A DNA stretch of 64,000 bases from Dicyema japonicum (Eukaryota; Animalia; Dicyemida). Below the pieces are notes generated by a model. It was not told the DNA's origin. It worked only from the letters and a program-made list of their open reading frames with translations, and did not search any database. Made by a program: the position numbers and the translations under genes. This document shows positions 1-64,000 of this stretch, in pieces (positions within the stretch are counted from its first letter, which is position 1; each line of letters opens with the position of its first letter). The stretch is from assembly GCA_011109175.1 (NCBI GenBank), contig RDEW01000001.1, positions 729,607-793,606 of the forward strand. The letters are read 5' to 3'.

Positions 1-320
1 ATCCAATGCTGGAGAGAAAACCGTCCGTCTTCGCTCCCACGGTTCCAGTTGTCTCCACAGCAATGAAGGTGAAATGGTATTGGTCACCAAGGGATTCGTA
101 TTTACAGATCTTCTTGGCCTCCGCTTGGTCGGCTGCGTCTCCAGGAGAGTGCGTTGCCGTCAGCGATCTGCCCCTGAGAAGGTGTCCACACACGTTGCGT
201 CCCAGACAAGTAATTTTCCGTGGAAGTATGGGAATAACTTCATGCTATCAGGCCTCTTCCGTCGCCTCTGTCTAAGCCCAAAGGTTCCAATTGGGCCGGA
301 AATCCCGCGGCCTTGAGGGC
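1..320 (-). mobile_element. CRE-clade non-LTR retrotransposon 3' fragment (REL endonuclease domain), frameshifted
   Basis: Minus-strand translation gives LEPLGLDRGDG/KRPDSMKLFPYFHGKLLVWDATCVDTF...AADQAEAKKICKYESLGDQYHFTFIAVETTGTVG, matching the RPDG..WD.T..DT..AE..K..KY..F.P.A.ET.G pattern of CRE REL domains. Confidence 0.8.
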
Positions 321-551
321 TCAAAATGACAAATTATCGTATCTGTGAATGTAGTAGTATTGCACGGATACAATCGGTTCACCAGGAAGATTAATTATAT
401 TTCTTCCGTGTGATCCAATATATAGGTCTCCATCAGGTGCTCTTCCAGTTCTCGCATTCCAGTCTCCAGCAATAAATAAGAAGTGGGACGAGGAGAGTTC
501 AGCATGTTCACTTGAGAGGGCATCATAGAACTCTTCTATGTTTCTTGCCAC
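321..551 (-). mobile_element. RTE-type LINE apurinic endonuclease fragment
   Basis: ORF has EEFYDAL...LFIAGDWNARTG...IGSHG, the FY..L / GD.NA..G motifs of the RTE APE domain. Confidence 0.7.
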
Positions 552-880
552 TGTTGTTGGAATAAATCACAGATTTCAAAATTTTAATTCGATTATTGAC
601 TCTCTTATTTGCTGACATATGGTTCAATGCTATTAAGCACAGCGGAACCAAGACCATAATTCGCGGATTCGGAGGGGAAGAACATAAACGTATAGTCAAT
701 AATACTGATCATCTGCTGCTTCTTTATATTGGTTTCTTCTAGACAGAAGATTGATATTTGTAGCTTCTAGAGCTAGCTCGCATTTCTTTTGATCATCATT
801 TAGGACACGTGTATTTAGAAAGTCAAGAGTGAAAGAAGCCTTACTGTCGTATGGTAATAGATACTTTTGTGTCGCATAAG

Positions 881-1170
881 GGGACGTCACAACATAAACT
901 AAATATTTCTTCTCCTGACATTCTTGGCTGAACAACGTCTGATGACATCGGAAATTCTTACCTTAGATGAGTTAACTGCCAACCAATCTTTATTTCCAAT
1001 TTCCTTAGAAAGACCGCAAAGATTAAAGGGACGTCACCACATAAACCAAATATTTCTTCTCCTGACATTCTTGGCTAAACAACGTCTGATGACATCGGAA
1101 ATTCTTACCATAGATGAGTTAACTGCCAGCAAATCTTTATTTCCAACTTCCTTGGAAAGACCGCAAAGAT
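881..1170. repeat. Tandem duplication, ~147-bp unit x2
   Basis: GGGACGTCAC...AAAGACCGCAAAGAT occurs at 881-1023 and 1028-1170 with a few substitutions and no N. Confidence 0.9.
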
Positions 1171-1200
1171 CTCGACAGCGCGTTCAGCCGTTAGAGCATG

Positions 1201-1258
1201 CTGAGATCACGTGATTAGTTAGTTTGTGTAACCGTGGTTTCTGGTGTTATTATTATTA
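1201..1258 (+). repeat. Dispersed retroposon-like 3' end with (TTA)n tail; other copies at 9911-9968 (+) and 12819-12862 (-)
   Basis: GATCACGTGATTAGTTAGTTTG(G)TGTAACCGTGG..TCTG.TGTTATTATTATT is seen three times. Confidence 0.7.
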
Positions 1259-3725
1259 TAATCGTCTGGATCAGGTAGCACACATTTCGTACTGCGTCAA
1301 TCGTTTTCATTTATTGTTGTAATAATTTGATGAAGAATTAGAACTTGTTCACAATTCCTTGGTTTAAGTTTATTGTAAGTTTTTTAAAGTTCTTGAATTG
1401 GTCCCAATGCTGCATAATATTAATTTATTACTCTCTCAATAATCTTCGCTTCCCCCAGTGACGATTTTGTTAAACTGTTTACTATTATCTCTGTAGCTTG
1501 CACAAAGTTCTCTTGAGCACTTTGCTTGTATATAATTTAGGCTTGGGAGAGGATCTGCATTGCTCTCATCTCCAAGTAATCTCCAATCGGAAGGATCTTT
1601 GATTCCCAATAAAGATGATCGATAGGGTTGATATGAGAGAATTCGAAATTCAAGAATTTTGTTACTTAGAACCCGCCTTGATGTTCGATCAAACTCCTTG
1701 ATTAGGTCAATCTAGGCAAGGAATTTAATGAATTTCCTGTTCTTCCAGCCGCTTCGACACGTAAAGGATTTTTTCAAACTACTTGATTAGGACAATCAAG
1801 GGAAGGGATTTAATGAATTTCCTGCTCTTCCAGCCGCTTCGACGCGTAAAGTATATTTTCAAGTGGTTTCTTGACTTTACGTTTGTGCTCGACAATCATA
1901 CTTTCTAATGTTTTCCTTAACACTCATAGGAGACAAAAAATCACATTGAGTTTGATTGTCGACTCTACCAGTGATTGAATGAAAGCAGTACAAAATTGTC
2001 ACTTTAAAAAGTATTTTAATGGTTCTGCCATGGAAGAACTATTTTTTCGTAAAATTGAACAAAATAACCAGACAGTAATGGAATCCACATCAAGTCATTT
2101 TTCTGTTTAACTGCTATATTGGACTGGTTGAGTTCGAACTAGAAGATTATGTTGAAGTGAATCTTAGTATTAGTCGAGTATTAAGGGATAATTATGATTA
2201 CATAATGTTGATAGTCATCTACCGGCTGTACATGCCAGATTTATGTAAAGTCAGGTCTACATAATGTAGTCCGTATCCGTGAGAGCTTATTTGCTGTCTA
2301 TGGTCCGGAAATTTGAGCCTAAAATAGCAACACTAGAGAGGAAGATGGTAATGAGGAGTTAAGATGAACCCACTCTCAATATGGGCCTAATTGAAAAAAA
2401 AGTATTAGTGCGAAAAAAATGCACAGTTACCAATGTAAAAGATCTTAATGGTCGCCTCTTAAACGCCTTAATAAATTTCTCGTGAATTTAAATGCGAGCT
2501 CCGTATAACTCCAGTTTGAAAACATAACAAAGGCGTTTATGACTTTTCTACTTTTTCTGTGGCATACGGGTTGGATAAGTAAATCAACGACGATTCAGGG
2601 GAGTCATCTGACTTTGATGAAGATACAAAGTAGAGCGAATCATTCGAGGGTAATTGGAACAACCATTAAAATATATTACTGAGAGTTTATCCTTGCATTT
2701 AACCAACTGATGGGACTGAAATTATTGTGGAAAGTGGCGGTTAATTCTTATGGAGAGATCAGAATAAAAATTTAAGTCAGATTTGACTAATAAAGTCCAC
2801 ATAAAGAAAAAAATAGCAACAGTGAAACTCAAAAATGACAGATTCAAATATTTATCCTTTATATCCTATTTCATGGCAAGAAATTACTGTAAAAGAAGAG
2901 CGGAGGATATTTGAGTCTGGACGTCGATATAAGTTACCGTATTTCAAACTTTGGGTTTCAGAATTCTGTTGATTCTATTACTACCTGGAGACGTCATATT
3001 CACAAATAATAAGAACATTAAATGTGCTCGAGATATATCACTTGAGCTATTCCTATAAGCCAATCTTGCTGTTGCGATCAATTATATTTATCAATAGAAA
3101 AACATGATAATTTTGATTCTTAAATATTATAATTAAAATAATAAATTTTATTTATATAAAATTTAAAATTAAACAAATAATCAATACCGAAAATTTTCAA
3201 TGTTGGGCTGTGCCAATAGAATAAATAATTCTGATGATAAATGTAAATTCTATACTAGATTAAACAATTCACCAATGAAAAAGTTAATTTACTAATCCAA
3301 CCCTATATAAGCCAAAAAGAGAAATTACTGTTAAGATGGTCGAAGAGATACAATCCCTTGAAGAAAAAAAGAATAAGATTCGTGAAAAAATTAAGTCATA
3401 GACAAGTTTGACGCGAAATTTTAATATCTTAGAACTTGATTTTATTAAAGAATTCTAGGTTTCAATGAAAAAATTCAATAACTTGTTATTACTGTAAATG
3501 AATCTATTTTTCGATAGAATTGGTCTGATGACGTCATAACAAGGATTGCTAGAAAAAAGATATTGAAGAGCATAATTTAGTAGAATATTCAATTATTTTT
3601 AGACTCTGATCAAAAATCTTAAAAATCACAACGAATCATAAGAAGAAAGTTATTTTGAAATTCAACATATTTTGGCGGTAAATATCGACAAAATATTGAA
3701 TCGACGTGGGTTCAAAAAAGTGCCC

Positions 3726-3911
3726 AATAGGAATAGACCATTAAAGAAGTTGGGCTCTGGCAAATGTGATAACCTGAAGGCGCTCATGAATAGAAAATTC
3801 CCATCTTTTAAAGGGAAAAATAGGAATAGACTTTTAAAGAAATTGGGCTCTGGCAAATGTGATAACCTGTAGGCGCTCATGAATAGAAAATTCCTTTCTT
3901 TTAAAGGGAAA
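3726..3911. repeat. Tandem duplication, ~93-bp unit x2
   Basis: AATAGGAATAGAC...GGGCTCTGGCAAATGTGATAACCTG...TTTAAAGGGAAA is repeated. Confidence 0.85.
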
Positions 3912-3938
3912 GTTTATAGTGAAGCAAACCTATAGGAA

Positions 3939-5260
3939 ATGGATGTCTCCCTCAGTGACATCTTTGAGGAATATATGCGGACAAATTTTCGACTACCTAT
4001 GTATGGAGGAAGTCGACTGCGCATTTCAGGCCTGGTTTTGACTAAAAAAATTCTTAGTAAAAGGTTTATGCGTTACCGGGCTAAGTCTAGGTACAAGGAA
4101 AATTGTACCTACTGCATTAGGAAGATAAATGTTCTCCAGCGTGAAATTAGAAGGGCCTTGTGGTGCTGGAGAGTGAAAGATGGAGGAACACCTATGAGAG
4201 GGTGAACCTTACATGGACGGACCAAAGGAAGCACCTGAAGATCTTGTCGTAGAGGGGAGGATTAGTTTTCGCGTACTTTGTGTCGCTCGGATAGTTATAA
4301 AACCTGGAGACCAGAGAGAGTGATACACCAGAGGTTAGCTTAGGAATGCATAATAAAAGACACCCTCTCGGACCTTCAGATGGGATTCCGTAAGGTACGA
4401 TCCAGTGCTGATTACCTCTCAGATCCGCAACCATAGGAAGATGAAAGAATGCACTGTTTCTTGATGTGGAAAGGGTGTTCGACTCGGTGTGGCATGACGA
4501 CCTCCGATGCACCTTTGTCAAGGCAGGAATAACCTTGGAGTTGAGAAGTTGGTTTTCCAGCTTTTTGGAATACTAGATGAACAAAGTGAGGCATAAAGGC
4601 TGCTGATCTAGTTTTTTAGATCTTACCAGGGAGTTCCACAAGGTTCGGTGATGACCCCCACCCTTTTTAATATATACATTTCAACGGTACTTCACCCAGC
4701 CAATGTGAGAACAGAAATGGCTCTATATGCTGATGACATAGTACTCTGGGATCACTAGTGAAGACCAGATGTGACGTGTTGGAGGATGCAAGACGCTGTT
4801 GATGAAATCATACGCTGGTGTGATAGAGAGGACTCAGGCATGAAAAGTACAGGTTATTAGTCTTTGGAGCCCTAAGCGGTATATTAATATATTACCTAGA
4901 GTGACCATCTATGTGATTTCTAGAGAGTCATTGGGAGGATTAGGTACCTTGGAGTGACTTTCAACTCCAAGTGTAGTTTCCAGGAGTACAATGTCCTCGT
5001 AAAGAGTTGGCCTGTAAAAAATTGGGTGCGATGAGGCCTATGCGCAACTACGGTGTACACTCATGGTATTACAGTGAGGAATGTGAAAATTGCCTCGAAT
5101 GTCTGAGGAATATCCGGCGGCGTGTAATACGGTAATCTTTAGGGATGTCTTATAGAGCCCCATTAACTGGTAGAGTATACAGAGATTTCAAGGATCTACA
5201 AAATGTAATAGAGAAGATCCTCCGTAACTACATAATTCAGTGATAGGACATGGCAAGGGG
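3939..5260 (+). mobile_element. Degenerate Jockey/CR1-like LINE reverse transcriptase remnant
   Basis: 4630-4750 translates, with one frameshift, to GVPQGSVMTP.LFNIYIS...MALYADDIVLW (RT motifs); YLGVT-like segment downstream; many stops. Confidence 0.7.
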
Positions 5261-5487
5261 AAGGCGAGAAGGGTGTCCCGAAAACGCTGCCACAAGGCTA
5301 CGAAATGGACACAAAGTTATCTTTCATAACTATTATTTCTATGCCTAATAAAAAGTTAAACGCTAAAAAAGTCCTTATAATCGATTGACAATTCCATGAT
5401 GCTTACAGATCAAACTTTCAAAAAATAACTTTAACTGGAAAAAATTTTTTTTTAGTTCATGAAATTTTTTTAACAATTAAACAAATG

Positions 5488-5710
5488 TCAGTTGAGGAAG
5501 CCTGCTGCGTGGATTGCGAACGAGTTCCCTCGGAGTATGGCTATTCCAATCTTTTGTCTTAGCCATAATTCTTCTCGTTGATCCCTTTTCTTTCTGGCAA
5601 GCAATCCTCCGAGTTCTTGCAAGAATTCAGCCGTCATTGGACCAACGGCTCCCGATGATTCGGTCGCAACAGGAGTAAATTGGTAGCGATCCCCGAGGCA
5701 AGAATATTTC
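5488..5710 (-). mobile_element. CRE-clade retrotransposon C-terminal fragment
   Basis: KY..LGDRYQFTPVATESSGAVG...FLQELG...LRQKIGIAILRGNS is the typical CRE C-terminus. Confidence 0.85.
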
Positions 5711-6868
5711 TTGACTGGAAAATTAACTATAATTTTCACTAGAGCTTATTTTTCGCTCTCATGTGAATTCTCAACTTTAAGTAACCTGTGAGACATGATT
5801 ACGACTTTAATTATAACAATATCATTGTCATCCTGTTATTCGTTGAATTTCAACTTTGTCATACTTAACCTGACTCTCTGTCATCAATGTGATGTCCACT
5901 AAAATTTCGACCTTCTGAGTAGTAATAATAGAGTTGACAGAATGTGTCTTTAATATTCATGACTTCTTGACGAAATAAATTCTGCATAAAAACTTCATTA
6001 TGCACTTTTTTGTATTCACTAATGCGACAAGTATCACTTCAATAGATCCACATACATTCTAGTACAACACGTACCTCTTCAATAGGTCCACGAACATTTA
6101 GCCTTCTTGAAATGATTACAAAACGAATCTTTAACTCAAAGAACAAGTTTCTGTCTTAAAGAAGGAATTAATACCTCACGACCTCGTTTCCATTAACCAA
6201 CCAATCTACCGATCCAATAATGTCAAAATTTACTTTCAATCGAAAAACCTAGAATCCTAGTACAATTCATTATGAATTAACGCTGTTAATATTTAATTCA
6301 GCATGACGACGTTTATATCATGCAGTCTATCTAAGCGCACTGAGTCTTGATAACGTCCACCGACGAAAGTAATCCAAAGCCTCTGTCGAAACCACCACCC
6401 CTCAATGGTTCATTTAAGTGTGTCAATAACTCTTTCTGTCGTTTCCCCTTAGGTTTCGTATGCGATGGGAGAAAACGAAAACAGTCCAGAGTTTTGTTAA
6501 TGTGAATATATCGTTTGAAGGAGTCCATATGTAAAAAACATCTAAAGTAGAAAAATTTGGGAGATATTCATAAGAGCGAGCATCTGCTTCATGTTAATAA
6601 ATTCAATCCTTGAATAATTCACAGCTAATTCTAGTTTTTTCAGTGATGACAATACATTGATGGACATATTACTAGAAATAGAAAGTAGAAACATTTAAGG
6701 TTATATTTCACACGTGCAACCCCCAAAACGATTCTGTCAACAAGCCTCTTTCAACTCAGTTAACACTGAATATCATAAATAAGGATTTAGCCATAGTGAT
6801 ATCAGCAGTTTACCAATTTGATTGATTAACCCCGGATACACCGAGAAAGAAGTTAAAGTAATATGTTG

Positions 6869-7320
6869 TTATGTTGTCCAATTTAGTCGTGTCCGACCCT
6901 TGGAGATCTCATGAACGAGTTTCCTCCACTCTCTCCGATTTGTTGCAATTTGGAGTACCCTTGATATAGGCATTCCCGTGACGTCTTCCACCGTGGATAG
7001 CCACCGAGTCCTTGGTCGGCCAGGTCTTCTCTTCCCAGTAATATTGTTCAGCATAATGGTTCTTTCCAGTGAATCAGAGAGGACAACATTCCCAAAGAAC
7101 GCAAATCTGTGTTTTACGATTCTTCCCTCTAGCGAAATGTCAGTCTCTACCCGTTTGAGTACATTGGTGGTTGTTACTTTGGAGGTCCAAGGGATTCTTA
7201 GTAACCTCCTCCAGCACCACAGCTCAAAAGCATTAATTCTTCGCCTATCCGCTTTTTTCAATGTCCATGATTCTGCGCCGTATAAAAAAACCGGGAACAC
7301 GATTTCATTAACTAATCTGC
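6869..7320 (-). mobile_element. RTE LINE ORF C-terminal fragment
   Basis: FPVFLYGAESWTLKKADRRRINAFELWCWRRLLRIPW...RRPGRPRTRWL is a classic RTE/BovB-like post-RT region. Confidence 0.9.
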
Positions 7321-9049
7321 ATTTGGTTAAAGTAAACAACTAATTAAATGTATCCAGTTTCTACTTCTACAGAGTCCATCCGGAATCAACATAAAGGGTA
7401 AAAGACGTCTATTCTTTCAGTAGTGATTTGGTTAAAGTAAACAACTAATTAAATGTATCCAGTTTCTACTTCTACAGAGTCCATCCGGAATCAACATAAA
7501 GGGTAAAAGACGTCTATTCTTTCAGTAGTGGAAACCCCTCCAATGGAGTGGGGGAGAGTGAATGCTCTTTTTTCGTGCCGGCATGGCACTGGGCGCCACC
7601 TATACAAGTGGATTACATGACGCCACTCTAAGAGATCTTCATATAATTGTTGAACTCAATTATCAAATCATGCAATCAACTGCGTTATCTAACGTCACTG
7701 GTCCAATATTATCACGACTACGAAATGATAGTCCTGCTAAATACTGCAGAGGAATCTGATTGCAGCAATAAGTTTTCTTTTGCTTTTTATGAAAATAGTT
7801 GGGTTTCAATCTCCCTCATGAGCAGAGGAATTCTTATTCATAGTTACAGTCGTAGCTTCCATAAGTTAAAGGACTGACATTTTAGTGAGTATACAACGTA
7901 AAAATTGTTGTTCGAAAAAAGGAGATGAGTTTGTGGAGCATAGTCTCAGATTCCGCTAATTCGTACACAACATCGACATACTCTACAAATTTGCTGGTAG
8001 TGGATCCCAATAGAGTCTTCAAATTTAATGAGGTTTTTTCGAACAAGTGCAGGCACAACGTTCATATAATAGAGGCCTTTAATGAAAACTTGCTTCGAAT
8101 ACGAGACCACATCAGCAACCTGTCGTACGTAAATTCATTAACTGAAGCAGAATTTTTTACAGGTATTAAACAAAAATCCTCATATAATAGAGGCCTTTAA
8201 TGAAGACTTGCTTCGAATAAGAGACCACATCAGCAAACTGTCGTACGTAGCTTCATTAACTGAAGCAGAATTTTTTACAGGTATTAAACAAAAATCCAAG
8301 TTCTTCTATGCAACGACAGTATAAAGTGAATAAAGTGTATGTCGGTTCAATTTCTCGAACTATTTTCTTCCTTTGTTAAGTCTCCATGTTCATCCGTGGC
8401 ACAATTTGAAAAGAACGATCTTTCTCACACATTCATCCCCCATAGACTTCCTGTGTAAACACAAGCGCAGACACTTCTCGTAAACTTGAAGTCCCTCGAC
8501 GATCACAAGATGGAAATGGCAAGGGTGGTATAGCAAACTGGGATCGCTTAATCAGTTCGGTTACTATTCCCTTGTTTCTCGGTTTTTCCCGGGTTATGTA
8601 AATAAATCATTTCGAATCTGTCATAACAGTCTGATGTTCCCTAGAAATGCCGAATAAATGAATAATGTTAATAAATTGTTGATTTGTTTCGTGATTTTGT
8701 GTAAAATTTTTCTGTTTGATTTACCAGCTTAAACATGTAGCTTTAAATATCAATGAGTTAACAAGTGAATTATTACTCAGCAAAAATCCACTGCTAGAAT
8801 CTGTCTTCATTAAATCATTTCTCGTGGAGTAGGTTTGAATACATGCAGGTAGAAGAAAGAGACAGTTTTATAGTTTTTTTTTATATTTGTGTATGTTTTA
8901 CGAAGGATGCTTTAAAGAAATTATTATTGAATGAATGTGTGTTTTATTTTCAAATTAATATTTTATTACACAGTTGAATTTTTTTACAAGTAAACTCAGT
9001 TTATTAACATTATTATTATTGTCCAAGGATCACCGGGTTAAAAGAATAA

Positions 9050-9245
9050 AGAAAGTTCTTAACTAAGTGATCCCAGACCGACAACTTGGGACCTGGGTCC
9101 GCCGGGACGGGGGTGGGTGGTTGGTTAAATGTTACGTAACTCACTGAACAGGAGACATTTTAAAGAAAAGAGTTACACTGTCCCTATCCTACAAGGACGG
9201 ACTGTCTCTGTGTGGGGACGTCGAATCGAACCCCAGTTCCCTAAA
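9050..9245 (-). mobile_element. Possible second SINE-like element (B-box plus LINE-like 3' end)
   Basis: Minus strand has GGTTCGATTC near the 5' end and ends GTCTGGGATCACTTAGTTAAGAACTTT, similar to the LINE-adjacent 3' end at 46850-46875. Confidence 0.4.
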
Positions 9246-9269
9246 GATCATGAAAATTTATTAACAATA

Positions 9270-9720
9270 GCAGGGAAGAGCAGCTGCTGACATTACGGAG
9301 TAAGCGTTTCCTCGAACAACTGCAATCCCAATTCGTTGCCTCGGTCAGACCGCTTCCCGCACGTTTTTCTTACGATGACTCAATCTGCTGGATCGCCAGC
9401 AGATTGCGCCGAAGTGAGTATCATCGAGTTTGAATAGAATTAACACAAAGCAGTCCATACTAGCGATTTTCCTCCAAAGAAAGAAAGATTGTTAGCCCAT
9501 CCGGTCTTTTCCCGTCTCCGAGGTCCAATCCCACGGGCTCCAACACTGCAGGATTTCCGGTAGTGTTGAAGCACACATGATAATGTTGTTCATAGCAGCG
9601 TAGTGGGGTGCTCTGCCCGCACTCCTTTTGCACAAAAGCGGATGCAGCCCTTTGTCATCGACGATCCCTCCACAACGGAAGTGGTGTTGACACATACATC
9701 AACTCCATTCACATTTGATG
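9270..9720 (-). mobile_element. CRE-clade fragment (zinc knuckle to C-terminus, internally deleted)
   Basis: CGGIVDDKGLHPLLCKRSAGR...MNNII..., GL..RDGKRPDG-like segment and a terminal IAVVRGNAYSV. Confidence 0.8.
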
Positions 9721-10660
9721 AAATCGATTCATAAAAAATATTAAAAATATTAATAAATTAATTTATTGATTGATTGTTATATAATAATTGATTGTGTGAA
9801 CCGTTGAGCGTGCCGTCGTGACTACAAAGATCCGTTCATTCGGGCAATACGTGTTTGTGTGGGGTCGAAAGAGGAGCATCGGGCCAAGTTGAGATCGCTG
9901 CTAGGGCGTTCTGGGATCACGTGATTAGTTAGTTTGGTGTAACCGTGGTCTCTGATGTTATTATTATTGGCTGTATAGGTGTGTTCAATATTGATTTTTG
10001 TAAATATAAGGAAAATTTTATGCACATAATCGTGAAATAAAATGATTTGATATTAAAGTAAGGTTAGTGGCAATAAGAACATGTTGTCAGGTTAGAAGAC
10101 AACGAAAATTTACTTTCACAAAATAATAACATCTTAGTAAATCAATTTAGTGAAAATTGAATTTTCTTAAGTTATTCTTAAAAATGAACAACTTTCTCAA
10201 AATTTATAAAATACGATGTAAAGTCAAGATCCACCACATCAACGTGTAATTCAACATTTTAAGGTAAAAAAAGTTATCCGATTAAGTGATCTCTGTTTTT
10301 TATGATGGAAGCAATAAAGTTCGATTAACTAATCGTTGAAAGGAAAAGAGGCAAAAAATGTTCTTTAACAACTTTTTTGTTGTTGCGTGTGAATCCTTTA
10401 CAGACNACAAAATGATAACATTTTAGTAAATCAATTTACTGAAAATTTAATTTTCTTAAGTTATTCTTAAAAATGAACAACTTTCTCAAAATTTATAAAA
10501 TACGATGTAAAGTCAGGATCCACCACATCAACGTGTAATTCAACATTTTAAGGTAAAAAAAGTAATCCGATTAAGTGATCTCTGTTTTTTATGATGGAAG
10601 CAATAAAGTTCGATTAACTAATCGTTGAAAGGGAAGGAGGCAAGAACTGTTCTTTAACAA

Positions 10661-10790
10661 CTTTTTTTTTGTTGCGTGTGAATCCTTTACAGACGATCAG
10701 ATTGGCAGTAAAGCATTCACTCGTTATACCCAAAATATCGTAGATGTGTGGAACACATTCAAAGTGTTCAGCAACGAGATTCGAACCTAT
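10661..10790 (-). mobile_element. tRNA-derived SINE family A copy (A-box lost)
   Basis: Minus strand GGTTCGAATCTCGTTGCTGAACAC...TTCCACACATCTACGAT...CACACGCAACAAAAAAAAAG aligns with 51578-51730. Confidence 0.7.
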
Positions 10791-11399
10791 CAGGACTTAT
10801 GAAACTTTTTAAATTCATTTTTTGATATTCCGAACGAACTACATTTTTGAAATATGCTTACACGTTGCGTTCGATATAAAAGAACTCGTACCTTGGCGGA
10901 TTGATGTTGACTTTATTTATAACTTCGGTTTCACTCATAGTTAACACAAATTTACATACTCAAAGCTCACAAGGTAACTTTGATAATATTTAAAGCATGC
11001 GAGAGTGAGCTCCGTTCACTTAAGTCAGAATATTCACGATGGAAGCAAATCTACAGATTTATTAATATTCATGTTAATCACATCAAACGTGAATATGGAA
11101 GTGTGTAATGAATATAATAATATAACTTACTATATAACATTGGGACCAATTCAAGAACTTAATGAAACCTACAGTAGGCTTGTGAACTGTGAACAAATTC
11201 CATTTCTTCATCGAATAATTACAACATTGAATGAAAACATGAATGCAACATCTAACAGCTTAAAGCAGTACGAAAGTTGTGCAATACCTAATCCAAATTA
11301 TTAAACTAATATTAAGGCGTTATCAATAAATTTTCTTTATTATAGGCACGTGCTATGCCAAGATCATGACAAAGCATGTGCAACACGAAAAGTTAACAA

Positions 11400-11900
11400 T
11401 CTAATTACATCGCCAATCTTTTTCGATCCGTTGCCATGTTCCGTAGCATATCTAGATCATCCTCATCTTTAAAGCACTTTCCTATCCTTCTGAGATCTTC
11501 ATCTAGGATTACCGGCAGTGTTGTCTCCGGCCGGCCGCGGAAACACGAAGCCTCTAAGATAAAATACTCCTTCTTCTATTGCTATGTTGGCAAGGGACCC
11601 ATTTCGTGGCGGAGTATGTGTCTAAACAGCTTCCATCTTGAATCAGTAATATCACATGATTTTGGCTCAATCCTGTTTTCTTGTATATGATTTCGGACGA
11701 GATTTTAAAAAAGCTCTGGAAAGAAAGATATTCTCGGAGATGATTTCTGTGAAAAAAATCAACTTTTCGAGTTCCTGCCTTGTACATGCCCATGTACCAA
11801 CATTATATAATAGGATTGGCTTCACTATGACATTGAATAGTTTCATTCGAGTTTTCCTTCCATCATTCTTAGGGATATATCTTCCAGTTATTTCCTGCAG
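11400..11900 (-). mobile_element. RTE LINE C-terminal fragment
   Basis: KTRMKLFNVIVKPILLYNVGTWACTRQELEK../DFFHRNHLREY...RGRPETTLPVILDEDL. Confidence 0.8.
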
Positions 11901-12234
11901 TTGGTCAGGGTGACCTTATATCTTTTATGGGTTGTTTATCATTTACCAGACTCTCCACTGCAAATCTATCACATGCTGTGGTCTCCCGTTTACCAGAGAT
12001 TCCAAAGACACGTTTCATACGACGCCAGAAGATCGTTGTAGGATCTCGAGTCATATAGTAATCTTTTTTCGCCTTGTCTGCATACCAGATAGTCGATTTA
12101 CGGATGACCGCCAAAATTAGATTTTCCGTTTTTAAGGCCATTTCTTTATAGTTCAAAATAAAAACAGTTTAATATTTTGCTTGTAGAGATAATGTAAATT
12201 TATTCAGTTTTTCATAAATTGTCCGACGGGATCA

Positions 12235-12607
12235 CAATTTTCCCATTCAAAGAAAGGAATTCTTTGGTCTGTGACGCTACTTGTGTCGACCCAATTTGCC
12301 CGTCCAACAATGTCGGGACGCGGTATACACACTGTATGCCGCTGAAAAAGCAATGAATGCAAAGGAAAAAAAATATGAAGCATTGCACGATTGGTTCACT
12401 TTCTATCCCATTATGGTCGAGACAGCTGGAAGAATAAGTGGAAAATCGCTTCGCTTCCTAAAGAAATTTGGACGCCTAGCTACACTAAAAAACCACGACG
12501 TACGTGAGACCTGGCGGATTCTCCAGTTGATCTCTGTTGCAATCGTGAGAGGCAACGCAACGTCGATAATGTCGGCGGGGTCCACTTTGGATGGTTGGCT
12601 GTGTTAA
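12235..12607 (+). mobile_element. CRE-clade retrotransposon C-terminal fragment
   Basis: AAEKAMNAKEKKYEALHDWFTFYPIMVETAG...ISVAIVRGNATSIM. Confidence 0.85.
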
Positions 12608-12920
12608 CTTAATTACATTATAATAATTGATTATTTACCCCTTAAAAATAAAAGCATATTACACATACTGCCGTAAACGGTCTATCAAATCCGTTCAAAG
12701 AAAATCTACATGAGAGGTAGCTTTCATCATATTTTCTAAATTTATAATTATAAAAAACCTTTTTGAATATTTTTGAAATCTTATATGCAATTATTTTTTT
12801 TCATTACAAATCTTATACTAATAACACCAGATACCACGGTTACACAAATTGACTAACTAATCCAAAAGAGATACAAGATATAAGCGTGGATGTTTAATAT
12901 AAAGTGAAGTCTCTAATATA

Positions 12921-12984
12921 CAGTTGAGTCTCTAATTGAGTCTCTAACTCTTAAATTGGGACTTTAATTTAAGGGACTTTACTG
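12921..12984. mobile_element. 64-bp mini-MITE of the Tigger/pogo type
   Basis: TA|CAGTTGAGTCTCT ... AGGGACTTTACTG|TA; the ends resemble the CAGTAAAGTCTCT TIR at 30432/30916. Confidence 0.55.
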
Positions 12985-13067
12985 TATTTGATAATTAAAA
13001 ATTATTATTAAATAAATTTTAATAAATTTCGCAGAACATGAGTTGGGAATCACTGTATTAGAGCCAT

Positions 13068-13168
13068 GATTAGGGATAGGAGTTAAGTATAGGGATTAGT
13101 GTCAGGGTTAAGGTTGGGGGATAGGGATTAGAGTTATGTTTAGGGTTGGGAGTTATAGTTACAGTTAA
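13068..13168 (+). repeat. Degenerate TTAGGG-like hexamer tract
   Basis: ATTAGGGATAGGAGTTAAG...TAGGGATTAGTGTCAGGGTTAAGGTTGGGGGATAGGGATTAGAGTTATGTTTAGGGTTGGG. Confidence 0.6.
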
Positions 13169-14914
13169 ATTTGTATAAATATATTATCTTGTTACTTGAT
13201 AATTAATCAGACAATAAGTAAAAGTTATTATTCTATAACGCTCGTCTAACTCAATCATCTCTTCTTAGGGTTAATCTCTATTTCAATCTTCTCTTCTTGT
13301 GACTAACCACTATTGCCTGTACAGATGTGTTCAGGGCGCTGCACACCTCACATTCAGAAACTAACACAGGTTGTTAGCATTCCATGCCGTCTTCCTCCTC
13401 AACAGGGATCAATACTCCATGCCTCTCCTCAGCTTGCATACTCTCCAAAGTCTTCCGTAACACTAGAGTATGTATATAAGCTTTTGCCATCTCCTCCATC
13501 TTGAAGCATCCATGTGTCACTTGAAGAATCCACTCTTCGTGATTTTTAAAAAATTGATACTGAAACTACGACAGACAGAATTCAACGTTCAATTTCACCT
13601 TATCCCAATGTAAATGATTATAAAAAGCGTCTTGTAAAAACTCAACATATGAACCATTTGTTTAAATAAATAAATAATTTGTTTTAATAAAAATAAATAA
13701 AAATTTACTTATAATGGAAATCAATAAAACCGCATAGAAAATAATGTGTGATGGCTTCTCTTTATCAAACCTCACGATGACAGCAACTCAACAAGGGTCG
13801 GTCTCAGCAAGAGCCGAGACTTTAAAAAAAATACATGAACTAAAGAAAGCAATTCGTATTCAAACGTGTAGCAACCGAAACCCAAATTGTTTCGTGTTTA
13901 TGTGATAGTAAAATTTTACCATAGAAATCATTTAAGGGAATAAACCTATAAAGCCAATCACATGGATGATTTAAATCCTAGATTCATTTGCTCATTTCCA
14001 ATCTGGAATTACACTCGGAGACCAGATCCATTGTATCGGAAGATGCAGCGGGGGAAGACGGGGAAGACGACTCCACATTTTTGTGAAGGTTTGCTTGCAT
14101 GAGTCGTTAACTAGTTTAAAACAATTTTGATCAGCTTTTGTGGTAAGTGATATGTATGATACCCAGCTTGGGGAGACATAAGAGAACAATACATTTTTAA
14201 GTTTGCCGTTTGTCGACCTGCTACATTGTGAATCCCTCTCTTCCCTACTGCACTGCAGGGAGCCTCATATTGACGAATATAAACGTAGTCAATTTTTGGA
14301 GATATGATAATAGAAAGAGGTTAATAGTTAATTAATTTCTATCCAGTCCCCCAGTTGGAGTGAAACCCATCCTTTCTGAGCATCTCCCATCCATATCTTT
14401 TACCCTGAAAACCCCTATGATGGAGTAGGGAAAAGATAAATCATTTTTGAATGCAGGCCCGGTGCTGTGATTCTCTTGAAAAAGGTGGATTAACTTATAC
14501 TTTTTTGGAATTAAAGATGGGATATGTACAAGTAACAGTAACTCCCATAGTTTCAACTTTTTCAAAATTTGTTAAGATGAATTCGAGGAATAGCGTATTA
14601 ACCACTTCCTTGTTCCGAAACATTGTATCTCCAATCTCTAGTCATCTTTTGTCTTCTAGCAGGAGCAGACTATGTTTACGTATTAAAACTTCCCAACTGA
14701 TGCAATAACTTATTGGAGAGACCATTGAGTGACTTGATAGGGATACTGCAAATAATGAAGAGATTTCGCATTTGTTGTGAGACGAGAAACTTGAGTGAAG
14801 TGGTAATATTCAATTATTCTCATTGAATCAACCATCATCCTAAAATTGCTTTATTACAACTTAGTTACTGATAAAAAACAACTTTAGCTATCATAGTTAA
14901 CAACTACAAGAAGT

Positions 14915-15200
14915 TCATTTCAGGCAAGACTGGCTGCGTTAAGAATTGAAAACGCATTTCCCCTGAAGATTTGTAAGAAAATGAGGTCAATAAGTCAGCT
15001 CCTTTCGTTCCCATAATCTATCCAATACAGTTCAACAAGGTGGTGATCAACTTCCAATGAGTCATAGTGTTTCTACGGCGACTGGTTAAAATGAACTGTC
15101 CACCGAGACATTCGTTATCTTTAGTGGTTAAGAGCTCTTTTGCGTAGACCTAAAAGGGTTCTGCTTGTCCCATGCATCGCAGTCATCATCCTTGGCCACG
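14915..15200 (-). mobile_element. Decayed CRE-clade C-terminal fragment
   Basis: F*PVAVETL*LIG ... IFRGNAFSILNAAS, with stops and frameshifts. Confidence 0.7.
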
Positions 15201-16429
15201 TCATCTTGTTTCTTTCCATCATTCGAACATCTTACAGATCGTTAGCTTTAATGAACTCATTTTGTATATTTTGATAACTAATCTCACGAATTTTTAACAT
15301 AAATAGATATCTTGTCGAACTAATCATACATTGACGAACTGAAGATCATAAAGAGTTATTGAACAACCTTTACTGTTTGCTAGATTATCAATGTTATTGT
15401 TTAATTAACGTAACACTTCACATTGATCATATGTTCTAAATGCCAACCACAAAAAAGGAAACATCTAGAAAAGTGTTAAACCATCTAATAAGTGATCCCG
15501 ATAGTCATCAACAGGTCCGTGAGGTTTCTCCTGTGCTCCTACATAGTTTCCACTGCTTTTCTGCAGCTACGACGCTTATCTGTCTGCACTATTAGAAGAG
15601 ACGTGTGTTTCTTTAAGAATTTATGCGTGTAAATGCCTTCTACTGCTGATCTAAAGAAACAATCAGATTTGATAGATTTTCTACTGAGACTCAGATTCGA
15701 AGCCAAATAGAATAAGAGAACCGAACCCAATATTCCATATTACAGACTGGTCAAGGAGAGTAGAAAAATAGAGTAAAGAGGTTTATTAGTCCAACCATTT
15801 CCCTTCATAGAGAATGTATGGAATTGTAGCTTGAGATCGAGATTCCACACGCCAAATAGAATAAGAGAACCGAACCCAATATTCCATATTACAGACTGGT
15901 CAAGGAGAGGAGAAAAATAGAGTAAAGAGGTTTATTAGTCCAACCGTTTCCCTTAATAGAGAATGTATGGAATTGTAGCTTGATACTGAGATTTCACAAG
16001 CTCAGGAAACACAGGCGTACTCCACTTGAAAGCTGACTGTATAAGGTGGACGTGAAACAAAAGTTTCTTGAGAAAATTATTACACATTTTATAGTCGATC
16101 TCATAGTTTTCTTAGCAGCTATCAATTCCATCTTCATAAAAATAAGATTATATTTTTAATTTTATTGAAAATTATTTTAATTATTCAAAACATTGCATAA
16201 TAATTAGATAATCAAAATTGCATAATGATCAGATAATCATTAATATATAAGAAATGCAAAATAAAATCGAAAAATATTGAAAAAAACATTTTTCCTTGTC
16301 GTTTAAAACATTATTTCTTGATTCTCTCAAAAATCACTTCTCTCAATAGTAACATTTCTTTAAAACATTATTTGACAAATATTACTTTTTTGGAAAAAAA
16401 AGAACACTCGTTATACTTCACATTAAAAA

Positions 16430-17760
16430 AATTACATTTTAACAAATTTGATAAATTTTTAATCTCGCGCATTTATTAGAGTTTTGAAAAAAAACCAACA
16501 AAATAATTTTGATAAAAAACTTTAAATTCAAAATAAAACATAAATTAATTTTCAAATCATTTTTATTTTCGAAACTCTTATTTTCCTGTTTGATGCAAAT
16601 ATGATTTCTATGAATCCTCGAATGAAGCATGATATGTATTCCTCTATTTGACTGTCCACATATATTTGCATAAATGGGAAATCTTGTATAGAAATCTCGC
16701 ACTCAGTTATGACTAAGTCAATATTCGCTTCAATGGTCGTTAACATTTCGAGGTCTCTCGTACTCAATTCCGTTTCCGTTGATATATAAAAAGTCAAAAT
16801 AAAATCTAATAAAATATATACAGAAACATTTTTCTTTGTCGTTGAAAACATTAATTTTTAATTCTCTCGAAAGCATTTCTCAATAATTACATTACTCATA
16901 AATCATTATTGACAAATACAGTTTTGAATAAAAAGAACATTTGTTGTACATCAAGTTAAAACAACTTACATTTTAAAAAATATGAGAAAGTTACTATTTC
17001 TCTGATTTATCGAATTCTGAAATATAACACAATAATGTCATTTTGATCAAAAACTATAAAGTCACTGTAAAATATAACTCATGTTGGCGATACTTTTTTA
17101 TTTTCCTGTTTTATGGAAATATGATTTCGATGAATCCCTTTTATNAAAACATTTGTTGTACATCAAGTTAAAACAACTTACATTTTAAAAAATATGAGAA
17201 GGTTACTATTTCTCTGATTTATCGAATTCTGAAATATAACACAATAAAGTCATTTTGATCAAAAGCTATGGTCACTGTAAAATATAACTCATGTTGGCGA
17301 TATTTTTTTATTTTCCTGTTTTATGGAAATATGATTACGACGAATCCCTTTTATTGTAAATTCAAGATAGAATTCTCAACTGAAGTATTAATTGAATCCC
17401 GCTATTACACTTTCCACAATTAATCACTATTTTTCTATTGTTGTCATAGATTTTAAGGACCAAGTATGGACTAAGTTAGACAAAAAATTGGAAGACAAGT
17501 TTTTGTTCACTATGAGGCAATCATACATGCTTAGTATTTCATCATCAAAACTCTCAATTTATGCCAGCAGCAAGGAATTTGATTATTTACTTGGCGGTCT
17601 AAAGGACATTTCGATATCTTAATTTCACTGTTTCACTCTCTCATCAAATATCTTCTTTTTCCAAAATTGTAACATAGTGAGTGCTAGATTTGGACATTTT
17701 TGAGTATAAAAGCTGACATGTTAGCTACCCAATAAAATCAAGTTTCAAGAGTATAGAAGA
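16430..17760 (-). mobile_element. Possible decayed MULE-like transposase remnants with an old ~530-bp tandem duplication
   Basis: DLVITECEISIQ...ISCFIRGFIEIIFASNRKI loosely resembles the MULE ITD.E..GC.FH..RKI region; 16290-16620 resembles 16830-17140. Confidence 0.3.
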
Positions 17761-19619
17761 ATTCCATGTCATAAATGTTCAAACTGACTAAAAATGAATA
17801 AAAACTCACGTTCACTTGAAAAAAAGTTAATCGCTTTTAATAAAGAATGAATATCTGAGGTTTCAAAAACGATAGGATATTTTTGTTAAATATAAAAGCT
17901 TGTCAACTAGATCAGATCAAAATTTATATTCTTTGTGGAAATCTGCTCCATTACAAGACTAAGGGAACCAAATGTATATACATGGTCATATTCAGTCTCT
18001 GATTCAAAACTTCGAAACTCTGTACGATTAGAAAATTCGTTCCATATCTCTGATCAAAAATCTTTGAAATCTTGTACTCACTTATGAAGTATCTCTTATT
18101 TATAGATGAAGTACATGCTCTGTTAACGTTTCCACGTAAATTAGCTTTAACTTAAAATTTCCTCATAGTAATAATTTTTCGTATTACTACAACTACACGT
18201 GCGACTTTTGATTTGAAATTGAAATGCAACTTTGTATTTTATTTATAAGTAAATCTATAATTACTCATTACAGTAATTATTTTGGTGGTTAGCCAATTTT
18301 AATAAATATTTTTCTTCTTGTCTTGTTTTTTATTGTGATTGCTCTTTAACTGAGAAATACGAATATAAACGTCTTTAAAAAATCCTCTAATTTTTAGAGT
18401 TGTAAAGAAAATGTAGAACTCAAGTTATTTATTCATCTTCAGTACCTCCAAGTAAAGGAAACTGGTGCCTAAGAAAAATGTAACTACCATTTACAGACGT
18501 TCTTAGAATCCAAAAGGTTGATACCACGCGGAGAAGAAACAAAAGGCGGGACAGGACATGAGAAAAGGTTATTTGTCCTATGGTCTTCAAGTAAACAGGA
18601 AAAGCAAAGTGACAACATGGACATTTTTGAGTAAAAAGCTGATGTGCTATTGAAAAGGGGAACCTGACAGTGTAATAACAACAAAGCAATGCGATAGCCT
18701 AGGCGGTTTTAACACTGATTTCTGCCCAGTGCCCTTAATGTCAGCGAGAAATGGGAAAAAGCGGTTACTTTAATTAATAGTATGAAGGGGGAAAGGGACC
18801 ACGAATATCTCTAACTTTTATAATGCGAATCCTCGTAGATATTCCAATTACTCATTAAGGTATTACTGATGCGGTGTTGTTTCTTTTCTTTTAGCTGCGT
18901 TTGAGTCCAAGTAAACAATTTAGTGAAAGGATAACCATGAGATTTAAAATTCGTATCTAATTGGAAACATTTGAAATATTTCTAAAAACTTAATGCCTTT
19001 CAAAAGAATATATTGCCTTGTTACTTTTGAGTTCCACCGTGATCACCTCCTACTACAGAAGACTATATGAACATAACTAACAAGAGGGAGCCTAAAGAGT
19101 CAAGAGAACAATAAAGAATATAGTACGGGAAAGAACTTCAAAAAGGAAACATATGTAGTTAATAGCATAAGTTATGGGAAAGTGAAAATTGAGTATTATC
19201 CGCTAAAATGAATGAAGCTGGTGACCATTTAGAAACGCCTCGCCAAATCAATCACATAGATCCTGCACGTCAACAAACAGTCCTGAAGTTCCAGAGTAAA
19301 AAGATACTGAACTTTTATCATATCCAGATATGAGTGAATCCCACAGGCCCTTTAGGAGCAATAATTTTAAGAGGTCTTGTTATTGTGTTTTCTCGTCCAC
19401 AATGACTCGAATAGCGCGAGAGTACCCATAAATTAAAGAATATGGAAAATTATATAATTTCTAATATTTTAATTATTCAAAAAAACATATAATAATTTTA
19501 TAATCATTAATAAGTAATTTTTATATTTGTACCACACTTCTTCTAAGAGAAGAAGANTGTGTCATAAACTCCCTGTTGTTTCCCATTTCCACATCAGATT
19601 CAGTCGAAATATCTTCGTT

Positions 19620-20070
19620 AGAGTAGTGGGCTGTCCTCACGGCATGCCAGTTCCACAAGGGAGGTAGCAAAGGCGTACTCTTCATCGTATACCTTTATCC
19701 CATGCTTATGTTCAATGAGCACACTTTCGAGCGTTCTCTTCAGATTAACCGATTGGATGTAAGTATTTGTTGATTCTTCAATAGATAATCTACTATATCA
19801 TTCTTGACCATCTTGAGACAGCTCCATCCCATGTCAAAACCACTGGAATAATCTTCACTTGGCATTCATAAAGCAGGGAAAGTTCTTTTGTAAGCAAGTC
19901 ATATTTGTGAAATTTCTCAACTTGCTTAATGATATATCACATTCCTTGCCTACCAATGATTTATACGATAGATTCTCGTAATATTGAACACATTTAGAGA
20001 AAACGGCTACTTTTTGTACTTGCTCATACGAGATCAGACGGGGTTTTCCCTTATCCTCTTGAGTTTCCAT
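19620..20070 (-). mobile_element. R4/Dong-like REL non-LTR retrotransposon 3' fragment
   Basis: Across frameshifts: KIIPVVLTWDGAV ... TYIQSVNLKRTLESVLIE. Confidence 0.65.
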
Positions 20071-21899
20071 GTTATCCAGAGTTTTTGGTTAAAATGCGAT
20101 TATTTCCCGCTTTATTATTTTCGTATCAATCAACAAATAAATAAATCAAAAATTACATATTTGAATATTTTTATTATTTGTGAAAAAATAAAATCACTTC
20201 CAGTACAACTCAATGGAAAATCCAATGAAACATCAAATTCAAAGATGATTGCAACATGTTTTTATGTTCGGGGTATTCTGAAGAAAAAATGTCTGATTAA
20301 GGAAATTTGAAATTTAATTATCAAAAACATCATTGAGTGCTTATTGGAGATATTTCGAAGCACAAATGAAGGTAGGTGAAAAATCTAACCTATACTCATC
20401 GGCTACCACCATTTGTACGTCTTGGGGGAATTCTGCTAATATCTTTATACTTTACAGAAAATACTATCTTCAACAGAAAATATAATTTCAACTCATTTAA
20501 AATACTTTTTTTATGAATTGTAAATATAATTTAAATTCAGATTGCCTTTATTTTTCCATATACCGTGGTATTGCCTAGGTTAATTACCATGGGAAGTGAG
20601 AGATCCTTATTTAATCTCATTTCTTAGGTTCAGCTACTATCTTCCATCGAAAATAAAGTAATCCTTTATCCACGTTTAAGCATTGAGGGATAAAATTGAG
20701 TATTTTTATTCAAGTCATTATAACTCTAAAATTATAAACGATAAACGAGTCGCTGGAAGGCTAAAATATAAGTGTCTGAAATATGCTAGATTCTCATTGA
20801 TGTGACGTTTTTTCTTATCCCAAAGAGAGCTCCGAGGCGTTTGGACTTTTGTTTTATGTTTTCTTCAAAAGACTTGGAAATTTTTCTTAGTACGCTCAGG
20901 AACGACCNTTGGAAGGCTAAAATATAAGTGTCTGAAGTATGCTAGATTCTTAGTGATGTGACGTTTTTTCTTATCCCAAGGAGAGTTCCGAGGCGTTTGG
21001 ACTTTCGTTTTATGTTTTCTTCAAAAGACTTGGAAATTTTTCTTAGTACGCTTAGGAACGACCATGTTCTTCAGAGTCTTCTTAATGGTAGCGATTGTAT
21101 ATATCCAATTGCCTTCTGACCGCAGTGATTAGCTAAGTCAAGCAAATAAAGTCACTTTAAAAAAAGATTGCAACATTAATGAGAATCAGGAAAATAAGTT
21201 AATTACCGGGCAGCACTTCCAAAGTGATTTCAAACAAATCTGAAAAAATGTCATTTTTCCATGCAACAGATACCAAATTGATTGAAACTTTATCTAGAAA
21301 TCATCAACACTGTTCAATTGTGTTGAATGAGGATTCTTGTTCGATTTTTGCAGTTTAAATTTAAGAGAATCTTCTGCTAATGATATGATGTTTGTCCTCT
21401 TTTTTTCAGTGAATGAGAAGTCAATCTCAATTTCTGAAATTTCCGACAATGTTCTTTGTTATTTCATCGCATTTCTCTCGGAATTAGAGAGAAGAGNACT
21501 TCAAGACGACTGGCGACACTTTAAGTTCCATTTTGGTCTTATTTCACACACTAAAATACGTGACGTCTTTTCAAGCCTAACGTACAACTAACAACTCTAT
21601 TTGACTGACGGGAGTCTAAGTGGCAATACACCTCCACGTGTCGTGTGATTGATGTCTTTACGAAAGACTTTTGTAAACGAATATCTAAAGCAAAAAAATT
21701 TTGTTCCAGTTGGTCGTCATTATAAATAGTTATTTAAATCAAACCATTGTGGCTGCCATTATAAACCCACGTGGAGTTGAAGATATACCTTTTCTCCTCA
21801 AAAATCAAAAAGTCAATTTGGCCACATGGCAGCATTTATGACAACAAATGGCCTTAGAAACGACGGAGGGTAATTACTCCAGAATATATCAGAAAGAGA

Positions 21900-23540
21900 C
21901 CACAGTGACTCAGCCATCCAGAGTTCCTTCATCCACCAGTTAGTTAAAGCACATTCATATTACCAGTGAACACTATTTATGGTTTCGCTTGTGCCATGTT
22001 TTTTGATAATCTGTCCGTTAGTCTTCGCCATCCTTATCGCTGTCGTACTCGCTTTTAGATTTTGTCCAGATCGTCTGGATTCATCAGTCCGCCCACGATC
22101 ACTGCGTAATCCTCCTCAAGTGTCCTTGGACAAATACTTTTTGGACGTCCTCTGAACGCAGGAGATACAGTATGGACAAAAAATTCTTCCATGGCGGCAT
22201 TGCATAGTGTTTATTCAACATCCGTAAAATATGTCCAAACATATTAAGCGACAGCGGGCTTCAAGTACGTTCAGACTTATTGGTCCGCAATCGGTCAGTC
22301 TGTATAATTTATTCGTCCACCAAAAATACTATTTTCGTTTCCTTTTCCACAAAATATCCACTTTTAAGGAAATATCAAATTTGACCAACCGGTAGATAAC
22401 TCCATTTATCTATACTCCACATCTGGATTCAAATTACTTTAGCTCTTCAAGGAAACTTTTACTTAGAAAAACGGTCAGCATCTTGTTGAGCCATCTCAGA
22501 ACTCTCGGCGAATTTCTTAAATTTTAAAGATCACGAAAAACGTTTTTTTACTTTCATTAAACATCACAATTTTCAAGACAAATTTATGTGAGTTTTTCTT
22601 GCATAAAATTTGGATTTTACAGTCTGGTCACAGTTCGATCAAAGTATCGTCAAGACAGTCCAAAGCACTTTCCATTGATAGAGCCAAGGATTTCACTAGT
22701 AGTATATTTATTGTTGAGCACGTGGTAAAGNTTCCTTCATCCACCAGTTAGTTAAAGCACATCCACGTTACCAGTAAACAATATTTATGGTTTCGCTTGT
22801 GCCATGTTTTTTAATAATCCGTCCGTTGGTCTTCGCCATCCTTATCGCTGTCGTACTCGTTTCCTGATTTTGTCCAGATCGTCTGTATTCATCAGTCGGC
22901 CCAAGATCACTGCGTAATCCTCCTCAAGTTTCCTTGGACAACAAATTCATGGACGTCCTCTGAATGCAGGAGATACAGTATGGCCAAAAAATTCTTCCAT
23001 GGCGGCATTGCATAGTGTTTGTTCACCCATCCGTAGAATATGTCCAAATAAGCGACAGTGGGCTTCAAGTACGTTCAGACTTATTGGTCCACAATCGGTC
23101 AGTCTGTATAATTTATTAGTATACCAAAAATACTATTTTCGTCTCCTTTTCAACCAAATATGCACTTTTAAGGAAATATCAAATTTGACCAACCGGTAGA
23201 TAACTCCATTTATCTATACTCCACATCTGGATTCAAATTCCTTTAGCTCTTCAAGGAAACTTTTACTTAGAAAGACGGTCAGCATCTTGTTGAGCCATCT
23301 GGAACTCTCGGCGATTCTCTTAAATTTCAAAGATCACAAAAAACGTTTTTTTACTTCATTAAACATCACAATTTTCAAGACAAATTTATGTGAGTTTTTC
23401 TTGCATAAAATTTGAATTTTACAGTCTGGTCACAGTTCGATCAAAGTATCGTCAAGACAGTCCAAAGCACTTTCCATTGATAGAGCCAAGGATTTCACTT
23501 GTAGTATATTTATTGTTGAGCACGTGGTAAAGGCTAACAA
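21900..23540 (-). mobile_element. RTE-like LINE 3' region, shown twice because of a contig overlap at N22731
   Basis: MFGHILRM...FRGRP...DLDKI motifs; 21920-22730 is near-identical to 22732-23530. Confidence 0.55.
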
Positions 23541-24788
23541 ATTCTTCTTTGTCGCTGCCCAAATGTACAAAATCTAAGCTTTATAAAATTCAAACTCTTC
23601 TTTTATGTTATTTCCCGCTCCAGTTGTAAAGTTAATGTCATACAAACGTCACTGATGACTTTGTATTCAACCTCTCGTTCTGACTTTTCAGCCTTGCTCG
23701 ATATAAAGTAACCGACTAAATCTTCAAAAATGATTTTAAAAAAAATGTTCTCCATCCACAAAGTTTCCCAAGACTTGAAAGTTTGAACAAGATTTTTATG
23801 CATGTCAATAACTACAGTGTACAGGCAAGTAATTAATGTTGAGGATATGGAAAACACAAGCGAGTTGGGGTCACTTTTTAGGTTCAGTTTCGTGTTTAAG
23901 GCCTGATTCGCCTTCCAAATTGATTTGACGCAGATCATGGTGTTGTAGGCCTCGATCTTCCTTTTAAAGCGAATGTAGATAAATCTGAATGTTAGTTGAC
24001 TTACAACCTGTCAATTTTGTCAATGTGGAGGTTTGTGACATATCCAAAGTAGGAAAAGAAACCTTTAAGAGCACACGTGGTCCAGTTTGCAAAGTGATCC
24101 GTATTTGTCCGACTCACTGTTAAACAGTAATATAATTTTCATTGTTTATTTTCATAAAAATGCTAATATACGTCGTATAAGGTTCAATTTGTAGAAATGC
24201 ATTTTCTACCATTCATACTTGGAAGACTTCACATTGTCACTGCTCCTTTTCTTTGTCGATTATTCATCAATCAACCTGTCACAGGGAGCGCCCAATGTCA
24301 AGACGGTATCAAAAATAATCATTCGTTCTTTTCCATCTTTACAGGCAATTCGTTTAAAGGGTTCACAATGTGGTTTTTGTGAACTTGTCTGCTTGGAAGG
24401 ACTTGTCTCTTCGCAATCATGGGAATCGGGGTTAATTATGTTTCATGTAAATCATCTCCTCATAGAAAAACTGTCTACATTTGTACCAAACACACCAAAC
24501 CTCTCTCTCTTACCAAGTAACTACAAAATAATTTGCTTTGTAGCGTCTATGGGACGATCACCAAACAAGGGTTTGTTTTTAGTTGGCTTTATTTAAATTA
24601 AAAATTTAATAATATAAAATCAACAAAATTTAATTAAAATTTAAAATAATAATAATTCAACATTTCCGCCAAACAATCGTAATGTTTCTATTACTCATCT
24701 CAGGTGAGGCAGAACTCACACTTGATTTGAGAAGTAAAGAAACGTTATGCTGATTAATTCGAGACCAAGACATTGACGGTGTTATTAA

Positions 24789-24867
24789 TTTTTTTTCTTT
24801 TTGCCCGCGTGTGACTCCATGATGCAACCCGGTTCTTCTGTAATTAATCACTGATGACGGCGTTAGT
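24789..24867 (-). mobile_element. SINE family A 3' remnant
   Basis: Minus strand ACGCCGTCATCAGTG...TCACACGCGGGCAAAAAGAAAAAAAA resembles 51650-51725. Confidence 0.5.
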
Positions 24868-26339
24868 TTTTGGCATGAAAATTCAAAAATTGAATCCTTC
24901 AACCCAACTTGAAGGATTTCATTCAATCATACACGACTGACATTAGGACTGCTTTCGACATGAAGGACTACCAAAAGGTCATTAAATGGTTATATTGCAA
25001 TTTAACATGAAGTATCAATTCCATCCACAAACAGTTGAACTGTACAGTTTAACGTTTCTTAGCTTGACACTGCCGTTTCAACGCGAAATTATAAACAGGG
25101 AGTCTATGATGTTCGAGAAAACTCCAAGCATGATCGAATCCGACTCGACTTCCTGGAAATAAATCCGAACAAACATATGAAATGTTCGTATTCTTGTACT
25201 CCTGTGAGGAATAAAGAACCGCTAATAAAATACATGTAAATTTTCACTGCATCGATTTATGGTTGCTGGAATTTATATTTGCAGATCAATCCGTTATTTC
25301 TGATAAGTTGAAATCATTTAATGCATAAAGTGGAGATCACGTGTCTTTCGAATCTAAAGTAGCGAAAGGAAGGCTTGAGAATAAGATAGAGTGGTTTATA
25401 TATTCTAAGAATTACGGTCAAAGTCCGTCTAATCAGGGAGAATAGTCTGAAAACCCATTTGAGATTTTATCAACCTTACAAAAGCGAATGAGTGATGAAT
25501 CAGAAATGCAAGGCCTCGAACGCTTTTGGGACGCATGCGAAGTCTGTCCACCTTAAAACCACAAGTAAAATGTTTAAAACACGTGTAGGAAATCCAAAAT
25601 CATTTGTGGGGATGTGATAATCTCTCAAAGTCATCCCTCTGAAGTTAAATGCAAGGGAAAGGTCAATTCAATATTGCGTGAATGTACAATGGAAAACTGG
25701 ATGAAGAAACTCTAAGTCACTCAAAATGGGGACGCCTTTATTTGAACCTTAAGTATCAAGGACTATCAAGATATGGATTGAGTGGTGGACGCTTTTAAAT
25801 GTGATGTGTCAAATGGTTATTCCATTGGGAAAAATTAATTTCAGTGAAGTACGATATCTGTAAATCTTTGGTTGACTCAATCCTACCTGAGGAAAGTGTC
25901 CTCATGGAAAATTATGTGGGCATCAGTCAGGTAAGTTATTTTAAAGTAAACACTGCAAATTAAGTGATAGGGGAAATACCGACTTCTAACCCGACAGTCT
26001 CCCCAATAAATCCTTAGACACAGGATCATCTCTGAAGATAATTACCTGAAACTTTAGTGCGGTTTTTGAAACTCTAATAAGATTTTCGATAGTTCCATAA
26101 ACCTTGCACATTTTTTCTTCCAACCATAGGGGAATTGGTATACGAGAACTTATCACGTAATCAAGCTTTGAAGCAAAATTACGCGTTTTCTCAATTTTTT
26201 TAAAAATTAAGTCTCTCCTTTTTGAATCGTACCATTTTTATAAACCATATAACATTCCAGGAAGTATTGCGGAGTTGAAGACATAAACAAAGGTTTCCGA
26301 CTCGAGCTTCAATTTATAACGCAGAACAAAGCGTTCGTA

Positions 26340-26800
26340 GCTTTATCATGCTTCATAAAATTACCTCCCTTTTCAATTATGAGGCCAGGGTATTTCATAG
26401 TTTTTTTTCCGAATTATGTCTTGTGACGAGTTCTTTAGGTTAGCCAGCCTATTGCATCCAAATATCCTCACTAGACCAGACTTCTCATGTGCAACTGAAA
26501 TTAAGTTTTCATCACAAGTCAACCATGTACGTCTTCAACCGTTTCTCAGATACCGAAAGAATTAAAAAGACATCAAATTATGACGTTATCAGCATATGCC
26601 AAGATTTATATACGTTGGTTTCTGGGCAAGGCAATTCTCTCATTACAACGTTGAACAGTAAATGACTGAGCACTGAACCTTGAGGGACACCTCAGCCAAA
26701 TTTCACAAGATTCATAGTGGTATTACAGTGCATACAAGAAGCGTTTTATATTGTTTCTTGAAAAATCGAAACGCAAGGATAAAGATCGCCTTTCACAAAC
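26340..26800 (-). mobile_element. Jockey/CR1-like RT remnant
   Basis: GVPQGSVLSHLLFNVVMRELP...AYADNV. Confidence 0.75.
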
Positions 26801-27936
26801 GGGTCGGCGAGAGGTTAGATGGGGACTAAGATATGCTATTAGTGTGGATCAGAGAAATAACAGAGAAAAGGATTGCAAACTAAAAGAGATGTTAAACTTG
26901 ACTTGTATGTCGCAGAACGGAATGAACCATAAGAGGAGTCAGGTCCAAGCTATTATCAGGACTTTAGTAAGAAGCCTCAAATTAATACCCTCTTTACTTT
27001 TTTTTGTTAATAAAGAAAAAGTTAAAGTTTAAAAACAAGGCGCCTTTAACAGTGCCACAGTAAAATGAAAATGAATTAAACAACAGGTTAAGGAATAAGT
27101 ATCTATCAGTCCGCTAGTTGGCCTGGACTGTTCATCCGGGTACCCTTTTTCCCTGCTAACATCCATTTACTCGTCTAGTAAGTTACTCATCCTAATTTCA
27201 TCTCCAGAACGTTATAGGTACAAAGCCAGTACGCCCATCTCTAGTTAGTTCTCCCTTTGTAGGTCCTTTCCCCAGTATGTTCTTCCACAGTGGTCCCAAG
27301 CCGTCCTGTAGGGACCGATGATGTGGTAAACAAAGTCCCGTGTAGACCTTGATACGAATGTAGGGATCAATTGGAGTGGGCACTAGGTCCAACTTGGAAA
27401 ATATCCGGAGATTTTGATTTTTTGGCTGCTGCGTCCCCCAAAAGGTTCCTTTGTTCTTGTAGAATATGTCCATTCGGTCCGTAATATGTTTCTCCACCTT
27501 GTAATATGTTCCTTTGTTTTGTAGAATAAGTTCAATCGACTTGTAATATGTTTCTTCCCCTTGAAGAGATTCCCTTGCAGTGCAATAGGTTCCTTCGTCT
27601 TGTAATTTGGCCCTTGTAATGTGGATCCTCGCCTTGAAACTCCTTCGACTTGAGAACATGAAAGTAGCACCAGTGACACCACCTTAATTACCTGTTTTTC
27701 CCAGTGCACAGTGACCTCGCACAAGTACTGGACAGAGAACTGGCCGATTTTAATTACCGGTTCCTTGCAGAAACGGAGAAAACCTTGCCCATTGTATCTG
27801 GTAGAAATTTCTAAAGAGAAGCAATCGATCCGAAATCCTTATAAACAATTTAAATGAATTTTTTATAAATTAATAAATAATATCAAAATAAATTAGCGGG
27901 AGTTTATTTAATTTTTAGTATTTTGTTGAGTTCATT

Positions 27937-28452
27937 ATGCGAGATTATTATGACGAGTACTTTGGATTTATCCCCGAGGATGACACAGATGAAAGTAACT
28001 TTGATTTTTATTCTCATAGTGGTTGAATTAACGGAAGAAGATCATGAAAACCTGAAAAAAAACTTACTCCCACTTAGAATCGAGGTACTTAATCTAAGTT
28101 ACCGAATAAGACCAATTCCGATGAGGATTGGACTGACTTTACCGAGGATTCCCACAACAATTATATAGCGTTTATGGAAGACTTCATGTGTCCATCATTT
28201 GAACATTCTGTCTCAGATGTGGATCCAATTTCGTCAATTTTTAAGATCCCGTTCAACGTGGCGGTCCAGTGTGATAAAGAAAGCGACAAATATACTACAG
28301 AATGCGACCCTACTGACAATGAGCAGAGTGAATTTGTGGAAAGAGCCTCTCAGGTTTGCTTTGTGGTCACCTAGACTACGCTTGATGTCAGCAATGATAA
28401 TGCTGTAATAAGGACCTTGAAAAGTGTATTGGGAAAATGCAGTCTTTTTTGA
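27937..28452 (+). CDS. Spliced orphan gene encoding an acidic protein of about 148 aa (3 introns; an optional 4th at 28405-28424 would end the CDS at 28463)
   Basis: ATG 27937; GT-AG introns 27995-28019 (25 nt), 28085-28110 (26 nt) and 28354-28374 (21 nt) join into a stop-free frame MRDYYDEYFGFIPEDDTDEMVELTEEDHENLKK...TNSDEDWTDFTEDS...ERASQTTLDVSNDN. Confidence 0.55.
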
Positions 28453-30431
28453 ATGACAATTAGTCCTTTTTGTTTTTTGTTAGATTTGCTTTTATATTTG
28501 AATTCGATGATTTTTAGTCCGGTAGTATAGTTTTTTTACTGATGCTCCCTAACGACCGTGGACCATTCTACGGAGACATGGATTGGGAGCTGTCTAGAGA
28601 GGGAGAATGTGAGATGGAGTATGGGAGTTTGTTGTAACAGGACAGCAAAGGAGGGTGACGCTGCTGTTGATTTTTCAGGTTGCACCGCTTTGGCATGGCA
28701 GTGCAATAGTGAAAGTGTATTGGTGGTGACTTACCTTAATTTCGGGATATGTCTATGCAGCTTGATGAGATGTGAAAGTCTTATTGTTAAATGGAAGACT
28801 CTGAAAACTTGGATACACTAAGCTTTGAACTAAAAAAATGTCGGACATTCAACATTTTCGAGTTCGAATTGGTCATGTTCTCATTTTACTTGTGGCAAGC
28901 TTGATTGAAGCTAACGTGTGATTGATGCTAATATGTGACATGCTGGAATGGTTAACATCACCATTTCGATTGATCGAAAGGTTATATAATAAAGTAAGAG
29001 CTATGAGGACAAGGGGACCGAATTTCATTTAGTATTTCATCTTGTCCGCTGGATTTTAATCTCTGTAAGTGAGAAAGTAACTAGATAGCGAAAACACCAT
29101 TGTTTCAACCAGGATATTTTTATAGAGTGACTATTTTTAGAACTGAAGTTCATTAAATTATTGAGTCTTTTGTTGTCTTCCAGTTTGTTAAAATCCCTGA
29201 AGCTTGCTGCTACGTGGGCCGGTTATTGAAGCTGACGACTCAGATTGAATGATGATAAGTGGAAGTAACATGTCAATATTTCTTCCTCTAATAATGCAAA
29301 AATTCTGAAAACACGTCGATTTTGGCTTTCAAAATTGATAGTTTTTAGACTCGTTCGACTACTTCATCAAAAAGAAGTACAATAAGAATTTCAAAATTAT
29401 TTAAATCATAAATTACGATTTTACTTTGATCGGTAATTACTCATGTTGTGGTCACTCGCCATGTAGAAACAATACCTCCAAAATCAAGCCATTGGAATCT
29501 TTCTTTATTGGATGGTCCTCTTCTAACAAATTTGTGGCCAAACGAACCAGAGGAAGTTCAAAATCAAATGCAAAAATTTCTGGCATCGGGGTTACTACAG
29601 CTTAATCTGACGANAGAAACAATACCTCCAAAATCAAGCCATTGGAATCTTTCTTTATTGGATGGTCCTCTTCTAACAAATTTGTGGCCAAACGAACCAG
29701 AGGAAGTTCAAAATCAAATGCAAAAATTTCTGGCATCTGGGTTACTACAGCTTAATCTGAAGAAGGCCAAATCCTTCTGTAGCTGGACATGTCCGTCGTT
29801 CTCGGGAACTCTTGGCAGGGGAGAAAGCCTTTTTCTCTATCTGGATTCGACCTATTAGATGTTGATGGACTCCTCCATCGTCTTGACTAACTCGTATCCT
29901 GGAGGGTCATCTAGTTTAGGATTCCAAGATTAGTTGCCACCTCTTACTTTTCAAAGTTAATCATTGGGACCATCGAGGACGACATTAATAAAAAAGGCAT
30001 TTGAATTGATTGATAAACATGTTTCAGGGTTAATGGAAATTAAATAAACGGAATTGAAAATAATGGGACTTTATATAATGGAAATGATGAAATTGAAGGG
30101 ATATGTTTAAAAGATTCAATAAGAATGATGAATATCTCGAAACTTCTTTATTCAATACTTGCCATGAAGGCTCAAAGAATACTATGAATTAAGAATAAAA
30201 ATTTTAAAGATTCTAAGAAATAAGTACAATAATGAGTTCAAAATAACTGATTATTTTTCATTAAATAAATTAAATCCTCTTTTTAGAATAGTATGAATTC
30301 AGAATAAAAATTTTAAAGATTCTAAGAAATAAGTATAATACTGAGTTCAAAATAACAGATTATTTTTCATTAAATAAATTAAATCCTCTTTTTTTAGAAA
30401 CAGCATATTTTGTTAATAAAAAATACAAATA

Positions 30432-30916
30432 CTGTAAAGTCTCTCGAATCCGCCAATTTCGGGAATCGGCAAAATCTGGTCTATTCGAGAGACTTGTTGA
30501 TTTTTTCGTCCATTAATAATGTAAATCCAAAAAATTATTTATAAACAAAAAATTCAGTAAGTTTTGATTTGTTTCTTTCGGGTCATTGAAGATCCAAGCT
30601 TTTCAATAGACTCAAGATTTTAGACATTAAAGAATTCTTCTTGATTATAGAATTTTTTTAATTAATTGAGGCTAGAAAAGCCTCGTTAATAGTGACACCA
30701 TTCTGACTTTATTCAAGAGGTCTTTCACTATCAATTTCTTGTTCTATTTTCTCCGAATTATTCAAATCATGTTCTTCATTTTCATTGTAGTCAACTTCGA
30801 TATAAAGTCTCTCTTCTAAAGGATCACTTATGTTCATTTTGTCTAGAATATATTCTAATTTTTAATAACAGGGTTTTCATAATAGTTATAATTGGCGAAT
30901 CCGAGAGACTTTACTG
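30432..30916 (-). mobile_element. Non-autonomous Tigger/pogo element (MITE) carrying the transposase C-terminus
   Basis: TA|CTGTAAAGTCTCTCGAATCCGCCAATT ... AATTGGCGAATCCGAGAGACTTTACTG|TA inverted repeats with TA TSD; internal acidic E/D-rich ...EAFL...KFY...KQIKTY segment. Confidence 0.85.
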
Positions 30917-31121
30917 TAATAGATAAAAAAACTGTGATCATATTAAAAAAACTGTGATCCTGTCTGGCGTAACCATAAAAAAAGTTGAAAATGCAGAAGA
31001 CCTTGACTACTTAAAAGAGAAAACAAGAAAAGAGCTTCTTAAAAGAGGATAATTACGAAATTATTATGAAAGTGCTTGGGAGCATTTAAAATAAAAAAAA
31101 CAACGAGAAAATTAATAGCAG

Positions 31122-32416
31122 TTAAAGAACAGGAAGATATTCCATTGATCTTATATTTCGGCATTTAATAACAAATGTGATGAGTCCGATGATTGTAAGT
31201 GCGAGAAAAGAGAACATAATTCCTATAATTATAAAATTTTTTGAATCATTAGAATTTGTATTTTTTCCAGGAGTTACTTTTTCAAAACACTCTGACTCTA
31301 AAATTCAGGAAAAATCAAACCTTTTCCAGTATAATGGGAATTAAACTCACTCTGAAGAATTTGTGCCTTAAATGATGAAAACTCAGCATATATGTCATCA
31401 GAAAATTTAGTGAGAGACAATTCGAAGTTACAGGAATTTCCAACATCAATCAATTTGGTTTTATTAGGACTCCAAGACCCGTTATAGATATTATTGATGA
31501 CTATCTGAATTTTGGAAATATAATATTTGTTTTGAGACAAAATAAATGTAAAAAGTATCTCAAATTAAAACTCCTTAAGAGATAACACAACACTATTGTT
31601 ATCAAAGTTAATCTTCGAATTCAGATTCTCGAAAACTAACAAATTATCAATCTAATATTAAAATATACAATTTACAATTTCTACAGTGTGATTATAAAAA
31701 AAGGTGATTCTAAAATGCCCACTTAATATTCCTTTCAGTCGATTTTCCGCAATAAAATACCAATATTGAACATTTGGATCGTTAGATGGATCACAGTCAT
31801 GTGCTAAATTAAATTATGTCAAACCTTTTCCAATAAAATATGGATTTGATTGTTTAATGTAGTATTCTATCACCAAAGAATATAATGTGAGAATATTACC
31901 ATTCTCAAAACTTACGGACATATATCCGCATCTGTAATAATCTCCATGTTTAATATTTGGTAGATTTGTTGTATTTGTGTAGGTTTTATTATCTTTGAGT
32001 GTTAACTATTAAATACTAGAATTTAATTCTATTTTTATTGAAATGTTGTAAAATTTGTCTGAGAATTCAATAAAAAATTGGTAGATCAAATTATTTGTTT
32101 TGATTGTAATTGGCATTTTATCATAAAAGTGGTGAGAAATAGTTTTAATTGAATAATTGTTTGTCTACCATTATTATTCATAAAATACATTTGTAAGTGT
32201 ACTTTTCAATACACTTTTAAAATATACTGACATTGGATGTTTAAAGTCGAAATTCCTGATTGAGGACAAAAATATTAACAACAACATAATATGTAAAATG
32301 AACACGTTATAAAATACATTTGTAAGTGTACTTTTCAATACACTTTTAAAATATACTGACATTGGATGTTTAAAGTCTAAATTCGTGATTGAAGACAAAA
32401 ATATTAACAACAACAT
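31122..32416 (-). pseudogene. LAMP-like glycoprotein cassette gene, copy 1 (one premature TAA, exon 1 tandemly duplicated)
   Basis: Same 6-exon structure as 42955-44119; in-frame TAA at 31565-31567; ATGs at 32416 and 32287 (129-bp duplication); ends KCRNIRSMEYLPVL*. Confidence 0.85.
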
Positions 32417-33985
32417 AATATGTAAAATGAACACGTCGATGTGTATAATTTAGGTCACTCGTTATATTATTGAATTTATTTTTAATAATTAAAAAAATGA
32501 TTTTTATATTAATTTTATAATTACACTTATTTTCATGAATTCATTAATCAAGAAAGTCCTACACCATAATGCAAAGTTATACGTCTTTAAGAATTTCATG
32601 GTATTTTATCGTAATCCACCAAAAGTCCTTCGGTTTTGGCGGAATTTTTAATGATCGAAGAAAAACTTAATCAGCGATATTCGTAAATGATCAAAACAAC
32701 TATTTTATCGCACAATCGAATAAATATTTGTTACCAAATGATTTAATATATCTTTAAATTGTAAACGTATTTCCTTTAATTCGTCAGGGGAAATGGGTTC
32801 TCAATTATGAGACTGGCCACTAGTAGTTAACTGCTTGTTTTTGTATTAAACCGTTTTTATTTAAAAAACTTGTTACCAAATGATTTAATATATCTTTAAA
32901 TTGAAAACATATTTCCTTTAAATCGTCAGGGGAAATGGGTTCTCAATTATGAGACTGGCCACTAGTAGTTAACTGCTTGTTTTTGTATTAAACCGTTTTT
33001 ATTTAAAAAAATATTAATACTAGGAGAATATTCTGAAGTGAATTGAATATAAAAATTAAAGCCAGTATTAACAAATAATACAGATATTCATTAATAGGTG
33101 GCATAAAAGGAATTCATACACAAATCGTTAATTCATACACTAATTCATTAATAAATTTTTGCTGCTTTTATGTGCTAAAGTGGATAGGATAAGATAGTAA
33201 ATTGGTTTATTCGNCAGGGGAAATGGGTTCTTAATTATGAGACTGGCCACTAGTAGTTAACTGCTTGTTTTTGTATTAAACCGTTTTTATTTTAAAAAAA
33301 TTTTAATACTAGGAGAATATTCTGAAGTGAATTGAATATAAAAATTAAAGCCAGTATTAACAAATAATACAGATATTCATTAATAGGTGGCATAAAAGGA
33401 ATTCATACACAAATCGTTAATTCATACACTAATACATTAATAAATTTTTGTTGCTTTTATGTGCTAAAGTGGATAGGATAAGATAGTAAATTGGTTTATT
33501 GGTCGGGCCTCTATTCCTTAAATGTCTAATTAATGACATACTAAGTCTCCCGGTGGTATGAATATAAGGATTTGTTTTTTCTCAAATCATAGCGAAATTA
33601 GCAGAAAGGTCACGAACAATGAAGCCAATGACAATTCCATCTAAACTTGAATGTTTTCATAAACTCATTTTATTAAAATTATACAATTTTATTTATTTAA
33701 CAGTTCTTACGGAAGGAGCATGTATTGTTTCCATTACTTAAACCTCACCTTAGGCAAAAGTCACACTTTATTTTAAGAGTAGAAGCAGTAGTGTGAATTA
33801 ATCAAAAGCATATCTAAGACATTGAAAATTTTCTTGACTTTTTTTTGTTTGTGAGTCCCAGAAGACAATTCAGTTCCGAGTGATGACATGCTCGCTGATA
33901 ACGGCGTCACTCGTTAACCCTAATTTTATTTTTGTTATAATTTGGGCGATTTTTTTGACTTTATAAATGCGAAATTTTGACCTAA

Positions 33986-35399
33986 AATCCGCCAATTTAG
34001 GGGATCATCAAAATCTGGCCTATTCGAGAGACTTATTGATTTTTTCGTCCATTAATAATGTAAATCCAAAAAAATTATTTATAAACAAAAAATTCAGTAA
34101 GTTTTGATTTGTTTCTTTCGTGTCATTGAAGATCCAAGCTTTTCAATAGACTCAAGATTTTCGACATTAAAGAATTCTTCTTGATTATAGAATTTTTTTA
34201 ATTTATTTGAGGCTAGAAAAGCCTCGCTAATAGTGACACCATTCTGACTTTCTTCAAGGGGTCCTTCACTATCAATTTCTTAAAGAATTCTTCTTGATTA
34301 TAGAATTTTTTTAATTTATTTAAGGCTAGAAAAGCCTCGCTAATAGTGACACCATTCTGACTTTCTTCAAGGGGTCCTTCACTATCAATTTCTTGTTCTA
34401 TTTTCTCCGAATCATTCAAATCAAGTTCTTCATTTTCATTGTAGTCAACTTCGATATAAAGTCTCTCTTCTAAAGGATCACTTATGTTCATTTTGTCTAG
34501 AATATATTCTAATTTTTAATAACAGGGTTTTCATAATTTATATTTTCAATGTTTTGAATTCATTTTGCGTGCATTTGAATATTAAGAACTATCTACTTTT
34601 TTTAAGCATTGACTGAAAATCTGTCTTTCAATACTTAATAACCTGATTTAAAGTTACTACAAACACTTTTGGACTGTATCATATTGTAAAATAAACCAGT
34701 TTCGTCGGCATTATAAACATTGAGCTCCATGGAGATTGATTTTATTTTTGATTAATTCAATAAAATCTGATACCACATTAGGCTCACAATTTAAAGTTGC
34801 AGATTTTCCATGCATTTTTCATAACTTAAAACCATTCCTCTTTTTAAATTTAACAAGCTACCTTTTGGTTCCTTTGAATCAGTGATCTTACGTTTCTATG
34901 CAAATATTGTGGCTATCTCAGTAATAATTTAATCGTTCAAAATGGCTCCTTTAACATTCATTGAATTAACCTAGGAAATCTTATCATAATGATTTCACTT
35001 CACTTTAAATATTCTTTGCGAGAAATGTCAGATCGTAGTTATTCAACATATTTTCAGATCCTCTTTTACTTCTCAGATCATCAGTGAATTTAAGAGAAAA
35101 AAGTGCATTATATTTTTTGGAAAAAATTTCTGAAATTTTTATTGAGAGTATTCAATATTCAATTCAATAAACTTTAAAATGGCAATTTTTGTTTGTTGTT
35201 TAATCGTGTGCAGCTACATTTCATAAAAACAACAATAAACAATGACAACGTGATAATAAGTTATTTTAAAAAATATTTAAAATTAAGAGACATGGCGGAT
35301 TCATTAAATAAATCTAGCGGATACAAGAAATTTTGTTAGAAAAAATGGCGGATTCGAGAATTTATTAGTTATAATCGGCGGATCCGAGAGACTTTACTG
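33986..35399 (-). mobile_element. Internally deleted Tigger/pogo transposon, one TIR truncated
   Basis: Ends GGATCCGAGAGACTTTACTG|TA; begins in TIR remnant AATCCGCCAATT; minus strand encodes VKFKKRNG...MHGKSA and NADETGLFY (CENP-B HTH/DDE motifs) and shares 34000-34540 with the MITE at 30432. Confidence 0.85.
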
Positions 35400-35659
35400 T
35401 AATTGTTTTAAAATGTAAGAATTATATATACTCTCTATATTTGGGGCACTTTTCTATTGGGGCGGGGTTGTACTGTAGATTGATTTGCTTTTCTTCATAA
35501 TAGTCGATTGTTTTGACAAATTATTGCGAAGCCACCTGTGTAGATGGCCTCTCTCCTTCTAACCTTGTTATGACAGCAACTAACCTAGACTCTTCTTCGG
35601 GGAGGCTAAAACCTTAAAGCTGAAGAAATACGTATGTCCCGGTGGACAGTTCATTTTTG

Positions 35660-36390
35660 ATCAGTATCCGTGGAGACTTCAAAATTTAAAAAAAGCAGGT
35701 CAATGATTCTGCTAGACAGAATCAGATCGCTCGTCGCGAAGAAAAATGATAAGAAGTTTAAAAAAATATGATAAATTCAAGGTCATTATACCGCACAATC
35801 GATTGTTACAATTCATATAGAAAGTTGCTCAATTTTAATATCATTCTCTTAAGCGATCTTAAAAAGAGATCTTCTAAGGCCCTATGACTTAACTTGTCTC
35901 GGCGACAACGGTCTGCTCATGAAATCTAATCAAAGGCTGTTGCAATTGGTTATTTAAAGTTCTCGAATACTAGCAATGCCTCCTTAACATTCAATGGGGA
36001 ATCTTATAATTTTGACTGCAAAAAGGTGTATGCAGATGCCACATTGCGATTCAGATTTTTTCAGAGATAAAAAAACTGTGATCATATTAAAAAAACTGTG
36101 ATCCTGTCTGGCGTAACCATAAAACAAGTTGAAAATGCAGAAGACCTTGACTACTTAAAAGAGAAAGCAAGAAAAGAGCTACTTGAAAGAGGATAATTAC
36201 GAAATTATTATGAAAGTGCTTGGGACCATTTAAAATAAAAAAAACAACGAGAAAATTAATAGTAGTTAAAGAACAGGAAGATATTCCATTGATCTTATAT
36301 TTCGGTATTTAATAACAAATGTGATGAGTCTGATGATTGTAAGTGTTAGAAAAGAGAACATAATTCTTATAATTACAAAATTTTCGAATC
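35660..36390 (-). repeat. Partial LAMP-like cassette (copy 4): TM/tail exon fragment 36266-36390 plus downstream flank
   Basis: Minus strand encodes ...FSFLTLTIIRLITFVIKYRNIRSMEYLPVL*; the flank matches 30920-31120, 44120-44560 and 54390-54845. Confidence 0.85.
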
Positions 36391-36769
36391 TCGAATGTTA
36401 CAAATTTTGAATGGAACGTAGACAAGTCTACATTGAGAGGGAACAAGGGAGTTAATAGTTAATTCCCAAACTAAGGAAATTAATAAAATTTTCAATTCTT
36501 AGAGGTTTCTTAGATTTTATTTGCAGTCAATAGGAAATTGAGGTTGAGATGGTGACGACATCTCTATTGCACAAATGTCTGAAACGAACTTAAAGCTCTT
36601 ATTATAATTAGCACTTTTACGAGAGCCATGATATCTATAGCCCCGCATGTACAGCAAAGAATATAAGAGAATTAGTTAGGTTGCTCCAAACTCTTCTGTT
36701 CTTAGCTAGAACCATCAGTGAGTCCAGATCGTTCTTCACGGCCTTCAAATCGTTTTATAAAACGACCGG

Positions 36770-39110
36770 ATGGACCCCACATCACTTGCAAATTTGGGAA
36801 TGGAATAATATTTTGTTGCAAGTGGAAAGAAATATTGGGGGCGCCCGCGTACTACGCTACCGGGGGAGCTAGATGAGGATCTCAAGGCAATCAACCGGAG
36901 GCTCGTGAGTGGGGAGAACCGAAACCGAAAACACTTTATTCAACAGGAATTAGGAATTAGCTTGGAGGTTATTTACGAGTCCGCCTATGCGGCCTGGACT
37001 CTTCCGATGCACCCCATCTCCATTTTAATCTCTTCCTAGCGTCGGATCCCTTGATCCTCTTTCCAAAATTTTTTGACTGGTGCAAGAATCTTGTTTTCTT
37101 TCGTACTTGGGACATCAAACAACTTTTTTCCCAAGGCCAACTTTATTGCTGACCTTCTCGACTTTTCCATGAGTAACATTATCCTATCTCTTTGGCGAGA
37201 GAAAAACCACGCTTCACATTCTTATAGTAGCTCCGGTAGAATAATCCTCATGAAGATAAACAAGAAGGTCTCCAAGCTTACGAAAAACTTGCTTGTACAG
37301 AGAAGCGCTTGTAGCGTCTTCTTCCTTCTTCGTCTGACATCCTCCATGAAGGAACCTCCTCCATCGATGACTATCCCGAGGTAGCGGAGTGAATTTACTT
37401 TTAGAATACAAAGCGAGTAGGGCTGCGTAGGATGTCTCCGTAGACGACTAACTCTCAAGTATCTGGACTTCTCAGTAAAGAGTCTCATCCCTCTCTTGGA
37501 GCACCAATCTTGCACTTGGTCAATGAATGACTTGATTCTTCTTTCCGATAGAGTTGACTTCCTCGACGTATTCGTAATCAGAATATCATCTGCGTATATT
37601 ATCAGTTTGGTGTTCGCATCCGACGGAGTAGGGAAATCAGACAGAAACACATTGAACAGAAGAACGCCCCTCTTCAATAGGAAATCCTTTGACATATTTG
37701 CCCCAACACGTATTCGGGAAGTACGTCCTGTTAAGAAATCTTTTATCTATGTGAAGAGTTTCTTTTGGATGTTAGCAGCCGCTAGCCTTGATAGGAGGGC
37801 TTTATGCCACACCCTATCGAGGCCTTGGACAGGTCCAAACACACCAGGTTGATTTGCCTCTTGAATTCCAGACCTCTCAGTACCATCGAATGCATGTGAT
37901 GGATACAATCCGTGCAGGATTTTCCGGGTCTGAAGTTACATTGTTCCGCGAGGAGGAAACAGGTCTCTTCCATGTGTTCGTTTAGTCTCTTTAAGATAAT
38001 TCTCACAGCAATCTTGGAGATAGAGCAGATTAGGCTGATTGGCCTATAGTTGAGGGGGTCTCTCCCCGACTTTCCTGATTTAAGTATCATCCTGACAATA
38101 GAGATTTTCCAGCGTCTTGAAATATATTCATGATCAATGCTTGCGTTGAATAAGTTTTTCAGCACGAGCAGCAGATCTTCTTGACCTTCCTTGAACATTC
38201 TCATGCTAATATGGTCATGTCCAGGGCCGTTAGCTTTGCATGCTCTAATAGCAATAACGATGTCCTCTTGGTTATTTTCATATCAGTATCTTTGAGATTG
38301 TCCGGGGAGTAAGTAAGAAGTTCTTTTGAAGCTCTCAACTCTTCCCTCGGGATCAGCTCCGTCGGGTTGACTCCCTGGATACGGTCTAGTTGCTTCTTAA
38401 AAATATCTGGGACTTCTTCCATAGAATATGATCCACCTTCCGGTTTGTTCAGAAAGATTTTCATATCAGTTCTCTTCTGGCCTGTTATTCTTTTGTAGAT
38501 CTTCTAGAACGAACGGTCTTTGGTTTTAGTTTGCTTCCTTCGACCCTCCAACATTGTTCTATTGCCAGTCATGTTCCCTCTTCAATGGCTTTTTTGATTA
38601 TCTTTAGTTGACCAGTCAATGTAATCCATCCAGTCTACACATCTTCTGAGTTCGTTCCTCAGTCGGTTTATTTCTTTAATCATAGATAGCGTAGAAGGAG
38701 AGAAATTAATGCTCTTCTTATAAATGGTACCGGGGAGTCTCCTCCTGGCGTAAAGTGATATGTATATCTCCATCACAATTGAAAGGTCTCTGTCTATGTT
38801 GTCAATATCACTTCGGGGATAAGGCCCCTCCTTCCAGTTTTTGAGGTTTCTAGATATGTATTTTCTATAGTGTCCCCAATTCAGTCTAGTAGCCTGTGAA
38901 CAATGACTCCGTAGTGTCCGGAGTCAAGTTCAGTGACATCTCTTGAGGGATGTGGTCGCTCCCGATTTCCCACATGATCATCGGTCTTTCCACATAAGTG
39001 TAGAGAAGTTGTGACACCAGGAACACCCCAGGCATGTCTCCCCCGTAGTATGAGAAGTGATTCGGCTTCTCTAACGTCATAATCTCGAAGCCAGTCATTT
39101 CGCTCAATTT
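36770..39110 (-). mobile_element. Degenerate Jockey/CR1-like LINE ORF2 (endonuclease, RT, C-terminus)
   Basis: LKNLFN...WKISIVRMILKSGK...NYRPISLICSISK...FRPGKSC; LLFNVFLSDFP...YADDILI; YLGIVID. Confidence 0.9.
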
Positions 39111-39130
39111 TCTTAGCCTGATTCCATNAC

Positions 39131-39292
39131 TTCTTTTTTTCTTTTTCTTCTGTGTGGGTCTTTTTTAGACTATCCAGTTGCGCAGTGAATGTCCACTGAT
39201 GACGGGTTCATTTGTCAAGCCTTTTTAACATCGTAGATAGGTGGAACCTTTCACCAGGTGAACAGCTGCGAGAATCTATGCCACCCGGAAAT
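39131..39292 (-). mobile_element. SINE family A copy (5' truncated)
   Basis: CGCAGCTGTTCACCTGGTGAAAGGTTCCACCTATCTACGATGTTAAA...GACCCACACAGAAGAAAAAG matches 51590-51730. Confidence 0.8.
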
Positions 39293-39830
39293 TTAATCAG
39301 TCATATTTAATTAAAAAAACAAACAAACAGTATTTCCCAGATTTCATTAAATTTTGATTTTCAATAGATTGACGTGATTAAGAATAACTAGACAACTGCT
39401 AAACCTTGTGCATATTGATGATTTTCTGTATTAACATTTTAGCATTAAAAATTGATTTTGCTCATTACTAAGTACACCATTGAACAATAAATTGCTTCCG
39501 TTGTACATCGTGAGACTCTGTAGTAGTGTAGGTTAAGTATTTTAGTTTAATCAAAGGGACAATTTATAAACATCATTTGAAATGTGTTAGATATGAATCT
39601 ATGTTATATTTATAGATTTCTGGAATCGTGATGAATTTTTTAACCTCGTCTTCAATTAAGGTTGTTAACTAAATTATATTGGTTAATAAAGTTATATTTA
39701 TAATGACTATACAAATCGAATTCAGGTGCGAGAAGAAAATCATAGTTTCTAACGCAAAAATAAAAACAAGAAAATGCGAAATCGAGAAACTATAGATTGT
39801 AATTTCATTAATTTGACCAAAGGACAGGTC

Positions 39831-40193
39831 TCATTTACGGTTTCCATATAGGTGGAAATCAAGTCGGAAGGAGCCCGGTCCTCTGTGGTTCATCCTCATA
39901 GATCCGTACTGGTCATAGTATTGTAGAACGTTTGCAATCTTTATCGCACTCATAGTAGAATCGACTGTGATCAATAGAGTCCGGTTATCTATAGGATCTG
40001 CTTTCATTGGTTCGTCTGTAGGTTTGGCCACTTCCGCGGGCTCGTGTTTCGTAAGATCATTTGCAGGTTTAGCAGGTTCTGCCTTGTACGGCGTCTTGTT
40101 ATCCAAAGTGAATAAATCAGCCGTAGCACTTCCCGAAGGACGAGAAGTGCTGCTGGCTTTCGTGGTCGTTCTTTTCTCTTTAGCAGTAACCAT
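39831..40193 (-). mobile_element. Possible ORF1 start of the LINE at 36770-39110
   Basis: 120-aa S/T/P/K-rich ORF on the same strand and upstream of ORF2; assigned by position only. Confidence 0.3.
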
Positions 40194-41804
40194 TGTCTAA
40201 TTCCGCGATCCGAATTCTATATTGGGGAGGACCTGAATGCTATCAGAAGTTTGGCGAGTAACAGGGAAGGATGGACAAGATTGATCCGAAAAATCGCTTT
40301 AAGTGCAGCACGTGTATAAATATAAAAATTATTATTCTACGATAGTTGCCTTTAATAATATTAAACATTTTAAAAAGTTATTAAACAAATCTGAAAACCC
40401 TGTAACAAATAATAGAATTTTTGTCGGATGGCGCAGTGTTATAAGTACCAGACAAAATTCAGATGTCCGGTTTGAATCTCGCTACTGTCAATCCTGGTTC
40501 AAAGATCATGCATCTAAGATACTTCAAGGCTTGACGAGTAACACCGTCGTCAGGTGATCTATTAAAGAACTCGTTAAATGATAACTGATTTTCTGAAGAG
40601 CCGACAGTGTTTGATGTTCTTCATTTTTGTCTGAAGTAGTAGTTCATATAATACTGCATTTTACGGAGAGCCTTATTAGCTATTGCTCCTTCCTGGTAGG
40701 ATCCACACTTTATTTTAAGTAAAAAACAGTTATCATAACTAATTGATGAGGGAAAATCAATGAATGAGCTTATTGCCCGATAACTGATTGTTAAATACCC
40801 AGGTTTCCCAGATTCACGAATTTCCTTACCTCCGTCAATTTCCAATTATTATTATTATTAAATACAAAAAATCACCGACAAATTAAATAACTACATAGCC
40901 GCCAGGTGATTCCGGCCGCCTCGAGTAGCCATCTCATTCTTGCTCGGTGTTCTTCCAGGGTTCTAACGCATTTCCGGATTGGGCGGGGGTTTCTAACTTT
41001 TTTGTAGGGTAGTAAGGCTCCGGATTTCCTCACAAATTCATCAAAAGGTGTAGGGTTTAGAGGTCTCCAAGAAAACCTTTGCAAAACCTTAATGCGAATG
41101 TATATAACCCAACCTGATACTGCACGTATAGAGACATCCCAGATATTCATAGAGTACCTGGGGTGCTTCCTTGAATTAACAAATAGAGATCTTGTCCTTT
41201 CCAAACATTGGTTTTGGTGCATTTACCGCATTTTCAACTTTTCCAGTATTTATAGGGTTGTGACTTAGAGGTAAAGAACTAATTAATTTTCCAGCTTTTC
41301 TTTTAGAAAAGTGAAGGCTAAAGGAGACAGTCGCTCATCAGGGTTAACCTGCTGTATTTTCGAGAGTTCGTCCCTAAACAGGATAGGAATTTCTTCTAAA
41401 AATACAGGAGACCCACATGACATGGCAACAGTGGAATTTCTATTCTGGATTTACGTCCGGTTACTTTATTTAGACTTTCCAAAAGTTTGGGTTTTTTTCG
41501 ATACAATCCGCTCCACTGAGCTATCCAAAAATTATTCTTCTTTACTTTTTCTAATCTGCGTATTTCTTGCGTGATCATCATAATATCTAGCTCCATGAGC
41601 ATACGGTCATGGGGATCAGGACATCGACGTAGTTCGTTTTTGCAAACATTGTTTCCTTTTCAAAAAAACTATAATATTTTTTGTTGTCAAAAAAAGAATT
41701 CTTGTTAACCGAATAGACTTTATTCGACTATATGCTTCGAGGTACGATTAAAAAAAATAATTTGAGTCACTCGAACTCTCAAGATAAGGATACGAAGATT
41801 GCAC

Positions 41805-44560
41805 TTTTTTTAGGTCAAAATTTCCCATTTATAAAGTCAAAAAAATCGCCCAAATTATAACAAAAATAAAATTGGGGTTGACGAGTGACGCCGTTATCAG
41901 CGAGCGTATCATCTCTGCGGAACTGAATTGTCTTCTGGGAATAGACTCACAAACAAGAAAAAAAGTCAACAAAATTTTCAGTGTCTTAGATATGCCTTGG
42001 ATTAATTAACATTACTGGTCTTACTCTTAAAATAAAGTGTGACGTCTTCCTAAGGTGAGGTTAAAGTAATTGAAACAATACATACTTCTTCCGTAAGGAC
42101 TGTTAAATAAATAAAATTGTATAATTTCAATAAAATGAGTTTATGACAACATTCAATTTTAAATTAAATTGTCATCGGCTTCATTGTTTGTGACCTTGCG
42201 GCTAATTTCGTTTGAGAAAAACAAATTTATATATTCATTCCATCGAGAGACATAGTAGGTAATTAAGTAGACATTTTGTGGAATAAAGGTTCGAACAATT
42301 AACCAATTTACTATCTTATCCTATCTATTTTAAGAAAATCAGAGCAGCAAAAATTTATTAATGAATTTGTGTATGAATAAACGATTTGTGTATGAATTCC
42401 TTTTATGCCACCTATTAATAAATATCTGTATTATTTGTTAATACTGGCATTAATTTTTATATTCAATTCACTTCAGAATATTCTCCTAGTATTAATCTTT
42501 TATTTTTTAAATAAAAACGTTTTAATACAAAAACAAGCAGTTAACTACTAGTGGCCAGTCTCATAATTGAGAACCCATTTTCCCTGACGAATTAAAGGAA
42601 ATACGTTTACAATTTAAAGATATATTAAATCATTTGGTAACAAATATTTATTCGATTGTGGGATAAAATAGTTGTTTTGATCATTTACGAATATCGCTGA
42701 TTAAGTTTTTCTTCGATCATTAAAGATTCCGCCAAAACCGAAGGACTTTTGGTGGATTACGATAAAATACCATGAAATTCTTAAAGACGTTTAACTTTGC
42801 ATTATGGAGTAGGACTTTCTTGATTAATGAATTCATGAAAATAAGTGTAATTATAAAATTAATATAAAAATCATTTTTTAATTATTAAAAATAAATTCAA
42901 TAATATAACAAGTGACCTAAATTATACACATCGACGTGTTCATTTTACATAATTATGTTGTTGTTAATATTTTTGTCTTCAATCACGAATTTAGACTTTA
43001 AACATCCAATGTCAGTATATGTAAAAAGTGTATTGAAAAGTACACTTACAAATGTATTTATGAATAATAATGGTAGACAAATAATTATTCAATTAAAACT
43101 ATTTCTGCGGTGTATTATGGTAAAATGCCATTTACAATCAAAAGAAATATCTACCAATTTTTTATTAAATTCTCAGACAAATTTTACAACATCTCAATAA
43201 AAATAGAATTAAATTCTAGTATTTAATAGTTAACACTCAAAGATAATAAAACCTACACAAATACAACAAATCTTCCAAATATTAAACATGGAGATTATTA
43301 CAGATGCGGATATATGTCCGTAAGTTTTGAGAATGGTAATACTCTCACATTATATTCTTTGTTGTTAAAATACTACACTAAACTATCATATCCATATTTC
43401 ATTGGAAAAGGTTTGACATAATTTAATTTAGCACATGACTGTGATCCATCTAACGATCCAAATGTTCAATATTGGTATTTTATTGCGGAAAATCGATTGA
43501 AAGGAATATTAAGTGGAAATTTTAGAATCACACGTTTTCATAATCACAATGTTGAAATAGTAAATTGTATATTTTAATATTAGATTGATGATTTGTCATT
43601 AATTTACGAGAATCTGGATTCGAAGATTAATTTTGATAACAATAGTTTTGAGTTATCTCTTAAGGGGAATAATTTAGAGATACTTTTTACATTTATTTTG
43701 TCTCAAAACAAATATTATATTTCCAATATTCAGATAGTCATCGATGATATCTATAATGGGTCTTGGACTCCTAATAAGAGCAAATTGATTGATGTTGGAA
43801 ATTCCTGTAACTTCAAATTGTCTCTCACTAAATTTTCTGATAACATATATGCTGAATTTTCATCATTTAAGGCACAAATTATTCTGAGTGAATTTAAATC
43901 CCATTATACTGGAAAAGGTTTGATTTTTCCTAAATTTTAGAGTCAGAATGTTTTGAAGAAGTAACTCCTGTAAAAAATACAAATTCTAATCATTCAAAAA
44001 ATTTTATAATTATAGGAATTATGATATCTGTTCTAACACTTACAATAATTGGAGTCATCACATTTGTCATAAAATACCGAAATATAATAAGACCAATGGA
44101 ATATATTCCTATTTTATAACAGCAATTAATTTCCTCGTTGTTTTTTTATTTTAAATTCTTCCAGCACGTTCATAATAATTTCGTAATTATCCTCTTTCAA
44201 GTAGCTCTTTTCTTGTTTTGTCTCTTAAGTAGTCATGGTCTTTTGCATTTTCAACTTTTTTTCTGACATCGTGATTATGGAATGCGCCCAGACAGGATCA
44301 TAGTATTTTATTCTATCTTGAAAAGTCTGATTCGCAATGTGGCATCGGCATACATATATTTAGAGTTAGAGAACTTAAATAATCTATTACAAAAGCGTCT
44401 AACCAGATTTTATTAGCAGACTGTTGTCGCCGAGACGAGTGAAGTCATGGGGCCTCAAAATTTTTTTTAAGATTGCTTATGTCAATAAGATCGATATTGA
44501 GCAACCTTCTATATAAATTGTAACAATCGATTTTCCTTATAATGACCTTAAATTTGAAGA
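41805..44560 (+). repeat. ~2.75-kb LAMP-like gene cassette, copy 2
   Basis: Collinear with 52300-54845 (+) and 30920-33985 (-); starts in a SINE-A-like remnant at 41876-41966. Confidence 0.9.
42955..44119 (+). CDS. LAMP-like type-I membrane glycoprotein, 349 aa, 6 exons, intact
   Basis: Introns 43054-43076, 43219-43242, 43411-43431, 43560-43583 and 43918-43940 (21-24 nt, all GT-AG) give a 1050-nt stop-free CDS: MLLLIFLSSITNL.. signal, GDYYRC..AHDC, DPSNDP hinge, VGNSC..FKAQI..SEC, TM FIIIGIMISVLTLTIIGVITFVI, tail KYRNIIRPMEYIPIL*. Confidence 0.85.
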
Positions 44561-45019
44561 CCATGACATCGGTCCCTGATTTTTAAAGGAAAAACAAAAT
44601 TTCTAATCTTGTACAAAAACATGTTCGACGTAATATATAACAAAAATGGGAGACCTTATAAATTTGGATTGGTTAAAGTCAAATTCTTGAACGGGTTAGG
44701 GTGAATTAGAATGGATTAGGATGTATTAGAGAACGATTTTGGGTAATTAGAGCATCGGTTGTTTCTATACATTCATAAAGTTTATTTTATTGACAGAATA
44801 CGATGTTCGAACTCTAATTAAATTCACTTTTAAGTTTTATCCATAAATTCTTTTTTTTATTTTTGATATTAATATATTATTACTATAAATAAATCCTTAG
44901 TTAAACGCAATTCAAATTTTATTATACATAATTCAAATATGAATTTTTTAGGGTTTCTGTGTTATCCAAGCGTCAGCGCTCTTAAAAAGAGAGTGCAACC
45001 ACCAAAAAACCAGAAGTAT

Positions 45020-45480
45020 TCAGGATAACCCTGATTAATGCCCGTTCTTTTTGGAAACGGGCCTCAGTGCTGGTTGCTCTAGCCAGCACGATCCAAATGG
45101 ATGTTCTAATTATAAACGAAACTAAATTGAAGAAAAGACCAATTAAAATTGATAGATACGACTCATTAGATAATTGTTGGAAGATTGGTTCTTGTGCTAG
45201 AACAGGAACTTCAATTTACTACAAAACTTCTTTAAATACAAGACTACCCACGATCGATGAAAAAAATCTTTGTGAACTAGCAAGCATTCAACTACAAACA
45301 ACCATGGGATGGATAACTATCGGAGGAATCTATTCTAAAAAAACTACGAGAGTATCCATGGATTGTTGACAAATATGGAAAACAATAAATATCCAATCCT
45401 TGTTGGGGACATGAACGCTAAACATACTGACTATAATTGTGTAACAAACAATCAAGATGGAAAATGTTTTTGTAAAATGG
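45020..45480 (+). mobile_element. Jockey-like LINE endonuclease fragment
   Basis: LINARS...DVLIINETKL...GTSIYYK...IGGIYS...ILVGDMNAKH. Confidence 0.8.
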
Positions 45481-46849
45481 ACAAAGTCTGGAGAGTTAAA
45501 GATTTTAACTTCAGTCGAAATTATGCAATTAAACTCGCACATGGATTGGATTAGCATTTTTAATTCTTTTGATAATGTTGCAATTGTTCAATTCTTTTGG
45601 TTATAATGGAAATACATCGTGATTTCTTTGGTTTCATTAATGACTCCTGTAACAATATGTTTTGGACTGATAAGTTTGACATATCATACCGGACACGAAG
45701 ATGGCCCGGGTTCTCATACAATACGACAATAAATGAATAAATTCTCACAGTTTATCACGAGTCCTCTTATATTTTTTTATTTTAATTAATTTAAAAAAAT
45801 AAATTAAAAATTTAACTTTGGCGGTAAATTTAAATTTGATAAATATTGAGCCAGGAAGAAAACAGTCAGAAATAGTAATCTACTAAATAATTTAATTAAT
45901 TTAAAAAAATAAATTAAAAATTTAACTTTGGCGGTAAATTTAAATTTGATAAATATTGAGCCAGGAAGGAAACAGTCAGAAATAGTAATCTACTAAATAA
46001 TATTAGTTTCTTCTAATATACTAAACAACTCACTTCAGGAAATAATCTCTGATTTGAATAAAAAAAGATGAGGATATATTTATTCAAACAAATTCAAGGA
46101 AGAAATGGAGAAATTTACTAGAATGGAGTGAATCCAAGAGAACTTGTACAATGCTTATGAACAAGAAAGGAGGATACTTGAAAATAACATTGACGTTATA
46201 ATAGCACTAATTACTAGAAAATCAAGGAATCAATTCAAGAGATAACGAATGAAGAGGTTAAGATAGGCAAATTCAAATCATCTTTACTATTATATGGATC
46301 TAGTCTATATTTTCAATAGTTTGTCGTTACCTTATTTTATTGGATGTATGTGGACTGAAAAGAAGGAGTTCGAATTTATTTGACGTCCTATATTTCTTTT
46401 ATATTAAGCGGTTTTAAGGATTTTATAGAGGAGGCAGTTTTGTAGGTTGATTGCACTCAGGAGATCATTTTGACGGAAGTATTCAAAATGGATATAATCG
46501 AGTCCGATGACTATGTTGGTGTCTTAATGAATAATTTGTGTAAGGAAAAGCGGAGGGAAATGAATATTCCGTTTTGTGTTGAATAAACATGTTATTGAGG
46601 ATGTTGGTTTTACTGCTGTGATGTAGTATGTATGTAGAAGAGTTGAGAAGGATTTTACATAAACTACTTCGACCCAGGTTTATACACGAGGCATGTTAAG
46701 GCTTTAAAGTTCCTTTTCCTGCAAAAAGACGATTTCGTACGAATATAAGAAAAAAGGGAGTTGTGAAAGTGTAGAACATTCGAAAACATCATTGGGAAGA
46801 ATTATTACCCAAGGATTACTAAATCCAAAAAAACGAAGTAAAGTTTTTA

Positions 46850-47760
46850 ATTTACTAATTGATCCCAGACAGACAATGGGAAGGACGAGTACAGTGGGGT
46901 CGAGAATCCTGAACGTCCCTTCTCATTAGACATGACATCGGCTCAAAATTTTGGTATGATTGTAGATATTTCGATTGTGTATGGAATAGAGGGGAGCTTG
47001 GTAAACTAGCCTCCTTTAAGAGTTATCGTTATAATTAGAATAAGAGATTCTCAATGGGCTGGATTTTGTGTTCTGGTCCAATTATCTTTATTGCGGTCTC
47101 TTCGATTGCGGATAGTTTCAATGAGGAGAAAATCTGCATTGCCCACAAAGGACTTGCATACGACATCATGGGTCGGATTGATTGTTAATAAATCGTGCAA
47201 ATACACCAGTGTGTTTTTAAGTGATTTTGAGAGAACTTTTAAAATTCTCATTTTTTTAGAGCAGAATTTACTACGTTCTCAACATGTCTGATAAAAGTGA
47301 GTCCCTTATCAAAGGTGAATCCCAGAATTTTCGGTGTTTTGTCAATAGAAATTTCCTCGTTCTTCATAAAGAATTTTGGTTTGACACAGAGCTGTCTTTT
47401 ATATGTAACAGCGTTACAGAAGACCCAAAAATCTTAACTCCCTACACGAAGGCAATTACGAATACTTTGCGGGGTACAATGTCCGACACGTATCAAAAAT
47501 GAGGCACTGTACCAAAAGTGCTTAACGCGACCTGCCCACATCACTTGCAAGTTTGGAAATGGAAAAATATTTTGCTGCAAGTGGAAAGAAATATCGGGGG
47601 AGCTCGCACTACGCAACCGGGGAAGTTGAATGAGGATCTCAAGACAATCAACTAGAGGCTCGTAAGAGGGGAGGAAGGAAACCGAAAACTCTTTATTCAA
47701 CAAGAATTAGGAGTTAGTTTGGAGGTTATTAACAAGTCCGCCTTTGCTGGCTAACAAGTC
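46850..47760 (-). mobile_element. 3' portion of the same LINE family as 36770-39110
   Basis: 47535-47745 is highly similar to 36775-36995 (ACATCACTTGCAA...TTTATTCAACA.GAATTAGGA). Confidence 0.7.
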
Positions 47761-47971
47761 CGCTTTCGCTGGCTCGAATTTTCCATTGACAATTTGTTAG
47801 ACTTGAAGATATTGAAACATTGTATTCTAACATATTATGTCACATGGGCGACGCGTAACGCATGGGCAGCCTGTTACATTTTTTCGACCTTGAAAAGGTC
47901 TTTTGATTATCCGACATTATTATTATTACCCCCAGGATCACTGGGTCAAAAAGAAAGAAATAAAAGTTCTC

Positions 47972-48770
47972 NNNNNNNNNNNNNNNNNNNNNNNNNNNNN
48001 NNNNNNNNNNNNNNNNNNNNNNNNNNNNNNNNNNNNNNNNNNNNNNNNNNNNNNNNNNNNNNNNNNNNNNNNNNNNNNNNNNNNNNNNNNNNNNNNNNNN
48101 NNNNNNNNNNNNNNNNNNNNNNNNNNNNNNNNNNNNNNNNNNNNNNNNNNNNNNNNNNNNNNNNNNNNNNNNNNNNNNNNNNNNNNNNNNNNNNNNNNNN
48201 NNNNNNNNNNNNNNNNNNNNNNNNNNNNNNNNNNNNNNNNNNNNNNNNNNNNNNNNNNNNNNNNNNNNNNNNNNNNNNNNNNNNNNNNNNNNNNNNNNNN
48301 NNNNNNNNNNNNNNNNNNNNNNNNNNNNNNNNNNNNNNNNNNNNNNNNNNNNNNNNNNNNNNNNNNNNNNNNNNNNNNNNNNNNNNNNNNNNNNNNNNNN
48401 NNNNNNNNNNNNNNNNNNNNNNNNNNNNNNNNNNNNNNNNNNNNNNNNNNNNNNNNNNNNNNNNNNNNNNNNNNNNNNNNNNNNNNNNNNNNNNNNNNNN
48501 NNNNNNNNNNNNNNNNNNNNNNNNNNNNNNNNNNNNNNNNNNNNNNNNNNNNNNNNNNNNNNNNNNNNNNNNNNNNNNNNNNNNNNNNNNNNNNNNNNNN
48601 NNNNNNNNNNNNNNNNNNNNNNNNNNNNNNNNNNNNNNNNNNNNNNNNNNNNNNNNNNNNNNNNNNNNNNNNNNNNNNNNNNNNNNNNNNNNNNNNNNNN
48701 NNNNNNNNNNNNNNNNNNNNNNNNNNNNNNNNNNNNNNNNNNNNNNNNNNNNNNNNNNNNNNNNNNNNNN
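47972..48770. other. Assembly gap (799 N)
   Basis: Run of N; the four long ORFs spanning it in the track are artefacts. Confidence 1.
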
Positions 48771-49011
48771 AGTAGCAGCCATACACATTTGCATTTGGAA
48801 AAATTCTGTTGATAGCATTGATCCCTGCTCCCTCATAATCTATGGTAAATGACGTACATGTTTTACACAATGTAGCATGCATAGTGTATAACTGAAAACC
48901 TAATGGAGCTGAATCAAAAGTACCATCACACAACCAATGTTCTTTCATAGACATAAGATAAAGGTTTTTTGCTGTTGTTAATAAAAGCAATCCATCACTA
49001 TTGTGTAGCAC
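48771..49011 (-). mobile_element. MULE/Mutator transposase fragment running into the gap
   Basis: WLCDGTFDSAPLGFQLYTMH...IDYEGAGINAINRIFPNANVYGCY (DGTF / D.E.A..NA...FP...GC.FH). Confidence 0.85.
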
Positions 49012-49829
49012 TACATTTTTATTTGTTTTATCGTTATTCTGTTACTAAGGTGGTTTGCTAGGCCTGTAATTTTCATTACTGTTGTCTAGAGTAGGTTAAT
49101 AGAGCTTGTTAACTTTTAGGCTCAGTGTTTTTGATTCAACAATATGACCACCTCAGTAAAACTTTAACGGATCCTTGGCCGTACTCTGTCAACAAAATTT
49201 ATACATTTATGGAGGATGTTACAACATAAATCAACGTTCGGCATTATATTGGCAGTAGTTGACCAGAACTTAGGTATCTAAATACTCTCTAGACTGTGAT
49301 ATATCCAAAAATGAGGCAACTGATTCCGCCTGTTGGTCTCTCAAAGAACTGACTACCACCTATAGTGAAGAAGTAGTTTAGAGCGAAACCATATTTGTTG
49401 GCCTACTTAGTGTTTGCATGGTTCTGGAAAATTCAGTTTATTACTGACTTCAGCACGTGTGTGATTTCTGGCTTTTTTAGACAATATTTTATAGAAGACA
49501 ATTGGTTTGTCGATATCTTTTGCGTATTCAATTTTCAACTGAGTGCTGGGTCTTCAGAACCATTACCTAGAGGACATTCAACTTCTGGAGACCTTTCATT
49601 TTTTGATTGGAAAAACATAATGTTGCGTCAAGTGGTTTTCCTATTTAGTGACGCCCAAAATCTTGAAAAAATCATTTTCAAGATTTATTTGGACTAGAAA
49701 TGTTCTAAAAGCAGCAATTTGACTTCTTCTTTGTAATGATTTTCACCTTCATCACAATAATCAGGACGGTCTTCAACTGAATTCATGGTCAGTTCCTTTC
49801 GTTTAAAGAGAATTGATATAGATACTTCT

Positions 49830-50100
49830 TACATAATATCAAAAATATTCACAATGCAGCAAAGGCGTACTCGATACTGGGTAGAACGAATTGTTTGTAT
49901 AGAAGCTTTAACGATGGGCGGAAAGATACCGGAGAGTGAGTGAAAGCCTTGAGAATTCCAATTTTCATTTGGATCCGCGAGGTTACTAGGTCCACTTGAT
50001 GGGTAAATGTAAGTAGGGGATCCGGATGACTCTAAGAATTGAAAGGGTTTTTTTATTGGGAAACGGGGAATCATAAAATGTTATTCGTGGTGTTGTCTGT
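49830..50100 (-). mobile_element. LINE RT thumb-region fragment
   Basis: DPLLTFTHQV...IGILKAF...SLKLLYKQFVLPSIEYA. Confidence 0.65.
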
Positions 50101-50399
50101 AATTCTTTTCGTGCTGAGGTAAACGTCAGAGGGAAAGAATATAAATTTAAACCAATTAGCCACATAACACCACATGGCACAACACGGTTTTTTTCAAAAT
50201 TGATACTTTTGTTCACTTATTACAGAATTAAATAAGTATAAAAATGAAATATCCCCTCACTGATAACAAAATATTTTTACAAATTTTATTGCATTAAAAT
50301 TTAATTAAAATTGAAACTAAAACTAACAAACATAAAAAAAGCATTCCTAGCTAACATGTGAGGGATAGTAGAGAATATAGAGAATATACCTCGAAGTTC

Positions 50400-51060
50400 T
50401 TTGCCTGGTTTTGACAGGTTTCGACTTGCAAACGTAGATTCCTCTGCAATTTGGATCCTTCATCAAGCTCGTGGTCATAGTGTCCGTTGAAATGCTTCGG
50501 TTTTACTCCAACTGCTGAATGGGCCGCCCACTTTATTGCATCGATGAAGTCTTGTTACAGCTCCACAGGCATTTTCTCTTTATTCCACTGTCGGATCTTT
50601 TCTCTGAATGTATTTTGATAGCTTTCCCGAGTCGGTCCTTCAATGCAGGATTGTTCCACTACGAATTTCCTTTCTGATATATTTATGCGAGCCGCTTTAA
50701 AGCCCCAAAATATCGTTTGAAAAAGATACGTGCCACAACCAATCTGTGATCACTATCTACTGTGTCCCACTGTAGCTCGGAGAATCTGTTAGTAGTGCTT
50801 TGTAGGCTTGTTTTCAGACAATGTAATCTATTTAGTTATATATAGGCTTGATAATCCTAGATTTGTCCTTTCGGTAGGAGCTCCACATCGTCTTTTATCT
50901 TGCAGAGTGCCTGAAAGAAGTATTGATTAGAAATAGTTTGAATGTATTGCAAAATTCGACAAGCGATTCTCCTGAATGGTTCATGATCCCTACTCTATGG
51001 AATCCCATCAATTCTTCGTGACTACTCTCACGTCCAGCCTTTGCGTTGTCCGGCAATGTA
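50400..51060 (-). mobile_element. RTE endonuclease fragment
   Basis: NHSGESLVEFCNTFKLFLINTSFRH...IDYIV...DSDHRLVVARI. Confidence 0.8.
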
Positions 51061-51530
51061 TATCATGAACGACGATTCCAAAGATTCATATACTTGGGGC
51101 AAGGAAAAATAGAACTCGTATAGTTCGTCTCAATTGATTGATAATCTCACTGAAGTGCAAATAATAATAATTGAGATTATGGAATTGTTCTTTTCACCGT
51201 ATTTTAATACATATTCTATCACTCACCCTCTACGTCTTGTGGATTCGATTCTTCAGTTTTTTTGCGTATTGCAAATCCCATGTCGTAGTGTGGGCAATTC
51301 GAAAGGTGCAGATTCAGCCGGAAATCATTATTCATTATTGACTGTATCTAGTGCACTTAGTACTTTCGTTTCCTGTAAGCAAGCCATGGATACCTTGAAT
51401 GATCCAAGATCCAGGCATAAATTTTTTCTTTTAGTATCCGACTTTAATCCTCTTACATTGAACGAGCTAATAGAGAAAGATCCCGAAGAAAAGCAAGAAA
51501 AAGACATGTGTGCAATAGAGCCACGTCACA

Positions 51531-51737
51531 CTGGTGGCTTAGTGGTTAGGTATCGGGCTAAAGTGGCTTAGGTTACGGGTTCCATTTTCGCTGCTGTTCA
51601 CCTGGTAGAAGGTTCCACGCATCTACGATGTTAAATGAGTTTGACGAGTGACGGCGTCATCAGTGGATACTCATTGCGGATTTGGATTGTCTAGAAAAGA
51701 CCCACACACAAAAAAAGAAATAAAGAAATAAAGAAAA
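51531..51737 (+). mobile_element. Near full-length tRNA-derived SINE (family A)
   Basis: A-box TGGCTTAGTGG at 51535-51545, degenerate B-box GGTTCCATTT at ~51578, a body shared with several other copies, and an A-rich (AAAGAAAT)n tail. Confidence 0.75.
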
Positions 51738-52299
51738 TACTTTGGTTCTACGATTAGTTAATATTAACTATTCTTTACATAAATAAAGTGTGTGTTCTGC
51801 TTATGCGGAGTATAAATATTATGGCTTTCGTGAAGAGGCTGTTTTATTATTTTGGAAGACCAAGAATAGAAAAATTCCCAAAAGTTCCAAATGTATAACA
51901 ATGCTTTATCGGTTGTGGTACCATTTTATACTTGTCAGATCATAGCGTACTAGAGCAGGTTTGACCTCTAAAGGACTTAGGTTGAGATTATAAATGATTA
52001 ATAAATGATCACTACCAATATCACCATGCGTAATCGGTTGTTTCAAAAATTGATGATAAAAATCAGAAATTAACGCCATTCCCAAATAATCCGAGCGACT
52101 TAGAAAATAGTAATTCGGGAGTCATGGACATCACAACAGAAAACCCAGAAGACAAAGACATGTCCTTCAAAACAAGGCCTTCTCTGTTCGTCTCCAAATA
52201 ACAAAACGAGGAATCTTTCGAGTTTAACCCCCCAAAAAATCGAAAACGGTGCCTTTTCATCATCAAAAAAATTTCTCGATAAGATAAGAATACGAAAAT

Positions 52300-54845
52300 G
52301 CGAAATTTTTAGGTCAAAATTTCGCATTTATAAAGTCAGAAAAATCCCCCAAATTATAACAAACATAAAATTGGGGATGATGAGTAACGCTGTAATCAGC
52401 GAGCGTATCATCACTGCGGAACTGAATTGTCTTCTAGGACTCACAAAAAAATAAAAAGTTAAGAAATTTTTAAATGTCTTAGATAAGACTTGGATTAATA
52501 AACATTACTGCTATTACATAGTAAGTAATTAAGTAGACATCTAGTAGAATAAAGGTCGGACCAATTAAACAATTTACTATCTTATCCTATCCACAAGAAG
52601 CACATAAAAGCAACAAAAATTTAATAATGAATTCGTGTATGAATTAACGATTTATGTATGAATTCCTTTTTTGACACCTATTAATGAACATCTGCATTAT
52701 TTGTTAATGCTGGTTTTACTTTTAATATTCAATTCACTTCAATTTATTCTCTTAGATTAATCTTTTTTTAAATAAAAACGTTTTAATACAAACACAAACA
52801 GTTAACAACTAGTGGCCAGTCTCATAATTGAGATCCCATTTCTCCTGACGATTTAAAGGAAATACGTTTTCAATTTAAAGATATATTAACTCAATTGACA
52901 ACAAATATTTATTCGATTGTGTCATAAAATAGTTATTTTGATAATTTACGAATATCGCTGATTAAATTTTCCTTCGAACATTAAAGATTCTTCCAAAACA
53001 GAAGGACTTATTGTGGATTACGATAAAATATCATGAAATTATTAAAGACAGTTAACATTGCATAATGAATAGGACTTTCTTGATCAATGAATTCATGAAA
53101 ATAAATATAATTATAAATTTAAAATAAATATCATTTGTTTCAAATTATTAAAAATAAATTCATTAATATAACAAGTGACCTAAATTATACACATCGACGT
53201 GTTCATTTTACATAATTATGTTGTTGTTAATATTTTTGTCCTCAATCACGAATTTCGACTTTGAACATCGAATGTCAGTATATGTAAAAAGTTTATTGAA
53301 AAGTACACTTACAAATGTATTTTATAAATAATAATGGTAGACAAACAATCATTCAATTGAAACTATTTCTGACTACTTTTATGATGAAATGCCAATTACA
53401 ATCAAAACAAATAACTTGATCTACCAATTTTTTATTGAATTCTCAGACAAATTTTACAACATCTCAATAAAAATAGAATTAAATTCTAGTATTTAATAGT
53501 TAACACTCAAAGATAATAAAACCTACACAAATACAACAAATCTTCCAAATATTAAACATGGAGATTATTACAGATGCGGATATATGCCAGTAAGTTTTGA
53601 GAATGGTTATACTCTCACATTATATTCTTTGGTGATAGAATACTACACTAACCAATCATATCCATATTTTATTAGAAAAGGTTTGATATAATTAAATTCA
53701 GCACATGACTGTGATCCATCTAACGATCCAAATGTTCGATATTGGTATTTTATTGCGGAAAATCCTCTGAAAGGAATATTAAGTGGAAATTTTAGAATCA
53801 CACGTTTTTATAATCACAATGTTGAAATAGTAAATTGTATATTTTAATATTAGATTGATGATTTGTTATTATTTTTCGCGAATCTGGATTCGAAGATTAA
53901 CTTTGATAACAATAGTGTTGAGTTATCTCTTAAGGGGAATATTTTAGAGATACTTTTTACATTTATTTTGTCTCAAAACAAATATTATATCTCCAATATT
54001 CAGATAGTCATCGATAAAATCTATAATGGGTCTTGGAGTCCTAATAAGAGCAAATTGATTGATGTTGGAAATTCCTGTAACTTCAAATTGTCACTCACTA
54101 AATTTTCTGATGACATATATGCTGAGTTTTCATCATTTAAGGCACAAATTCTTCAAAGTGAGTTTAATTCCCATTATACTGGAAAAGGTTTGATTTTTCC
54201 TGAATTTTAGAGTCGGAGTGTTTTGAAAAAGAAACTCATGGAAAAAATACAAATTCCAATGATTCAAAAAATTTTATAATTATAGGAGTTATGTTCTCTT
54301 TTCTAACTCTTACAATCATCGGAGTCATCACATTTGTTACTAAATGCCGAAATTTGATAAGACCAATGGAATATCTTCCTGTTCTTTAATTGCTATTAAT
54401 TTTCTCCTTGTTTTATTTTATTTTAATTACTCCCAAGCACGTTCATAATAATTTCGTAAATTATCATTTTTCAAGTAGCTCTTTTTTTGTTTTTTTTCTT
54501 AAGTAGTCAAGGTCTTCTGTATTTTCAACTTTTTTTTCCGATATCGTGATTATGGGAAACGCCCAGACAGGATCATAGTTTTTTTTATTCTCTCTGGAAA
54601 AATTTGATTTGCAATGTGGCATATACCAGATTTCATTAGCAGACCGTTATCACCGAGACGAGTGAAGTCATAGGGCCTCAAAAAATCTTTTTTTAAGATC
54701 GTTAGGTCAATGATATCGATGTCGAGCAACCTTCTATATGAATTGTAACAATCGATTTTGCCGAATAATGACCTAGAATTTATCAGCGCCGAGCGATCTG
54801 ATTCTGTCTAGCAGAATCAATGATTTGCTTCCTTTAAATTTTGAC
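52300..54845 (+). repeat. LAMP-like gene cassette, copy 3
   Basis: Collinear with copy 2; the upstream flank lacks ~250 bp present at 42010-42250. Confidence 0.9.
53218..54389 (+). CDS. LAMP-like type-I membrane glycoprotein, ~350 aa, 6 exons, intact
   Basis: Same five tiny introns (first at 53317-53340); the spliced frame is stop-free and ends KCRNLIRPMEYLPVL*. Confidence 0.85.
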
Positions 54846-54849
54846 AGAA

Positions 54850-55810
54850 GACTTTCTTGCTGATGCGTCGAGTATCTGCTTCGAGAGCCATAGTTCCAAC
54901 TTTTTAAAAATTTTTGAGCGTGCTGAATCTCTGATTGAATGCTTCTGTCTTTTGAGCCAAGAATGATTTCATCGACATTGAAGAATATTAGTCAGTTTTC
55001 ATTACAAGTTTGTGGCATGTCGTTTATGTTGAGATTAAAAAAGGCACGCAGTAGTGGGATCCTTGAGGGAGTTTATTTGGTATGAGACGGGATTTTGACT
55101 TTATGTTATTGGAAATCACTTGTCCATATCTCCCACTTAATAAGTTGGCAATCCATAGTTTTATGTTTGGGTGGATGCATGTTTCGTAAATTTTCTCAGA
55201 AGGAGTTTTCTTGAGACTGTGTCGAAGCCTTTGTTATATCAACAGAGACCAAGTCTGTTCGTTGGTGTGGTTTAGTAAAATTGAATCTCTTTGCATGAAC
55301 TGGCGCTTCCAAGGATTGTTCGAATACTTGTTGGATGCAAGGGGTCAATAATTCGAAGAGGAGAGATGCTGTCTCGTTAAACCAGACCCCATCAACCAGG
55401 ACAAACNGGTGGATGCATGTATCGTAAATTTTCTCAGAAGGAGTTTTCTTGAGACTGTGTCGAAAGCCTTTTTTTATCAACAGCGACCAAATCTGTTCGT
55501 TGGTGTGGTTTAGTAAAATTGAATCTCTTTGCATGAACTGGCGCTTCAAGGATTGTTCGAAAGTGATGAGAGAAGTACTCTTGTAGAGCTTCTCGATAAT
55601 TCGAGGAGATGTGCTATTAAACTGGCATATGGACTTGATTTAAAGTCTAAATTACAGCCTAGTGGTGAGAGACGCGCAAGATCCATTGAGGAAATATTGC
55701 ACCACTTGAAAAAATAATTATTGTTAGATGCAAGGGGTAAATAATTTATAGAGGAGACATGCTGTCTCGTTAAACCAGACCCCATCAACCAGGACAAACT
55801 CGTTGGCATC
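54850..55810 (-). mobile_element. Jockey/CR1-like RT remnant (partly duplicated at N55408)
   Basis: Across frameshifts: LVSVDITKA/FDTVSRKLLLRK...WIANLLSGR...LPQGS...LFNLNINDMP. Confidence 0.75.
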
Positions 55811-56571
55811 TCCCTTTTTAATTAGTTTTTATGTTAATAAAATTATCTATATATTTTCTATGAGAGTCTACATTTTGAAAGAATTCAATATTCGACGTCA
55901 CTGTGACTAGACGTTCGCTAAATTATGATTGTTCATGTGGTTGAATGATTATGTGACGTAACATTTTCAAGTCCTAAGAGGCACAAACTGATCAAGCTGT
56001 GCATTTAAAAATGATTTATCTCTCTACTCCACTAGAGAGGTTCCACAATGGCGGATAGATGAACCTGACTCATGAAATTCGCTTCACTCCTACCATGGGG
56101 ACGAGATATACCTTAATTACACTTTAATTAACTATAACTCAATTAGCTCATTTTAGGGGGTTTTGAGGTATCTGTTAAGGATTACGTCTGTAGTGCCATT
56201 AATTTAATTTACCCAACTCTCCTTTCAAAAAGTCCACGAGGAACCATGACCGCGGATGTAACATGAAAAATACTTTAAATTGTCAGATTGAAGAAATAGC
56301 CACGTGGGCCAACGCCCATGATTGGGGACTTTGATAAAACTTACAAAAGATTAAAGTTGGAAATTTTTAGAATTATCATTAAAGGTCACACTAATTGAAC
56401 GATTGACAGGTGGCATCTAAAGATTTTCAGAACTAAAAGTCTTATCCGGTTCTTGAAAAACGTATTGTCCAGACAAGTAGGCCAGTTATAAATGACTAAC
56501 ATATGTGCAAGCTCGTATCCCTAGATATTAGGCAAATGGTGTAAATCCAAAAAATCCGCATCCTTCTAGGC

Positions 56572-56605
56572 CAGGGGTCTCAAACATGTGAGTCGCATGC
56601 GGCCC
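56572..56605 (+). mobile_element. Solo hAT (Charlie/Buster-like) terminus
   Basis: CAGGGGTCTCAAAC...TGCGGCCC is a typical hAT-Charlie end; no partner end found. Confidence 0.5.
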
Positions 56606-56767
56606 AAAAATAATCTAAAAAATAATATAATTTTTGTTATTTATTTTTAATTAAAATAATTTTGACAGTTTATTAATTTACTTTTTTGTTTTTCTGAAAA
56701 TTAAACTTCATCAAGGCTCGAAAGTCACCTTAAACACCTGACCAAAAGCCTTCTGGCTGAACGCCAT

Positions 56768-56797
56768 CGGATCTGAAGGTCGTGGGTTCGAATCCGA
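56768..56797 (+). other. tRNA 3'-half-like remnant (SINE head or pseudo-tRNA)
   Basis: GATCTGAAGGTCGTGGGTTCGAATCC gives a variable loop plus T-arm/B-box; no A-box or acceptor stem seen. Confidence 0.45.
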
Positions 56798-57737
56798 AAG
56801 ATGAAGTTTTCAGCGTAGGTCAATTCTTGTCAAATAGATCCCACCTGTGAGACAACGAGTCATTCTGGCACGACACAGTAGTTAAAAGGAATCTTCCTAC
56901 CTTTCTACCTGACAAAATACTTTGATGAAGACTACATTATGAAAACTATTTTGCTAAAAAGTGAAGTGATAACCACGACGGTAGGACGTGGGACAAAAAT
57001 AGAAGAAGGCGAACCTACTTATCCACCTCTCTTCGGAAGCCTGTAATGAAATATTGGAAGATGGATTTGGTCGGCACAAGCAGATGTTCTCCCTTTGGTT
57101 CTTTCCTTGGATTACTTAGTTATTACTAGGACAATTTTTTTAAATTTCTAAAAATAGCATCTAAAAATTATCATAAATCTATAAATTATAAAACATAATG
57201 ATGTAATTTTTAACATCATTTTTATTAAAATTTCTCTTTTTTGAGAGTTTCAATCTGACACTCAAAAGTGTGCCAAGTTGTAGTACTCAACCAAAGTCCT
57301 TAATGGGGCTCGGATCTCTTCGAAGCAAGCCTCCTCCAAACTGGAGAGAAATTCTTCCGTTTTCTCTTTTATTATTAAAACAAAAAATGTCTACTATCTG
57401 ATATAGCTCATAATCATATATATTATCACATAGACCAAGTAGGTAGCTGTTTGAGAATCGAGCTAATCTCGACTTGAGCGACATCACTAACCACTATTCT
57501 ACGATTAACAAACATGGAATAGATTATCCTTTAATTACTAAAATTTCTGAGTGAAAAGTTAATATTATCAGATTTAATAACAATAATATTATTATTATTT
57601 AATAATAATAATTATATAATGGTGGTCACGAAAGGTATGTCAATCATGCAGTCCCCACTGCGCTTACATAACAAACGCAAAAATTTAATACGGCTTATCA
57701 AAATATGAAAATTTCAACTTATTTGAATAGTCAATGA

Positions 57738-58389
57738 ATGAACTCTCGCCCTTCGCTCTACGTCAAAATACCATACGTGCAACTGCTACAAGGAGGCGCC
57801 ACTGGACCTCCGGTTGCCAAGGACATCCCGAAATTTGAACGGACGTTTCTTGGTAAAAGGCCACCACCACGGAAATACAAGACTATATATTTGGACGACT
57901 TGCTGCCACCCCCTGGGCTCCCCCACGGACTAGAGCGGATAATTCATGCTTCGAGTCCGAATATTCCGCCGATTGTCTACCAACCAAGCCATCCAGAGTT
58001 GGTTCCTTCCAACAACCTGTTGCAGAACTATTTCATTCTTCCCTGCCAGCAAATATCTGCTGTCATGACGCCCGCAGAAACCAATATGCCAAAAGAATCT
58101 TCAAAAACGATTCGTCGAAAGCGCTGCGGTTATTGTGGACCTTGCAAGATTCGCAAAAATTGTAACCAGTGCAAAAATTGCATAAAACGGAAAGTACTGA
58201 AGCAGTCATGCATCTACAGAAAGTGCGTATATCTGCGCGACGGGGGGGTATATATACTTATTATCGCAGAATTTTGCCGCTTTATATGAAGCGGGAATTT
58301 TCTCCAAAGTTGACCCTTCTCAAGAGATTTCTATTCTTAATTATGACTTGCCAACGTTGATCCCCAAGGATGTTGTCGACGAAGACTGA
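57738..58389 (+). CDS. CXXC zinc-finger protein (CXXC4/CXXC5 Idax-like domain), 209 aa, one 22-nt intron
   Basis: RRKRCGYCGPCKIRKNCNQCKNCIKRKVLKQSCIYRKCVYL; removing GT-AG 58248-58269 extends the frame to ...KDVVDED* at 58389. Confidence 0.8.
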
Positions 58390-58477
58390 CAGTTTCACTG
58401 ATAAAAGTAGGACTAATTTTGATATATTGCCGATTTTTGCATTCTTAATATTATGTTAGACAATCCACCGAGCACAT

Positions 58478-61400
58478 TTAATGTAGTCGTCCCTCCATAT
58501 CTGTAATTTTCGACTTCTCCACGGATTTAAGTTCCATTTTCATATCTTCATTGATGCGGTATACTGATGGCCCTCGTAGTCGTCCCTCCATATAAGTAAT
58601 TCTTGACTTCTCCACTGATTTAAGTTCCACTTTCATATCTTTATTGATGCGGTTAACTGATAGCCTTCCATAGAGACTGAGAACAAATTGGTTGTCAATA
58701 CTCGAAAAGTTCCGATATAGGCTTTCCCAGCAGTAGGGAATTGTTTGAATCCCTGATATTGAAGGTTTCACTGGTTTGTCCTAAAAAATCTTGGCCTTGA
58801 AGGCCCCTCAAGCAGAAGTGGACCAAGTAATGCAACTTTGTGCGCGCAATTATTAGGTTAAGGGTCTCCAGTAGGCAGACTGTTGGGTTGAAACTGATCA
58901 CCTCTCCCTCTAAGAGGCTAGTCTTCAGCAGAGCTAGAGAGATAATTCCCCTCTCTGTGAAGGTTGAATATGCCTCTTCGAATGAGCTCGTAGGACATAT
59001 TTCTCCTTGTTTTCTTCAGCATTGAGGCTGAAAATGACACGGAGAACAATTGGGAGATCACTTGGAAAAAGAATCGAGATCTTATGACCACAACTGGACT
59101 TCTGAACAGTAGGATCCTCCCATTCTGCCACAGACTATTAAGCCAGGCCTCGCAGTCTCGTATCCTTTCTATTTCGGCTACCTCTTGGGCTTCTTCTAAC
59201 GTGACGAACAAATCCCAGCCATTTTTGTACGATTTAAGGCATGCTCCCAATTAAGAGGAAAAATCCGTCCATCTCCATGGAAGCCAAGATTTTCGATTCG
59301 CTCCAAGGTTTTTTCGAAAGGTTCCCTCCACGGAAAGAGGGTATCCGTGAAATTTGTGATAATGACTCTACAGTTGACCAGTTTGAGCTCATTCTTGAGG
59401 ACTTTTTCCAGGTGAGCTCGATACTTATCGAGGGGAATAATTGAGTCCTCCCCATAGTTCTCAAAGAAACTCGATAGCTCGTTTCTATGGATACTTTAAA
59501 GAGAAACTTTAGTTCTTCCAAATAATCCGCTACATTTTGTAAAATAGTCAGAATTTTCAAAATTTCTCGCCAAATTTGAATTTAGGTTATTCTCATTCTT
59601 GGTGGCTTCCACTAGAGACAGTCTCGCATCTGGACAATTCAGGTAAAGGATTCTAAGTAAACTGTGGATTTGATCTGACGAGTCTTTGAAGTTCTCAATA
59701 TTGAATAAAAACATAATAAGTGCCTTAGGGGATTTGTAAAACTGCAAAAATTCTACAAAGTTCTCCTGGAATTTCACATCGTACAAATAAAACGTATTTT
59801 GTTATCCGAAAACAGTCTAAGACGCCACAAACGTTGTGATTGTCTGTTATGGGAAGAAACTTTGAGTTATGTTTGATGAGGTTGCGAACTAAGTTAGTTT
59901 TCAAACTCTGTGGAGGGCCAATGACCAAAACCTGAAGAATTAAGAAATCTACCTTTCTCACACAGCCTTTGGTTGCCTTCTGGACGGAACTCTGTCTTAA
60001 ATATTCAAAAAAACAAATGGACGAATTTGAATTCAATAAGTTTTTTGGGACGTCTTTTAAGTGGTTTCCAATCAGCTAGAGAACAGATGAAGCTTCTTGG
60101 GATGGTGGAGATGCTGTTGTCAGACAAATCTAAGTCTTCAACAAAGATAGCGCAGATATTGTCTCCGTAATTAAAGAGAGAGTTTCCTCTAAGTAGGAAA
60201 CGTCGAAGGTTTTTAAGGGATCCGATTTTGTGGGGTAAAACTTTCAGTTTATTGAAATTGAGGTCGAATTCTTCCAAAGTCTCAAAATTATTGATTAAAT
60301 TCGTAAGCAGTTTTATCAAATTTCCTGCCAAAAAGAGCTTTCTGAGGCTTTTGATATGGTTTTCGCTGTCTGGGAAGACTTTAATTCTGTTATAACTCAT
60401 ATCTAGGACCTACTCTTAAAAACATTAAACCTTAAGATTCTCTAAAGTTAGGAATACTTTAGGGACTTCTTGGAAGTAACTGTGGTTCAAAATAAGCTCC
60501 ATAAGTTAAAAGCTCCGCACGGTGCCAACACTGTTTAGAGAGATCCTGCCCAGACTGAGCTCCTGAAGAGCCTCACACTCAAAAATTAAGTAAGGAAAGT
60601 GCTCTAAGTCCTGACCCGATCGGATTTCCTCAACTGAGCCTCAACCTTACATAGTTTCCCCATGTCCATTTTAATATTTCTAAGCTACAAGGTATGGATC
60701 TGTTGTATCTTTGGAAGACGCTTTAGGGTGTCTGGAAATGACGATATTTTGCAACCCCATAAGAATAAGTACATGAGGTCCAAACACCAAAATCCAAAGG
60801 AAGGGAAGTGATCCCTGTGTGGGAGATATTGAAGCTGGTCATTGACTCTAAATATCCGAATTCTGGTAGGATTTTCTATAGTGAGTGGTAAGCCTAACGA
60901 AAGCTTTGGGTTCTTCGAGAAGTCGAGGATTCTAAGAAACTTTAATATCCACACTGTGGGGCCCTGTGTGGGAGATATTAAAGCTGATCATTGACTCTAA
61001 ATATCCGACTTCTGGTAGGATTTCCTATAGTGAGTGGTAAGCCTACCGAAAGCTTTGGGTTTTTCGAGAGGTCGAGGATTCTAAGAGACTTTAATATCCA
61101 CACTGTAGGGGGCACATGAGTTAGGCTTCATTTAGAAAAGATTAAGGTCTTTAGATTGAGTTTTGCTAGCTCGGTCGGAAATCCCACGGTTTCTCCAGGA
61201 TTCATACATTTGATAAAATCTTTTTGTAAAATTGAATTCCAATAGGTTTTTAAGGTAGATGACCTCAGTGGAGACCGATCTGAGTTTGTTGTTGCCAAGG
61301 ATCAGCTTGGTTACGATCTCCTGTTCGTTTTAGCTCGGTAGGAAATCGCACGGTTTCTCCGGGATTCATACATTTGATAAAATCTTTTTGTAAAATTGAA

Positions 61401-61560
61401 TTCCGATAGGTTTTTAAGGTAGATGACCTCAGTGGAGACCGATCTGAGGTTGTTGTTGCCAAGGATCAGCTTGGTTACGATCTCCTGTTCGTTTTCTGGA
61501 TTCAGAGTGAGGGGTACAGCTTGCTAGCATTTCTTTGATTCTGTTGATTCCCAGATTTGT
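58478..61560 (-). pseudogene. LRR-Roc-COR (ROCO; LRRK/MFHAS1-like) gene, disrupted
   Basis: LRRs (LRKLFLAGNLI, LEEFDLNFNKL, LRRFLLRGNSL), degenerate P-loop VLVIGPPQSLKTNL, Roc-like QFYKSPKALIMFLF..LSLVEAT, COR-like WLNSLWQNGRILLF; stops, frameshifts and internal duplications. Confidence 0.7.
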
Positions 61561-62392
61561 GAAATCTAGGTGCTTATCCCCACTTTCTGTGTAGGAGTGT
61601 ATCTGAATAGACTCTCGTTTGAGGTTGGAGAAGCTAAGCTATAATAAACTAAAACCCCCTGAGTTTAATCTTTTTGGTTGGTTTTACAGTTAATGTCGAT
61701 TTTTCCCAAACAATGCTTAGCAACTATTAATTGGTTTTAAAAGTAATAAATTTTAATGAGGGACTAAAGACAGTAAGAACTTATTGGGAGTTGGCCCTCA
61801 TGATCACAAGACCAATAATATTGGTAGTTACGTTCTTGTCATCGACCGGTTTCCTTCACTTGAGTGGACTGGGAGTAAATAAATCACAAGACAAATGTTT
61901 GAAAGTGATATTATGCAGTTCTGGATTTTCTTTTCTGTGTTTCAACATGCCAGCTGATCTTGATAAAATCCATCGTTCCGGACCCAAACAGTTCAGGTGT
62001 CCCAAAATTTACTGAGTTTAAAAAAAAGTCTCTTCAGTTACGTTATTTTTGACAATAATTGGTGCCTTGTTCTCGCATCAAATTTAATACCTCGCCCCCT
62101 TGTTGAAAGCGTTATAACAGAATGCGAAAAGAAAACCAATGTTTTGAAATGCCTACAGGCTTCTGGAAGAACGGAAAGCATACTGTTTTGAGCACCATAT
62201 ATAAACAATAAATTGAACCATGCATCTCTTGCGCATGTGGTATATGGGACCCATTCATCTCTTTGACAAATCGAGGCTAGCATTATTATCATGCCTCACC
62301 AAATTCATAAGAAATATTTAACCTTCAGTCAATATAAGAAATAATTTAATATCAGTGATTAAAATTAAATTAAATTTTAATTTAAATTGTAG

Positions 62393-64000
62393 AGAATGTG
62401 ATGACTCGATGAAGCACGTGTGAGAGATTGACGGAAGAAAAGTCACAATTTCTCCTGCTGGAGGTCAATGAGACTTAAATTCCCTTCGAATTCTTCTGCA
62501 ACTTGCCAGGAAATTCTTGATACTATTGAGAATCTACAACCTGGAGATCTTTGAAGAGTGCAAAGTGATCTTCAACAGTGGTGATGTGCCCTTTTCTTTT
62601 TCTTCAAAGACAGAGCATCCGCGATACAGAATATGTCATGGGTAACTAGGGGTACGCTGGAATATTATTGATAGACGGAATGAAGGATGACTTATACTCT
62701 AAATACTGATTGTACAGAACTTAAGGTGTCTGAAGAGTTTCAGACTCATAATTCATATTCTTCCGTTTTCAACAAGTGTAAAAGACCTCCCCAAAGTGTT
62801 AGCACGTGCGGGGATATTGTGAAGATTGTAATTCCGCGGAATGGTATCATGGAGTTCTTACTTTAAGGGACCACATCTGCTGGGTTTAATTTTGTGCAGT
62901 TCACGGACCCCAATGAGGCTGAACTGGCCATTGAAAGACTAAATGGTCGAAAAATAATGGGTACTTGTTAACGTGACTGTTTCCTGGGAGAGTTGCGGCT
63001 GTTGATTATTCAGTGCTTCAAGATAAATGCAAGAACACTAATAATTCGCTGTTCGAAGAGAATTCTGTCTGTTCTGTGGACGAATCAGTCCCTAAAGTGA
63101 GCAAGTCGCACAAGGATGAAGAAAGGACTGTGTTTCTGAGGTCTGTGATGTTATTATTGCAGAAACTTGGGATTTGACGTGAATAAGGGTAAGTTGAAAG
63201 AGGTATTAGTCTAATACATGGGGGACGTGGTGTTTGTCGTAAAGGATGGGTCATGCCAAAAAACTGCATTCGTGAAATTTAGGCGGAAAGAAGCTGCTGG
63301 AAAGTGTTTAGAGTTGGCAAAGGTCGGTACTTATGTAATTCCTCAATCTGGACAGTCATCGTTCGAGGTTCATGTTCTTTTCGCGGATTTGTCTGTTAAC
63401 AAAGACAAAGTGGAAGATTTTGGCAAGAAATAAATGAAGACTGGATGGATAAGAGGAATCGGTTTTTAATGAGGGAAGGAAGTTAGTTTTTGAGTTAACT
63501 GGCAGTGATCAGACTGGGTACCAAAATGGCTGAGAGTGTTCTTGATCGGGATATAAATAAGTGGCACAAAATAATCTTTCCCCACCATTTTAGTTGGAAG
63601 CTACACGGAGGGTGAAATTAATGGACGACAAGCACTATGTATCCCTTACGAGACTGACCTTTCTCAATTTTGGATGACGTATAACCAGTAAGAGGTTAAG
63701 GTCCGCGATTTTGGAGAACGTCAAGAACTGCGTGAAATCCCAGTTGATGGAGGTATTCGTTAATGTAAGTTCAGTGTGGTGTTATCATGAAAATGGAGGA
63801 TGAGAGGTCAATGGGGTATGCTTTCGTGGAATTCCGTGAGCATTCTTTTGCGTCATCCGCTCTCCGTTTCTTCAACAACGACAAGACTGTTTTCGACGGA
63901 AGAGTTGTTCAATTTTGTCTATTTCAGAGACCCATCGTACAGTTCGCTGTGGAGAACAGGAACGCTTTGTTGGCTAAGGAAATGCAGAGAGAAGGACAAG
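62393..64000 (+). pseudogene. RBM28: RBM28/Nop4-like four-RRM nucleolar protein pseudogene (runs off the window)
   Basis: After removing 22-26 nt introns: RLII..PF...GF.FVQF..AELAIERLNG; ERTVFLRNLGFD; KRNRFLMREGMIRLGT; VSLTRL..GYAFVEFREH..ALRFFNN..RPIVQFAVENR. Stops at 62421, 62469, 63212 and 63675, frameshifts and mutated splice sites. Confidence 0.85.

What the first reader, a model, noticed from the sequence alone, without database searches (positions are those of the whole stretch)
31122..54389. Hidden multicopy family of LAMP-like membrane glycoprotein genes split by tiny introns
The ORF track shows only fragments. Removing five 21-24 nt GT-AG introns gives a ~350-aa protein with a hydrophobic N-terminus and many N-x-S/T sites. 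It has two Cys-paired halves (GDYYRC..AHDC and VGNSC..FKAQI..SEC) joined by a DPSNDP hinge, then a TM helix and a short tail ending EY[LI]P[VI]L (YxxPhi-like). This resembles the LAMP-1/2/CD68 layout (VGNSYKC, VQAF..EEC, GYxxPhi), with only one Cys pair per half. LAMPs are normally low-copy, but here four copies (2 intact, 1 with a single stop, 1 fragment) lie within 24 kb in both orientations, each inside a conserved 2.6-3 kb cassette. It is a candidate expanded surface or lysosomal antigen family.
Basis: partly seen in the sequence, partly recalled or inferred. Interest (0 to 1): 0.82.

Follow-up and report, generated by a model that had tools for sequence, protein, structure and literature searches.

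The report
Multicopy LAMP-like membrane glycoprotein genes
A micro-intron animal genome, probably the octopus-kidney parasite Dicyema japonicum, carries an amplified family of genes for a membrane glycoprotein that is a divergent relative of the lysosomal LAMP proteins, which are normally low-copy in animals.

Summary
Removing five GT-AG introns of 21-24 nt gives intact 351-aa (copy D) and 349-aa (copy B) reading frames. Copy A has one TAA, and there is a tail-only fragment. Each copy lies in a 2.5-3 kb cassette, on both strands.

- **Gene model:** comparative evidence supports it. Exonic indels are 6, 3 and 3 nt, while non-coding indels are 1-2 nt. B and D differ at 78 sites with no stop, against 4 expected (P=0.016).
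- **RNA test:** not possible. The four runs found behave as DNA libraries.
- **LAMP homology:** supported but below threshold. Pfam PF01299 is the top hit for exon 5 (15.6 and 17.4 bits; cut-off 27.2). Two low-confidence exon-5 models retrieve LAMP-1/2/3/CD68 as the best matches in PDB, AlphaFold Swiss-Prot and ESM Atlas.
- **Differences from LAMPs:** one disulfide per domain rather than two, and no Pro-rich hinge. I call it a divergent LAMP-related variant.
- **Copy number:** read depth suggests tens to over 100 copies genome-wide.
- **Assembly gap:** 47972-48770 lies in transposon debris between B and D and touches no copy. Its continuity was not tested.

Other first-reader notes reported LAMP-like families on other pieces of this genome; I did not check them.

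The parts
52303..54844 (+). Cassette D: upstream AT-rich region, gene and conserved 3' flank
   Evidence: blastn and alignments against copies A and B and the fragment. The left edge is sharp and shared by all three copies.
53218..54389 (+). Gene copy D, intact, 351 aa. Exons 53218-53316, 53341-53488, 53513-53680, 53702-53829, 53854-54187, 54211-54389.
   Evidence: Spliced translation is stop-free. Five GT-AG introns of 24, 24, 21, 24 and 23 nt.
53854..54187 (+). Exon 5 of copy D: core of the membrane-proximal LAMP-like domain (VGNSC, FKAQI)
   Evidence: Pfam PF01299 is the top hit, E 0.015. Its AF2 model retrieves LAMP-3, LAMP-1 and LAMP-2 structures first.
54211..54389 (+). Exon 6 of copy D: the ESEC cysteine, the transmembrane helix (residues 314-336), and a 15-aa tail with YLPV one residue before the C-terminus
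   Evidence: Hydropathy and translation.
41781..44555 (+). Cassette B
   Evidence: blastn against cassette D, 85-88% identity.
42955..44119 (+). Gene copy B, intact, 349 aa. Exons 42955-43053, 43077-43218, 43243-43410, 43432-43559, 43584-43917, 43941-44119.
   Evidence: Intron 1 is 23 nt; this is the only indel inside the gene that is not a multiple of 3, and it sits in an intron.
30942..33987 (-). Cassette A, including local duplications upstream of the gene
31122..32287 (-). Gene copy A: 349 codons with one premature TAA at 31567-31565 in exon 5. Exons 32287-32189, 32164-32017, 31992-31825, 31803-31676, 31651-31321, 31297-31122.
35679..36385 (-). Truncated copy: only codons for residues about 312-350 (36385-36272) plus the 3' flank. 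It abuts a LINE-like element.
   Evidence: tblastn E 1.9e-10. blastn 74-80% to the B and D flanks; 36065-36364 is 97% identical to A's 3' end at 30921-31220.
47972..48770 (.). Assembly gap (N run) between B and D, outside every copy
   Evidence: Left flank 47535-47747 resembles the LINE at 36776-36990. The right flank has a weak MULE-like ORF at 48771-49011 (E 0.024).
37222..38204 (-). LINE-type reverse-transcriptase remnants separating the fragment from copy B
   Evidence: Pfam RVT_1, E 5e-10 and 8e-7.

Best explanation
These are real protein-coding genes of a lineage-amplified family.

**The protein.** Each gene is interrupted by five host-type micro-introns. It encodes a roughly 350-aa type I membrane glycoprotein with these parts, in order:
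- a short hydrophobic N-terminus, probably a signal peptide;
- two tandem luminal/extracellular beta-rich domains that are divergent homologues of the LAMP domain, each keeping only the C-terminal Cys-Cys loop (Cys104-Cys142 and Cys256-Cys296);
- a very short DPSNDP linker between the domains;
- 8-9 N-glycosylation sequons;
- one transmembrane helix;
- a 14-15-residue cytosolic tail with a Y-x-x-hydrophobic motif.

**How the family grew.** It spread by segmental duplication of a 2.5-3 kb cassette, and LINE and MULE insertions later broke up the cluster. Some copies stay intact (B, D) and others decay (A, the fragment).

**Inferred mechanism (not shown).** The protein would be glycosylated in the secretory pathway. 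The tyrosine motif would sort it by adaptor complexes between the plasma membrane and endo-lysosomes. There, as LAMPs do, it would form a protective glycoprotein coat. That would suit an animal that feeds entirely by endocytosis.

**Shown versus inferred.** Shown: the sequence structure, copy structure, comparative constraint, top-ranked LAMP similarity and excess read depth. Inferred: splicing in vivo, topology, glycosylation, sorting and function.
For: **Gene model**
- Stop-free spliced frames in D and B.
- Exonic indels are 6, 3 and 3 nt. The six indels in the 5'UTR, intron 1 and 3'UTR are 1-2 nt. My own Fisher calculation on these counts gives about 0.012.
- 78 B-D substitutions produced no stop, against 4.0 expected; P=0.016.
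- Intron sizes and the minimal GT..AG signals match those described for micro-intron animals (PMC13644364).

**LAMP similarity**
- PF01299 is the top Pfam hit of 24,736 models for exon 5 of D (E 0.015) and B (E 0.004).
- Foldseek against PDB puts LAMP chains at ranks 1, 2, 3 and 5 (4akm chains B and A, 5gv0, 5gv3).
- A second model, made from copy B, again ranks the two 4akm chains and 5gv0 as the top three.
- In AlphaFold Swiss-Prot, 17 of the top 19 hits are LAMP1/2/3/CD68. All align to the membrane-proximal domain, which is where exon 5 sits.
- The ESM Atlas shape search returns LAMP1-like and LAMP3 clusters with TM 0.62-0.63 over 102-103 residues.
- The two halves align in register, and their core-motif-to-Cys and Cys-to-Cys spacings are similar (38 and 40 residues).

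**Topology:** hydropathy peak at residues 314-336 and a short tail.

**Amplification:** 3,048 contigs from run X1 lie on 2.2 kb. Summed depth over the gene body is about 50-150 times that of the least-covered flank bin in all four runs.
Against: - No RNA evidence was obtained. The laid contigs are collinear with the DNA, introns included, and show no 21-24-nt skips. I read the runs as DNA libraries: a Nextera adaptor appears in a loose end of X3, intergenic sequence is covered, and unitigs reach 8-21 kb. This fits the one paired-end plus four mate-pair libraries described in PMC6736024. The run type is still marked '?'.
- Coding constraint among the three copies is weak. dN/dS is 0.58, and substitutions by codon position are 43/28/40 (p=0.18).
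- The Pfam scores are below the gathering cut-off.
- phmmer/hmmsearch against PDB sequences and against 1.84 billion representative proteins found no relative.
- The AF2 models have pLDDT 52-53 and cover one exon only.
- The N-terminal-half exons gave no Pfam hit.
- The first LAMP disulfide, the long hinge and the transmembrane proline are absent.
Confidence: 0.68

Rival explanations
1. It is a lineage-specific type I membrane protein family with a generic beta-sandwich ectodomain. The LAMP resemblance would be convergent or an artefact of weak scores and low-confidence models.
For: - All sequence scores are below threshold.
- No PDB or 1.84-billion-protein sequence hit.
- pLDDT is 52-53.
- Only one Cys pair per domain, against the fully conserved two in LAMPs (PMC3409847).
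- Another family said to share this fold, Ac45/ATP6AP1, also appears in the Atlas shape search.
Against: One pre-specified family comes out on top in five searches of different libraries and methods: Pfam, PDB twice, Swiss-Prot models and Atlas. It always matches the membrane-proximal domain, in the correct position relative to the transmembrane helix. The retained Cys loop sits where the second LAMP disulfide ties the domain's C-terminus next to the membrane.
Confidence: 0.15
2. The 2.5-3 kb cassette is essentially a repeat: a mobile or recombination-amplified element carrying a captured gene. Its copies would be mostly silent and decaying, and B and D would be intact only because they are young.
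For: - High copy number.
- A sharp left edge shared by all three copies.
- Both orientations are present.
- dN/dS is 0.58 and the codon-position bias is weak.
- Two of the four local copies are broken.
- The genome is 49% repeats (PMC6736024).
Against: - Stop avoidance is significant (P=0.016), and indels inside exons keep the frame.
- The right edges are ragged and no convincing terminal repeats were found.
- The cassette encodes no transposase or reverse transcriptase.
- The introns are host-type.
- This rival is compatible with LAMP ancestry and excludes only function.
Confidence: 0.12
3. The intron model is wrong: the segments are not spliced and the 'gene' is a set of chance ORF fragments in a repeat.
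For: No spliced joints were seen in any laid contig. If runs X1-X4 were RNA libraries, that would be direct contrary evidence.
Against: - The runs behave as DNA.
- All five proposed introns have GT-AG ends and the 21-24-nt length typical of micro-intron animals.
- The frame is kept in two diverged copies.
- The only indel inside the gene that is not a multiple of 3 lies in an intron.
Confidence: 0.04

Closest known systems
LAMP-1 / LAMP-2 (two-domain lysosome-associated membrane glycoproteins; Pfam PF01299)
   Same: - Type I layout with two tandem luminal domains of about 120-155 aa.
- Many N-glycosylation sequons.
- A Cys loop closing each domain just before the linker or the membrane.
- A single transmembrane helix with two glycines.
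- A short tail with Y-x-x-hydrophobic near the C-terminus.
- The best Pfam and structural matches.
   Different: - One disulfide per domain instead of two.
- A 6-residue DPSNDP linker instead of a roughly 30-residue Pro-rich O-glycosylated hinge.
- No transmembrane proline.
- No Gly before the Tyr, and one extra residue after the motif.
- Pfam score below the cut-off.
- Tens to hundreds of copies, against one to a few genes per genome (PMC9221867).
LAMP-3 (DC-LAMP, PDB 4AKM) and CD68/macrosialin
   Different: These proteins have a single LAMP domain preceded by a mucin-like region. Here the N-terminal half looks like a second, shorter LAMP-type domain.
ATP6AP1/Ac45 (VAS1_LD, PF05827) luminal domain
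   Same: It is a type I membrane protein. By my recollection of V-ATPase structure papers, which I did not check here, its luminal domain has a LAMP-like beta-prism. It appears in the Atlas shape search at TM 0.61.
   Different: No Pfam sequence signal for PF05827 or PF20520. It has a single luminal domain. It is a single-copy V-ATPase accessory subunit.
Expanded surface-protein families of parasites (gene expansions for surface modification, as cited in PMC6736024)
   Same: - Clustered, multicopy and found in both orientations.
- A mix of intact and decayed copies.
- Variable patches in the ectodomain (residues 41-60, 121-140 and about 181-215).
   Different: - There is no evidence of surface location or of positive selection; dN/dS is 0.58 overall.
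- The protein fold is LAMP-like, which I do not know as a scaffold for such families.

Membership tests
LAMP family (PF01299; Wilke et al. 2012, PMC3409847) | Type I membrane protein: signal peptide, luminal region, one C-terminal transmembrane helix, short cytosolic tail | tested here: met
   Hydropathy maximum at residues 314-336, a 14-15-aa tail, and a hydrophobic N-terminus MLLLIFLSSI. The signal peptide is judged by eye only; no predictor was available.
LAMP family (PF01299; Wilke et al. 2012, PMC3409847) | Luminal domain recognised by the curated sequence profile at its gathering score (27.2 bits) | tested here: inconclusive
   Exon 5 alone scores 15.6 bits (D) and 17.4 bits (B). It is the top hit but below the cut-off. 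The spliced full-length protein has no reference and could not be submitted.
LAMP family (PF01299; Wilke et al. 2012, PMC3409847) | Beta-prism fold of the LAMP domain | tested here: inconclusive
LAMP family (PF01299; Wilke et al. 2012, PMC3409847) | Two conserved disulfide bonds per LAMP domain ('complete conservation' in the family) | tested here: not met
   There are only two Cys per half: 104/142 and 256/296. They sit where the second, C-terminal disulfide lies. The pair that bridges the two sheets is absent in A, B and D (PMC3409847).
LAMP family (PF01299; Wilke et al. 2012, PMC3409847) | Pro-rich, O-glycosylated hinge of about 30 residues between the two domains (LAMP-1/2) | tested here: not met
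   The linker is only DPSNDP, directly after Cys142.
LAMP family (PF01299; Wilke et al. 2012, PMC3409847) | Heavy N-glycosylation of the luminal region | tested here: met
   8-9 N-x-S/T sequons per copy, all on the luminal side. This is at sequence level only; occupancy is not testable here.
LAMP family (PF01299; Wilke et al. 2012, PMC3409847) | [quoted passage not shown] | tested here: inconclusive
   Two glycines, 12 residues apart, are present in the helix, but there is no proline. No Pfam LAMP transmembrane-region hit for the tail exon.
LAMP family (PF01299; Wilke et al. 2012, PMC3409847) | Tyrosine-based sorting motif (Y-x-x-hydrophobic) at the end of a short cytosolic tail | tested here: met
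   YLPV (A, D) or YIPI (B), followed by one Leu at the C-terminus. The motif is kept despite substitutions. Its function is not testable here.
LAMP family (PF01299; Wilke et al. 2012, PMC3409847) | Residence in lysosomal or late-endosomal membranes | not testable with these tools
   Needs localisation in the animal.
Transposable element (cassette as a mobile unit) | Defined termini (terminal repeats), target-site duplications, or an encoded transposition enzyme | tested here: not met
   The left edge is sharp and shared, but the right edges are ragged. The only terminal inverted match is 21 nt at 81% and is not conserved in the other copies. The cassette contains no enzyme ORF.

The most novel reading that the evidence does not exclude
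A metazoan parasite has turned the LAMP fold into a hyper-amplified (around 100 copies or more), mosaic and diversifying family of surface or endocytic-membrane glycoproteins that forms its interface with host urine. This would be a variant coat family built on a lysosomal scaffold. It may have been missed by published annotation because repeats present more than 30 times were masked before transcript evidence was mapped (PMC6736024).
Probability: 0.18. Interest if true: 0.8.

Novelty: new variant of a known kind. Interest (0 to 1): 0.55.

Why it matters
LAMP genes are normally present as one to a few copies per animal genome (PMC9221867). An amplification to tens or hundreds of copies, with loss of one of the two otherwise invariant disulfides, would be an unusual fate for this fold.

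If the host genome is the dicyemid, which has no gut and feeds only by endocytosis from octopus urine (PMC6736024), an expanded endo-lysosomal or surface glycocalyx protein would be a concrete molecular candidate for that lifestyle. It is not mentioned in the main text or the held supplements of the published genome paper.

The finding also shows that micro-introns, combined with repeat masking, could hide large gene families from standard annotation.

Tried and rejected
**Sequence searches that found nothing useful**
- phmmer of exon 5 against 1.84 billion representative proteins gave only two low-complexity hits.
- phmmer and a 3-sequence profile against PDB sequences found no LAMP, only chance hits.
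- The ESM Atlas feature search was uninformative, with low recognition.
- Pfam on the N-half exons, exon 4 and the tail exon gave no LAMP hit.
- tblastn of the full protein against the window found no further diverged paralogues. The weak collinear hits at 25148-25397 and 29197-29344 contain stops and are noise.

**RNA test of splicing**
Both run searches returned the same four runs of one sample. When laid on copy D, they behave as DNA.

**Steps I could not run**
The full-length spliced protein could not be given to Pfam, AlphaFold or the large protein searches.

**Transposon reading of the cassette**
I found no convincing terminal repeats and no coding potential in the conserved flanks.

**Internal duplication**
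The N-half versus C-half alignment is in register but not significant (p=0.07).

**Positive selection**
Three copies are too few to test it. Overall dN/dS is 0.58.

**Literature**
No paper in the library links Dicyema or myxozoans with LAMP families.


Full report
**What is in the sequence**

blastn of the copy D region against the window finds three full cassettes and one fragment:
- A on the minus strand, about 30942-33987;
- B on the plus strand, about 41781-44555;
- D on the plus strand, about 52303-54844;
- a fragment on the minus strand, about 35679-36385.

In copy D, removing five GT-AG segments of 24, 24, 21, 24 and 23 nt joins six exons into a 1056-nt frame of 351 codons. Projecting these boundaries through a three-way alignment gives an intact 349-aa frame in B. 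In A it gives 349 codons with a single TAA at 31567-31565. The fragment holds only the transmembrane and tail codons and abuts a LINE-type element with RVT_1 remnants. No further diverged copy lies in the window.

**The assembly gap**

The N run at 47972-48770 lies between cassettes B and D, more than 3 kb from either. Its left flank resembles the LINE at 36776-36990, and its right flank has a weak MULE-like ORF. No reading frame of the family crosses it. Only the B-D spacing depends on its estimated length.

Single-N marks at 33214 and 55407 sit next to local direct duplications and may be gap-closing artefacts. Neither is in a coding exon.

**Is the gene model real?**

No RNA evidence could be obtained. 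Both run searches returned the same four runs of one sample. When laid on 52400-54600, their contigs are collinear with the genome, introns included, and show no 21-24-nt skips.

I read these runs as DNA libraries, for these reasons:
- one loose end in X3 is a Nextera adaptor;
- intergenic flanks are covered;
- unitigs reach 8-21 kb;
- X1 holds 2.2 Gb of unitigs, as expected for parasite plus host DNA.

This pattern matches the Dicyema japonicum project, which used one paired-end and four Nextera mate-pair libraries and reported octopus contamination (PMC6736024). The window's GC content, its LINE load, its gaps and the 2019 date of the runs also fit that genome: 36.7% GC, 49% repeats, 4.1% gaps. 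A myxobolid myxozoan is the only other kind of animal known with such introns (PMC13644364). The organism names are coded, so this identification is an inference.

Comparative evidence supports the model:
- The three indels inside exons are 6, 3 and 3 nt. The six in the 5'UTR, intron 1 and 3'UTR are 1 or 2 nt. My Fisher calculation on these counts gives about 0.012.
- B and D differ at 78 coding positions without a stop. Simulation with the observed substitution spectrum expects 4.0 stops, with P(0)=0.016.
- Intron length and the minimal GT..AG signals match published micro-intron features.

Two results weaken the case for constraint. dN/dS is 0.58 for all pairs, and the codon-position bias is weak at 43/28/40. 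The introns are less diverged (0.9-4.3%) than the exons (6.3-8.0%). So constraint on the protein is modest. This fits either a fast-evolving family or partial decay.

**What the protein is**

The features are as follows:
- a hydrophobic N-terminus;
- 8-9 sequons;
- Cys at 104, 142, 256 and 296, plus one in the tail in A and D;
- the hydropathy maximum at residues 314-336;
- a 14-15-residue tail with YLPV or YIPI one residue from the end.

Sequence searches found no close relatives: none among 1.84 billion representative proteins, none among PDB sequences, and none by Atlas features.

Against Pfam, however, the top hit for exon 5 is PF01299 (Lamp2-like_luminal) in both intact copies. The E-values are 0.015 and 0.004, at 15.6 and 17.4 bits against a cut-off of 27.2.

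AlphaFold models of exon 5 are all-beta but low-confidence, with pLDDT 51.6 and 53.1. Even so, the LAMP family leads the structural searches:
- Foldseek against PDB puts LAMP chains at ranks 1, 2, 3 and 5 for the D model: 4akm chains B and A (LAMP-3), 5gv0 (LAMP-1) and 5gv3 (LAMP-2).
- The same search puts the two 4akm chains and 5gv0 at ranks 1-3 for the B model.
- In AlphaFold Swiss-Prot, 17 of the top 19 hits are LAMP1/2/3/CD68. All align to the membrane-proximal domain, which is where exon 5 lies.
- AlphaFold clusters list LAMP1 at rank 4 and LAMP3 at rank 7.
- The ESM Atlas shape search returns LAMP1-like and LAMP3 clusters at TM 0.62-0.63.

The N-terminal half aligns in register with the C-terminal half, with the core strand motif and the Cys loop at similar spacing, but the alignment is not significant (p=0.07).

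**Comparison with LAMPs**

According to Wilke et al. (PMC3409847), LAMP domains always have two disulfides. The first bridges the two sheets. The second ties the domain's C-terminus to the front sheet, next to the membrane. LAMP-1 and LAMP-2 also have a roughly 30-residue Pro-rich hinge, and human LAMP transmembrane helices have a proline and two glycines.

Here only the second disulfide position is kept in each half. The hinge is six residues. The helix has two glycines but no proline. I therefore do not file the family as a bona fide LAMP. I call it a divergent LAMP-domain variant. ATP6AP1/Ac45 also appears in the Atlas shape search but has no sequence signal.

**Copy number**

In X1, 3,048 short contigs at 95% identity or better lie on 2.2 kb. 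In all four runs the summed depth over 53140-54330 is roughly 50-150 times that of the least-covered flank bin. Depth dips over 53584-53657, which overlaps the variable patch at residues 121-140. A loose end at 54154, shared by all four runs, points to paralogues that diverge from that point.

The tool warns that summed depth is not a copy number, and sequencing errors inflate contig counts at high depth. My reading is tens to more than a hundred copies. Other first-reader notes report LAMP-like clusters on other pieces of this genome; I did not check them.

The published annotation pipeline masked repeats present more than 30 times before mapping cDNA evidence. Neither the paper's main text nor its held supplements mention a LAMP family. 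The family may therefore be unannotated, but this is an inference.

**Cassette nature**

All three copies share a sharp left edge. The right edges are ragged. The only terminal inverted match is weak and is not conserved in the other copies. The flanks show no coding potential. Segmental duplication followed by LINE and MULE insertions is the simplest account. A mobile-element origin is not excluded.

**Verdict**

The LAMP-like interpretation is supported as homology of a divergent variant. Splicing in vivo, cellular location and function remain inferred.

Noticed in passing
window 32174-32434 (minus): In copy A the 5' end is tandemly duplicated. An 86-aa ORF repeats the N-terminal segment (MLLLIFLSS...TLTNVFY) twice, so exon 1, the start of intron 1 and about 17 nt of 5' leader are present twice.
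   Followed up: partly
window 33214 and 55407 (single N), with 32996-33218/33285-33507 and 55170-55324/55408-55561: Single-N marks sit beside 95-96% identical local direct duplications. This looks like gap-closing artefacts rather than biology.
   Followed up: no
window 53317-53340, 53489-53512, 53681-53701, 53830-53853, 54188-54210 and their counterparts in A and B: The micro-introns are less diverged between copies (0.9-4.3%) than the exons (6.3-8.0%) or synonymous sites (dS 0.10-0.13). The introns appear to be under tight sequence or length constraint, or the exons are evolving unusually fast.
   Followed up: partly
window 54154 (copy D, exon 5): All four runs show contigs that match up to 54154 and then continue with a different shared sequence. 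This suggests a paralogue subfamily with a different end of the membrane-proximal domain.
   Followed up: no
window 36681-41600 (minus), 47535-47747 and 51584-51727: A LINE-type retroelement with RVT_1 remnants (37222-38204) lies between the truncated copy and copy B. Related fragments lie left of the assembly gap and upstream of cassette D.
   Followed up: partly
window 48771-49011 (minus): An ORF running into the assembly gap has a weak MULE transposase match (E 0.024, below the cut-off).
   Followed up: no
window 29448-29858 (plus): A 136-aa ORF has a near-threshold match to the APAF-1-like winged-helix domain (PF21296, 26.3 bits against a cut-off of 27). It may be an exon of an NB-ARC/STAND-type gene just upstream of the cluster.
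   Followed up: no
run X6 (organism B, 2015): A run labelled as a different organism holds 18% of the sampled 31-mers of copy D. A related species or strain may carry near-identical family members.
   Followed up: no
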